Positions 1 to 48,304 are shown, counted from the first letter of the stretch. The stretch: 48,304 nucleotides of DNA from an uncultured Clostridia bacterium (GCA_947598785.1 CANQFL010000002.1:1-48304); one strand, 5' to 3'. A program made the numbers and translations. Notes: generated by a model from the letters alone, not told the origin.

Positions 1-865
1 GTTGTCCAATTCTTTCTGCTTCAATAGGCTTGTTATGCGCTTCAAAATCTTTTATTGCTTTTTCTCTATCTTCAGAAATTTGTGAAATAGCGTTTTGAAG
101 AGTATTACTGCCAACTGCATAATGTGTAGCAGGATAGATTGCAACAAAACTAATCTCATTTAATAAATTTCCACTTACAGGGTCAAATTCAAATATTTTT
201 TCAATTTCATCACCAAAAAATCTAACTTTAATTGCCAATTCACTGGTATTTGCTGGAAAAATATCAACAACATCACCATTTACTCTAAAAGTTGTTCGTT
301 TAAAATCAATATCATTTCTTGTGTATTGAATTGCAATTAAATGACTGATAAGGTCATCTCTATCATATTCTTCGCCTTCTCTTAAAGCAATATGGAGATT
401 ATGATATTCTTCAGGACTACCCAAACCATAAATACAAGAAACAGAGGCAACAACAATAGTGTCTTTTCTTTCAAGAAGTGAACTTGTTGCAGAAGAACGT
501 AATTTATCAATATCTTCATTAACAGACATATCTTTTTCAATATAAGTATCAGTAGAAACTATATAAGCTTCTGGTTGGTAATAATCATAATATGAAACAA
601 AATATTCAACCCTATTATCTGGAAAAAACTCACGAAATTCATTACATAATTGAGCAGCAAGTGTTTTATTGTGAGCAATAACAAGTGTAGGTTTGTTCAC
701 TTTTTCAATTATGTTTGCCATAGTATATGTTTTACCTGAACCAGTGACACCTAAAAGAACTTGGTCTTTAAGACCATCTTCAATCCCCTCAACTAATTTA
801 TTGATTGCTTCTGGCTGGTCACCAGCAGGTTTAAATTTAGATTTTAAAACAAATTTTTCTTCCAT
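1..865 (-). CDS. uvrB: Excinuclease ABC subunit B (UvrB), N-terminal part; the rest of the gene lies beyond the left edge of the window
   Basis: Reverse-strand translation from ATG at 865..863 reads [73 protein letters not shown]...[10 protein letters not shown]. This is the UvrB N-terminus with Walker A GSGKT. The frame stays open to position 1, which is why it is missing from the ORF track. Confidence 0.9.
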
Positions 866-918
866 AAATATTATTTTAACACAAAAAGAATAAAAATCAA
901 TATAAATTTTAAATGTAT

Positions 919-1275
919 TTATTTAAATATTGCACGCAAAATCAGACCAAAAACAAAGCTTATAGTTGCAAGAAAAATACTCCTTAATATCAACAACCCA
1001 AAAGTTCTGCGTTTTTTCTTAGTATCAAATATATAAGTTTGCCCAGCTTTTTTGAGATTAACACAGTAAAAATACCCCTTTTTACTGTCACTAACAACAA
1101 AATCAATAAAGTTTTCATTAGAAAGAGAAACCATAATTTCATCAATTTCTTCAATAGAGAGAATAAACCTTTTTGAAAGAGCCTGAGTAATTTCTTGTGG
1201 TGAAATAAGATATGTCCTTTTCTGTTGACATTTGTTACACAAATAAAACATAACCATTTTCTCTTTTTTGGTCAT
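919..1275 (-). CDS. Small membrane-anchored winged-helix-like protein (N-terminal putative wHTH, single C-terminal TM helix); paralog of 1357..1737
   Basis: ORF 919..1296 trimmed to the first ATG (1275, [12 protein letters not shown]...). The track start at 1296 is a TTG. The C-terminus [26 protein letters not shown] is hydrophobic. The protein aligns with its neighbour (K-V---L---C ... I--AL---F ... YC). Confidence 0.5.
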
Positions 1276-1356
1276 AATGAATATAATATTTGCCAAAAAA
1301 GCATAAATTTATTCGACTTATGGAATATAAATTATTTAATTACTAAAACTAAAAAT

Positions 1357-1737
1357 ATGATTGATACAAAATCTAAACTTGTTTTAACAATTTTAGCAAA
1401 AGAATGTGGAGATGGTGGGTATAAAATCATCGAAATACCAGATATCATAATGGCTCTACCAAGACATTTCAGAATGGATAGTGAAAGTATAAAGCATATC
1501 CTAACACATCTTGAAAGACAAGATATCATTTCAATAAAATATGACGATGATGATATATATTGTTTGTCTGTTTTGCCGTATGGATTTGAAATATTAGAAA
1601 ATGAAAAGCCCAAATTTATTAAAAAAGATAAAATTTCACGCAAAAATAGTAATATTTTATTGATTTTTTTATGTTTTTTTTCATCAATTTTAGGTTCTTC
1701 ATTAGGATACTTAATTATTTATTTTATTTTAAAATAA
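1357..1737 (+). CDS. Small membrane-anchored winged-helix-like protein; paralog of 919..1275
   Basis: ORF 1225..1737 trimmed to ATG 1357 (MIDTKSKLVLTILAKECGDGGYKIIEIPDIIMALPRHF...). The track start at 1225 is a TTG that overlaps the divergent gene. C-terminal TM: ILLIFLCFFSSILGSSLGYLIIYFIL. TAA stop at 1735..1737. Confidence 0.55.
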   Translation: MIDTKSKLVLTILAKECGDGGYKIIEIPDIIMALPRHFRMDSESIKHILTHLERQDIISIKYDDDDIYCLSVLPYGFEILENEKPKFIKKDKISRKNSNILLIFLCFFSSILGSSLGYLIIYFILK

Positions 1738-1766
1738 AAAACTTAGCAAAAATGCTAAGTTTTTAT
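1736..1766. terminator. Bidirectional rho-independent terminator between the convergent genes 1357..1737 and radC
   Basis: aaaaa-ACTTAGCA-aaaa-TGCTAAGT-ttttatt: perfect 8-bp stem (1741..1748 / 1753..1760), 4-nt loop, with an A-run on one side and a T-run on the other. Confidence 0.65.
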
Positions 1767-1768
1767 TA

Positions 1769-2515
1769 TTACTTTATAAGTAGTTTAAACGTATCAGTTA
1801 AACCCTCAATGTCACAATATTTTCTTATAATGTCATTTTTACGATGACTATAAACTCCATCTTCACCAACAATATATGAGTCTATTAAATTAATACCAAA
1901 ATTTATACAAAGATTGTTAATTTCGTTGAATGAATTGTCATCAGATTTTGAAGGAATACAACTACCATAAGGATGGCTATGAGCAATAACAATAGAAGCA
2001 GCTTTAGAATCTCTTATAAAATTTGCAATATCAATTAATAAGATGCTTATTTCTTTTGAAGTACCATTTCCAATCCTTTTCCTATGAGTTATAATGTTAC
2101 CTGCACTGAGAGCAAGAAGCAAAATATTTTCAACATCTCTCAGTCTTAAATAATCTTCAACAACATCAATAAGTTCAGCAACATTTGAAATAGGATGTTT
2201 TTTAGAAATTCTTGAAGTAACAAAGTAATAAAAGAGTTCACCGAAAACACAAATTCTTTGTGCTGAAGCTTTGTTTATTCCAGGGACTTCAGATAGACCT
2301 TCTGGAGTAGCTGAAACAATATTGCATAGATTTTGATATCTATCCAAAAGTTCATGGGCAAGAGGATTGACATCAGTTCTAGGAAAAATATATGTAAGAA
2401 ATAATTCAACAACTTGTACATCACTCAAATTATCAAGACCTACATTGCAAGCAAGTTCGACAAGTCTTTTTCTATGTCCTATATGTATATTTTTCTTCTC
2501 ATTAACATTTTTCAT
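1769..2515 (-). CDS. radC: RadC-like JAB/MPN domain protein (UPF0758)
   Basis: N-terminal GHRKRLVE motif and C-terminal JAMM-like signature IVIAHSHPYGSCIPSKSDD (HxHPxG...S..D). RBS-like AAGGA lies 8 nt upstream of ATG 2515. Confidence 0.85.
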   Translation of the reverse strand: MKNVNEKKNIHIGHRKRLVELACNVGLDNLSDVQVVELFLTYIFPRTDVNPLAHELLDRYQNLCNIVSATPEGLSEVPGINKASAQRICVFGELFYYFVTSRISKKHPISNVAELIDVVEDYLRLRDVENILLLALSAGNIITHRKRIGNGTSKEISILLIDIANFIRDSKAASIVIAHSHPYGSCIPSKSDDNSFNEINNLCINFGINLIDSYIVGEDGVYSHRKNDIIRKYCDIEGLTDTFKLLIK

Positions 2516-2554
2516 AAATTTTTCCTTTGTAAAAATGATTTATACATTTTGCGT

Positions 2555-5500
2555 TTATCGGTTTGGGTTAACACTCCAACCAAATGAACCAGCAGAATTA
2601 AGTGCTTCACCAGATGTCCAAGTCATAATCCAATAGTCTGTAATTTCATATTTGAAAACAAAGTAATACCAGAAAGGTTCTGGCATATAATAAGCCTGAC
2701 TTTTAAAACGTGTTTGAGCTTTAACTTCAAGATATATTTCTGAAGTTTCAGTAAAACCACCATTTCTCCACAATTCATTTTCATAGGTTTTTGAAGCTCC
2801 TGATGAACTTGTCGTAAATTTAAATTTAGAATCAGGTGAAGTAATTATTTTAGAAGTTTCATCTACTTTTTCAGCCCAATATTGAACAAAACCTTTTTCA
2901 GAACCTACAGCAGCTCCATATGGTCCATAAAATGCATAACTAAGATCTCTTCCTTTACCTTCAGCCCAACTGTATATTTGTCTAGTTGGAACTCCAGCAT
3001 GTCCACGATCACCTTTAGTTGAACCTATAGGGATGTCCTTTGTCCCTAACATTGAAAAACCATTTTTACCACTATTATAATTAGAGCTTTCTATGTATTC
3101 TTTATTAGAAACACCATCTTTTCCATGTGCTGCACCTTGTCCATCAATAAATGCTCCTGCACTTCCACCACCTGTTGATAAGAGTACATTTTTATTATTT
3201 GAATCAATATAACCTAAGCCTCCAACTCCTCCATTTCCACCAAATTGTGTACTGTTTTTATAATTTCCTTTAATATCATCAGCATTTATACCTGGAGCAC
3301 CACCACCTGCACCACCAAGAACTTCTGTTCCATTATATCCACCATTTTTACCATTTCCACCAAATCCAGCAATACTATTTAAACCAACACGTGCATAACA
3401 ATTATTTGTGGATTCAATTTTACCACCTAATTTACCATTTCCACCATTATTGTTTTCTACATCGTTTTCACCATTACGACCTTTAACTGCAGAACCAGCA
3501 ATAAGAATTTCTTGTAATTTATTTTGATTTTCTTCTTTATTATTATTAATACCATTATTAGACAAAGTAACTTTAACATCTTTATCCACTGACGCGTTTA
3601 ATCCCGTAATTGCTAAATAACTTTCAAAATTAGTAACATTTTCTGTAAATTCTGTAAAAGTTGAAAATACTTTTATATTTTTTTCGGAATTTGCAACATT
3701 TCTTAAATTTCCATATAATTTAACATTTGTTATTGTTCCACTATTAGTTTCTATAAATGCTGATATATTTTTCTCTGTAGTCGCAATTCCTGAAATAACA
3801 TCGAAAACAACATCTTGAATTGTATTTTTATCTCCATTTTTTGTGAATATTCCTGCAGTAGTTGAATTTAAATAATTAATTAAATAATCAAAACCAAATA
3901 TTTTTTTATTCAACTCTCCATAATTTCTTTCACCAACGGAAATATTGTTTTCTAAAACAATTATATCTCCATTGATTTTTGCATTTGTAACTGACACTTC
4001 TTGTGAATTGTAATTATAAGTTATATCATATCTATAATCATATTCATATAATTCATAACCACTATCGTCAGGTAATTTAATAGTCCAAGAAGATTCAGTG
4101 GTCCAATCAGTAGATTCCTGGTTTTTATATACCAAATTGCTACAATGGTCATCATGAGAAACATCGTGTGATGGTTCATTACCTGCAAACAAAGGTAAAT
4201 AATAAGTATCGGTTGTATTATAACTATTTTCAACATTTTGTACAGTTTGCATTGTTTTTTTATTTGGTGCTTTTACAAAAACAATTTTATCTTCTGAACC
4301 TTTAACAAATTGAGCAATTAAATCAACAGTAATTTTATTTAAAACTACTGTAGGGTTGTAAGAATCAAAATATTTTATTTTTTCATTTTTCCAATTAAAC
4401 GCTCCATCTTCTTCCCATTCATATTGTACAAATCCTACATCGTTTTGATTATCGATTTTTATTGGTTTCCAAGCTTTAAACTCACCATTATATGAAAATT
4501 TCATTGTTGACTCTAAGTTAATATTATTGGCATTATATACATCATATTCTACTTCAACTGCACCACAATCATAAATTCTATAAGAATATCCTTTTGTGCC
4601 TTGTGTTTTATTTGTCTCTAAATAGAAACAATCTGCTTTACCACAATATGGACATTTTACTTTTTGTTCTTCACCACTTTCATCTGTATATGTAAGGCCA
4701 AATATAACTTTATTAATTTCATAAGTTTCATCTTCAAATGTAATTACATCTATGTCATCTAAATGTATATTATTTGGGTCTATTAATTTTTTATTTTCAC
4801 TTTCTATTAATCCCATAGTTGTTGAAGTTTTATTAATGATAAATTTATCATTAATAGTAATGTTCTTATCTTTTACATCTATAGAAGAATCAATATGAGC
4901 AAAAAGTTTTATTTTAGAGTTATCTTGTCCATCTAGAACAATTATTCTTTCTCCAACAATACTATTGTTATCTTTAATTAGAGATAGCTTTGTAATTTTT
5001 TCTCCAGCATTTATTGTAATTTTTTGAGTATAGAATTGAATTCCACCAACCACTATGCTTTCTTCTCTATTAACTTCATTTTCTTCACTCATATTTGAGC
5101 CATTATATCTTAAATTTATATTTTCACCGTCTTTTTCGACTATAATATTTTGTAAATCTACATTTGGTTCTGTATCATAACTTAAAATTCCGTCTAAACT
5201 TCCAGTCGTGTTAAATTCAATGCTATTTAAGATTCTTGAACCTTTGACATTATAGTAAACATCGCAACCCATTATTTTATCTTTAAAGTTTTGAATTAAT
5301 GTAGCTATATTTTGATTTCCTAAACTTTCATCTTTCACTTTGAAATTAATATTATTTCCTTCTTTTTCTATAATCCAATCAGTTGTCTTATTTACAACAT
5401 TCCAATCATTATCATTATAAGTTAAACTAAACTCATCTAAATCAATTGCAAGTTTATTTGTTTCGTTAAACTTATTTCTTAATTGAGTTAAATCTAAAGC

Positions 5501-8500
5501 GAATCCAGTAGTAGATATATTTTCAAGAGATATGATTATATCTGTATTATATCCTTCTTGTGGAGCTGTCCTATTTAATTTTGCAATTAAATATTCTTGC
5601 CATTCAATAGTTTGACTTTTGACTTGATTTAATTTATCTTGAGTTTTTTCTGTTGAGGAGAATGTTAAATTAACTTCAGCAGTAATCTCGTCTGTAACAC
5701 TATATGTTCTCTCAATTTTTAGTTGTGACTCATTAAAATCTTTTAATGATGATATAATAGATGGTTTTGTTACTGTAATATAATATCTTCCAGAATCATT
5801 TCCACTGCCATTGCAAGTTAATGTTTCTGATTCACCATTTATTGTTAATGTATATACATTTTTAGAAATAGCCTTATTTAATAAATTATCATAACTTAAT
5901 TCCCCTAAATTCGATATATTATCTAAATATATTTTGTAATTATTTTCACTTTCTTCAACATTATTATTTCTAAGTTGAATAGTTGTTATATTAGAAGTGT
6001 AATTAATAGAAGCACTTACTGTAATATTACCTTCTACTGGATTAACAAAATATACTGTTCCTTTAATTGTTAATGAATTGTCATCATTAAGAGTGTAATT
6101 ACAAAATTGATAATCAATTTCTCCACCATTTTGGAATGTTTTTATATCTACATTACGTTTACCAAATTTACCTTCTTTATAATCTCCAATAATAGTTTCA
6201 TCATTTATTGTAATTTCAAATTCTGCACTATAAGGATTCAAAATGGTTGAAAAAGCATTACCATTTTTAATAAATGCAACAGGCATACCATTTACATTAA
6301 CTGATGAAACTTCATCTGTATTATTATAGATTTCAGCTTGTATATCAGCTATTTTAGACTCTATTGACCCACTAGTATTAATATATTTAGTCCCAAATTT
6401 ATTATTTGCTGAACTATAACCCAATTTTTCACCAAATGCTGAATTTAATACATTATCATATTCAGAAAAGTTTACAGAAGCATAATATTCTGTACTTGCT
6501 TCTAAGTTATAAACCTTTCTATTATAATTTTCAAATTCTATTTCATCATTTTCTCTATAATCTTTTAGTGTTATTTCTCCATTTACCCCATCTTTTATAC
6601 CATCTATACCACCATCACCTTTATAAAAATTCTTATTTCCTTCTTTCGTAAATACTTCTGCAAAAGTCAAATCCTTACTATGATTCTCCTCATCCTTTTT
6701 GAATCTATTACTACTATTATAATCATTTAAAGGTTTTGCCAAATATCTAGTAATAGTTTCTGTCATGAAAACCCTTGCTGGAACACCATAAGAATCATAA
6801 CCGTTAAAGTATATTACATCATTTTTGCAATTAAAAATTGCATTAAATAAATAAACATTTTCTGCCAATTTGACATTTTGCATAATGGCACTTCTATTAA
6901 ATGATAAAGTTTTAAGGTCAATAACTTGTCCCATATTTCCATCATTTTTTATATTATCAATTGAAGAATTATTTCCATTATCTGTAACAGAACCATTTGC
7001 ATATCCAAGTCCATAAGCGAAAACATGACGTAATTGATTTGGATTGTAAATCATTGCAAAGTCATATTCCAAAGGGTATGGATCACCCAATACTATTCCA
7101 TTCTCTGCTCCTAATTCATGTTTTTTATTTCTAATTGAATAGTCAACATTTTCAATTTTTCCGATTGCTTCAACAGGACCGTCATTAATATTATTAGACA
7201 AAGTAATTGCACCACTTGCATATCCAAAAATTCCACCTGCAAACAAATAACCTTCTGCGTTCTGATAATTTCCTGTTCCAACAAGCCCAACATTATATGA
7301 ATTACTTATCGTAACAGTTCCTTCGCTATAACCCAAAATACCACCAGAAACAAAGCTTCCACTTTTTTCTTTTGTCTCTTTTGTCTCTTCTATCGCAAAT
7401 GTATATGAATTAAGAATAGAACCATTATTATAACAGTTGTCAAATGATGTTGTTGAATTTATAGCAATTCCAGCAATTCCTCCTAAAATACAATTAACAT
7501 ATTTTTCGTCTGCGTCTGTTTTAGATAAAGGTTTTACACTGTCATTAGTAACTTTTCTCAAAGTCGTTTCATCTCCATCTTGATGAGCAAATTCGTTCCA
7601 ATTATTATATGCGATCCCATTTACAGCAGGAGAAGTAACTGTTTTATCAATAGTTGTTTCTGTATTTGTAGCACTATTAATTAGTTGTCCACTATATGAA
7701 GAATAGGATATATCCCCATTTAATAATTGACCAACAACACCTCCTATAATAAAGCCATTTAAAACTTGTTTTATATTGACAACAGATACAAGACCTTTGC
7801 CAGTTCCTGTCAAAGTTCCAACTAAACCTCCTGCTATATTTTTACCAGAAACATTTAAATTTCCAGTTGCTGAAATATTAGTTAAATTTCCAGTTACAGA
7901 AGATGCTAAAATTCCGTCACCTGTTACATTAGCATTAGTAATGACAAAATTTTCAATTTTAATATCTTCACCTGTTACATTTTTAAATAAAGATTTTGTA
8001 TACCCTGTGATATCTATTTTATGATTATCACCATCAAAAGAATGTGAAAAATCTTTAGATTCGTTAATTTTGTCATCGGTAAGTATTAAATCATTTAGCA
8101 ATCTAAATCTATAACCTGAACTACCCAAATTTACCATTTGTTGATATTTATCAATATTAAGAATTCCAAAATACCAGTTAGTTTCTTCACTTTGTTTTTC
8201 TGTAAACCTGTTCTCAGAATATTTTAAAACATCTTTATAAAATACTTCAGTGTAATTATATTTTGGAATAGTTGTATTTTCTTTTTCTCTAGTATATACA
8301 GTTGGATTTTTCATATAGCCAAATCCATGAGTAGCGTAACCAAAGTTAGTAAATGGTGTAAAATACCACTTTGAGTTAAATATTGTTTTGATATCACCTT
8401 TTGAATTTAAACTATATTGAGATTTAGAACCTTCGTTAAACGACAAAGAAGTAATTTCAGAAATATTCTCTAAATTCCCATTTTTTATAACTTTATCACT

Positions 8501-11500
8501 TTCATAAATAGCCTTTATATCACCTTTTGTTATGTCATTTATAAAATCATTAATTTCTATATTAGAAATTGAATAACAATCTATAATATCGCTTTTAATA
8601 TTAGGGCTGCTTGTTGGTAGATTTGAATTATCTGACCAACCTGCGATAGAATATATATCATTTGAAACATAAGATTTAATTTTTCCAGAAGAATATGAAG
8701 ATTTAATAGTGTTGTTATAATCTGAAAGGTTTGCTATTCCTGCAATTGAACCCTGATCTGTTAATTGTTCATTGCTGATATTTCCACCTTTTGCACGATA
8801 TATTATTTCGGCATCAGAATAACATTCATTAATCATTCCACCTTGCATATGTCCAACAATTCCACCTAATGTAAGTTGTGTATTTTTACCACCTACAGAC
8901 AATGTTCCTTCAACACCAACACCATAAACAAACGAATTGGAATAAGTTTTTCCTACAACTCCACCATAAGTTGCTGTGAGACTTTTATCTCCATCTGTGT
9001 TTAAATCTAAATCTTTTACATCAAGATTAATAATCAATCCAGAAATTATGTTAAAACTTAATGGTATTTCATTTTCGTTAGTTTTTGCTTCTGGTTTTTC
9101 ACCCAAAGTATTTACAAGACCACCTAAAATTTGTTCATCCTTAATTTTGCTAGTTCGACTGTCTGAAATTGAAATTGTATTACCATTTCCAATAAATGCT
9201 ACATTAGTTAAATTGTCGGCTATTGCATTAGTTCTTCCTTCTTCTCCAACTCCGATATTCTTATAATTTATACTACTTTGAAGAGCAATCCATTTTATAC
9301 CATGGAAATTTCCAGCAATATTTTCATTACTGAATATAGGAGATTGTTCATTCCATTTATAAGGGTTAAGTTTATGCCCAGAAGGAGTTTCTTCAACTAA
9401 AGATGAAAATTTGGTTAATATATCGTCCTTTGACTCTACTTCTTTAATAGTAGTATCAATATTTTCATTATCTTTTTTAGCAACAATGCTAGAATAACCC
9501 AAATAAGAATCATTTTTATCATTATCACTAAAGACTCTACCGTAAGCAATATCTTTATTTCCTTCTTCCACCTGATAAGCCATACAAACACCAGAAGAAT
9601 AAACATTGTTTTTATAATTACCACTTTCAGCATTCTTGCCTACAATCGCACCAACATTATATTTTTTGGTATCATCAAATTTATTTATTAGCCTATTATT
9701 AAAGGAAGTCATAATTGTACTGTTATCATTAATTTGAACAGATTTTCCGTCTTTGTTTGTACCAAGAGCACCAACAATTCCACCAAAATTATATTTTAAT
9801 AATTTTTCATTTGCATAACTTCCCGAAACATAAAATGGATAAATAATGAACACATCACCATATGTTAAACAATTTGAAATTGAAGAATTTGTTGAAATAT
9901 TATTTTGACTATTTATATCACTAAATTGTCCAACAATACCACCAACATAAACATCAGATGAACCATCTGTTCCATTTATATTACCAATATTATTCCCATA
10001 AATTTTAACAGTGCCACCAAAACTAATTGAATTAATTTTTACAGAAGAACTCTCAATATTGTAATTTGTTCTTCCCACCTGACCAATTGCACCACCAAAT
10101 TTAATACTTGGAACATTTAATAATGTATTTCCTGTTATTTTGAAATACTCATTAAAATCTTTATTAATTTCAACTTTATTTTCTCCAGATACACTTCCTT
10201 CAGATTGTGGAATATATCCAATGATTCCACCAATTTTAGCTTCACTTTTTGCTCCAGTAGAACTTACAGAAGATTGAACAGAAATGTTTAAACTGTTTTC
10301 ACCAATTAAATTTTGACCAGTAAAGCCACCCATAAGATGTCCAACAAAACCACCTATGTCAACTTCTTTATCATTTTTGGTCTCGACATCAATAACACCT
10401 TCTATGTTGCAATTACCTGAAACTGATGCACTTCCATTTATTTTTCCAGCAAAACCTCCGATTAATATATTTTCCTTATTTATATTATCATTATTTATAT
10501 TATTTATAATATAAGGAGATAATTTTATAGAATCAGATTCTCCAGGAATTGAACTATTATAGTTGTAAACATTTTGTTCAAACAATGTCTCATATTGAGG
10601 AGGAAGTTTATTATCATTAAGACAACCAATAGAAAAATTCATATCCATGCTTTGAATAGATAAATCAATAGTTTCGCCAACAATTCCTCCTAAATGAGCA
10701 GAACCTGTTACAATATCTTTATTTGTTTGATATATACCACCAGATAGTCTTAAATCAAATATTGATGATGCAGAAATATTTAAATTGGATATTGATTGTC
10801 CAAATGCCAAACCTGCGTATAAGGAATTAATTTTAATTCCTTGATTAATTACTATTCCACCTTTAGTAGCTTCTGCAGAACCAGCAAAAGTGAATATATC
10901 TCCCGTTACTTTTCCAACGAAACCACCAATATAAGCATTTCCCGTTACTTCATTATTACCTTTCAAATTAATATTGATATTTGAAAGAGAATTAATGCTA
11001 ATGCTAATTTTTCCTGTTTGTTCATTTGCTTTAGATATTTCTCCAGCATATAATCCAACGTATAAATCCGAGCAAGTATTATTTAAATTAATATTTATTA
11101 CAGTAGAAGAATCATTAGAATTAGAAACAACGTTTAATCCATTAATCACCATAGAATTAAACCCGTTTTCTTGTTTAATTTGTCCTGCAAGAAGACCAAA
11201 GTATAATTTGCTATCTGTGTCTTCAGCATTAGATGACAAATTAATATTTCCTTCAGAATTTCCATTTCCTTCAGAATTATTTCTAAATGTAAAAGTTGTG
11301 TTTATAAATGATGTACTTGTTACATTTCCATTTGTAAATACACCTGCATATTTAGAATCTCTATCGCCAACTTCTAATTCTTTAGCAACTAAAGAAACAG
11401 CACTATTCAAAGTTACATTTACATTTTGTATTGCTGATGATGAAATTCCACTATTAATAACTGAATAATTTATTTCTGAATTAGATGGTCCAACTAAATA

Positions 11501-14500
11501 AATATTTAGGTCTAAAATTCTTGAACCTTCATCTAAGGTTTCACATAAAGGTCTGTCAGTAATAATTCCGACATCATCACCTACTTTTCCACCATATTCA
11601 CTATCATTTTTAACAGTTCCAAGTTCAGTTCCTGAAATTTCCATATATGAATTATATGAAATTAAAGTACCTTTAAAATTACCTAAAATGCTATTTCTAT
11701 TATTTCCATTTTTACGAGAATTTAATATTCCCAATAATTCTGAATTTTCTTGTGTATTTGCAATCATATTAGGAATATCAATATCTTGACAAGCAATATT
11801 AGAAGGGTCGTCTGGATTAATTCTTCCTCTTACAACAACAGTTCTTTGAGGGTTTTGTATCAAATCAGATAATACCTCAAGAGTACTTTTTATAGTCGCA
11901 TCCCAGAATTTTATATCTAATGTTTCAAAAAGTTCAATATAAGGGAAAAGTTCATCTTGGTTATGTTGCCAATAATTTGTTGACCAATCATTTGAAAGGA
12001 AATAGCTTTCAAATCTTCTGTATGCTTTTTGCATTGAATTCATATTATCTGTACCAATATGAACTGCCTTAATAAAGTTATAATATTTTTCGAGAGTATA
12101 GTTGGTTGAACTTTTAACAAAACCGAATTCATTTAATTCAATGTTAACAGCATTTGTATTGCTTCCAATTTGAATGCTGTAATAACCACCAACAGTCATT
12201 TCATTGCTTATATCATCAGCAAAACTGCTAGTTACATTGTAAAAATTATTATTTGCGCCAATGATATAGACTGGTGAAGACATTGGAGTTTTAATCACAT
12301 TTTCATAAGTGTTATCTTCACCTTTCTTATAATAATCATTTCTTGAATTTACATTATATTTCAAATAATGTCCTACAAACATGAAATGGTTATCACTTAA
12401 TCCTTTTCTAGTTGCTTCGTCAATTTTACTATTATCACCCAAAAGTTTAGCGTTTGTGCTTGTACCAGTATAAGAATAATAGTTCATAGTCATAACATAT
12501 TTCATTGCTATAGAAGGTGTTGAATTTTCAGTATCTTGACCTATTGCACCGATTAAACCTGCACTTGCGCCATTTTCTCCATCAATATAAAGGTCGCCAG
12601 AAGAATAAACCTCGTCAAAATACACATTGACAAAGATATCATTATTGCTTATTGCAGTTAATTGGAATGCGTTTTTAGTATAACCTACTGCTCCAACAAT
12701 ACCACCAGCAGCGAGTGTTTGATTAGAGTGAGAAATGACATTGAGTTTGCTATAACCAACATTAATAAATCCACCACCCATAAAGCCTACAAGACCACCG
12801 ATAAATAGAGGGTCATTATATCTTTCAGAAAATAGGATATCATTTTTTGTATAAGAGAATATGCTTTGTTGACCTCTTATTGCACTAGCATAAGATTGAT
12901 AATAAGCATTTTCATTTTGTTCAATTTCTAGTTGAATAGTATCTGAATAACTTGCAGAAACAGCGAACAAACCACCATAATTTTCACCAATAAGTCCACC
13001 TGCAAATAAGTTTTTACTTGTAATATAAGAAGGATTGATAATTCTGCCATCTTCGTTCAAATTTCCATCAGAAGAATTTAACTTTAATTCTGCATCATAG
13101 ATGTAAGTTGAATCTCCGACATAACCAAACAAACCACCAGCAATTTCTGCGTAAACGTTAACAGTATCATAAGCATGGACTTTAATTAAGTCATAGTCAC
13201 TCATTTCCAAACTTTTATCATATTTAACATATTGATTGCTTGTTAAATCATAAACATCGACATAGCCGATAATACCACCTGCATAAGAAAGTTGTTTAAC
13301 ATTATTTATCAACGAACTTCTGCTTTGAGCAAGGTTACGAAGTGTTTCTCCAACATATTGTTTATTGCTATAAATAGTTTTAGCATTATCATAGAATGAA
13401 GTGAACACATCTGCATTTGTGACTGTTACATCAATCAAGCTACTTTCGCCAAATAGCATACCGATAAGACCACCTACAACATTATTACCTTGAATAGGTG
13501 ACTCATATCCCTTATCATTAATTTTTCTTCCTTCAAGAGTAAGAGAAGTAGCGACAATTCTACTGTTTACAGCAGTACCAGCCAAAGTTCCAACAATATT
13601 TGCCTGTGAGTCATGGATAGATTTAACAGTGAAATCAATATTCATAACACGAGCATGATATAGACTAGCGAAAAGTCCAAAGTTTTCGTAATTTTTATTA
13701 CTACCAAGTTCAATGTTTGAAATAGTAAAGCCATTACCGTCTAAAATGCCGTTTAGGAATGTCTTTTCGAATGTAGTAAGAATAATTTTATTATCTCCAG
13801 ATTGATCTTGGTCAATTTCAGACAAATCAATATTATCTACAATTCTATAATTACCAAAAACAGTAGTGTTATCATAATATTCTCTATACGAAGCAATAGG
13901 AATTGTTCCGGCATTACCTGTTGCTTTGGCAAATTCTTCAGCGCTTCTTATTATAATAGGATTTTTGATACTACCATAAGATAAGTCTGTAAGAATCATA
14001 GTGTTAAGATTTACAATACTTCTATTGTAATAAACATGAGTGACACCATTTTCATCTGTAGATGCACTTCTATTTGATAAAGCAATTTTGTTTGCACTGA
14101 CAAGTGTTATTCCATTGTTAGATTTTGTCCAAATTCCATCATAAGAATCTTCATCTGAAGCAAAACTGAAACCATAAAATACATCTTGAGGATTGTTTGA
14201 AAGTCCAATATGAGTTACAGATTTAGTTCCTGATTCAAGTTTCATTTGATTTGTAGGGTCTTCACCTTCAATATCGTAGAAATAGCAGAAACTTATAGTT
14301 CCGTTGTTTAAACTACTTCCATCATAACTAATAGCAGAGAAAGGCATTTGACTTATATCAGTTTGTTTGATGAAGCAAGCTGAATAACACAAAGAAATTT
14401 CTGCGCCCGTTTCATTTGTATAAACAAAACCACTAGCAAAAGTTGGCATATTTGTTATAGCGATGTTAGAATAAGAATTTTTAATTTTTCCACTGTTTTG

Positions 14501-17500
14501 ATAAACAAAACCACTTATATACCCTATTGCATCAATAGAACTTAAAGTATTTTGAAAATTTTTTCTATCTGAACCATTATTTGCTTCTTTTTGTCCTTCA
14601 ATGTAACTTGACTGAATACTATTTGTATTTTGTAATACAAAACCAGCAGTACGAGAAGATGATGAGAGGATTTGGTTATAAATTTGAACTTCACTTACAA
14701 AACAAGCACTTATATATCCACTATTAATTCCTGCAAAACCAGCGACATCACCCTGCCCTTGAATAACAAACCTATGGCCAATGTTTTGAGTTGCAATGAA
14801 ATTAGTTGAGCCATTAATTACAATATGTTCAAAACTAGAACCACCAACACGACTGTTCATGATTGATTTATTGTTAGTTCCAACAAAACCATAAACAGAA
14901 CTTGTGATATCTTCTCTTTGCATTTGATAATAATCGTTGTTAACACCTTTTGTATAACGAACGACTAAACCTGCATAATTTTCATCATTAAGTTTATATA
15001 AGTTGAAATTTTTATCATAATAAGCAACGACATCACAATTATAAATAATTCCGTTATTTTGTAAAGCAAAACCAGCAATATTGACTGTCTTATATTGATT
15101 TGTATTTACAGTAATTTGTCCACCATTATAAATATTAACTCTTATATTTTTCAAAGTTGTAGTTTCAACAATATTATTAAATAAAGCAAGATTTAAAGCA
15201 GATTCAGTTTGAGTAGCAAAACTATTCAAATGGATTGTAAAACCATTACCGTCAAAGCTTCTAATATTAGTTGTAGTTTTTATAGGAGTGTAATTTTCAA
15301 GAGCAATATCATTCATAAGAATGTAATCTTGATTAGTATCATTTGAATTTTCCATTGCAATAAAATCTTCAGCAGTATAAACAGGTTTTGGAGAATCTTC
15401 ATCGGTATAAAGTTCGACAATGATATAGAAATAGTAATCATATACCATTTCAACATCTTGGCAAATGATAGTCGTTCTAAGTTTCATAAGTTGACTACCT
15501 TCGCTATTTCCTGTTACATTTAAATAACTGCCTGTTTCATCCATAGAAACAGTATAAAAATCCTTAGTATTTGTTGTATGATTTGTTGAATTATATACTT
15601 TTGTTGAAATTCCAGAATTTTTATCAACTTCATAAAGTTGTTCAATCAAAGAAAGCTTTTTATAAGAACCATTTTGTCTATCATAAGCATAATTGATATA
15701 ATATTTTGCTTTAGCGTCTTCATAACTATAATCTGTCAAGAAATCATCTTGTTTTTGTTTAATTTCTTCAACAGCTTGAACATCAAAATTGTTATTTTTA
15801 TCATAAATAATATCATTAAAAGGATAATTAATTTTTAAAGCATCACGGTGAGAAATATACGCATAGTAAATGCCCACATTTCTATTTTCACCATCTATAA
15901 CTTCATTTACAGTTCCACCATTTTGAAGACTGATGTTATCTGTATCAATAGTAAAATCGACTAAAATAACAGTAACACGACTATACTTTGTTTCTACTTT
16001 GTTATTGATTGTTCTTTGAACATAAGCATAAACATAGAAGATTCCACTATCTAAACCATTAGTTCCCCCAGCAACTTTAGCATCAACATAAGCAGTAAGA
16101 ACAGAAGTGTAAATTCTTTTTCCATTTTCTGGTCTTTCAGTTGTTCCAGAAAGACTTATATTTGTTTGTGTATGTCTTAAAACCAATTCAGTAAGTTCTT
16201 GTTTTTCATCTAATTCAATCGTAATGGTTGCACTTGAACCTTTTGCTAGTAAGTATGTTGATTTTCCTTCAATTTTTATATTAGCTTCAGCCAAACTGTC
16301 AACATTGATATGAGAAGTTACCTGTTTTAAAATTGTAGAGCCATTATAATAAGTTGCAGTCAAAACAACTGAACTGCCTGTGGTAAATGAACTTGAAAGA
16401 TACATTCTAAAGAAATATACCCCATTACCAACTTTATCATTATTTGAGATATCTACTCTAATTCCATCAACAATATTAGAAGTATATAAAGAAGTTGAAT
16501 AATAACCATAGTTAGAATTATAAAGCAATCTTGATAAAGTAACACTACCAACTTTTGAATCATTTTCAGCATTGAGAGAATAAGTAAGTGTAAAATGTGT
16601 CATAACAGCAAAAGCAGGTGTTGCAGTAATAGCAATAATAGATTCTGAACTTGGTGTCAACACACTTGTACTTGCACTTTCAGGTGTTAAATATAATATC
16701 GAATTAAAAAGTTCTCTATCTTCAATACTATAAACAGAAATAGAAACATTTTGTAATTCTTGAGTTCTAACAACCAAATTTATTTTTTGAACAAAATTTT
16801 CATTTGATTTTTGACTTAAAGCATTTATTAAAATTTTAAGATTTTGGTAATCATGATTGATTCTATGTCTATAATCATCAAAAACCTTAACAGTAACTCT
16901 AAAGTGATATAAGCCTGTTTCAGTAATAGTTTTTATCCAATTAAAATCAATATAAAGGTTTTCATCAACTTTAAATAAAGCCCTATTTTCTTCTTCAACT
17001 TCAATTTGTGTTGTATTTATATCATTATAAGTTAGTCCAATTAAAATGTTATCTTGTATATTATCACTTTTTAATTCAACATCAAAAGTGCTATATTTTG
17101 CTGCTTTAATTTCAATGGTATCTGGTCTTACAATAAGATTTGTTGCTCCTTCAAAAACAGAAACAGCAAAAGATAAATTTCTCATTTCTTTGATTTTTTC
17201 ACCATATTGACTTAAACCATCTCCATTTTTCATGATAGGTAAATTGAGATATAAGTAAGTGTTGATAGTTGTAATGCTATTATTACTATGGCACGCATTT
17301 CCACTCAAAGAGAGAATACTGCTATCTTCAGAAATGATAACATATTTTTCATTATAAGAATTAGACTCATTTGTTATTCCATATTTAATTTCATAGAGTT
17401 GTTCATTAGTGGCTGTTTCAAATCTCTCATATCCGAGTGTAATAGAATTGTCATAAGTATAAACAATTTGTCTTGATTTTGTTCTTTGAAGCATAAGAAC

Positions 17501-20500
17501 ATTTCCATCATCAAGTTGTGTATCTTCAATAGTTGTGATAAGAGAAGGTAAATTATTCAAAATAATTAATTTAAATTGTTTATTTTTTTCATAATTCATT
17601 TTAGAATAAACAGTCAATGTAAATTCAGTTTGATTAATACCTTGAACAATAATTGAGTTAGTTCCAATTGTAATATTTTTGTTATCAGCCATTACAACCA
17701 AACTTTTAGCTTCTTTGTCTGTAATGCCAAACAAATCTGATATAGAAATTGTATTTAATGATAATAATTCAAATTTTTGAACATCAGTTAAACTAACATT
17801 TACATTATAGTAAAACAAAATACCACTTGAAGAATCTGCGCCTACAGATAAAACTTTAATAGGGTCAGTAATATCTTGAATTTTAACTTTTTCAAAATCA
17901 ACTGAAGAGCTTTGTTGAACATTTTTTAAATACATATAACCGAAATTGATAGAATCATCAATAGAAGTCAATTGCCAAATATTTTCATCTAAATTTTTAA
18001 CAACATTTTCCCATTCGCTTCCTGTATTTTGAGATAAAGTAAAGCTTGTGTCACGAATTGCAGTAACTATTTCTGAGATATAAATTTTGGTTGAGTATGA
18101 ATTATTTTTCTTGAAAGAAATGTATGAATTTGAAATAGTAACATTATTATTTGAACCAACAGTTCTTCCTAATGCAGCAGAAGTTGTGCCAAGAAAAACA
18201 AAACTTTCATTTATGGTTGAATTAGAATCAAATGCTCCTATAAATGCCCCTACATAACTAGACACATCTCCCACCAATACACTGTTCAATTCATCTTCCA
18301 TTGAATAAGCATATGCGTAAGAGCCAGATATTCGACTTCTGTTACCGGCCAATCCAACTAAACCACCAAGATAACTATTTTTTCCTATAGTCAAAAAATT
18401 GGTTTTTCCTTCTTGCAATTTATAGAATTCAAATCCACAATTTTCAATTTGTCCAACATTATGTCCGACAAATCCACCTAAATATGAATAGCAGTTCAAA
18501 GCCTTAATATCAAGTCCGAAAATATATGAATTTCTAATAATACCCGTTGAAGTATTGTATCCAACAAATCCACCCACTTTAACAAACTGAGCATCTTCTT
18601 TTAAAGTTGAAGATGAAACCAAAGTGCTTCCGTTATATTTTCTAACACCATTAGAAGAATAATAACCATCAATATATACATTTTCAATAATTCCAGAATT
18701 TCGTCTAGCAATAAAGCCAAGTTCTTCTGAATCTGAAGTTACATTGCCAGCAAAAGTCAAGTTTTTAATCGTACCAATATTCAAACCATTTCTGTCAATA
18801 TTTTTCATGAAACTTTCACTTTCTTCTCCAAGTAAAGTGATTGTTTTATTTCCATCAGCCCCAAAAATAGAACCAGTAAAGCTATCAAAATTAAATCCTT
18901 TCCAATTATTTAAAGTGATATCGTTCATAACGCAATAGTGTTTTGCAGAATCCATTTTTAACAAACCATTTTCATCATAGATTCTGATTGCAGTTTCATC
19001 AGAACTTCCGTCAGCAACAGAAATTTCAATTTTTAAAATTATGTCACGATAATATACTTTTTGACCATTGTTATAAAAATAATTATTTATGTAAAATTGT
19101 TCTCCAGAATCTAAAACAACTAATTTGTCATCATCATGAGTTGAATCATCTGTACCAAAACTACCATTCAATATTAAATCATAATATTTATTAATACTTG
19201 CCAAAGGAATGTAATGAGGAATACCAACTAATTTTCCATTATCTTCAATATATTCATAGACTAAAATTTGCCTACCAGACCTAGATTTAACCATATCATT
19301 TGGTAAAAGATAAAGGTAACCTTGCCCACCATTTTTTTGATTTAAATCAATATGAAGATTAAATGTTTGAGAAGTACTATCTGGAATCAAATCAAAATAA
19401 TTTCCATTTCCGTAATTAGAATGATAGTAATAAGCCAATTTTGTATCATAAGCCTTAGCAGGTGAAGTTATAGTTGAAATAATAAATGATTTTTCACTTG
19501 GGTCATTTGAAGATGTATTAAGGTAAACATCTCCATTGATAGTTTTATTTAACCATGTAACCTTGCTAACACGCATTTCATTTCTTATTTCAATTTGAAC
19601 TTCAGCATCTCTAAAGAATTCATTTCCACCAAAATTTTGAGTATAAGTTATGCGTAAAATATCTACTATTGATTCAGCATCAATATCTTTAGTTGAGAGA
19701 GCAGTAATTCTAAATACCAAGGTAGTTCCATTGTTGATAAATCTTATATTGTCAATTCTGTAATAACCATTTTCTTTAATAGAACCTTCCAAAGAACCTG
19801 TTGTTTTCTCAGTATCAGTTGTAAATTCAAAGCCTTCACTAGGGATTAGTTCTATGTTATTAACATATTTAGGAGTTTGAGAATCAGGTCTAAATGTTAC
19901 AGAAATTTCAACCATTGACCTAGACATATCAGACGAACTTAAAGTTTGTTCAGTGTAAAGAACAACAGTATTTATATTTGGTCTAACATATTTTACAGAA
20001 TAAAAACTTTCTAACGCGAATAATCTAACAAGTTTAATTGGATTGTGATTTTCATCAAAAACATTAAATATTACTGCAACATAACCTTTAAAGTCATTAG
20101 AAGTCAAAATCAATTTATTTTCTGAAATAGAAAAAGGTGTTTCAGGAGTGTTTGCATTTACAAAACTATAAAATGCTTGAGAAACAAACTCAGTTGAATC
20201 TGGTTTGTTAAACCATTCTTCTGCAACGCGTTTAGCCTCGTCCATATCTCCGGTTTCTAAAGAGAAAAGAACAAATTGAACAAACGCATCAAAACTCAAA
20301 TATCTAAATTCTATTTCTCCTTGTAAAGATTGATACTCAAAATTCAATGGTAAACTAGCGCCTGCTTCCAACATAAGTTTAGACAAAGATGAAGAAACAA
20401 TAGGTCCATTATCAATTTTGTTTGTTTCGTTATCAAAATAATAACCTTGGTCAGCATAAGTTTCAACATGAACATCACTAGAAGCTTTATCAGCATTTAC

Positions 20501-22585
20501 AACAGATGCAGAAGTTGCAGGAATAAAAGAATAAATTTTAAAATGCTCAGATGTACGATTTGTCACATGACTAAACCAAACGTCAGTTTGCCCTTCAAAA
20601 TTAGTTCCGACTAAAGAAACAGTAAAATAGACAACAACAAAAGGATTTTCTGCATCACTAATTTCGGCATCTAAATTTCCACTTGTTCGATAAATGAGAG
20701 GTTTAGAAATTTCAAAATCATTATGATTTGAATAATTAAGAGTCAAACCTACAACTTCATTTTGTTTAACACCAGCAGCCAAACCATTGATTTGAACTTT
20801 AAAATCTAAAGAACGGTCAGAAGTTCTGCTTGAAGGAATATAATACTCTTCTTGCATATCTACATAATTTTCTTCACCATCATCGTCAAATTTAAGTTCT
20901 TTAAGTTGAAGGTCCTCGCCTGAAGTGATGTTATAAAGATTAAGATTCAAGTTTGTTCTTGCATTAGGATTTAAGACAGATTCAAATGAAACAACAAAAT
21001 CAGAAATTACAGAACTAAATTTTCCACCTAATTCAGAGCCAGCAGAAATGTAAAGTTCGTAACCATTTGGAATTTTTCTATCAGATTCCCAAGCCCCATT
21101 AACAAAGGAAAAATGTAATTTACTTCCATTAAAATAAAATACAATCAATTCGTCTAAATTATCAACTTTATAACCTTGTCCAATGGTATCAACTTTAATA
21201 TTAATTGTTGAATCTTCAGCCTTTACAACTTCATCAGGGTATAAAATTGGTTTAATCATAAAACCATAGCCACCGTTATAACTTGAATAGATTTCTGCAT
21301 CAGAAATCGTATAACCTTCTTGGTTGGTCAAAACTAAAGATGTAGGGAAATAGATAGTTTGAATTGTAATATCGGTTTCGTTAGCTGTTTTAGGATTTTG
21401 ATAATCATTAGTGACTATATCATAGGCATAATCTTCATAACTAATTTTGAAAGCAATTTTGAAATTGCCGTATTTTCTAATAGAATTAATATCTTGAGCA
21501 TCAATCAAAATGTTGTATGTATTTTTGCCTATCTCTTCATTTCCTTGTATGTTAGGTGTTTGAATATCAAAATATTCTCTATAACCAACAACTCCATGTT
21601 CTGCATCGCTTTCACGTTGCATTTGGAAAAGAGAGCCATCATCTAAAATTTTATAAACAATTACATCTAAAGAAACTTTATAAGATGTATTCAAAACTAA
21701 AGTACCTTCAAGTTTTCCCATATCTTTATCATTTCTTTTTAATTGATATGTAATTTGAGGAGTGACAACTTGATTGTCCTTGTAGATTTGTACATTTTCA
21801 GATAAAACTTCATTGCCTTTCAAATAATCTCCATCAAGTGTAAAACTTGAAATAGTAGAATTTTCTAAAACTTTAATTGAATTTTTGTTTTGTTTTGAAA
21901 GTTCTCCATATACATTTGGACGCATTTGAGAATATGCTCTAAGTTCTAATTCTGATAAATCACATTCAGAATAAACCTTTAAAATATTTTCATCAACGAT
22001 TTCAGCGACTACTTGTCCATTTATAACAAGTTGTTGCATATTTTCATTATTTAAAGAATCGATGAAAGCCCATTTAACATCATTTACATTGACATCTAAA
22101 GGCATGGTATCAAAATAATCTTTAACATTAAGAACTTTATCTACACCTTTTACAGCAAATAAATCAGACCTTTCTTTTCTGTTTGTTTTAACTTCAAAAC
22201 TTGATAACAACGTATAAACTTTAACATTAATAATTTTGCTAAGGGACAAATCTTCAATAGAATAAACTTTAATTTGAGCATCACCACCACTAACTGCAGA
22301 TATGGTAAAAGAATAATTTGAACCACCTTGATAAGTTGCAGTTGAAGGAGTACTAATTCTATCTTCACCACTCAAAACCTCAATTCCAACACCAGCAGAA
22401 GAATTTTCCAAATTAACTTTAACTTCCTTCATGTTTGAAATATCATTAGCATCATCAACATAGTTTGTGTAAATTTCAACATAATCAGTATCAACACTCA
22501 TAGACACCCGATTATCACAAGCTGTCAACAAAATGCCACCAAGCACCATAAAAATACCTAATATTCCAAAAGCAAGTTTTTTCAT
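2555..22585 (-). CDS. Giant (6,676 aa) surface lipoprotein with multiple GLUG-motif beta-helix modules, beta-sandwich-like spacer regions and a glycine-rich/aromatic C-terminus; function unknown
   Basis: Uninterrupted 20,031-nt frame ending in TAA at 2555..2557, while the other five frames are broken into ORFs of 164 aa or less. ATG 22585 is preceded by GGAGG with a 5-nt spacer. The N-terminus MKKLAFGILGIFMVLGGILLTAC is a signal peptide plus lipobox. More than 30 GG[LIVF][IVFA]G turns follow. There is no LPXTG or C-terminal TM. Confidence 0.9.
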   Translation of the reverse strand: MKKLAFGILGIFMVLGGILLTACDNRVSMSVDTDYVEIYTNYVDDANDISNMKEVKVNLENSSAGVGIEVLSGEDRISTPSTATYQGGSNYSFTISAVSGGDAQIKVYSIEDLSLSKIINVKVYTLLSSFEVKTNRKERSDLFAVKGVDKVLNVKDYFDTMPLDVNVNDVKWAFIDSLNNENMQQLVINGQVVAEIVDENILKVYSECDLSELELRAYSQMRPNVYGELSKQNKNSIKVLENSTISSFTLDGDYLKGNEVLSENVQIYKDNQVVTPQITYQLKRNDKDMGKLEGTLVLNTSYKVSLDVIVYKILDDGSLFQMQRESDAEHGVVGYREYFDIQTPNIQGNEEIGKNTYNILIDAQDINSIRKYGNFKIAFKISYEDYAYDIVTNDYQNPKTANETDITIQTIYFPTSLVLTNQEGYTISDAEIYSSYNGGYGFMIKPILYPDEVVKAEDSTINIKVDTIGQGYKVDNLDELIVFYFNGSKLHFSFVNGAWESDRKIPNGYELYISAGSELGGKFSSVISDFVVSFESVLNPNARTNLNLNLYNITSGEDLQLKELKFDDDGEENYVDMQEEYYIPSSRTSDRSLDFKVQINGLAAGVKQNEVVGLTLNYSNHNDFEISKPLIYRTSGNLDAEISDAENPFVVVYFTVSLVGTNFEGQTDVWFSHVTNRTSEHFKIYSFIPATSASVVNADKASSDVHVETYADQGYYFDNETNKIDNGPIVSSSLSKLMLEAGASLPLNFEYQSLQGEIEFRYLSFDAFVQFVLFSLETGDMDEAKRVAEEWFNKPDSTEFVSQAFYSFVNANTPETPFSISENKLILTSNDFKGYVAVIFNVFDENHNPIKLVRLFALESFYSVKYVRPNINTVVLYTEQTLSSSDMSRSMVEISVTFRPDSQTPKYVNNIELIPSEGFEFTTDTEKTTGSLEGSIKENGYYRIDNIRFINNGTTLVFRITALSTKDIDAESIVDILRITYTQNFGGNEFFRDAEVQIEIRNEMRVSKVTWLNKTINGDVYLNTSSNDPSEKSFIISTITSPAKAYDTKLAYYYHSNYGNGNYFDLIPDSTSQTFNLHIDLNQKNGGQGYLYLLPNDMVKSRSGRQILVYEYIEDNGKLVGIPHYIPLASINKYYDLILNGSFGTDDSTHDDDKLVVLDSGEQFYINNYFYNNGQKVYYRDIILKIEISVADGSSDETAIRIYDENGLLKMDSAKHYCVMNDITLNNWKGFNFDSFTGSIFGADGNKTITLLGEESESFMKNIDRNGLNIGTIKNLTFAGNVTSDSEELGFIARRNSGIIENVYIDGYYSSNGVRKYNGSTLVSSSTLKEDAQFVKVGGFVGYNTSTGIIRNSYIFGLDIKALNCYSYLGGFVGHNVGQIENCGFEFYKLQEGKTNFLTIGKNSYLGGLVGLAGNRSRISGSYAYAYSMEDELNSVLVGDVSSYVGAFIGAFDSNSTINESFVFLGTTSAALGRTVGSNNNVTISNSYISFKKNNSYSTKIYISEIVTAIRDTSFTLSQNTGSEWENVVKNLDENIWQLTSIDDSINFGYMYLKNVQQSSSVDFEKVKIQDITDPIKVLSVGADSSSGILFYYNVNVSLTDVQKFELLSLNTISISDLFGITDKEAKSLVVMADNKNITIGTNSIIVQGINQTEFTLTVYSKMNYEKNKQFKLIILNNLPSLITTIEDTQLDDGNVLMLQRTKSRQIVYTYDNSITLGYERFETATNEQLYEIKYGITNESNSYNEKYVIISEDSSILSLSGNACHSNNSITTINTYLYLNLPIMKNGDGLSQYGEKIKEMRNLSFAVSVFEGATNLIVRPDTIEIKAAKYSTFDVELKSDNIQDNILIGLTYNDINTTQIEVEEENRALFKVDENLYIDFNWIKTITETGLYHFRVTVKVFDDYRHRINHDYQNLKILINALSQKSNENFVQKINLVVRTQELQNVSISVYSIEDRELFNSILYLTPESASTSVLTPSSESIIAITATPAFAVMTHFTLTYSLNAENDSKVGSVTLSRLLYNSNYGYYSTSLYTSNIVDGIRVDISNNDKVGNGVYFFRMYLSSSFTTGSSVVLTATYYNGSTILKQVTSHINVDSLAEANIKIEGKSTYLLAKGSSATITIELDEKQELTELVLRHTQTNISLSGTTERPENGKRIYTSVLTAYVDAKVAGGTNGLDSGIFYVYAYVQRTINNKVETKYSRVTVILVDFTIDTDNISLQNGGTVNEVIDGENRNVGIYYAYISHRDALKINYPFNDIIYDKNNNFDVQAVEEIKQKQDDFLTDYSYEDAKAKYYINYAYDRQNGSYKKLSLIEQLYEVDKNSGISTKVYNSTNHTTNTKDFYTVSMDETGSYLNVTGNSEGSQLMKLRTTIICQDVEMVYDYYFYIIVELYTDEDSPKPVYTAEDFIAMENSNDTNQDYILMNDIALENYTPIKTTTNIRSFDGNGFTIHLNSFATQTESALNLALFNNIVETTTLKNIRVNIYNGGQITVNTNQYKTVNIAGFALQNNGIIYNCDVVAYYDKNFNLYKLNDENYAGLVVRYTKGVNNDYYQMQREDITSSVYGFVGTNNKSIMNSRVGGSSFEHIVINGSTNFIATQNIGHRFVIQGQGDVAGFAGINSGYISACFVSEVQIYNQILSSSSRTAGFVLQNTNSIQSSYIEGQKEANNGSDRKNFQNTLSSIDAIGYISGFVYQNSGKIKNSYSNIAITNMPTFASGFVYTNETGAEISLCYSACFIKQTDISQMPFSAISYDGSSLNNGTISFCYFYDIEGEDPTNQMKLESGTKSVTHIGLSNNPQDVFYGFSFASDEDSYDGIWTKSNNGITLVSANKIALSNRSASTDENGVTHVYYNRSIVNLNTMILTDLSYGSIKNPIIIRSAEEFAKATGNAGTIPIASYREYYDNTTVFGNYRIVDNIDLSEIDQDQSGDNKIILTTFEKTFLNGILDGNGFTISNIELGSNKNYENFGLFASLYHARVMNIDFTVKSIHDSQANIVGTLAGTAVNSRIVATSLTLEGRKINDKGYESPIQGNNVVGGLIGMLFGESSLIDVTVTNADVFTSFYDNAKTIYSNKQYVGETLRNLAQSRSSLINNVKQLSYAGGIIGYVDVYDLTSNQYVKYDKSLEMSDYDLIKVHAYDTVNVYAEIAGGLFGYVGDSTYIYDAELKLNSSDGNLNEDGRIINPSYITSKNLFAGGLIGENYGGLFAVSASYSDTIQLEIEQNENAYYQSYASAIRGQQSIFSYTKNDILFSERYNDPLFIGGLVGFMGGGFINVGYSKLNVISHSNQTLAAGGIVGAVGYTKNAFQLTAISNNDIFVNVYFDEVYSSGDLYIDGENGASAGLIGAIGQDTENSTPSIAMKYVMTMNYYSYTGTSTNAKLLGDNSKIDEATRKGLSDNHFMFVGHYLKYNVNSRNDYYKKGEDNTYENVIKTPMSSPVYIIGANNNFYNVTSSFADDISNEMTVGGYYSIQIGSNTNAVNIELNEFGFVKSSTNYTLEKYYNFIKAVHIGTDNMNSMQKAYRRFESYFLSNDWSTNYWQHNQDELFPYIELFETLDIKFWDATIKSTLEVLSDLIQNPQRTVVVRGRINPDDPSNIACQDIDIPNMIANTQENSELLGILNSRKNGNNRNSILGNFKGTLISYNSYMEISGTELGTVKNDSEYGGKVGDDVGIITDRPLCETLDEGSRILDLNIYLVGPSNSEINYSVINSGISSSAIQNVNVTLNSAVSLVAKELEVGDRDSKYAGVFTNGNVTSTSFINTTFTFRNNSEGNGNSEGNINLSSNAEDTDSKLYFGLLAGQIKQENGFNSMVINGLNVVSNSNDSSTVININLNNTCSDLYVGLYAGEISKANEQTGKISISINSLSNININLKGNNEVTGNAYIGGFVGKVTGDIFTFAGSAEATKGGIVINQGIKINSLYAGLAFGQSISNLNISASSIFDLRLSGGIYQTNKDIVTGSAHLGGIVGETIDLSIQSMDMNFSIGCLNDNKLPPQYETLFEQNVYNYNSSIPGESDSIKLSPYIINNINNDNINKENILIGGFAGKINGSASVSGNCNIEGVIDVETKNDKEVDIGGFVGHLMGGFTGQNLIGENSLNISVQSSVSSTGAKSEAKIGGIIGYIPQSEGSVSGENKVEINKDFNEYFKITGNTLLNVPSIKFGGAIGQVGRTNYNIESSSVKINSISFGGTVKIYGNNIGNINGTDGSSDVYVGGIVGQFSDINSQNNISTNSSISNCLTYGDVFIIYPFYVSGSYANEKLLKYNFGGIVGALGTNKDGKSVQINDNSTIMTSFNNRLINKFDDTKKYNVGAIVGKNAESGNYKNNVYSSGVCMAYQVEEGNKDIAYGRVFSDNDKNDSYLGYSSIVAKKDNENIDTTIKEVESKDDILTKFSSLVEETPSGHKLNPYKWNEQSPIFSNENIAGNFHGIKWIALQSSINYKNIGVGEEGRTNAIADNLTNVAFIGNGNTISISDSRTSKIKDEQILGGLVNTLGEKPEAKTNENEIPLSFNIISGLIINLDVKDLDLNTDGDKSLTATYGGVVGKTYSNSFVYGVGVEGTLSVGGKNTQLTLGGIVGHMQGGMINECYSDAEIIYRAKGGNISNEQLTDQGSIAGIANLSDYNNTIKSSYSSGKIKSYVSNDIYSIAGWSDNSNLPTSSPNIKSDIIDCYSISNIEINDFINDITKGDIKAIYESDKVIKNGNLENISEITSLSFNEGSKSQYSLNSKGDIKTIFNSKWYFTPFTNFGYATHGFGYMKNPTVYTREKENTTIPKYNYTEVFYKDVLKYSENRFTEKQSEETNWYFGILNIDKYQQMVNLGSSGYRFRLLNDLILTDDKINESKDFSHSFDGDNHKIDITGYTKSLFKNVTGEDIKIENFVITNANVTGDGILASSVTGNLTNISATGNLNVSGKNIAGGLVGTLTGTGKGLVSVVNIKQVLNGFIIGGVVGQLLNGDISYSSYSGQLINSATNTETTIDKTVTSPAVNGIAYNNWNEFAHQDGDETTLRKVTNDSVKPLSKTDADEKYVNCILGGIAGIAINSTTSFDNCYNNGSILNSYTFAIEETKETKEKSGSFVSGGILGYSEGTVTISNSYNVGLVGTGNYQNAEGYLFAGGIFGYASGAITLSNNINDGPVEAIGKIENVDYSIRNKKHELGAENGIVLGDPYPLEYDFAMIYNPNQLRHVFAYGLGYANGSVTDNGNNSSIDNIKNDGNMGQVIDLKTLSFNRSAIMQNVKLAENVYLFNAIFNCKNDVIYFNGYDSYGVPARVFMTETITRYLAKPLNDYNSSNRFKKDEENHSKDLTFAEVFTKEGNKNFYKGDGGIDGIKDGVNGEITLKDYRENDEIEFENYNRKVYNLEASTEYYASVNFSEYDNVLNSAFGEKLGYSSANNKFGTKYINTSGSIESKIADIQAEIYNNTDEVSSVNVNGMPVAFIKNGNAFSTILNPYSAEFEITINDETIIGDYKEGKFGKRNVDIKTFQNGGEIDYQFCNYTLNDDNSLTIKGTVYFVNPVEGNITVSASINYTSNITTIQLRNNNVEESENNYKIYLDNISNLGELSYDNLLNKAISKNVYTLTINGESETLTCNGSGNDSGRYYITVTKPSIISSLKDFNESQLKIERTYSVTDEITAEVNLTFSSTEKTQDKLNQVKSQTIEWQEYLIAKLNRTAPQEGYNTDIIISLENISTTGFALDLTQLRNKFNETNKLAIDLDEFSLTYNDNDWNVVNKTTDWIIEKEGNNINFKVKDESLGNQNIATLIQNFKDKIMGCDVYYNVKGSRILNSIEFNTTGSLDGILSYDTEPNVDLQNIIVEKDGENINLRYNGSNMSEENEVNREESIVVGGIQFYTQKITINAGEKITKLSLIKDNNSIVGERIIVLDGQDNSKIKLFAHIDSSIDVKDKNITINDKFIINKTSTTMGLIESENKKLIDPNNIHLDDIDVITFEDETYEINKVIFGLTYTDESGEEQKVKCPYCGKADCFYLETNKTQGTKGYSYRIYDCGAVEVEYDVYNANNINLESTMKFSYNGEFKAWKPIKIDNQNDVGFVQYEWEEDGAFNWKNEKIKYFDSYNPTVVLNKITVDLIAQFVKGSEDKIVFVKAPNKKTMQTVQNVENSYNTTDTYYLPLFAGNEPSHDVSHDDHCSNLVYKNQESTDWTTESSWTIKLPDDSGYELYEYDYRYDITYNYNSQEVSVTNAKINGDIIVLENNISVGERNYGELNKKIFGFDYLINYLNSTTAGIFTKNGDKNTIQDVVFDVISGIATTEKNISAFIETNSGTITNVKLYGNLRNVANSEKNIKVFSTFTEFTENVTNFESYLAITGLNASVDKDVKVTLSNNGINNNKEENQNKLQEILIAGSAVKGRNGENDVENNNGGNGKLGGKIESTNNCYARVGLNSIAGFGGNGKNGGYNGTEVLGGAGGGAPGINADDIKGNYKNSTQFGGNGGVGGLGYIDSNNKNVLLSTGGGSAGAFIDGQGAAHGKDGVSNKEYIESSNYNSGKNGFSMLGTKDIPIGSTKGDRGHAGVPTRQIYSWAEGKGRDLSYAFYGPYGAAVGSEKGFVQYWAEKVDETSKIITSPDSKFKFTTSSSGASKTYENELWRNGGFTETSEIYLEVKAQTRFKSQAYYMPEPFWYYFVFKYEITDYWIMTWTSGEALNSAGSFGWSVNPNR
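7371..7388 (-). repeat. 9-bp in-frame tandem duplication inside the giant gene (encodes ETK-ETK)
   Basis: TTTGTCTCT-TTTGTCTCT on the plus strand. The protein context is IEETKETKEKSG. Confidence 0.8.
11246..11278 (-). repeat. 18-bp in-frame tandem duplication inside the giant gene (encodes NSEGNG-NSEGN)
   Basis: ATTTCCTTCAGAATT-tcc-ATTTCCTTCAGAATT on the plus strand. Confidence 0.8.
22517..22585 (-). other. Lipoprotein signal peptide (SPase II type) of the giant protein
   Basis: MKKLAFGILGIFMVLGGILLTAC|DNRV: positively charged n-region, hydrophobic core, lipobox L-T-A-C. Confidence 0.75.
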
Positions 22586-22634
22586 AGTCCCTCCTGCTAT
22601 ATTATTTGCAATACTGCAAATTTTTATATAATAT

Positions 22635-22664
22635 ATTATAAATAAATACATACATAAAAGTCAA
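22635..22664 (-). promoter_or_regulatory. Putative sigma-A-type promoter of the giant gene (TTGACT-18 nt-TATAAT)
   Basis: The reverse strand reads TTGACT (22664..22659), an 18-nt spacer, then TATAAT (22640..22635). This sits about 50 nt upstream of ATG 22585. In a very AT-rich spacer such matches can occur by chance. Confidence 0.4.
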
Positions 22665-22870
22665 ATTATGGGCATGAAAAAACACAAATTTTGCAAATAA
22701 TTTTAAATTTGACAAAAAAATAAATAAAAAAATTAAAAAGTAATTTAAAAAATATTTTTTATCTCAATCCATAAAACAATAAAATAAATGCCATAAAAAA
22801 TAATAAAAATTAAAAAAATAATAAAAAATACAGTTTTTTTTGCATTTTTTATTATTTTTTTATTAAATTT

Positions 22871-23137
22871 TTAACATTTTTCTTTTACACTGGAATTTTC
22901 GTATTTACGTTTTGTTGAAAGACCTCCCCTAATATGTTTCTCAGAAAAATTTTTATCTAATACTTTTTGTACTTGCCCCATAAGTTTTGTATCAATTTTT
23001 TGCAATCGTTTAGACAAATCATTATGCACCGTACTTTTGCTTAAATTAAAAACTTCGGCTGTTTGTCTTATAGTATTATTCGTTTCAATAATGTAGTTAG
23101 CAGTTTGAATAGTACGTTCTTTTATATAAGCTTTCAT
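22871..23137 (-). CDS. spoIIID: Sporulation stage III transcriptional regulator SpoIIID
   Basis: MKAYIKERTIQTANYIIETNNTIRQTAEVFNLSKSTVHNDLSKRL...HIRGGLSTKRKY matches the B. subtilis SpoIIID pattern as I recall it (M-DYIKERT...VSKSTVHKDL...RGG). The in-track codons GGAGGA upstream act as the SD for ATG 23137. The track start 23149 is probably an over-extension. Confidence 0.85.
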   Translation of the reverse strand: MKAYIKERTIQTANYIIETNNTIRQTAEVFNLSKSTVHNDLSKRLQKIDTKLMGQVQKVLDKNFSEKHIRGGLSTKRKYENSSVKEKC

Positions 23138-23166
23138 CATTCCTCCCATAAAGATATCGATATAAA

Positions 23167-23195
23167 ACTTTATGAAAGGAAATGTAAAAATATGA
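23167..23195 (-). promoter_or_regulatory. Sigma-E-like (mother-cell) promoter upstream of spoIIID
   Basis: The reverse strand reads TCATATT-N14-CATAAAGT. As I recall it, the B. subtilis sigma-E consensus is kmATATT-N14-CATACAmT. The -10 element ends about 30 nt before ATG 23137. Confidence 0.4.
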
Positions 23196-23213
23196 ATAAA
23201 TTTGTCGGAAATT

Positions 23214-23245
23214 GTAAAAAACCACAGCTTTTGCTGTGGTTTTAA
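23214..23245 (-). terminator. Rho-independent terminator downstream of acpP
   Basis: ACCACAGC-tttt-GCTGTGGT: 8-bp stem at 23221..23228 / 23233..23240, followed on the minus strand by a T-run (plus-strand aaaaa at 23216..23220). Confidence 0.7.
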
Positions 23246-23476
23246 TTACTTTTTACATTCTTCAATCAAAGCAACAATTTCACTAATTGTTTTCACCTGA
23301 TTAATTTTTTCATCAGGAATAGTTATTCCATATTCATCTTCAAGAGTCATAAGCATTTCAATTACGTCAAGTGAATCTGCTCCCAAATCTTCAAGTATGT
23401 TTGATTCTGGTTTGATTGAATCCTTAGAAATACCAAGTTGTTCTGCGACTAAATCTCTTACTTTTTCAAAAATCAT
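23246..23476 (-). CDS. acpP: Acyl carrier protein
   Basis: MIFEKVRDLVAEQLGISKDSIKPESNILEDLGADSLDVIEMLMTLEDEYGITIPDE carries the phosphopantetheine-attachment motif DSLD. ATG 23476 is preceded by GGAGG with a 6-nt spacer. The 22-codon upstream extension in the track is rejected. Confidence 0.9.
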   Translation of the reverse strand: MIFEKVRDLVAEQLGISKDSIKPESNILEDLGADSLDVIEMLMTLEDEYGITIPDEKINQVKTISEIVALIEECKK

Positions 23477-23540
23477 ATCAACCTCCATATATATATTAGC
23501 ATAATTTTTGATATGAATGCAAATAAATATATAAAAAAAC

Positions 23541-23570
23541 AAAAAAACTATCTCCTAGCAGAGATAGCTT
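23541..23570 (-). terminator. Putative rho-independent terminator downstream of the M23 peptidase gene
   Basis: CTATCTC-ctagca-GAGATAG: 7-bp stem at 23548..23554 / 23561..23567, followed on the minus strand by a T-run (plus-strand A7 at 23541..23547). Confidence 0.55.
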
Positions 23571-23576
23571 TTGATT

Positions 23577-24140
23577 TTACTTAACTTGTAAATCTAAATA
23601 AAGATTAGGGTCAACTTCAAGTCCATCTTTAAAAAGAGTGAAATGTAGATGTCCACCTGAAACCACTTCATTGCCTGCACTATTTGATGTCTTTCCAATC
23701 ACTTGACCTTTTTCAACTTTATCACCTTTTTTTAGGTTAATTCCATCATCTAATGAAGAATAAACACTTTTAAATCCATTTTCATGAGTAATTTCAATAA
23801 AATTTCCTTCTAATGAATTGTCATTAACCACATCAACAATTCCATCACATATAGCCATAACTTCATCATTTTCAGATATCAAATCTACAGCCAAATGAAT
23901 TTCCCATCTTTCCAAACTATCATTATATTGAAGTCTGTCATCAGCAAAATCTTTAGTTATAACAGCATTTTTCATAGGTAATTCAAATGAAATTGGAGTA
24001 GTTCCAACTTCTTCTACTTTTTCTTTTGGTAAACAAAGAGCAAGCGTTAAGGCAATCGCAATACATAAAACACAAGCCAAAGATAATGCTCCAAATCTTT
24101 TGAATAATTTTTTAAATTTTGCGTCTTTTTTTATTTCCAT
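23577..24140 (-). CDS. Membrane-anchored M23/LytM family metallopeptidase; SpoIIQ-like by context
   Basis: N-terminal TM (ALSLACVLCIAIALTLALCL). LytM metal ligands are intact: HLAVD (HxxxD) and GGHLHFTLF (HxH). GGAGG lies 5 nt upstream of ATG 24140. It sits next to spoIIID, as spoIIQ does in clostridia. Confidence 0.8.
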   Translation of the reverse strand: MEIKKDAKFKKLFKRFGALSLACVLCIAIALTLALCLPKEKVEEVGTTPISFELPMKNAVITKDFADDRLQYNDSLERWEIHLAVDLISENDEVMAICDGIVDVVNDNSLEGNFIEITHENGFKSVYSSLDDGINLKKGDKVEKGQVIGKTSNSAGNEVVSGGHLHFTLFKDGLEVDPNLYLDLQVK

Positions 24141-24219
24141 ACGACCTCCACATCATGATAATTTCCAAAAAATTGAAGTTTAAACATAAATTTTTTAATT
24201 TTTTAAATAATATTTTGTT

Positions 24220-24684
24220 TTAATAACCTGTTAAGATAATTGGAAAGCCTACTACTACCTCGTTTTCGGAAATAGAAATTTGTAAATTTACTCTTTTTGA
24301 ATCCATATATATATAATTGTCATAATATGGTGTAACGCCACACAATACATTTCTTCCATCTTCAAGTGTGATTTGTTCTAAAATATCTACTTTTAACTTT
24401 TGTATTATATTTTCTATAGGTTCTTTTTTAAAATAAAACTGAAAACCTTTCATATTTTTTTTAAATTCATTTAAATTTGCTTTAGCAATTGAAAGAGAAC
24501 AATAATTATAATATAAATCTCCACTTTTAACAGATTCTACTCCATCAACCTCAAATTTATTTTCTGAAATAAAACAAACTTGTTCAACATTTTGCATATC
24601 AAAAAGTGGATTTGTTTCCACCTTTTCTAACATTGTTGGAAATAAACAAGCAATAATTAAAATAAAGAGAATAAGTTTTTTCAT
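24220..24684 (-). CDS. Secreted/lipoprotein-like hypothetical protein; weak resemblance to the YwmB (DUF1779) family
   Basis: The signal-like N-terminus MKKLILFILIIACLF may contain a lipobox IIAC. The C-terminal ...VVVGFPIILTGY resembles the G-PII--EY ending I recall for YwmB-type proteins. This assignment is not verified. Confidence 0.5.
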   Translation of the reverse strand: MKKLILFILIIACLFPTMLEKVETNPLFDMQNVEQVCFISENKFEVDGVESVKSGDLYYNYCSLSIAKANLNEFKKNMKGFQFYFKKEPIENIIQKLKVDILEQITLEDGRNVLCGVTPYYDNYIYMDSKRVNLQISISENEVVVGFPIILTGY

Positions 24685-24774
24685 AAATATAAATATTTCC
24701 TAAAATTTTTAATTAAACCATATAAAAAATAAAAAAAACGCCTAAAAAAAGACGTTTTTTGTATTTTTTTATTT

Positions 24775-25059
24775 TTAAATAAGTAAATATATTAAAAATG
24801 CCATTGCACCTAAAGAGATTACTAGACCAATTATACAAATCGCAAAAAATAAACTAGACTTGTTTTCCTTTTTTACCTTTTGTTTAGGCTCTTTAGCATC
24901 TATTTTTTTACTTTTGTCTGCACCACCGTTATTTTCAAATTGAACTTTCGATTGCACATCATTCATTTGTATATCTTGATTTATTTCTTTTTTCTCTTCA
25001 AGTTCAGAATTTTGTTTTAATTCTTTTGGTGGAGGTGGCATAAAGATTTTCCCTTCCAT
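24775..25059 (-). CDS. Small tail-anchored membrane protein, charged low-complexity N-terminal part
   Basis: ATG 25059 is preceded by GGAG with a 6-nt spacer. The protein has a PPPP segment, a K/E-rich region and a C-terminal TM (LFFAICIIGLVISLGAMAFLIYLLI). I recognise no family. Confidence 0.5.
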   Translation of the reverse strand: MEGKIFMPPPPKELKQNSELEEKKEINQDIQMNDVQSKVQFENNGGADKSKKIDAKEPKQKVKKENKSSLFFAICIIGLVISLGAMAFLIYLLI

Positions 25060-25110
25060 AATCTTCTCCTAAATAAATCTTAATCTAAAATATAAAAAAA
25101 GTCAAATAAA

Positions 25111-25632
25111 CTACAATAAATTCCAAACTTCACTACTATATTTGCTTTCTATCGTTTCAACAATTATAGATAAAATATATTTTTCTCCATCAACATAATC
25201 ACCTTCTGGTGTTATCAAATAATTACAAAAAGTTATTTTGTTTCCTCCTTTCAATACATCGTCAAAATAAAAATAGCCATCTTCTTTTTCTTCAAAATGT
25301 GAAGTTGTTACAAATTTAAAATCTCCAATTTCACCAAAAATTTTTGCTTTCACCCTGACATTTATGTCAGTGTTTAAGTCTTGAGCATTAATTTGAATCA
25401 CTTGAGGAATAGATTGATTTTGTAAATATGAACCATCAAATGTTAAAGAAACAACACTAGTTTGATTAGGTAAAACACCTATAGATATATTTTCTCCAAC
25501 TACCAAATCGCTTTTTGAATTTAAATATGTTACAGACGAAAAATAGCCCGTTACACCTAAAATCACAGATGTGACGAGCAATACTGAAAGAACTATTACG
25601 GCAAAAGGCCAAGCAATATCTTTTTTTGTCAT
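25111..25632 (-). CDS. Hypothetical N-terminally anchored exported protein
   Basis: N-terminal TM/signal anchor WPFAVIVLSVLLVTSVILGVTGYF followed by a beta-rich domain. It only weakly resembles TasA/camelysin-type SipW-substrate N-termini (GYFSSVTY...). Confidence 0.5.
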   Translation of the reverse strand: MTKKDIAWPFAVIVLSVLLVTSVILGVTGYFSSVTYLNSKSDLVVGENISIGVLPNQTSVVSLTFDGSYLQNQSIPQVIQINAQDLNTDINVRVKAKIFGEIGDFKFVTTSHFEEKEDGYFYFDDVLKGGNKITFCNYLITPEGDYVDGEKYILSIIVETIESKYSSEVWNLL

Positions 25633-25661
25633 AAAATTAGTTTTTCATTTTGAATAAAAAT

Positions 25662-27020
25662 TTATACTTTTACACCAGATTTTTTCAATTTTTTACGGCG
25701 TTTTAAACGTTCTTGCCTAAAATTTTCAATTTGAGTATGTCTAAATTGTTGACTTTCATTTTGTAAAGTAAGTCTTTTTTTAACCCAACGATATTTTCTA
25801 TTACCATAAATTGTATCATAAGTAATAATTCCAATTCCTTGTAGCAAATAGAAATAATAAGAACAAAAACGCCATAATATAAGAGCCCAGAATGTATCGC
25901 CTCCCAAAGCTGTAGAAAAAAGCAAGTTGAATGAGATTTCATTCATACCTGTTCCACCGGGAAGTGGTATAAAACTTGAAGCCAATTCAATTAAAGCAGT
26001 ATATAAGAAAAATTCAGAATATCTATTTGGATTAAAACCTTTAAAAGCACAGAAAATGAAAAATGGAATAGAATAAAGGCAAATAAATCTCAATGCATGC
26101 AATACAACTTGAACAACAACATCAAATTTTGCTTTGCTATATTCTTTCATTATGTTTTGATAGTCTTCAACAATACTTAATACTTTTGCATATGTTTTAT
26201 CATAATTTTTTATCAATTTCATCTTGGTCAGTAGTTTCAATCCACCAGATACAAGTTTTTTCCCTAATTTTTTTGATAAGGAAATAAATATAATTATTGC
26301 AATCATTCCTGCAGCAAGAATAAAACCAATAATGCTTGCAGCCGACACAAAATCAGTTGACATTCCATTTGTAAATGCTATTACAAGACAAACAAAAGCT
26401 ATGATAAGCCATGCTATATTTTGAAAAACTAATTTAGCAATAGGAATTGAAAGCGAAGTAGAAGCTGGAACATCTCTGCTAGTTAGATAAGTAACCATAA
26501 AGGCTTGCCCACCTGAAGAGAGAGGAGTTACTGCATCATAATATCTCAAAATACCCAATGATTTATAAGATAAGTGCCACCTTGAACGCATGGTTTTTTT
26601 ATAAATCATTCTATGGACAGAAATAACATCTACAGTAACGATTGCAACAAGCAACATTAATGCTGAGAAAACATACAAGAAATTAATCTTATCAAGTCTT
26701 AATGGAGAAAGTCCCTCAGTCGTATAAACATTCCAAATTAAAATGGCTGCGACAAGCAAAATATTGAAGATGAAGAAAACAATATTTCTTATTTTTTTGC
26801 TTTTCTCGGATGATTTAGAAACTTCTTTTGTAGCTTCTTCAATTTTTTCTTCAACTTTCTTTTCTTCTTCATCAGAAAGTTTTTCTTCAGCTTTAATTTT
26901 AGCTAACTTTTTTTCTCTTCTATCCTTATATATTTTTATAATGCGTGAAAAAAAAGAATGCTTTTCTTGAGCAGGTTCAATATTTTGTAAATCTTTTTCT
27001 TCTTGCTTATTTTTTTTCAT
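25662..27020 (-). CDS. UPF0104 / LPG-synthase-TM (flippase-like) family integral membrane protein with K/E-rich N- and C-terminal extensions
   Basis: Multi-TM protein with family-typical segments YDAVTPLSSGGQAFMVTYL and IPLPGGTGMNEISFNLLF. The N-terminal ~75 aa and the C-terminal tail (RQERLKRRKKLKKSG) are charged. Confidence 0.7.
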   Translation of the reverse strand: MKKNKQEEKDLQNIEPAQEKHSFFSRIIKIYKDRREKKLAKIKAEEKLSDEEEKKVEEKIEEATKEVSKSSEKSKKIRNIVFFIFNILLVAAILIWNVYTTEGLSPLRLDKINFLYVFSALMLLVAIVTVDVISVHRMIYKKTMRSRWHLSYKSLGILRYYDAVTPLSSGGQAFMVTYLTSRDVPASTSLSIPIAKLVFQNIAWLIIAFVCLVIAFTNGMSTDFVSAASIIGFILAAGMIAIIIFISLSKKLGKKLVSGGLKLLTKMKLIKNYDKTYAKVLSIVEDYQNIMKEYSKAKFDVVVQVVLHALRFICLYSIPFFIFCAFKGFNPNRYSEFFLYTALIELASSFIPLPGGTGMNEISFNLLFSTALGGDTFWALILWRFCSYYFYLLQGIGIITYDTIYGNRKYRWVKKRLTLQNESQQFRHTQIENFRQERLKRRKKLKKSGVKV

Positions 27021-27081
27021 ATAGCATTAATTTTATCAAAAAAAACAACCATTGTCAAACAATAGTTGCTTTTTAAATTAA

Positions 27082-28995
27082 TTAATTATACAAATAATTG
27101 GAGAACCATTCTTCTTTTGTAATAAATTTATTTCTAATATTGTCGATATCTAAATTTTGGAATTCTGTGAAGTTATCTTTAACAAGTTCTTCATATAAAA
27201 CATCAAACATTGTTTTATTTGAAAAGATGTTTGGATATGTGCTGGTAAGCTTATAAACAGATTCTTCTCTTGTCAAAGCAAAATTGTCACCAACAGGAAA
27301 TAGATTTTCAATATTACCTGCAAAGAAGAAAATATAATAACCATCATCTGTTTTAACTGGAGCAGTTAAATCTCCAATTTGTGGTTGAATAACTTTATTG
27401 TCTTTTCTAAAGAATTTTCCAATTTCTTCTTTAATATCATCTTTGTTGTAACTTTCACTTGCAACAATTTCTTTTGAAGAAAGGTTATATCCAAATACTA
27501 AATTTCTATCAGCATTTTTCAAACTATTTTCATCACTATAAGAGAACATATAGTTTCTAAAAATTTCTGCTTTTTGTTTAGCAATTAAAGCATTTTGTTC
27601 TGAAAGATAAGTTCCAAGGTCTTTTCCATCAAGTTCATCATCTGACACATCTTCAGCTGTACGATATTTTATATTGTTTAATTCATCAGCTAAATATTTA
27701 TATAAATTATCTACATTTTCAATGTCATCATGAATTTCATCATTTCCAGATTGTAAATTTACATTTGTGTTATTTTGACTTAAAATTTCTTTTAAATTTT
27801 CTTCTTTTTCTATAACATTACCGTTTTTATTTTCATTTTCAACGTCTTTCAATTGTAAAGTTGAAAAATTAACTTTTATAGCACCAACATAAAAATAATC
27901 AATGCCGTTATCTAAGATATAATCTACGTCTGCAACCTTAGAAAGCATATCACTTGCGAAAGTTTCAGAATCTCCTAAAGTGTAATAAGTGTTATAATCT
28001 GCTCTAACTTTAGAAGAATAATGATTTAAAACATCTGTAATAGTTATATTTGAAATTCCATCTTCTCTATTATTATTTTTATTGAAAATAGTTGTGTATT
28101 TTTCAACCAAATAATTTCTTTCCAAAATATCATAAATTCTATCTATTTCAAATCTTAACCATTCTTCATCATTCATAGTCAAATATGAATAACTATCTTT
28201 CAAATTTTTGATATAATCTCTAATAGCATTTTCCCATGCACGAACTGTTGAATTGCTTGAATTTTTATATTGGTTAATTATATTGTTGTATAACATATCC
28301 TTAAATTCATCTTTTCTAAGGTCATAAACTTTGCCTTCAGGAGTTTTTAAAAGATTATTTTTATCTGTTCTTATAGTTGTTGGAGTAGTTTTGTTAACAA
28401 TAACAGGTTGAGTTTTTTCTTCTTTTACATAATTTCCTTCGCTATCTTTTATAAATTCGCCATCACTATTTCTTTTGTTCACTTTAATTGTTTTTTCTTT
28501 AAATTCAACATTTGAATTATAAGGTGTATAAACAACATCACTAGAAGAATTTTCTTCTTCACTTGCATCTTTTTGAGTAACATCTAAAATTTCAAAATAT
28601 TCCTTTTCAATTCCAGCGATAATAGATGTATAAGCTTTATTCCAAAGATAAGAAGTTTCGTTGTCATTTAATACTTCCCCTTCTTGAGGATTTTTCTCAT
28701 AATAATCTTTTACTGCTTTAATTGTTGCGCGTTGGTCAACAATACTTTTTAAAGTTTCATCAATAGCTTTTTCATAAGAATAACCATAGTTTTGGACATA
28801 ATTATAGCCATAACTTGAATAAGCCAAAAGAAGTTCTCTTTTGTCAATATTATCTACAACTCCATCATTATAAGTTAGGGTTGCAACAACAGTTTCATAA
28901 TAATTTTTTTCATTGATTTCAAACAAAGAACAGCCTGCAAAAACAGACACGCACATAATCAAAACCAAAACTAAAGATAAAATTTTCTTTTTCAC
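27082..28995 (-). CDS. Large lipoprotein, PrsA/SurA-like chaperone candidate with a degenerate parvulin-like C-terminus
   Basis: GTG start at 28995 with GGAGAG 5 nt upstream. Signal peptide plus lipobox MKKKILSLVLVLIMCVSVFAGC. The C-terminal GDLTAPVKTDDGYYIFFFAG resembles the end of parvulin PPIase domains. The position directly downstream of mfd is typical for prsA-like genes in clostridia. Confidence 0.45.
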   Translation of the reverse strand: MKKKILSLVLVLIMCVSVFAGCSLFEINEKNYYETVVATLTYNDGVVDNIDKRELLLAYSSYGYNYVQNYGYSYEKAIDETLKSIVDQRATIKAVKDYYEKNPQEGEVLNDNETSYLWNKAYTSIIAGIEKEYFEILDVTQKDASEEENSSSDVVYTPYNSNVEFKEKTIKVNKRNSDGEFIKDSEGNYVKEEKTQPVIVNKTTPTTIRTDKNNLLKTPEGKVYDLRKDEFKDMLYNNIINQYKNSSNSTVRAWENAIRDYIKNLKDSYSYLTMNDEEWLRFEIDRIYDILERNYLVEKYTTIFNKNNNREDGISNITITDVLNHYSSKVRADYNTYYTLGDSETFASDMLSKVADVDYILDNGIDYFYVGAIKVNFSTLQLKDVENENKNGNVIEKEENLKEILSQNNTNVNLQSGNDEIHDDIENVDNLYKYLADELNNIKYRTAEDVSDDELDGKDLGTYLSEQNALIAKQKAEIFRNYMFSYSDENSLKNADRNLVFGYNLSSKEIVASESYNKDDIKEEIGKFFRKDNKVIQPQIGDLTAPVKTDDGYYIFFFAGNIENLFPVGDNFALTREESVYKLTSTYPNIFSNKTMFDVLYEELVKDNFTEFQNLDIDNIRNKFITKEEWFSNYLYN

Positions 28996-29074
28996 TTTAA
29001 CTCTCCGAAGTCCTTTTTAATCATTATATATTAACATATATTTAATTAAATTTCAAGTAAAACGAGGTTTTTTC

Positions 29075-30586
29075 TTAAACTTTTTGTGCTTTAGCCAACA
29101 TTTCAATTAAAACATCAACCTTTTCAATAACCTTTCCTTTGATATTTACTTTTAGAATAGGCGTATCTTCAAATTTTAAACGCGTATCATAAAACTTGCC
29201 AATATTCGACAATCTTTTATCAATAATCTCCTCACTTTTATAAAAATGTAACTCACAATCAATGTCATTAATCTTTATTTTTTTGACATTAAAATCTTTC
29301 GCTAAATTTTTTAAATATGCGATTTTACAAAGATTTTTAACTGATACAGGAACTTCTCCATTGCTTTGATTAAGTTCTTGTAAAACAGAATTGTATTCAT
29401 TTTCATTTGAAATTTTGCTTATTTTGTCATAAAAGACTATTCTTTCATCTTGAACAGGAATATAATCTTCACTTATATAGGCATCAAGTACAAGTTCCAT
29501 TTTAATTTCTTTTTCACTCGTAGTTTTTTGACCATTGACTTCTTTAGTTACTTCTTCAAGAAGTTTCACATACATATCATAACCAACTTTTTGCATATGA
29601 CCATGTTGTTCTTTTCCTAAGATATTACCTGCACCCCTAATCTCCAAATCTCGAATAGCTATTTTAAAACCACTACCAAGTTCTCTAAACTCCTTTATAG
29701 CATCAAGACGTTTATAAGCTTCCTCTGTTAAAATTTTTCCACCATTATAAGTAAGATAAGCATAAGCAAGTTTATCAGCTCGACCAATTCTTCCACGAAT
29801 TTGATAAAGTTGACTTAGACCAAGCATATCACAATCAACTACAAAAAGAGTGTTTAAAGTAGGTAAATCAATTCCATTTTCAATAAGAGTGGTAGAAATA
29901 AATAAATTAAATTTGTCATCATATAAATCATTTATTACTTTCGACAATTCCCTTTCCATCATTTGTCCATGAGCAACACCGACTTTCGCCTGTGGAATTA
30001 ACTCTTTAACATGACTTGCAAAATCGTAAATTTGTGAAACCTTATTGAAAAGAATCAAGGCTTTTCCATTTCTTGATAATTCTCTACTAACCACATCTTG
30101 TAAAAGTTCATCACTATATGTTGACACATAAGTTTGAATAGGTAATCTATCACGAGGTGGAGTTGCTATTACACTGATATCACGAATACCTGACAAAGAC
30201 ATATGTAAAGTTCTTGGAATTGGCGTTGCAGAAAGAGTAAGAACATCAATATCAGTTTTGATTTTCTTTATTTTTTCTTTATCTTTCACTCCAAATCTTT
30301 GTTCTTCATCAAGAACTAATAGCCCTAAATCTTTAAATTTAATTTTTTCATTTAATATTTTATGCGTTCCTATAAGGACATCAATTTTTCCTTCTTGCAA
30401 ACGTTTCAAAATATCATTAGTTTCTTTTTCTGTTCTAAACCTATTTAAAACTTCAATTCTTATTCCAAAATTATGCATTCTTTGAGTAGTTGAACGGAAA
30501 TGTTGTTCGCTTAGTATTGTTGTAGGGCATAAAAAAGCAACTTGTTTACTGTTATATACGGCTTTAAAATAGCACGAAAAGCCACT
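29075..30586 (-). pseudogene. mfd: Transcription-repair coupling factor Mfd, C-terminal frame (helicase motifs onward) after the frameshift
   Basis: This frame is open from 30586 and reads ...FKAVYNSKQVAFLCPTTILSEQHFRSTTQRMHNFGIRIEVLNRFRT...DEEQRFGV...TLSATPIPRTL...GQMMERELSKVI...RGRIGR. That continues the Mfd superfamily-2 helicase directly from the upstream fragment. Confidence 0.85.
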
Positions 30587-32196
30587 TCAGTTTTACCAAA
30601 TCCCACATCTCCACAAATCAATCTATCCATAATTTTATCGCTTTCCATATCGCTATCGATATCAGAAATAGCTTGAATTTGGTCTGGAGTTAAATCATAT
30701 TCAAATTCTTCGTCAAATTGTTTTTCTAATTCATCATCACGTACGAATTGAAACCCTTTCTTATCTTTTCTATCTTTGTATATTTTGGCAAGAGAAATTG
30801 CAACCTCTTTTAAATCTTCTTTTACTTTTTGTTTTAATTTTTGCCATTCATTTGAACCTAAAGAATTAAGTTTAGGTTCATCTCCTCCAATATAAGCTGA
30901 AACAAGATTCGCCTGCTCAGTTGGAAGATATAAAAGTGCTCCATTTTTGTATTCTAAAACGAAATAATCTTTTTCAAAATGAGATAATTTCATTCTGACT
31001 ATATCTTTACATCTACCAATTCCATAAAATGAATGTACAACAAAATCACCGACTTTAGGTAAATAAGAAAAATTTTGTTTACCTCTTCCAAACTCGATTT
31101 TACGATTTTTATACATATCATCAGTTCCAATTCCAATAATGCCAAAATCTAAAAAGCTAAAAGAATAAGGAAAATATGAATTTACAATATAAACTTTATA
31201 TTTCTCTTCAATTTCATTTTGAAAATCTTTAAAATTAATTTTGCTTGTCATTAAAAATTCACGCAAAATTTCATAATATTCTCCACAAAAAAGAAATATG
31301 TTCAGATTACCTTTTTTAAAAATTTCAATATCTTTTTTTAATTCCATAAAATCAGTAATATAACTTTTTTGTCCTATTGTTTTATTTTCAAAAGCATTTT
31401 TATTCATATTTGAAAAAACAACATAATTTGACAAATCTATATTTTCAAAATCTAAGAACAAGTCGTTTTTATTCCAAGAAAGTTGTTCTCTGCTTTGTTT
31501 AAGAATTTTACATTCATTTTCTATTTTTATTGGTTCATCAATAAAGATATTTTGAGATAAATCAAAAATAGTGTTTTCCCCTGTTTTTAAATAAATAGGA
31601 AGAATTGTTATACTTTCAAGATTTTTTTCTGTTTTCATGGTAGAAAAATCAAAGTTTATAATTTTCTCAATTTCATCATCAAAAAATTCTAAACGAGTTG
31701 GATAATCTTGTCCACTTACAAAAATATCAACTACATCGCCCCTTATAGCAAATTGACCTTGTATAGAAACATAATCCACTCTTTCAAAGCCAAAATCTGT
31801 CAGCATTTGTGAAAGTTGATTTAAATCATATTCTTGATTTATAGATAAAGTAATATTTTTCTTTAAAAACTCTATATCAAATTTTGTAGTTAAAGAAGAT
31901 GGCAAAAAAATAAGTCCGTCAAGTTCACAATTTATAAATTTGGTTAAATCTTGTGCAAAAGGAAAAAGATTGAAATCATGTTCATCTTCATTTTCTCTTC
32001 CACATGAAATTATTTTTACTTTTTTGCCAACAGCGTCAAGTCCACGCTTTAATTTGCTTGCAGAAACAAAATCTCCACAAACATAAATAAAATGCTCTTT
32101 TGAAGCAATATATAAAACTTTTTCTCCTGTAAAAAATCCACCTAATTGTTTTTCGCTAGGAAAATATTTTTTTAAAAATTCTACAAAGTTATTCAT
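30511..32196 (-). pseudogene. mfd: Transcription-repair coupling factor Mfd, N-terminal frame (UvrB-homology and RNAP-interaction domains through Walker A) before the frameshift
   Basis: GDFVVHSFYGIGRC (CarD/TRCF domain) ...DRLICGDVGFGKTEVAFRAI, after which the sequence goes out of frame (LKPYITVNKLLFYALQQY*). ATG 32196 overlaps the pth stop (ATGA). Confidence 0.85.
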
Positions 32197-32699
32197 ACTA
32201 AAAATCTCTGGTGAATCTCCTTCACAACTCTTTCAATAATAGGATTAAATTCATTTGTATTATATTTGGAAAGGACATAATCTACTAAATCTACAGTGAC
32301 ATCTCTGCCAATACCAACTTTAATTCGTTCAAAATCCTCGCCAATATAAGAAACAATGCTTCTAAGGCCATTATGTGTACCAGCAGAACCATGTTCACGA
32401 TATCTAATCGTACCTTTAGGCAAATCAATGTCATCAACAACAACAATTATTCTAGCATCAGAAAATTTTTTCTTTAAAAGAGATAAACTTTCGCCACTAT
32501 TGTTCATATACGTTTGAGGTTTCACTAACATAATTTTTTCGTTATTTAATATTTTGTCACCCACTAAAGCTTTATATTTCATTTTATCAATTTTAATATC
32601 TAAGTCCTTTGACAAAAAATCTATAACATCAAAACCAATGTTATGATATGTGTGTTGATATTTTAAATCGGGATTTCCAAGTCCAACAAAAATAATCAT
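32193..32699 (-). CDS. pth: Peptidyl-tRNA hydrolase
   Basis: MIIFVGLGNPDLKYQHTYHNIGFDVID...MNNSGESL...DDIDLPKGTIRYREHGSAGTHNGLRS carries the canonical Pth motifs. AAGGGG RBS. The TGA stop overlaps the mfd ATG. Confidence 0.9.
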   Translation of the reverse strand: MIIFVGLGNPDLKYQHTYHNIGFDVIDFLSKDLDIKIDKMKYKALVGDKILNNEKIMLVKPQTYMNNSGESLSLLKKKFSDARIIVVVDDIDLPKGTIRYREHGSAGTHNGLRSIVSYIGEDFERIKVGIGRDVTVDLVDYVLSKYNTNEFNPIIERVVKEIHQRFLV

Positions 32700-32708
32700 A
32701 AGAGCCCC

Positions 32709-33536
32709 TTAAATTTTTTTATTAATTAATGTTTCAAAAGGTCCAATAACTTTTCCTTTTTCTACCTTACTTTTTTCAAGATAACTTTGACAAATAAAAG
32801 ATTCATCACATACTATCGTATCAAAAATATAATTTCCACTTTCCAAAATGACATTTTTACCAATATAACTTTCGCCTTTTAATACATTGTTAGGATAAAT
32901 GATAGTTCCACTTTCAATTTCAACATCTGCATCAATAAAGATTGTATTCTCACCAAATAAAATCACTCCATTGTCTTTATGATACTCTAAAATTCTATCA
33001 TTTAAAATTTTAAAAGCGTAAGAAACCATTTTAGCGTCATTAATAATACTAAAATCTTCTTTATTAAATTCTTCCACAGCACTAGACATTAAAATTTTTG
33101 CATTTTTTAAATATTCTCCACGAAAGACATAACCCCTAAGCAGACGCAAAACATTCATTCTATTTTTTGAAAAATAATTCATTATATCTAAAAAAGTCTT
33201 TTTTCTTAAAAGAGGAGTGTCACTATATAAAACAGCGACATAATCAAATCCATCAGCAAGATTTTGTATAGTTTGCAAAAAATTTTCTTCTGTTGGTTCT
33301 TCTATAATCTTTTGTTTACACCCTGAAGTAGCCAAACCAACCCAATCAACCATCTTTTTCCCACAAATATCAAAATTTGAAGAAAACCCACTTTGAGGCT
33401 TAATAATGACAACAAGAGTTTCTTTTGCAACCCATTCAAAATTTTCAGTCTGAGTTATTGTTTCAGGCTCATTTAAAAAATCAAAACTTATTTGATTTTC
33501 ATCAACTTTATTTTCTATAATTTCATCTATGACCAT
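32709..33536 (-). CDS. Truncated, degenerate GlmU-like protein (nucleotidyltransferase-like fold plus the first turns of a left-handed beta-helix)
   Basis: Three segments align with B. subtilis GlmU (GcaD) as I recall it: ICGKKMVDWV with VCGKPMVEHV; VLYSDTPLL with ICGDTPLL; ILNDRILEYHKDNGVILFGENTIFIDADVEIESGTIIYPNNVLKGESYIGKNVIL with [55 protein letters not shown]. The LAAGxGTRM loop is replaced by IIKPQSGFSS. About 180 C-terminal aa (acetyltransferase site) are absent. Confidence 0.6.
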   Translation of the reverse strand: MVIDEIIENKVDENQISFDFLNEPETITQTENFEWVAKETLVVIIKPQSGFSSNFDICGKKMVDWVGLATSGCKQKIIEEPTEENFLQTIQNLADGFDYVAVLYSDTPLLRKKTFLDIMNYFSKNRMNVLRLLRGYVFRGEYLKNAKILMSSAVEEFNKEDFSIINDAKMVSYAFKILNDRILEYHKDNGVILFGENTIFIDADVEIESGTIIYPNNVLKGESYIGKNVILESGNYIFDTIVCDESFICQSYLEKSKVEKGKVIGPFETLINKKI

Positions 33537-33663
33537 ATGAATATTATAACCTATTTAGAAATAAGTTGTCAAACAAGTTTAATCAAGTAAAATAAATTTT
33601 ACAAAATTAAAAAAATATGAAAAATTATTTTTAAAAAAAACACTAATATGATAAAATAAACAC

Positions 33664-34797
33664 ATGAAAACTAATGTTTTTAAAAACATATCATTGATTT
33701 TATGTTTAATCTTGACCATATCATTTGGTTTAGGATTGCTTTTATTTGAGAATAGTGCATCAGCTGAAGAAGATACACAAACCCCATTTTCTCAAACAGT
33801 AGTAAGTGATGAAAATTTTTCTTTAACAATGAGAGTTACACCACGTAATGAAACATCTGTTTTGCCTTTAATACAAGAAACTTATGAAACAGTTGATGGA
33901 GAAATAACATATTTTTGCTTTCAGTGGAGAGATTTAAATACAATTACATTTAATATAGAAAACTCATTTAATACAAATTTAACTTTCAAGTCATATTCTT
34001 TACTTATGACTTATGCCCGTACAGATGATTTAACTCAATCAATTTTGAGTGAAAATAATACACCTAAAAAATTGATAACATCAGACTATTTGCAGAATAA
34101 TACATTCACATATAACATTGATAAAGATGCACCTATATCAAGTGGAAATATTCGTGGAAATTATGGTTTTGGTCTTTATAGATTTCAATTAGTTTACAAA
34201 TTTTCAGAACAACAAACATCTACCACCTCAACCAAGTCAATAGGCAACATATACGTTGCAGTCATTCCTGATGATATAGATAAAATAACTTCTTTAGATA
34301 TACAAAAAGAAAAGATAGAAATAAGAGTAAGAGTTTCAAGTGCAAATAATTTGATGAATAAATATGGTTTATGGCTTTCAAGTGACCTCTTTACTTATGT
34401 AAATCCAAAATATATAAAATGGGAAATAACAGGAAAAGATAGAGAAAATAATGTATATGTTTTGACCAAAGATATGCAAGAAGAAAATCCAAACAGTAAA
34501 GTTTTATATGAAACTCCAGACTACTCTCCATACGGAAATTCTTATGATTTTGAATCAAAAGGAATTGAAGGATTATGGGACGTAGAATGTAAAATCTTAT
34601 GGAAAAACCCACCTGAAAATGTAGATAAAAAAGATTCCAGATGTTCATTTACTGTCACCGGACTTTCAACATACAAAGTGGAACATACAACAAATATTTG
34701 GTGGATTATACTAATTGCTATTGGTATTTTATTGTTGATTATAATAATAGCTATTATATTAATTGTATATTATAAAAAGAAAGAAAAAGTTTGGTAA
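33664..34797 (+). CDS. Type I membrane / surface protein of unknown function
   Basis: Signal peptide (ISLILCLILTISFGLGLLLFENSASA), a ~300-aa beta-rich ectodomain, a C-terminal TM (IWWIILIAIGILLLIIIIAIILIVYY) and a KKKEKVW stop-transfer tail. Confidence 0.6.
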   Translation: MKTNVFKNISLILCLILTISFGLGLLLFENSASAEEDTQTPFSQTVVSDENFSLTMRVTPRNETSVLPLIQETYETVDGEITYFCFQWRDLNTITFNIENSFNTNLTFKSYSLLMTYARTDDLTQSILSENNTPKKLITSDYLQNNTFTYNIDKDAPISSGNIRGNYGFGLYRFQLVYKFSEQQTSTTSTKSIGNIYVAVIPDDIDKITSLDIQKEKIEIRVRVSSANNLMNKYGLWLSSDLFTYVNPKYIKWEITGKDRENNVYVLTKDMQEENPNSKVLYETPDYSPYGNSYDFESKGIEGLWDVECKILWKNPPENVDKKDSRCSFTVTGLSTYKVEHTTNIWWIILIAIGILLLIIIIAIILIVYYKKKEKVW

Positions 34798-34802
34798 TTT
34801 AA

Positions 34803-35207
34803 TTATAAAATATTATGGAAATTTGCACTCATAAAATGTTGATAAATTTCAACATAGTGTTTTATTATATCTAATGAGACATAGAATTCAATAGGTTCAT
34901 CTTCATCAATATAAGTTTTAAGTCTGACAATTTCAACTCCAAGCTCTTCTATAGATTTATGATTTTCAAGAAAGCATAAAACACTTTCATTTTTCTTCCA
35001 AGAATATTCCAAATTATCAACTAAACTTGCGACTTCACCATTTACAATTCCATTATTTTTCTCTATTGCGATTTCTATATCATAACAATAACGATTTACC
35101 TCATCAAGAGATTTTACAACAAGTCTGTCCTCAATGACACAAATTGCAATTAAAACCAAAAAGATAAAAATCATGGAAAAAAGTTTAAACCAACCCCACT
35201 TAGTCAT
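34803..35207 (-). CDS. DUF4363 family protein
   Basis: N-terminal TM followed by a helical domain ending ...HFMSANFHNIL. It overlaps the stop of the upstream DUF421 gene by 4 nt, which is the usual DUF421-DUF4363 pairing in Firmicutes. Confidence 0.6.
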   Translation of the reverse strand: MTKWGWFKLFSMIFIFLVLIAICVIEDRLVVKSLDEVNRYCYDIEIAIEKNNGIVNGEVASLVDNLEYSWKKNESVLCFLENHKSIEELGVEIVRLKTYIDEDEPIEFYVSLDIIKHYVEIYQHFMSANFHNIL

Positions 35208-35929
35208 TCTGTCACCTTCCCAAGTGGTTTAGTTTTAAATGTTTGATATTTTTCATTAAATTTTTGAATATAAACTTCTCCACTTTTATCAATAGTAAGA
35301 ATAAGAACATCTTTAACTTGTTTTATGTTGGCATTTTTCAAAAGTTCTTGAATTTTTATTTCATCTACATTTGCAATTTTTAAATTGGCTTTATTTATTT
35401 TTCCTTCACTAATTAAACTTATTGGAATAGTGCTTTTTTCTGGTTTTAGTTTTAAATCTTGTGAAGTAACTGGAGCAAACTGACTTTTAGGTAAAATACT
35501 CATTTTTCCATTAGTTTCCATAATGGCATATTGAATTTGTTCCATTTTAAAATATCCACACCCTCTGATTGCTTCAAAGACATCATCAACAGTAATATCC
35601 AAATTTTTTAAAGCTTTATAATCAATTCCATTAGGATTGATGACAATGACAGGCTTCCCACTTAAAAAATTTGAAAACTTACCACTAATTTTACTGAGCA
35701 TAGTCAACAAATAATGAAGAAGGACAAGTGTTAAAAGAGGGATTATTCCATGTAAAACAGGCATAGAAACTTCAGCCATAGGAATAGTTGCTAAATCTGC
35801 AATAATAAGAGTAAGCACCAATTCAAAAGGTTGCATTTCTCCTAGTTGTCTTTTTCCCATCAATCTATATAAAAACAAAACAACTATATAAATTATTATT
35901 GCTCTAACAACAATGGTTAACATGTTCAT
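35204..35929 (-). CDS. DUF421 (YetF/YdfS-like) membrane protein
   Basis: RAIIIYIVVLFLYRLMGKRQLGEMQPFELVLTLIIADLA is the characteristic DUF421 N-terminal segment (GKRxLGQMTPFD). A soluble C-terminal domain follows. Confidence 0.75.
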   Translation of the reverse strand: MNMLTIVVRAIIIYIVVLFLYRLMGKRQLGEMQPFELVLTLIIADLATIPMAEVSMPVLHGIIPLLTLVLLHYLLTMLSKISGKFSNFLSGKPVIVINPNGIDYKALKNLDITVDDVFEAIRGCGYFKMEQIQYAIMETNGKMSILPKSQFAPVTSQDLKLKPEKSTIPISLISEGKINKANLKIANVDEIKIQELLKNANIKQVKDVLILTIDKSGEVYIQKFNEKYQTFKTKPLGKVTE

Positions 35930-35963
35930 ATTATAAGCAAAAGTTAAAAAAATACAATTTTTT

Positions 35964-37514
35964 TTATTTTTTTTGTAATTTTTTTTGTTTTATTTTATTT
36001 ATTTTTACTTTATAGTTAAATTTTTGCTTAATTTTTTCCAAAAAATATGAAAAATTTATTACATCAAATACTATACATAAAGTTGTAAAAATTAACATTC
36101 CTAAAGATATTGAAATTATAAGATTAAAAAACATAGGAATATAATAATCCAAAATTGCACTCACAAAAGAAGAAATAGCCATGCTCGGTAGCGAAAATAT
36201 AGTAAACAAAATTAGATTTTTTATTAATCCAATCTTTATCTTAAATTTCCTTTTTAACATCAAGATGTTGAGTAAAGATGTGAAAATGTATGACAATCCC
36301 ATTCCTACAATCAATGCATTTATTCCAATAAATTGAGGCAAGACAATAATTGAAAGAAATAAAAATACACTTCCAACTATAAAGTTTATAAAAGATTTAA
36401 CTTCAAGCCCTACTGAATTTAATATAGCAGACGTAATATTGGTCAAGCCCATAGGAATCATAATCCAAGCCGAAAATTGAAGTAACGTTCCACTTAATGC
36501 TTCATTATATATGAATACCCCTAATTTATCTCCAACGGCTATAAATATAGGTGCTATTACAAAAGAAACAAATAGTGCAAAACTAATTGAAGATTGAACA
36601 CGTTTTTCTATATGAGCATTATCATTTTGAACCATCGCCATAGAAATATCAGGCACAAGAGCTGTTGACAATGGACCAATCAAAGTACCTGGCACATACA
36701 AAAATGGTAAAGCCATACCAACAGCAATACCATAAAGTTCCATGGCTTGATTTGATGTAAACCCCACTTTCATGAGTTGTGCAGGTAAAATCAAAGCAAT
36801 AAGAGGTTGAACAAAACTCCCAACAACTCTTACTCCCGTTATCGGTGCACTTTTAATTATAACTTGTCTATATATTTTAGTAGGTTTATTTAATTTGCCA
36901 CCATAAAAAAAATAAAGTAAAACTACAAAAAAAGAAGAAACAAGACATGACAAAGTAACAGACCAAGCAACAGACATAGCATACTGCAAGGCTGTCATGC
37001 CAGAAGCCAAAAGCAGAACACATACAATAATTTTTACAACTTCTTCTAAAAGTTCAGAAACGCACAGTCCAAAATAGTTATCATTTCCCCACATTGCACC
37101 TCTAAAAACACTATAAATAGATGAAAATATAAGGGTTGGCAATAAAATTATGAGAATATTGATGCAATTTGCATCAGTAAAAAGATTAGCAAATAGATTT
37201 CTAAAAATAAGAATTATTGTACACAAAAAAACACTGACAATAAGACTTACAATCATGCTTGAAGTTACCAAACTTCCCATTGCTTTTTTATCTGCACACA
37301 CTCGATAACTTGCAGTCATACGTGAAATAATTAAAGAAAAACCTGATGAAACAATAGTGAGAAGAACCATAAAAACTGACATTGCCACTTGATATAACCC
37401 AAGGGCTTCTGCTCCAATGGTTCTTGAAAGAAAAATTCGGAAGAAAAATCCAATCATTCTTGTTAGCAGGGTAAATAGCATAATTATTACAACATTCTTA
37501 AAAATTGATTTCAT
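35964..37514 (-). CDS. MOP-superfamily polysaccharide/lipid II flippase, SpoVB/MurJ-like
   Basis: 516-aa protein with about 14 TM segments. N-terminal TRMIGFFFRIFLSRTIGAEALGLYQVAMSVF is typical of SpoVB-type proteins. The sporulation-specific role is inferred from context only. Confidence 0.65.
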   Translation of the reverse strand: MKSIFKNVVIIMLFTLLTRMIGFFFRIFLSRTIGAEALGLYQVAMSVFMVLLTIVSSGFSLIISRMTASYRVCADKKAMGSLVTSSMIVSLIVSVFLCTIILIFRNLFANLFTDANCINILIILLPTLIFSSIYSVFRGAMWGNDNYFGLCVSELLEEVVKIIVCVLLLASGMTALQYAMSVAWSVTLSCLVSSFFVVLLYFFYGGKLNKPTKIYRQVIIKSAPITGVRVVGSFVQPLIALILPAQLMKVGFTSNQAMELYGIAVGMALPFLYVPGTLIGPLSTALVPDISMAMVQNDNAHIEKRVQSSISFALFVSFVIAPIFIAVGDKLGVFIYNEALSGTLLQFSAWIMIPMGLTNITSAILNSVGLEVKSFINFIVGSVFLFLSIIVLPQFIGINALIVGMGLSYIFTSLLNILMLKRKFKIKIGLIKNLILFTIFSLPSMAISSFVSAILDYYIPMFFNLIISISLGMLIFTTLCIVFDVINFSYFLEKIKQKFNYKVKINKIKQKKLQKK

Positions 37515-37620
37515 ATAAAATACTTTATAAGAGTTTGGACAAATTTATGACAAAAGCAAGAATTTTGAATAATTTTCTAAAATTAAGTTTTTTTTGAGAA
37601 ATTTTTGCATAAATTTATGT

Positions 37621-37785
37621 ATGAGTATAAATAAAATTTCATTTCCATATCACCAAATCAAAAAAGGTGAAAATTTAAAAACAATCTCTGAAAAATATCA
37701 AATCGAAAGTACAAAAATTTTACTTGATAACAATTTATCACCAAAACAAATAAAAGAAGGAGTATTCATTTTACTTAAAAAGTAA
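37621..37785 (+). CDS. Small LysM domain protein
   Basis: MSINKISFPYHQIKKGENLKTISEKYQIESTKILLDNNLSPKQIKEGVFILLKK fits the LysM pattern (Y-V--GDTL--IA--Y......L...N......L..G..L.I). The first ATG is at 37621; the track start 37594 is a TTG. Confidence 0.6.
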   Translation: MSINKISFPYHQIKKGENLKTISEKYQIESTKILLDNNLSPKQIKEGVFILLKK

Positions 37786-38520
37786 TCATTTATTCCCTTC
37801 TTTTTTTGTTTTAAATCTTTTTTGAATAAATTTTTCAATTTGTGCTTGATAATGGAAAGATAAAAATAACAAAATTCCCACAACGACTATCAATATCCCC
37901 CAAACTATCAACCCCCAACCATGATATGGTATAATTTCTCCACTACCCAAAAAACAAGTTGAAAAAATTGCTAGAGGACGAGAAATAACATTTGTAAAAA
38001 CAAAAAATGCCCAAGACATATTTGTTAAACCTGCTACCAAGCACAATATATCATCTGGAAATATAGGCAAAAGCATCATGATAACAAAAGAATATTTGCA
38101 ATTTGACAAAAATTTTACCCATTTACCACACGTTTCTTTACCAACCATAAAAATTACTAGTTTTTTTCCAAAAACTCTACCAAGCCAAAATGCAAAAACA
38201 CTCCCTAATAAAATTCCTGCCAAACTTAATAAAGCAGTTTGCAACGGGCCATATACCAAAATCCCAGCAAGTGTAGTTATGGTTGAGGGAATAGGAATGA
38301 AAGTAACTTGTAAAAATTGCAAGAACACATAAGTCAACCTACCCCAAAATCCTATAGACAAAATGAGTGTTCTGATTTTTTCTACTGAATTTATATATTC
38401 CCATGCACCTGTCCATACAAGAACATAATACCCTAAAGTAACCAACGCCCCCAAAACAAAAAGGACTAAAAAAGTTCTTAAAATTTTTCTTTTTAATGTT
38501 AATTGTTTTTTTTCTTGCAT
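37786..38520 (-). CDS. TVP38/TMEM64 (DedA-related) family membrane protein
   Basis: LQVTFIPIPSTITTLAGILVYGP and the multi-TM topology are typical of the family. Confidence 0.75.
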   Translation of the reverse strand: MQEKKQLTLKRKILRTFLVLFVLGALVTLGYYVLVWTGAWEYINSVEKIRTLILSIGFWGRLTYVFLQFLQVTFIPIPSTITTLAGILVYGPLQTALLSLAGILLGSVFAFWLGRVFGKKLVIFMVGKETCGKWVKFLSNCKYSFVIMMLLPIFPDDILCLVAGLTNMSWAFFVFTNVISRPLAIFSTCFLGSGEIIPYHGWGLIVWGILIVVVGILLFLSFHYQAQIEKFIQKRFKTKKEGNK

Positions 38521-38556
38521 TGATATAATATATTCCTATTTTCTAAAATTAACAAA

Positions 38557-40161
38557 TTATGGATTATATTCACTTGGATTAATTTTTTCTAATTTGATTT
38601 TTACATTTTCCAATGTCTGAGCATTTACTTTTTGAGGTTTTATTATTTTAACATCACTTGCTGGTATTGTCATTCCTTCAACAGGACTTTCTACCCCTTC
38701 CATAATTATGCCATCTTGAGGTTGATAAAAATCATGACGAATCTCTTTTTCCTCAATAAGTTCACCATTTTTATAGTATTGTAAATAACCTTTACTTTCG
38801 TATCCTTCTCTTGGATACTTTACTCTTTCATATTCCCCTTTATATAAAATTTTATTTGAATATTCACCTTTCGTATCAGGTACAATTTTATCTCCATTAT
38901 GTGGAATAACTTTTATTAACTCTGCCCTTCTTTTTATCTCAATACCGTCTTCAAATTTTTGACCATATATTTCAACACCTACTTCTTTGTCATTTGCATA
39001 AGTTTTGATGTAAATAGGATTTTCTAAATTATTTTTAAAAACTAAATCGCTATAACTTCCCGAAACCATAGCATCAAAAGAGAGAGGAACATAAGAAGCA
39101 GGAAGAGAATGATGATTTACAGAAAGAATTTCAATATCTGACAAAATAAGAGCATTATATAAAGTTGTAGATGCTTGACATACACCACCTCCTACACCAT
39201 CAACATAAACTCCATTGACAATTATGTGAGCATTGTTGTAACCTTGTTCTTCAGTTCTAGGGCCTGTAGTTTCATTAAAAGAAATAGTTTGTCCCGGTTC
39301 AATAATCATTCCATTAAAATTTGAAAGTGCACGTTTTACATTTTCTTTTCTTTTAGCAGAACTTGAAGCGTATGAAGTGGAAAATGAAGCTCTTTTGACA
39401 ACACTATTTTTTAACGCCTCTAAATCAAACGAATTCTCTATTTCAATAATTGGAATATCTATGCTGATTTTTTTATCTTCTTTTAATGCGTTATCAATAT
39501 TTTCATACAGTAAATCACGATTAACTAAAACTTTATTTTGCCCTTTATCAACTTTAAAAACTTCTTTGCTATCTGGTTCAAAAATCAAGCTTGCTTGTTT
39601 ACTTTCTTGTTCAACTTCAGAAATAATATCGTCTAGTTTTTCATCAATATTTCCAAGTACATTTGTGTAAGAAATTTGAAAATTTAAGCCATTCTCTTGA
39701 ATTTCTTTTTCTTTTATTTTGTTTTGGAAAAAATTACCTTTCCTACCATGTCTTGCAATTTGTGCTATAACAGGTTGAATTTTATTTGTAACTTCAAAAT
39801 CATTGCCATAAAGTGTCCAACTTTTATCTTTATTTTTAAGTTCAATTTGTATATCTTTTTTACTATTCAACATATCGGTTAAAACAACATTTTCGGCTTC
39901 AGCGACATTCATTCCTCCTACATTAATTCCATTAATTTTAGTGTTTTCATAAAAAACTTGATTTCCAGAAATTGCTTCTTCAAAAAATAATTGACAACCA
40001 ATTAAAAGAGCTACTGAAACAGCAGAAATACCAAGAAACCATAAAAAGCCTTTTCCTCTCTTTTTTTCAGATTTTTTTTCTTTTTTTAAGGTTTTTGCAA
40101 CCTTTTTCTCATCTTTTTTAACTTTTTTTTCATTTTTCATAGAAATAGTATGTTCTTGCAT
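38557..40161 (-). CDS. VanW family protein with Lys-rich N-terminus and signal anchor
   Basis: VanW core PGQTISFNETTGPRT...GVGGGVCQASTTLYNALILSDIEILSVNHHSLPASYVPLSFDAMV. N-terminal KKVKKDEKKVAKTLKKEKKSEKKRGKG is followed by a TM helix. Confidence 0.85.
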   Translation of the reverse strand: MQEHTISMKNEKKVKKDEKKVAKTLKKEKKSEKKRGKGFLWFLGISAVSVALLIGCQLFFEEAISGNQVFYENTKINGINVGGMNVAEAENVVLTDMLNSKKDIQIELKNKDKSWTLYGNDFEVTNKIQPVIAQIARHGRKGNFFQNKIKEKEIQENGLNFQISYTNVLGNIDEKLDDIISEVEQESKQASLIFEPDSKEVFKVDKGQNKVLVNRDLLYENIDNALKEDKKISIDIPIIEIENSFDLEALKNSVVKRASFSTSYASSSAKRKENVKRALSNFNGMIIEPGQTISFNETTGPRTEEQGYNNAHIIVNGVYVDGVGGGVCQASTTLYNALILSDIEILSVNHHSLPASYVPLSFDAMVSGSYSDLVFKNNLENPIYIKTYANDKEVGVEIYGQKFEDGIEIKRRAELIKVIPHNGDKIVPDTKGEYSNKILYKGEYERVKYPREGYESKGYLQYYKNGELIEEKEIRHDFYQPQDGIIMEGVESPVEGMTIPASDVKIIKPQKVNAQTLENVKIKLEKINPSEYNP

Positions 40162-40171
40162 TTAAAAAATA

Positions 40172-40198
40172 TTAATAAAAAAAAAGCCTTTTGGCTTC
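40172..40198 (-). terminator. Putative rho-independent terminator downstream of cca
   Basis: The minus strand reads AAGCC-aaaa-GGCTT followed by a T9 run, immediately after the cca TAG stop (40199..40201). The stem is short (5 bp). Confidence 0.45.
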
Positions 40199-41431
40199 CT
40201 AAAAATTTTTTAAATTTTTTTCAATTTCATTTAAAAGGTCTTCTTTTTGATTTGGCAATTTTCCGTCAAAGACTTTATCTAAAAGATTATTTAAAATTTT
40301 ATTATAATTTCTTTTATCGATATTTTCAAAATTATTTTTTATATCATCTTCGCTTATTTTTAAGTCCCCAACTTTGATAACTAATTCATGTTCTATAATA
40401 TATCTATAGAAAAAATTATACTTATTTTGAATATGTTTTGATTTATTTCCTAATAAAGAATAGATATATGCCCAATCTTCAAAATATTTAAAGAAATATT
40501 CTTTGTTATTAACTCCAGACAAAGCATCATAATAGCCGGCAAGATAGGTAAACACCTTATTTGTTAATGATGAATTGAAGCCAAATTGAACTTTTAAAAA
40601 ATCTTCAACAAAAGACTGCAAACATTCTGGTTTTTCATTATCAATAATATCAATCAAAAGTCCAAGAACTCTATCTTCTGTTTTATACACCATTTTATAT
40701 CTTATTTTTTTTGTTTTAAGTCCAAAAAATTGCCATGTTCCAAGTTCATTGAGAAGATTAAGCGCTTTTTTCAAATTTGTTTTCTTTTGATTATACCTTT
40801 TATCACAATACAATATTTTCTCTATTTCATTATATTTTCTTTCGCCATGAATAGAAGATAAATTGCTAGCATATTTTATAGCTGCTTTTTTAGTTTGTTT
40901 TTCAATTTTAAAGCCAAGTTCTCCAGCAAATCTAACCATTCTCAAAATTCTTTCTCCATCATTTTTGAGAATTTCATTAGGGTCAATATTACATCTCAAT
41001 AATCTTTGATTAGTGTCAATAATTCCATGATATAAGTCAACACATTCATCTTTATTAATATTATAATAAATTGAATTTACAGTAAAATCCCTTCTAACAG
41101 CATCTTCTTCTATTTTGTTTGTACTTTCTACTTTAACAGGACAATGTGAACCATTATTCTTATAAACCTCTTTTCTGAACGCAGTATATTCATAAGTTTC
41201 ATCGTTAATGGAAATTTGTAAAGAACCAAATTTAAGATTTTTTACTTTTACTAAAAAATCACTTCCAGCTAATCGTTTTGAAACTTCATCAATGTCAACA
41301 CAACTAGTTATATCGACATCTCCACCTGAAATTTTTAAAAGTTTATTTCTAACATAGCCACCTACTACATACAAATTTTCAGGGAAAAATTTAGATAACT
41401 TTTTTAAATTAGAAGATATTTCAATAAACAT
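40199..41431 (-). CDS. cca: CCA-adding enzyme / tRNA nucleotidyltransferase (poly(A) polymerase family)
   Basis: LYVVGGYVRNKLLKISGGDVDITS (GG-VRD...D-D motif), RRDFTVNSIYYN and ERILRMVRFAGELGFKI. ATG 41431 is preceded by GGAG with a 5-nt spacer. The 27-codon hydrophobic extension in the track is rejected. Confidence 0.8.
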   Translation of the reverse strand: MFIEISSNLKKLSKFFPENLYVVGGYVRNKLLKISGGDVDITSCVDIDEVSKRLAGSDFLVKVKNLKFGSLQISINDETYEYTAFRKEVYKNNGSHCPVKVESTNKIEEDAVRRDFTVNSIYYNINKDECVDLYHGIIDTNQRLLRCNIDPNEILKNDGERILRMVRFAGELGFKIEKQTKKAAIKYASNLSSIHGERKYNEIEKILYCDKRYNQKKTNLKKALNLLNELGTWQFFGLKTKKIRYKMVYKTEDRVLGLLIDIIDNEKPECLQSFVEDFLKVQFGFNSSLTNKVFTYLAGYYDALSGVNNKEYFFKYFEDWAYIYSLLGNKSKHIQNKYNFFYRYIIEHELVIKVGDLKISEDDIKNNFENIDKRNYNKILNNLLDKVFDGKLPNQKEDLLNEIEKNLKNF

Positions 41432-41486
41432 ATAAACTCCAAAAAACAAAAAAGAAAATACGAATGTATTTTTGATAAAAAAATAA

Positions 41487-41548
41487 TACAATATATATTG
41501 TAAAAAAGTCAAATATATTTGACATTTTATCTAAAAACAAAGTAAAAT
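41487..41548. promoter_or_regulatory. Back-to-back divergent promoters (cca and the P-type ATPase) embedded in two adjacent perfect 16-bp palindromes
   Basis: TACAATATATATTGTA (41487..41502) and GTCAAATATATTTGAC (41508..41523). Plus strand: TTGACA (41519..41524)-18 nt-TAAAAT (41543..41548). Minus strand: TTGACT-18 nt-TATTAT, using the other arm of the second palindrome. Confidence 0.45.
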
Positions 41549-41560
41549 AAAGTTGTTATT

Positions 41561-44239
41561 ATGAGAAGATTAAGACCAAAAAGAAAAAGAAAAACTCAAA
41601 TATTGCAAGAGCAACCTATAGTTCGTTATCAAACTGATAAGGAAATTGGTCTTTCTGAGGAACAAGTCAGTGAAAGGCTTGAACATAAACTTATTAATGA
41701 TACGAAAATCAAAACTTCAAACTCTTATCTTACTATAATTTGTAAAAATGTTTTTACTATATTCAATTTAATATGGTTCGTAATTGCGATTGCCCTTATG
41801 TGCGTATCTGCCTGGGGAGATTTGTTATTTTTGTTTGTAGTTATAGCTAATACTGCAATTTCTATCTTCCAAGAAATTAAAGCTAAAATTATGGTGGAAA
41901 AACTTTCTATGGTTTCTTCACCTAAAACAAGAGTGATAAGGACAGGAATACAAATTGAAGTTAATGGCGAAAATCTTTTACTAGATGACATTATAATTCT
42001 TGAAAATGGAAATCAAATTCCTGCTGACTGCGTTATTGTTGATGGAACTGTCGAAGCAAATGAAAGTCTTTTAACAGGTGAATCAAATGCAATCAAAAAA
42101 AGTGTTGGAGATACCCTCCTGGCAGGAAGTTTCTTAGTTAGTGGACTTTGTTATGCAAGAGTTGATAAAATTGGAAAAGAAAATTATATTCAAACTGTTG
42201 CTGAAAAAACAAAAGATTTTAAACCACAACAATCAAACTTATTTAAAGATTTGAATAGTTTAATAAAAATCATTATAACAATTTTAATTCCTATTGGAGT
42301 TTTAACATTCTGCAAAGAATACTTTTTGGCAAATGCAACAATCACTTCAGCAATAACAAGCACAAGTGGAGCTCTTACCGGTATGATTCCTGCAGGTATG
42401 TACCTCTTGATTACAGTAGGGCTTTCTGTTGGAGTAATAAAATTAGCTAAAAAGAAAACGTTAGTAAAAAATCTTTACTCTATTGAGATGTTAGCAAGGT
42501 CAAACGTATTATGTTTAGATAAAACAGGGACAATCACTGATGGAACAATGAATGTAATTGAAGTTTGCCCTCACAACAACACATCAATTGAACGAATTAA
42601 TGAAATAATGAAAACAGTGCTTTTTGCACAAAAAACCATGAATGCCACAAGCATTGCAATGACAGAATATTTCGGAAAAGAAGAAAACAATTTAGTTCAA
42701 AGTGTAGTAGAATTTTCATCATCAAGAAAATTCAGTGTAACTTCATTTAAAAATGGTAAAACTTATTATGTTGGTGCTGTTGGATTTATTAAATGTAATA
42801 TAAATACTGCAGTAAAAAATGAAATGAATTCATATATGGAAAAAGGTTATCGTGTTATATCATTAGTAGAAGATAATAATCCATATTCAGAAAAAATGGC
42901 AGGTAAAAGAGGAAAATTGCTCGCATTCTTCATACTTGAAGACCATATAAGAAAAGATGCTATAGAAACTATCTCTTGGTTTAAAGAAAATAATGTAAAA
43001 ATTAAAATAATTTCTGGCGATGATGCCTTAACCGTTTCAAAAATTGCTAAAAGAGTAGGCGTTGAAGATAGTGACAAATATATTTCATTAGAAAATATGA
43101 GTCTAACAGAAGTTGCACAAATAGCAAACAAATTCACAGTTTTCGGTCGTGTTACCCCTGAACAAAAACATACAATAATAAAAACATTAAAAACTCAAGG
43201 GAATGTAGTTGCAATGACCGGAGATGGAGTAAACGACACTCTTGCCCTTAAAGAAGCAAATTGTTCAATTGCAATGGCTGATGGAAGTGAAGTTGCAAGA
43301 AACATTTCTCACCTTGTCTTAATGGAAAGCAATTTCTCTGCACTCCCTGCGATAGTAAGAGAAGGTAGACAAATTGTAAATAATGTACAACATTCTTCAG
43401 TTTTATATCTAATGAAAACATTGTTTACAATGATGTTATGTGCAACTACGTTGGTTCTTAGAATAAGTTATCCATTTACACCAAAACAATTACTTCTACT
43501 TGAAATGTTTGTTATTGGAATTCCATCTTTTATATTGACTTTTCAACCGAATACAGAATTAATACGAGGGAATTTTATACCTCAGGTTTTGAAAAAATCA
43601 ATTCCATGTGCAATTTTAATGTATCTAAATATTTTAATAGTTATAATATTAAATGAAGTTTCAAATTCTTTATTACCAAATGAATTTACATCATTGTGTA
43701 CACTTTTACTAACTTTAGTTGGATTTATTAATTTAGTTTGGATTTGCTGGCCATTAAATTTATTAAAAGCAGTTTGTATTACCATCTCTGGAGTTTTCAT
43801 TATTTCAGTTCTTGCAGCATTACCAAGTTTCTTTGCAATAACCTCATTCTCTTTCCCTGTTATGACAACTCTTATCACACTTTTGATGTGCACAATAGTG
43901 ATTATAATAGGTCTATTCTATTTTAAAGAATGGCTTTTAAAACATAAAGTTGTTAATAACGTAAATGGTGAAGAAACAAATAAAGTTTCATTTTTGCAAA
44001 AAATTTTAGATAAATTAACAAAATCTAAAGATGAATCACAAAATATGCAAGAATACGAAAATAAAGAAAATGAAAAACAACAAAATACGAATGAGGAAAT
44101 AAAACCTCCTGAAAACATAAATTCTCAACCAACAAAAAAAACACAAACTAAATCTAAAACTTCAAATAATAAAGAAACTAAAACAACAAAAACAAACACA
44201 AGTAAGACAAAACAACCATCAAAAAAGACAGTTAAATAA
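41561..44239 (+). CDS. Cation-translocating P-type ATPase (HAD-IC, P2-like; substrate unknown) with a K/T-rich C-terminal tail
   Basis: TGES (LLTGESNAIKK), phosphorylation site CLDKTGTITDG, hinge MTGDGVNDTLALKEAN and about 10 TM segments. The TM4 motif reads IPAGM instead of PEGL. The last ~70 aa are low-complexity (KKTQTKSKTSNNKETKTTKTNTSKTKQPSKKTVK). Confidence 0.85.
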   Translation: MRRLRPKRKRKTQILQEQPIVRYQTDKEIGLSEEQVSERLEHKLINDTKIKTSNSYLTIICKNVFTIFNLIWFVIAIALMCVSAWGDLLFLFVVIANTAISIFQEIKAKIMVEKLSMVSSPKTRVIRTGIQIEVNGENLLLDDIIILENGNQIPADCVIVDGTVEANESLLTGESNAIKKSVGDTLLAGSFLVSGLCYARVDKIGKENYIQTVAEKTKDFKPQQSNLFKDLNSLIKIIITILIPIGVLTFCKEYFLANATITSAITSTSGALTGMIPAGMYLLITVGLSVGVIKLAKKKTLVKNLYSIEMLARSNVLCLDKTGTITDGTMNVIEVCPHNNTSIERINEIMKTVLFAQKTMNATSIAMTEYFGKEENNLVQSVVEFSSSRKFSVTSFKNGKTYYVGAVGFIKCNINTAVKNEMNSYMEKGYRVISLVEDNNPYSEKMAGKRGKLLAFFILEDHIRKDAIETISWFKENNVKIKIISGDDALTVSKIAKRVGVEDSDKYISLENMSLTEVAQIANKFTVFGRVTPEQKHTIIKTLKTQGNVVAMTGDGVNDTLALKEANCSIAMADGSEVARNISHLVLMESNFSALPAIVREGRQIVNNVQHSSVLYLMKTLFTMMLCATTLVLRISYPFTPKQLLLLEMFVIGIPSFILTFQPNTELIRGNFIPQVLKKSIPCAILMYLNILIVIILNEVSNSLLPNEFTSLCTLLLTLVGFINLVWICWPLNLLKAVCITISGVFIISVLAALPSFFAITSFSFPVMTTLITLLMCTIVIIIGLFYFKEWLLKHKVVNNVNGEETNKVSFLQKILDKLTKSKDESQNMQEYENKENEKQQNTNEEIKPPENINSQPTKKTQTKSKTSNNKETKTTKTNTSKTKQPSKKTVK

Positions 44240-44250
44240 CTGTCTTTTTT
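44224..44250. terminator. Bidirectional rho-independent terminator between the convergent ATPase and recD2 genes
   Basis: aaa-GACAGTT-aaat-AACTGTC-tttttttt: stem at 44227..44233 / 44238..44244, extendable through flanking A/T runs. It overlaps the ATPase TAA stop. Confidence 0.65.
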
Positions 44251-46485
44251 TTAAACTCCATAAATTTCATTCATTTTTTCATAAGCATTTTTAATTAGTC
44301 TTTTTAAATTTGTAAAACGAGTGGCTGTATATTTGTTTGAAACCATTCTATGCAAATATTGTTTTTCTCCAACTATAACAACCATTTTTTTTGCACGCGT
44401 AACAGCAGTATAAATCAAGTTTCTAGTTAAAATAATACTTGGTCCAGCAATAGCAGGTATTATAATCGTATCAAATTCAGAACCTTGACTTTTATGAATA
44501 GTAATTGCATAAGCAAGAGATAAGTCATACAAATCTACACTTGTATATAAACAAACTCTCCCATCTTCAAATTCAACAACTACTTCATTTGTTTGAGGGT
44601 CTATTGTAGAAATATAACCAATATCTCCATTAAATACACCTTTGCCTGTTTCAGTTGCCCATAAGCCTTGTTTTTTCCATTCCAAATCGTAATTATTTGT
44701 CATTTGCATCACTTTATCGCCCTCACGAAATATGGTTCTAATGAATTCAATTTGTCTTTTATCAGCACTTGGTGGATTTATACTTTCTTGCAAAACTTTA
44801 TTTAAATTTTCAATTCCACAAACACCAGCCTTTAATGGTGCAAGGACTTGAATTTGATTTGGTTCAATTCCTAAAAACTTAGGAAGCCTTTTTGAAACAA
44901 GTTCCAAAATAGAATCTTTAATAAGTTCTGGGTCATTTTTTGTTTCAAAGAAGAAATCTTTGCTAGAATTGTCAATAAGTGGCATTTTCCCCTCATTAAT
45001 AAGATGAGCATTTGTGATAATCAAACTTTTTTCTTCTTGTCTATATATTTTCGTCAAAGAGCAAACTTGAACTATTCCACTTGCCAAAATATCAGCAAGG
45101 ACATTTCCAGCACCAACACTAGGAAGTTGGTCTTTATCTCCAACTAAAATAAGTTTGCAATCTCTTGGCATAGCTTTAAGAAGAGAACACATCAATGCAA
45201 CATCAACCATTGACACTTCGTCAACAATAACAGCATTAGTTTTTAATGGATTTGACTCGTCATGAACAAAGAAACTTTGGTTGGATTGAATGGTATTAAC
45301 TTCCAAAAGTCTATGAATTGTTTTAGCTTCATGACCAGTGCTATCACTCATTCTTTTAGAAGCGCGACCTGTTGGAGCAACCAAGGAAACTTCCTTTTGC
45401 TGTGCTAAAAGAATTTCTAATATACACTTAATTATAGTTGTTTTTCCTGTTCCTGGCCCACCTGTAATTACACAGACGCCATTATTAATTGCTCCAACAA
45501 TAGCATTTCGCTGTTCATCATGAAATTTTATATTGTTTCTTTGTTCAAAATTTTCTATTTGTGAAGATAAATCCATTTGTTCATCTTTTTGTGTACAAGC
45601 AAGCCACACCAATCTTTGAGCAATAACATTTTCGTAATAATAATATTTAGAAAGCATTACAATTTCAGTACCATCGACCCAAGTTGAAACAACTGTTTTG
45701 TCAACACACATAGTTTCAAATGCATCGTCAAATTCTTTTGAATACTCACTATAATCAAGTTCAAGTGATTTAGATGCCATATCAAATAGCATATTTTTAG
45801 GTAAATAGGTATTTCCATTCTTTTCACAAGAAGTTTGTAGATTGTAAATCAAACCAGCTCTAACTCTAAAAACAGAATTTTTAGGAATACCAATATTCTG
45901 AGCAATTCTATCAGCAGTTAAAAAGCCAATTCCATCAATATCTTCAACAAGTTTATAAGGATTGTTTTTAACTATTTCTGCAGTTTTTTCATGGTAGATA
46001 TTGTAAATTTTAAGAGCCATATTAGGTGTAATATTATAATTTTGCAAAAATATGATAGTGTTTTGTACTTCTCTATGTTCCTTAAAAGAAAATCCTATTT
46101 CATAAGCCTTTTTCTCACTAATACCAGAAATTTGAGCAAGTTTTTGTGGAGAATACTCTAGCACGTCAAGTGTCTCTTCTCCAAAATGTTCAATAATTTT
46201 CTTTGCAGTAACAGGTCCTACCCCCTTAATCAAGCCACTACTAAGATATTTCTCAAGTCCAGCAATCGACTTTGGAACTGAAATTTCATAATTATCAAAA
46301 CAATATTGGACACCATATTTTGTTCTTTCAAATTTTCCTTCTAATTTGACTTCTGCACCAATTTGAACATCAATAAACTTACCCACAACAGTGATAAGTG
46401 AATCATCATGCTCTAATTTTGCAACTGTATATCCATTTTCATCATTTCTATAAACTATATCTTCAATTATGCCAGATAATGCCAT
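44251..46485 (-). CDS. recD2: ATP-dependent RecD-like DNA helicase (RecD2, SF1B, RecD/TraA family)
   Basis: Walker A ITGGPGTGKTT, LILVGDKDQLPSVGAGNVL, AITIHKSQGSEFD, an N-terminal OB-like region and HhH (GLIKGVGPVTAKKI). Confidence 0.9.
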   Translation of the reverse strand: MALSGIIEDIVYRNDENGYTVAKLEHDDSLITVVGKFIDVQIGAEVKLEGKFERTKYGVQYCFDNYEISVPKSIAGLEKYLSSGLIKGVGPVTAKKIIEHFGEETLDVLEYSPQKLAQISGISEKKAYEIGFSFKEHREVQNTIIFLQNYNITPNMALKIYNIYHEKTAEIVKNNPYKLVEDIDGIGFLTADRIAQNIGIPKNSVFRVRAGLIYNLQTSCEKNGNTYLPKNMLFDMASKSLELDYSEYSKEFDDAFETMCVDKTVVSTWVDGTEIVMLSKYYYYENVIAQRLVWLACTQKDEQMDLSSQIENFEQRNNIKFHDEQRNAIVGAINNGVCVITGGPGTGKTTIIKCILEILLAQQKEVSLVAPTGRASKRMSDSTGHEAKTIHRLLEVNTIQSNQSFFVHDESNPLKTNAVIVDEVSMVDVALMCSLLKAMPRDCKLILVGDKDQLPSVGAGNVLADILASGIVQVCSLTKIYRQEEKSLIITNAHLINEGKMPLIDNSSKDFFFETKNDPELIKDSILELVSKRLPKFLGIEPNQIQVLAPLKAGVCGIENLNKVLQESINPPSADKRQIEFIRTIFREGDKVMQMTNNYDLEWKKQGLWATETGKGVFNGDIGYISTIDPQTNEVVVEFEDGRVCLYTSVDLYDLSLAYAITIHKSQGSEFDTIIIPAIAGPSIILTRNLIYTAVTRAKKMVVIVGEKQYLHRMVSNKYTATRFTNLKRLIKNAYEKMNEIYGV

Positions 46486-46575
46486 AGAAATATTTTAAGA
46501 TTTTTTTTTAACAAAATCAAGCAAAATACAAACAAATATAATTTTATTTTTTTATAACTTTTTGTTTGAAAATAG

Positions 46576-46604
46576 TTGCAAAAAAAAGAATATTTTTATA
46601 TAAT
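46576..46604 (+). promoter_or_regulatory. Putative sigma-A promoter of marR, positioned for a leaderless or near-leaderless transcript
   Basis: TTGCAA (46576..46581)-17 nt-TATAAT (46599..46604). Only 6 nt (taaact) separate the -10 element from ATG 46611, and there is no SD sequence. Confidence 0.4.
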
Positions 46605-46610
46605 TAAACT

Positions 46611-46994
46611 ATGAAAAATGTTGAGATGCTGTTGGAAATTGAAGCCTTGACCGAAAACCTTACGAAGCACTTTGCGAATAACAATTTGTTAAAAATTAAG
46701 GTTCTTTATTTCATATCACAATATGAAAATTTATCTGTAAGTATGATAATCGAAAAATTAGGCCTAAAAAAATCCAATTTTGCACTCATGACAAAAGAAT
46801 TAGAAAATGAAGGACTTATTAGTTCAAAACAAGGAGAAATTGATAAACGATGTCGCCTTATGGCACTGACAGAAAAAGGAAAAAATGAGCTTGCATCATA
46901 TATGAAAAATTTAAAATCATTTTTTGAAGATTCAAACTCAAATATAGAGAATGCAGTAGAAACATTATGTCAATACTTGAATAAAAAAATATAA
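46611..46994 (+). CDS. MarR family transcriptional regulator
   Basis: wHTH segment LSVSMIIEKLGLKKSNFALMTKELENEGLISSKQGEIDKRCRLMALTEKGKNEL (MarR recognition helix and wing, D-R motif). Confidence 0.8.
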   Translation: MKNVEMLLEIEALTENLTKHFANNNLLKIKVLYFISQYENLSVSMIIEKLGLKKSNFALMTKELENEGLISSKQGEIDKRCRLMALTEKGKNELASYMKNLKSFFEDSNSNIENAVETLCQYLNKKI

Positions 46995-47013
46995 ATTCTT
47001 TAAAGGATAGAAT

Positions 47014-48304
47014 ATGAAATTTTACAATTCTTTAACAAAACGCAAAGAAGAATTTGTCCCTTTAAACGGCGATTCTGTAAAAATGTATGCGTGTGGAATA
47101 ACACCTTCTGCAGAAGCACATATAGGTCATCTTTATCAAGCGCTTATTTATGATATTATGCGTAAATTTCTTGAAAAAGAGGGATTCAAAGTTGTTTATG
47201 CAAGAAATTATACAGATATAGATGATAAGATTATAAATAAAGCAAACGAATTAAACATACCAGCCAAAGAATATGCAGAAGAAACTATCAAAAAAATTGA
47301 TTATGAGATGTCAGCATTTCAAATTGATGAGCCTAATATTTGGTTAAGAGCAACTGACAACATTAAAAATATTATAAATTTCATTTCAAAACTGATTGAT
47401 AAAGGATATGCTTATATAACAAAAAATGGAGATGTATATTTTTCTGTTGAACAGTTTAAGTCTTATGGGAAACTTTCTGGCAGAAATACTGATGATGCTT
47501 TAGAAAGTGTAAGAATTGAAAACGATGAAGAAAAAGAAAAACCTTTAGACTTTGCACTATGGAAATCAGCAAAACCTGGAGAACCATCTTGGGACTCTCC
47601 ATGGAGCAAAGGTCGCCCAGGTTGGCACATAGAATGTTCTGTTATGAACTATGTCACATTTGGTGACCAAATTGATATCCATGGAGGAGGAAGAGATTTA
47701 GTATTTCCACATCATGAAAATGAAATTGCTCAAACAGAAAGCTTAACAGGAAAACCATTTGTCAAATATTGGACTCACAATGGACTAATTCGTGTCAATG
47801 GACAAAAAATGAGCAAAAGTCTTGGAAATTCCTTGTTAATGAAAGATTTAAGAGAGAAATATCACATTGAAAGTGTAAAATTTGCATTACTCCAAAATTC
47901 TTATCATACAGACATAAATATTACTGATAATTTATTTCTAGATGCTGAAAAGCATTTGACAAATTTCTATAGAATACTCCAAGAAGCAAAAGAAAAATTT
48001 GGAAATTTTGAAGGAAAAGATGAGAATGTAGAAAAAGATTTTGATAATGCAATGAGAGATGATTTAAACACAGCAAAAGCTCTTTCATTTTTATTTAATA
48101 TTTTTAAAAATGCAAAAGATAAAATAAACAAGAATGATAAAACTGTTGTCAAAACCTTGAATAGTGTTATTAAAACATATTCTTTATTAGGTTTGTTTAA
48201 AGAAGATTTCTCTAAGTTTTTAAATTTTGTTGAAAAAAAGAAAGAAAACATACCTGAAGAAATAAAAACTCTTGCAGATGAACGCTGGAAAGCAAAGAAG
48301 AATA
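47014..48304 (+). CDS. cysS: Cysteine--tRNA ligase, N-terminal ~430 codons; the gene continues beyond the right edge
   Basis: Translation from ATG 47014 (AAGGA RBS) gives MKFYNSLTKRKEEFVPL...MYACGITPSAEAHIGH, then PGWHIECS, GGRDLVFPHHENEIAQ and KMSKSLGN. These are class I HIGH/KMSKS motifs plus CysRS-specific ones. The frame is open to the window end, so it is absent from the ORF track. Confidence 0.9.
   Translation, partial: MKFYNSLTKRKEEFVPLNGDSVKMYACGITPSAEAHIGHLYQALIYDIMRKFLEKEGFKVVYARNYTDIDDKIINKANELNIPAKEYAEETIKKIDYEMSAFQIDEPNIWLRATDNIKNIINFISKLIDKGYAYITKNGDVYFSVEQFKSYGKLSGRNTDDALESVRIENDEEKEKPLDFALWKSAKPGEPSWDSPWSKGRPGWHIECSVMNYVTFGDQIDIHGGGRDLVFPHHENEIAQTESLTGKPFVKYWTHNGLIRVNGQKMSKSLGNSLLMKDLREKYHIESVKFALLQNSYHTDINITDNLFLDAEKHLTNFYRILQEAKEKFGNFEGKDENVEKDFDNAMRDDLNTAKALSFLFNIFKNAKDKINKNDKTVVKTLNSVIKTYSLLGLFKEDFSKFLNFVEKKKENIPEEIKTLADERWKAKKN

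Follow-up and report, generated by a model that had tools for sequence, protein, structure and literature searches.

What does a single open reading frame of 20 kb encode in the genome of an uncultured Clostridia bacterium, and is it one gene at all? The window analysed here, a whole stretch of 48,304 nt (GCA_947598785.1, CANQFL010000002.1), carries such a frame on its minus strand, where it takes up 41% of the contig stretch. A first-pass annotation, made by a model from the sequence alone, had read it as the gene of a giant lipid-anchored surface protein and had left the function open. The gene is delimited by the following features.

22871..23149, minus strand: spoIIID, directly upstream of the giant gene (Pfam SpoIIID, E 1e-32)
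22635..22664, minus strand: sigma-A (sigma-70)-type promoter-like site, TTGACT-18-TATAAT (11/12 consensus matches)
22600..22611, minus strand: leader motif TTGCAAATAATA, which includes the palindrome TTGCAA, after the -10 box and ahead of the ribosome-binding site (positional conservation)
22589..22594, minus strand: Shine-Dalgarno sequence GGAGGG, 3 nt 5' of ATG 22585 (read directly)
2555..2557, minus strand: stop codon TAA of the giant gene (translation)
1769..2515, minus strand: radC-like gene (JAB + HhH), 39 nt downstream (Pfam RadC, E 2e-18)
1737..1764, minus strand: terminator-like hairpin after the radC-like gene (terminator scan)

The open reading frame and its surroundings

ORF calling and translation gave a single uninterrupted frame of 6,676 aa (2555..22585, minus strand) with one terminal TAA. 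Use of the first ATG extends it to 6,698 aa (2555..22651, minus strand). The public gene call on the same contig has a product, P0002, of exactly 6,676 aa. The other five frames contain 396 to 1,045 stops across the 20 kb, with inter-stop runs of at most 177 codons, and the longest ORF called in any of them comprises 164 aa, the value given at first pass. Since the stop probability at the given composition is 0.09 per codon, a frame of 6,676 codons would be open by chance with a probability of about 1e-272. The matching gene call and this figure both uphold the earlier claim of one giant ORF.

Elsewhere in the same stretch, mfd is apparently frameshifted, which points to indel errors or pseudogenes in this assembly. 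An alternative genetic code was rejected as an explanation of the split mfd, because its two parts lie in different frames and TGA serves as a stop elsewhere. Rfam and tRNA scans of the whole window were empty.

Wherever the 5' end of an orthologue was fetched, spoIIID precedes the giant gene, and in L001 the order of M23 peptidase, ACP, SpoIIID and giant gene is identical. The upstream side also holds M23 peptidase (spoIIQ-like) and DUF1779/SpoIIT-like genes. Contigs reaching the 3' end show radC and uvrBA downstream; radC was confirmed by Pfam in L063, and ORFs of matching size (about 250 aa) follow the giant gene in L064-L068. As the 39-nt gap between the giant gene and radC contains no terminator, the two are possibly co-transcribed. 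Judged from these contigs, the chromosomal position of the giant gene is fixed, with spoIIID upstream and, where the 3' end was fetched, radC and uvrBA downstream.

The arrangement TTGACT-N17/18-TATTATAATAT is present in the window and in all six orthologue leaders examined, with the -35 and extended -10 boxes AAATTTGACTT…TATTATAATAT kept upstream of the giant gene. We infer promoter activity of this conserved consensus site, and the type of promoter suggests production in growing cells rather than a sporulation-specific one. Just 5' of the Shine-Dalgarno sequence, the leader motif recurs as TTGCAAATA(T/G)TA in five of the six orthologue leaders. Its count across the window is not above chance, so that positional conservation alone counts; TTGCAAATAATA is possibly an operator or leader element. 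GGAGG is found at the equivalent position in the orthologues.

Anchor, modules and distal region of the protein

The protein translated from ATG 22585 has a mass of 739 kDa and a pI of 4.7. Its most prominent residues are N (10.7%), S (9.5%), I (8.9%) and G (8.3%), and the program count of 33 Cys comes close to the roughly 35 counted by eye at first pass. The reported lack of near-identical tandem repeats was reproduced by several scans: TRF detected none in the gene beyond one 38-nt AT-rich repeat, direct repeats >40 nt were not found at the DNA level, and a tile-versus-tile BLAST for internal protein repeats reached a best E of only 1e-3. By its sequence, the product is an acidic protein, probably of the cell envelope, without a tandem-repeat build. 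From the N- to the C-terminus, it is divided as follows.

22517..22585, minus strand: signal peptide and lipobox, aa 1-23 (N-terminus MKKLAFGILGIFMVLGGILLTAC, lipobox LTAC, Cys23)
19019..22516, minus strand: membrane-proximal region, aa 24-1189 (22-43% identity, no recognisable domain)
17906..19018, minus strand: GLUG module 1, aa 1190-1560 (Pfam Glug PF07581, motifs)
15404..17905, minus strand: inter-module region, aa 1561-2394 (conserved, no recognisable domain)
14006..15403, minus strand: GLUG module 2, aa 2395-2860 (HHalign against module 1)
12326..13903, minus strand: GLUG module 3, aa 2895-3420 (motifs, profile-versus-self matches)
9566..11668, minus strand: GLUG-like Gly-rich repeat region, aa 3640-4340 (weaker HHalign, self-matches)
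6686..8248, minus strand: GLUG module 5, aa 4780-5300 (head motif YRFRLLNDLIL…FDGDNHKIDITGY, HHalign)
3716..6685, minus strand: hypervariable distal region, aa 5300-6290 (conservation profile)
2558..3715, minus strand: C-terminal cap specific to the family, aa 6291-6676 (alignment to the complete C-termini in L063-L068)

The signal, of the form MKK-LAFGILGIFMVLGGILL-TAC, combines a charged n-region and a hydrophobic h-region with a matching lipobox pattern. Most orthologues with a fetched 5' end show M-K-K…L-[LS]-[ATS]-[AS]-C; C23 is invariant, and L052 has the lipobox variant F-T-G-C. Cys23 is predicted to be the lipidated first residue of the mature protein. Processing by Lgt and Lsp leaves lipoproteins tethered via a lipidated Cys on the outer side of the cytoplasmic membrane, and with a Sec signal and a lipobox suited to this established pathway the giant protein should be membrane-tethered via Cys23. 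The Shine-Dalgarno sequence and lipoprotein signal (LLTAC) described at first pass are confirmed, the lipobox being common to the orthologues with a 5' end. LPxTG is absent from all 6,676 aa, hydrophobic segments besides the signal peptide were not found, the C-terminus included, and SLH, CWB/CWB2, LysM and SH3b had no Pfam match in the giant protein or its orthologues. Without LPXTG or a C-terminal transmembrane segment, the predicted N-terminal lipid is the sole visible anchor, as had been stated before, and the protein is probably lipid-anchored at the surface.

The membrane-proximal region (aa 24-1189) matched nothing in Pfam, NCBIfam or PDB, either as a single sequence or as a 13-sequence profile. 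A profile comparison of aa 1-1180 with aa 1560-2400 gave a probability of 2.7%, and homology of the two was rejected. Internal homology of the modules was determined by HMM-against-self searches plus targeted profile comparisons. Module 1 has a head motif at about aa 1216-1250 and GLUG motifs at 1339, 1371 and 1408; Pfam Glug PF07581 matches aa 1337-1357 with E 4e-8 (33.5 bits, cutoff 20.5). Among the 13 orthologues, Pfam Glug was detected in three and Peptidase_M26_N in one, somewhere in the N-terminal half (aa 1-3100). Conservation is highest in module 2 (46-53% identity), which has the head motif YILMNDIALENYTP…FDGNGFTIHLNSF and aligns with module 1 in HHalign at a probability of 97.6% (E 3.9e-12); for module 5 the corresponding values are 97.0% and 1.1e-10. 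In module 3, a head motif at aa 2913-2955 is accompanied by seven G[LIV][IVF]G motifs from 3039 to 3343, and profile-versus-self matches tie aa 3080-3380 to the other modules. The similarity of aa 3640-4340 to module 1 is weaker (probability 75%, E 2.5e-5); here GG[IV][IV]G occurs each 35-95 residues with invariant GG..G columns and without a canonical head motif. Head motifs of the modules are positioned at aa 1240, 2445, 2949 and 4851. In addition, the 13-sequence profile matched PDB 3n6z_A over aa 4806-5058 (E 1.2e-4), a borderline match that was lost with a re-made sub-alignment, and the alignment displays the head motif and GGIAG repeats. According to these profile comparisons, the protein contains at least four highly diverged modules of the GLUG / IgA1-protease-N-terminal type with conserved segments between them, so that the several strongly diverged GLUG modules seen at first pass, supported by the 33.5-bit Glug match and inter-module HHalign probabilities of 97%, hold.

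In the distal region (aa 5300-6290), identity to the orthologues is only 11-20% with many indels, and tblastn alignments end at aa 5100-5560 in half of the orthologues. A Cys cluster, CPYCGKADC…C at aa 5978-6007, is partly conserved (consensus 'CP…SY…DCG'). The cap comprises, in this order, LYGNLRN, ESYLxxxGLNA, ILIAG, glycine-rich blocks of the GGNG type and a terminal stretch rich in aromatic residues that contains W[TM]SGExLN, and it also aligns with the metagenome fragment P0003. As to the Gly-rich block noted earlier, its composition is as described (22% Gly in aa 6401-6600), but it does not correspond to the Pfam family Gly_rich (PF12810): with the C-terminal 500 aa of this protein and of six orthologues, Pfam gave no match at E<=1. 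The aromatic-rich terminal domain was recovered, with Y, F and W amounting to 25% of the last 76 aa.

Neither Pfam, NCBIfam nor PDB has a match for more than 90% of the giant protein, in which the GLUG / IgA1-protease-N-terminal-type module is the sole element recognised. Single-sequence queries and the N-terminal profile both drew a blank in PDB, as did the NCBIfam search, and Pfam domains of the Big_2/Big_3, other Ig-like, FIVAR and RTX types had no match in the giant protein and the 13 orthologues. AlphaFold2 single-sequence models reached a pLDDT of 31 and 29 (the second for aa 2380-3430) and were unusable. The beta-sandwich-like stretches and the beta-helix fold of the GLUG modules named at first pass stay putative.

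Relatives, distribution and selection

Collinear open frames of >6,170 aa with 33-38% identity were detected in 12 other gut MAG species (GTDB species-level). They are still open at the end of the DNA fetched. The 12 assemblies are independent and range from 33 to 46% in GC. Six metagenome contigs (L063-L068) contain the complete 3' end, and at least 18 relatives are known from genome and metagenome contigs. The labels given by the submitters are Christensenella or Clostridia, and the metagenomes originate from rabbit, mouse, deer and human. A search for orthologues and synteny, proposed at first pass, has yielded relatives in 12 MAG species with a shared neighbourhood.

Between species, aa 1-5300 are conserved and collinear, whereas aa 5300-6290 are hypervariable. 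In the closest orthologue pair, pN is far below pS in each 600-codon window; an exact dN/dS is not meaningful because dS is saturated, and pN << pS was used alone. The first-pass annotation had argued for selection on the whole length and against an assembly artefact. The former is supported by pN << pS in all windows and by the kept length and collinearity, and the collinear open frames in 12 independent assemblies make an artefact an unlikely source of the giant ORF.

A motif scan of the MAGs closest by RecD2 (76-82% identity) did not reveal the giant gene, and the more distant relatives L022-L024 have the same neighbourhood or the same M23 gene without an adjoining giant gene. In a word-indexed protein database, the N-terminal query found one fragment only (P0001) and the C-terminal query nothing. 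An exhaustive HMMER search with aa 5477-6676 against 1.84 billion representatives recovered, besides the query protein, only a cap fragment and a spurious match. No match came from scanning contigs directly with peptides encoded in the window (aa 1-1000; RadC), from an exact look-up of the RadC product or from tblastn against phages and plasmids. The reading as an orphan was dropped after synteny-guided and motif-guided contig scans gave orthologues; given at least 18 relatives in contigs, the near-absence from large protein databases is a coverage artefact. In the distant homologues L060 and L062, Pfam showed at most a sub-threshold Glug match in L062 (17.8 bits against 20.5). On the basis of the sequences compared, the giant proteins are a conserved, previously undescribed family of uncultured gut Clostridia.

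Proposed function, alternatives and meaning

The reading to which we give a somewhat better than even chance is that of an N-terminally lipid-anchored, adhesin-like surface fibre with a fast-evolving distal region. The conserved part would form an extended, rigid stalk, on which the variable region and the cap reach through and beyond the wall of a presumably monoderm cell. The distal part may then touch an outside target, be it a food particle, another cell, or the mucus or epithelium of the host, and the protein would function in the manner of a fibrillar adhesin or contact fibre. The fast divergence of the distal region could result from its facing changing ligands, phages or host antibodies. 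For membrane-bound GLUG-motif proteins of a gut archaeon, adhesion has been proposed, while the function of the motif was called unknown (PMC9723798).

Several known systems invite comparison. GLUG proteins and the M26 N-terminal region (PF07581, PF05342, 3n6z) have the same head motif, Y.L..DI.L…F.G.fDGNGhtI, followed by GG[IV][IV]G…I.N[SC]Y units, and they are surface proteins of host-associated microbes, as proposed here. In contrast to M26 IgA1 metallopeptidases, the giant protein lacks the M26 catalytic domain, HExxH, LPXTG and G5; its at least four to five very diverged modules are placed within about 4,000 further residues of no known family, and its anchor is the N-terminal lipobox. 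The giant extracellular proteins Giant1-5 of Apilactobacillus kunkeei are similar in being host-associated Firmicutes proteins of 3,000-8,000 aa without LPXTG or transmembrane domain, mostly unannotated, fast evolving and read as elongated adhesins with solenoid-type modules (PMC12863079). Those proteins, encoded in a five-gene cluster, are rods of Ala-rich helical repeats that begin with an SRRP-like beta-solenoid and end in an SH3b-like wall-binding part (PMC12863079). Here one gene encodes an N/S/G-rich protein, probably lipid-anchored at the N-terminus, with a Gly-rich C-terminal cap, and none of the searches detected sequence similarity to Giant1-5. Ebh, SraP and Bap of staphylococci and SiiE and LapA of Gram-negatives belong to the same size class and are acidic, extracellular and presumed to be distal-projecting fibres. 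These proteins, however, are built of near-identical tandem repeats and anchored by LPXTG, a C-terminal transmembrane segment or T1SS retention modules, while the giant protein shows no repeats by BLAST or at the DNA level, no LPxTG, and no RTX or Ig-like Pfam matches. Giant genes of gut Clostridia (bioRxiv 10.1101/2023.11.21.568195) also stem from the mammalian gut, are very long and are thought to serve in binding to host or prey surfaces; their products of 10,000-30,000 aa or more consist of recognisable repeats (RCC1, Listeria-Bacteroides repeat, YG, dockerin, LRR), whereas the present one is shorter, without a tandem-repeat build and almost domain-free.

A lipid-anchored fibre might instead serve as a protective coat or spacer, a dense steric layer that replaces an S-layer and repels phages, antibodies, enzymes or cells instead of binding a ligand, which we consider unlikely though of appreciable probability. 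The single copy of the gene, its fixed position among housekeeping genes and its strong, conserved promoter of the constitutive type would fit a structural envelope component, Pfam recognised no binding domain in the giant protein or its orthologues, the hypervariable exposed part would agree with phage or antibody pressure, and the giant surface proteins Ebh and SraP shield S. aureus and hinder clumping (PMC4856396). However, self-assembly or S-layer domains (SLH, CWB2) were not found, the conserved specialised cap suggests a specific terminal function, and the gene is missing in L022-L024, which share the neighbourhood, so that it is not a universal envelope element. It is doubtful, too, whether the protein is the founding member of an undescribed envelope class, in which a single-copy lipoprotein fibre, fixed in chromosomal position and under a conserved housekeeping-type promoter, with mostly unseen folds, a new glycine-rich cap and a hypervariable species-specific interface to host, phage or antibody, would be the main outer surface of a gut-Clostridia clade.

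GLUG modules were first noticed in IgA1 proteases, and the Pfam Glug and Peptidase_M26_N matches, the profile match to a PDB chain named 'putative immunoglobulin A1 protease' and the numerous columns of invariant D, E, H, K or R along the conserved part could indicate an extracellular enzyme or scaffold whose GLUG-type modules or other segments act on host glycoproteins or antibodies (protease, beta-helix polysaccharide lyase/hydrolase). This is nevertheless quite improbable, as neither HExxH nor HxxEH occurs anywhere in the 6,676 aa, Pfam and NCBIfam gave no Peptidase_M26_C or other catalytic family in 13 orthologues, the profiles had no PDB enzyme match, and the M26 part matched is the non-catalytic N-terminal region. 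A sporulation-linked envelope protein, produced during sporulation and tethered between the two membranes or at the spore surface, the latter having been considered at first pass, would accord with the conserved position directly 3' of spoIIID on the same strand and with the M23 peptidase and DUF1779/SpoIIT-like genes upstream; some lipoproteins are active between the forespore membranes. A conserved sigma-A-type promoter of its own precedes the gene, TTGACT with an extended -10 TATAAT, unlike the consensus of sigma-E, K, F or G. The product bears a signal for export and lipidation, radC and uvrBA are the genes that follow, relatives at a greater distance have the same M23 gene without a giant gene beside it, and a 0.74-MDa protein would be hard to fit into the narrow intermembrane space. 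We thus rate this reading as very improbable, and the spore-surface role was not borne out. The succession of 5,300 conserved and about 1,000 hypervariable aa superficially resembles polymorphic toxins, in which case neighbouring cells would receive, upon contact, a variable C-terminal domain carried by a conserved filament. But the extreme C-terminus is a conserved cap and not a variable toxin, the next ORF in six loci has the size of radC (confirmed by Pfam in L063) and is no variable small immunity ORF, domains of the toxin, pre-toxin, Rhs/YD, LXG or PT-TG types were not found by Pfam, and the N-terminal lipid anchor argues against release, all of which renders such an effector extremely unlikely. 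That the frame is an assembly chimera or open by chance, and not one gene, has a vanishingly small probability and is effectively refuted: the frameshifted mfd of the same assembly speaks for it, and against it stand the chance estimate, the collinear frames in independent assemblies, purifying selection throughout and the lack of repeats able to mislead an assembler.

If the giant protein is simply another adhesin, as the adhesin-like fibre reading would have it, it presents a new architecture of lipobox anchor, diverged non-repeat GLUG modules, variable distal region and Gly-rich cap, yet nothing new in principle. Since more than 90% of it matches no described family or solved structure, the family constitutes a sizeable conserved 'dark' protein space, for which about 18 orthologues are now at hand for structure prediction. 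Two large protein databases suggested an orphan, while contig collections readily yield relatives. For gut clades known from metagenomes alone, keeping the gene at >6,170 aa means a large investment, and the surface display probably decides the location of such bacteria in the gut and how hosts and phages perceive them.

A 20-kb open reading frame and its orthologues

In the complete contig (48,304 bp, about 28% GC), 2555..22651 on the minus strand is one ORF which, read from the ATG at 22585, encodes 6,676 amino acids and ends with TAA. The predicted product, identical to that of the public gene call P0002, has a mass of 739 kDa and a pI of 4.7, is dominated by N (10.7%), S (9.5%), I (8.9%) and G (8.3%), and contains 33 cysteines, close to the 35 or so first estimated by eye. 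In the same 20 kb, the other five frames carry 396-1,045 stops; in DNA of this composition, a frame of such length would stay open by chance with a probability of about 1e-272. GGAGGG is located 3 nt 5' of the ATG, and the N-terminus MKKLAFGILGIFMVLGGILLTAC reads as a textbook lipoprotein signal. Throughout the protein there is neither LPxTG nor HExxH, and no second hydrophobic segment beyond the signal peptide. Scans of the gene for tandem or long direct DNA repeats were negative, and internal protein repeats were not detectable by BLAST. The first-pass annotation had described the uninterrupted frame, the Shine-Dalgarno sequence with its lipoprotein signal, and the lack of LPXTG, C-terminal membrane anchor and long nucleotide repeats; its observation holds in all factual parts.

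Nearly all genes of the window lie on the minus strand and the GC skew is steadily negative; the 48-kb contig contains no tRNA genes and no Rfam families at gathering threshold. The transcription-repair coupling factor gene mfd (29075..32196, minus strand) is broken into two ORFs, of 561 aa (UvrB_inter and CarD_TRCF_RID) and 467 aa (DEAD, Helicase_C, TRCF), which do not share a frame. Their junction at about 30478-30530 adjoins a T-run ('gctttttt atgccc'), and the split could reflect a homopolymer indel error or else a genuine pseudogene. This shows that the assembly is not free of indels, even with the 20-kb frame uninterrupted.

In a large protein database, the sole match to the N-terminus was the 1,876-aa fragment P0001, and an exhaustive HMMER search with the C-terminal 1,200 aa against 1.84 billion representatives gave essentially no match. 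The word-indexed protein search missed the window's own 6,676-aa protein and all full-length orthologues, and since it returned no full-length member the family looked like an orphan. Orphan status was rejected: the scarcity of database matches is a coverage artefact, and orthologues are present in genome and metagenome contigs. On the contig of P0001 the genes are arranged as in the window: LPG-synthase-TM, SpoIIT-like, M23 peptidase, ACP, SpoIIID and finally the giant gene.

Species-representative genomes were scanned in two ways, by the neighbouring M23 protein and by a degenerate motif alignment built from the first orthologues. These scans revealed orthologues in 12 MAGs of other species (GC 33-46%), labelled by their submitters as uncultured Clostridia, Christensenella or Lachnospiraceae and originating from the gut of rabbit, mouse, water deer and human. 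Each carries an uninterrupted frame of 5,350 to 6,290 codons, open to the end of the DNA examined, and for all 12 a single tblastn alignment (33-38% identity) shows collinearity with the window protein. Where the 5' end is covered, the orthologues start with GGAGG and a lipobox signal. Six metagenome contigs with complete 3' ends were added by searching for a motif block around aa 5,100. In each 600-codon window of the closest orthologue pair, pN (0.22-0.44) stays far below pS, which is saturated at about 0.7. Intact orthologues, their collinearity and this pN/pS pattern thus indicate a real, length-conserved gene under purifying selection throughout, in agreement with the selection over the whole length first proposed. 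One orthologue, L001 (contig of 2.8x coverage), is frameshifted at 11800-11860, which truncates P0001; because L059 carries an intact gene of 99.7% identity, the frameshift is attributed to an assembly error.

MAGs whose RecD2 is nearest to that of the window (76-82% identity) are absent from the motif-scan matches; these MAGs (L002-L011, some with contigs of 247-270 kb) form a different set from the carriers of the giant gene (L048-L062). The gene is also missing in more distant relatives which share the M23 neighbourhood (L022-L024), and this confines the family to a clade. Shorter distant homologues of 4,127 and 3,637 aa with lipoprotein-like N-termini were found in other gut Clostridia MAGs (L060:2432-14815 and L062:1667-12580), matching aa 1173-3332 and aa 2399-3213, respectively, of the giant protein at 25-29% identity; the module family thus extends beyond the full-length orthologues. 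The L060 frame is followed by an overlapping open frame of 765 aa, possibly through a frameshift.

Diverged GLUG modules and a conserved cap

Searching Pfam with nine overlapping tiles yielded one family only, a 28-residue Glug motif at aa 1337-1357 (33.5 bits, cutoff 20.5). NCBIfam and single-sequence searches of the PDB gave no match, and Pfam on 13 orthologues added solely Peptidase_M26_N, in one of the 13. With a 13-sequence profile, the C-terminal half matched one solved chain, 3n6z ('putative immunoglobulin A1 protease'), at E 1.2e-4; this match (aa 4806-5058) is borderline and was not reproduced by a re-made sub-alignment. The alignment comprises a head motif (Y.l..DiDm…fDGdgH.I.N) opening the module, followed by repeated GGIAG…I.NCY units. 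The head motif occurs at aa 1240, 2445, 2949 and 4851; G[LIV][IVF]G motifs cluster behind each head and again at aa 3888-4269. Profiles from the orthologue alignments linked most of these regions to module 1 (aa 1190-1560):

Regions of the giant protein related to GLUG module 1
aa 2395-2860, module 2: HHalign with module 1, probability 97.6%, E 3.9e-12
aa 2895-3420, module 3: assigned from head motif and profile-against-self matches
aa 3640-4340: HHalign with module 1, probability 75%, E 2.5e-5
aa 4780-5300, module 5: HHalign with module 1, probability 97.0%, E 1.1e-10

The protein thus carries a single type of GLUG module in at least four and probably five copies, diverged beyond the reach of BLAST; several strongly diverged GLUG modules had been suspected from the sequence. 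The intervening regions (aa 24-1189, 1561-2394, 3420-3640 and 4340-4780) are conserved and match nothing in domain searches; profile comparison found no homology between aa 1-1180 and aa 1560-2400. Single-sequence AlphaFold2 models reached a pLDDT of 31 (aa 5600-6676) and 29 (aa 2380-3430) and lend no confirmation to any fold, the beta-sandwich and beta-helix of the first-pass annotation included.

From aa 1 to about 5300, identity to the orthologues is 22-57%; it peaks at aa 2400-3000, in module 2 and the module 3 head, and again at aa 3200-3300. The following stretch, aa 5300-6290, is hypervariable (11-20% identity, many indels). In the last ~385 residues, the cap, relatedness is recognisable again across the family through LYGNLRN, ESYxxVxxLDA, ILIAGNG and GGNG-rich blocks and an aromatic-rich end with W[TM]SGExLN, which bears out the glycine-rich block and aromatic terminus noticed initially. 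P0003, a metagenome fragment of 350 aa, represents such a cap. At E<=1 the cap matched nothing in Pfam, not even Gly_rich.

Promoter and gene neighbourhood

Upstream of the giant gene, the window and all six inspected orthologue leaders keep AAATTTGACTT-N17/18-TATTATAATAT, a predicted promoter with a canonical sigma-A-type -35 box and an extended -10 box. Between the -10 box and the ribosome-binding site lies a leader motif (TTGCAAATATTA / TTGCAAATA(T/A)TA, window 22600..22611, minus strand), found directly 5' of the Shine-Dalgarno sequence in five of the six orthologue leaders (L016, L017, L020, L021, L001). It includes the palindrome TTGCAA, and its count over the whole window is not above chance. 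The motif could be an operator for some regulator or a leader RNA element.

The gene is directly preceded by spoIIID and followed after 39 nt by radC, with no terminator between and a terminator-like hairpin behind radC. An ORF of ~250 aa likewise follows the giant gene in the six contigs with complete 3' ends; in one (L063) it was confirmed as radC, followed by uvrB and uvrA. The giant gene has no neighbours for secretion, glycosylation or sortases. Between the genes for a SpoIIQ-like M23 peptidase and SpoIIID, a position conserved in L001, lies a stand-alone acyl-carrier-protein gene (23246..23542, minus strand; PP-binding, E 5e-18) with no fatty-acid or polyketide genes nearby. Further upstream, ORFs of 637 aa (27082..28995, minus strand, GTG start) and 173 aa (25111..25632, minus strand) adjoin the LPG_synthase_TM (MprF-like) gene and have no Pfam match, and none is on record for their positional counterparts in L001, one of 563 aa that runs off the contig and one of 178 aa.

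Possible function and relation to known systems

We somewhat favour a role of the giant protein as a fibrillar adhesin or contact fibre. This reading builds on features of the sequence, namely an export and lipidation signal as sole anchor, a conserved part of 5,300 residues that includes the diverged GLUG modules, a conserved cap behind a hypervariable kilobase, a conserved housekeeping-type promoter and purifying selection over the whole length. The lipidated Cys23 would tether the protein to the outer face of the membrane, a long stalk would project through the wall, and the variable region and cap would be presented outside the cell.

The closest rival is a steric coat or shield, which shares every one of these features with the fibre and which we regard as considerably less probable. 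An enzyme is improbable, given that no catalytic motif or family was found, and a sporulation protein marginally more so: the spore-surface role considered in the first-pass annotation is opposed by the sigma-A-type promoter and the housekeeping neighbours radC, uvrB and uvrA. Conservation of both the cap and the downstream radC leaves very little room for a polymorphic toxin, and an artefact is effectively excluded.

The GLUG family is the only one to which the protein could be assigned; its function is unknown, and a role in adhesion has been proposed for gut archaea (PMC9723798). Without HExxH and an M26_C domain it is not an M26 protease, and it lacks the tested defining feature of LPXTG adhesins (LPxTG), repeat-built giant adhesins, S-layer proteins and polymorphic toxins, and thus belongs to none of these. 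Giant1-5 of Apilactobacillus (PMC12863079) resemble it in kind, being giant extracellular proteins that host-associated Firmicutes make without LPXTG and that are for the most part unannotated. Their composition, the end by which they are anchored and their types of module are different, and no similarity in sequence was found. The giant Clostridia genes of bioRxiv 10.1101/2023.11.21.568195 are far larger and far more repetitive.

The giant predicted lipoproteins form a genuine, conserved and uncharacterised family with an architecture new among giant bacterial surface proteins. A giant surface protein without assigned function is not surprising per se; what makes the family interesting is the amount of dark yet conserved sequence that it represents in uncultured gut Clostridia, and the number of orthologues is now sufficient for proper modelling.
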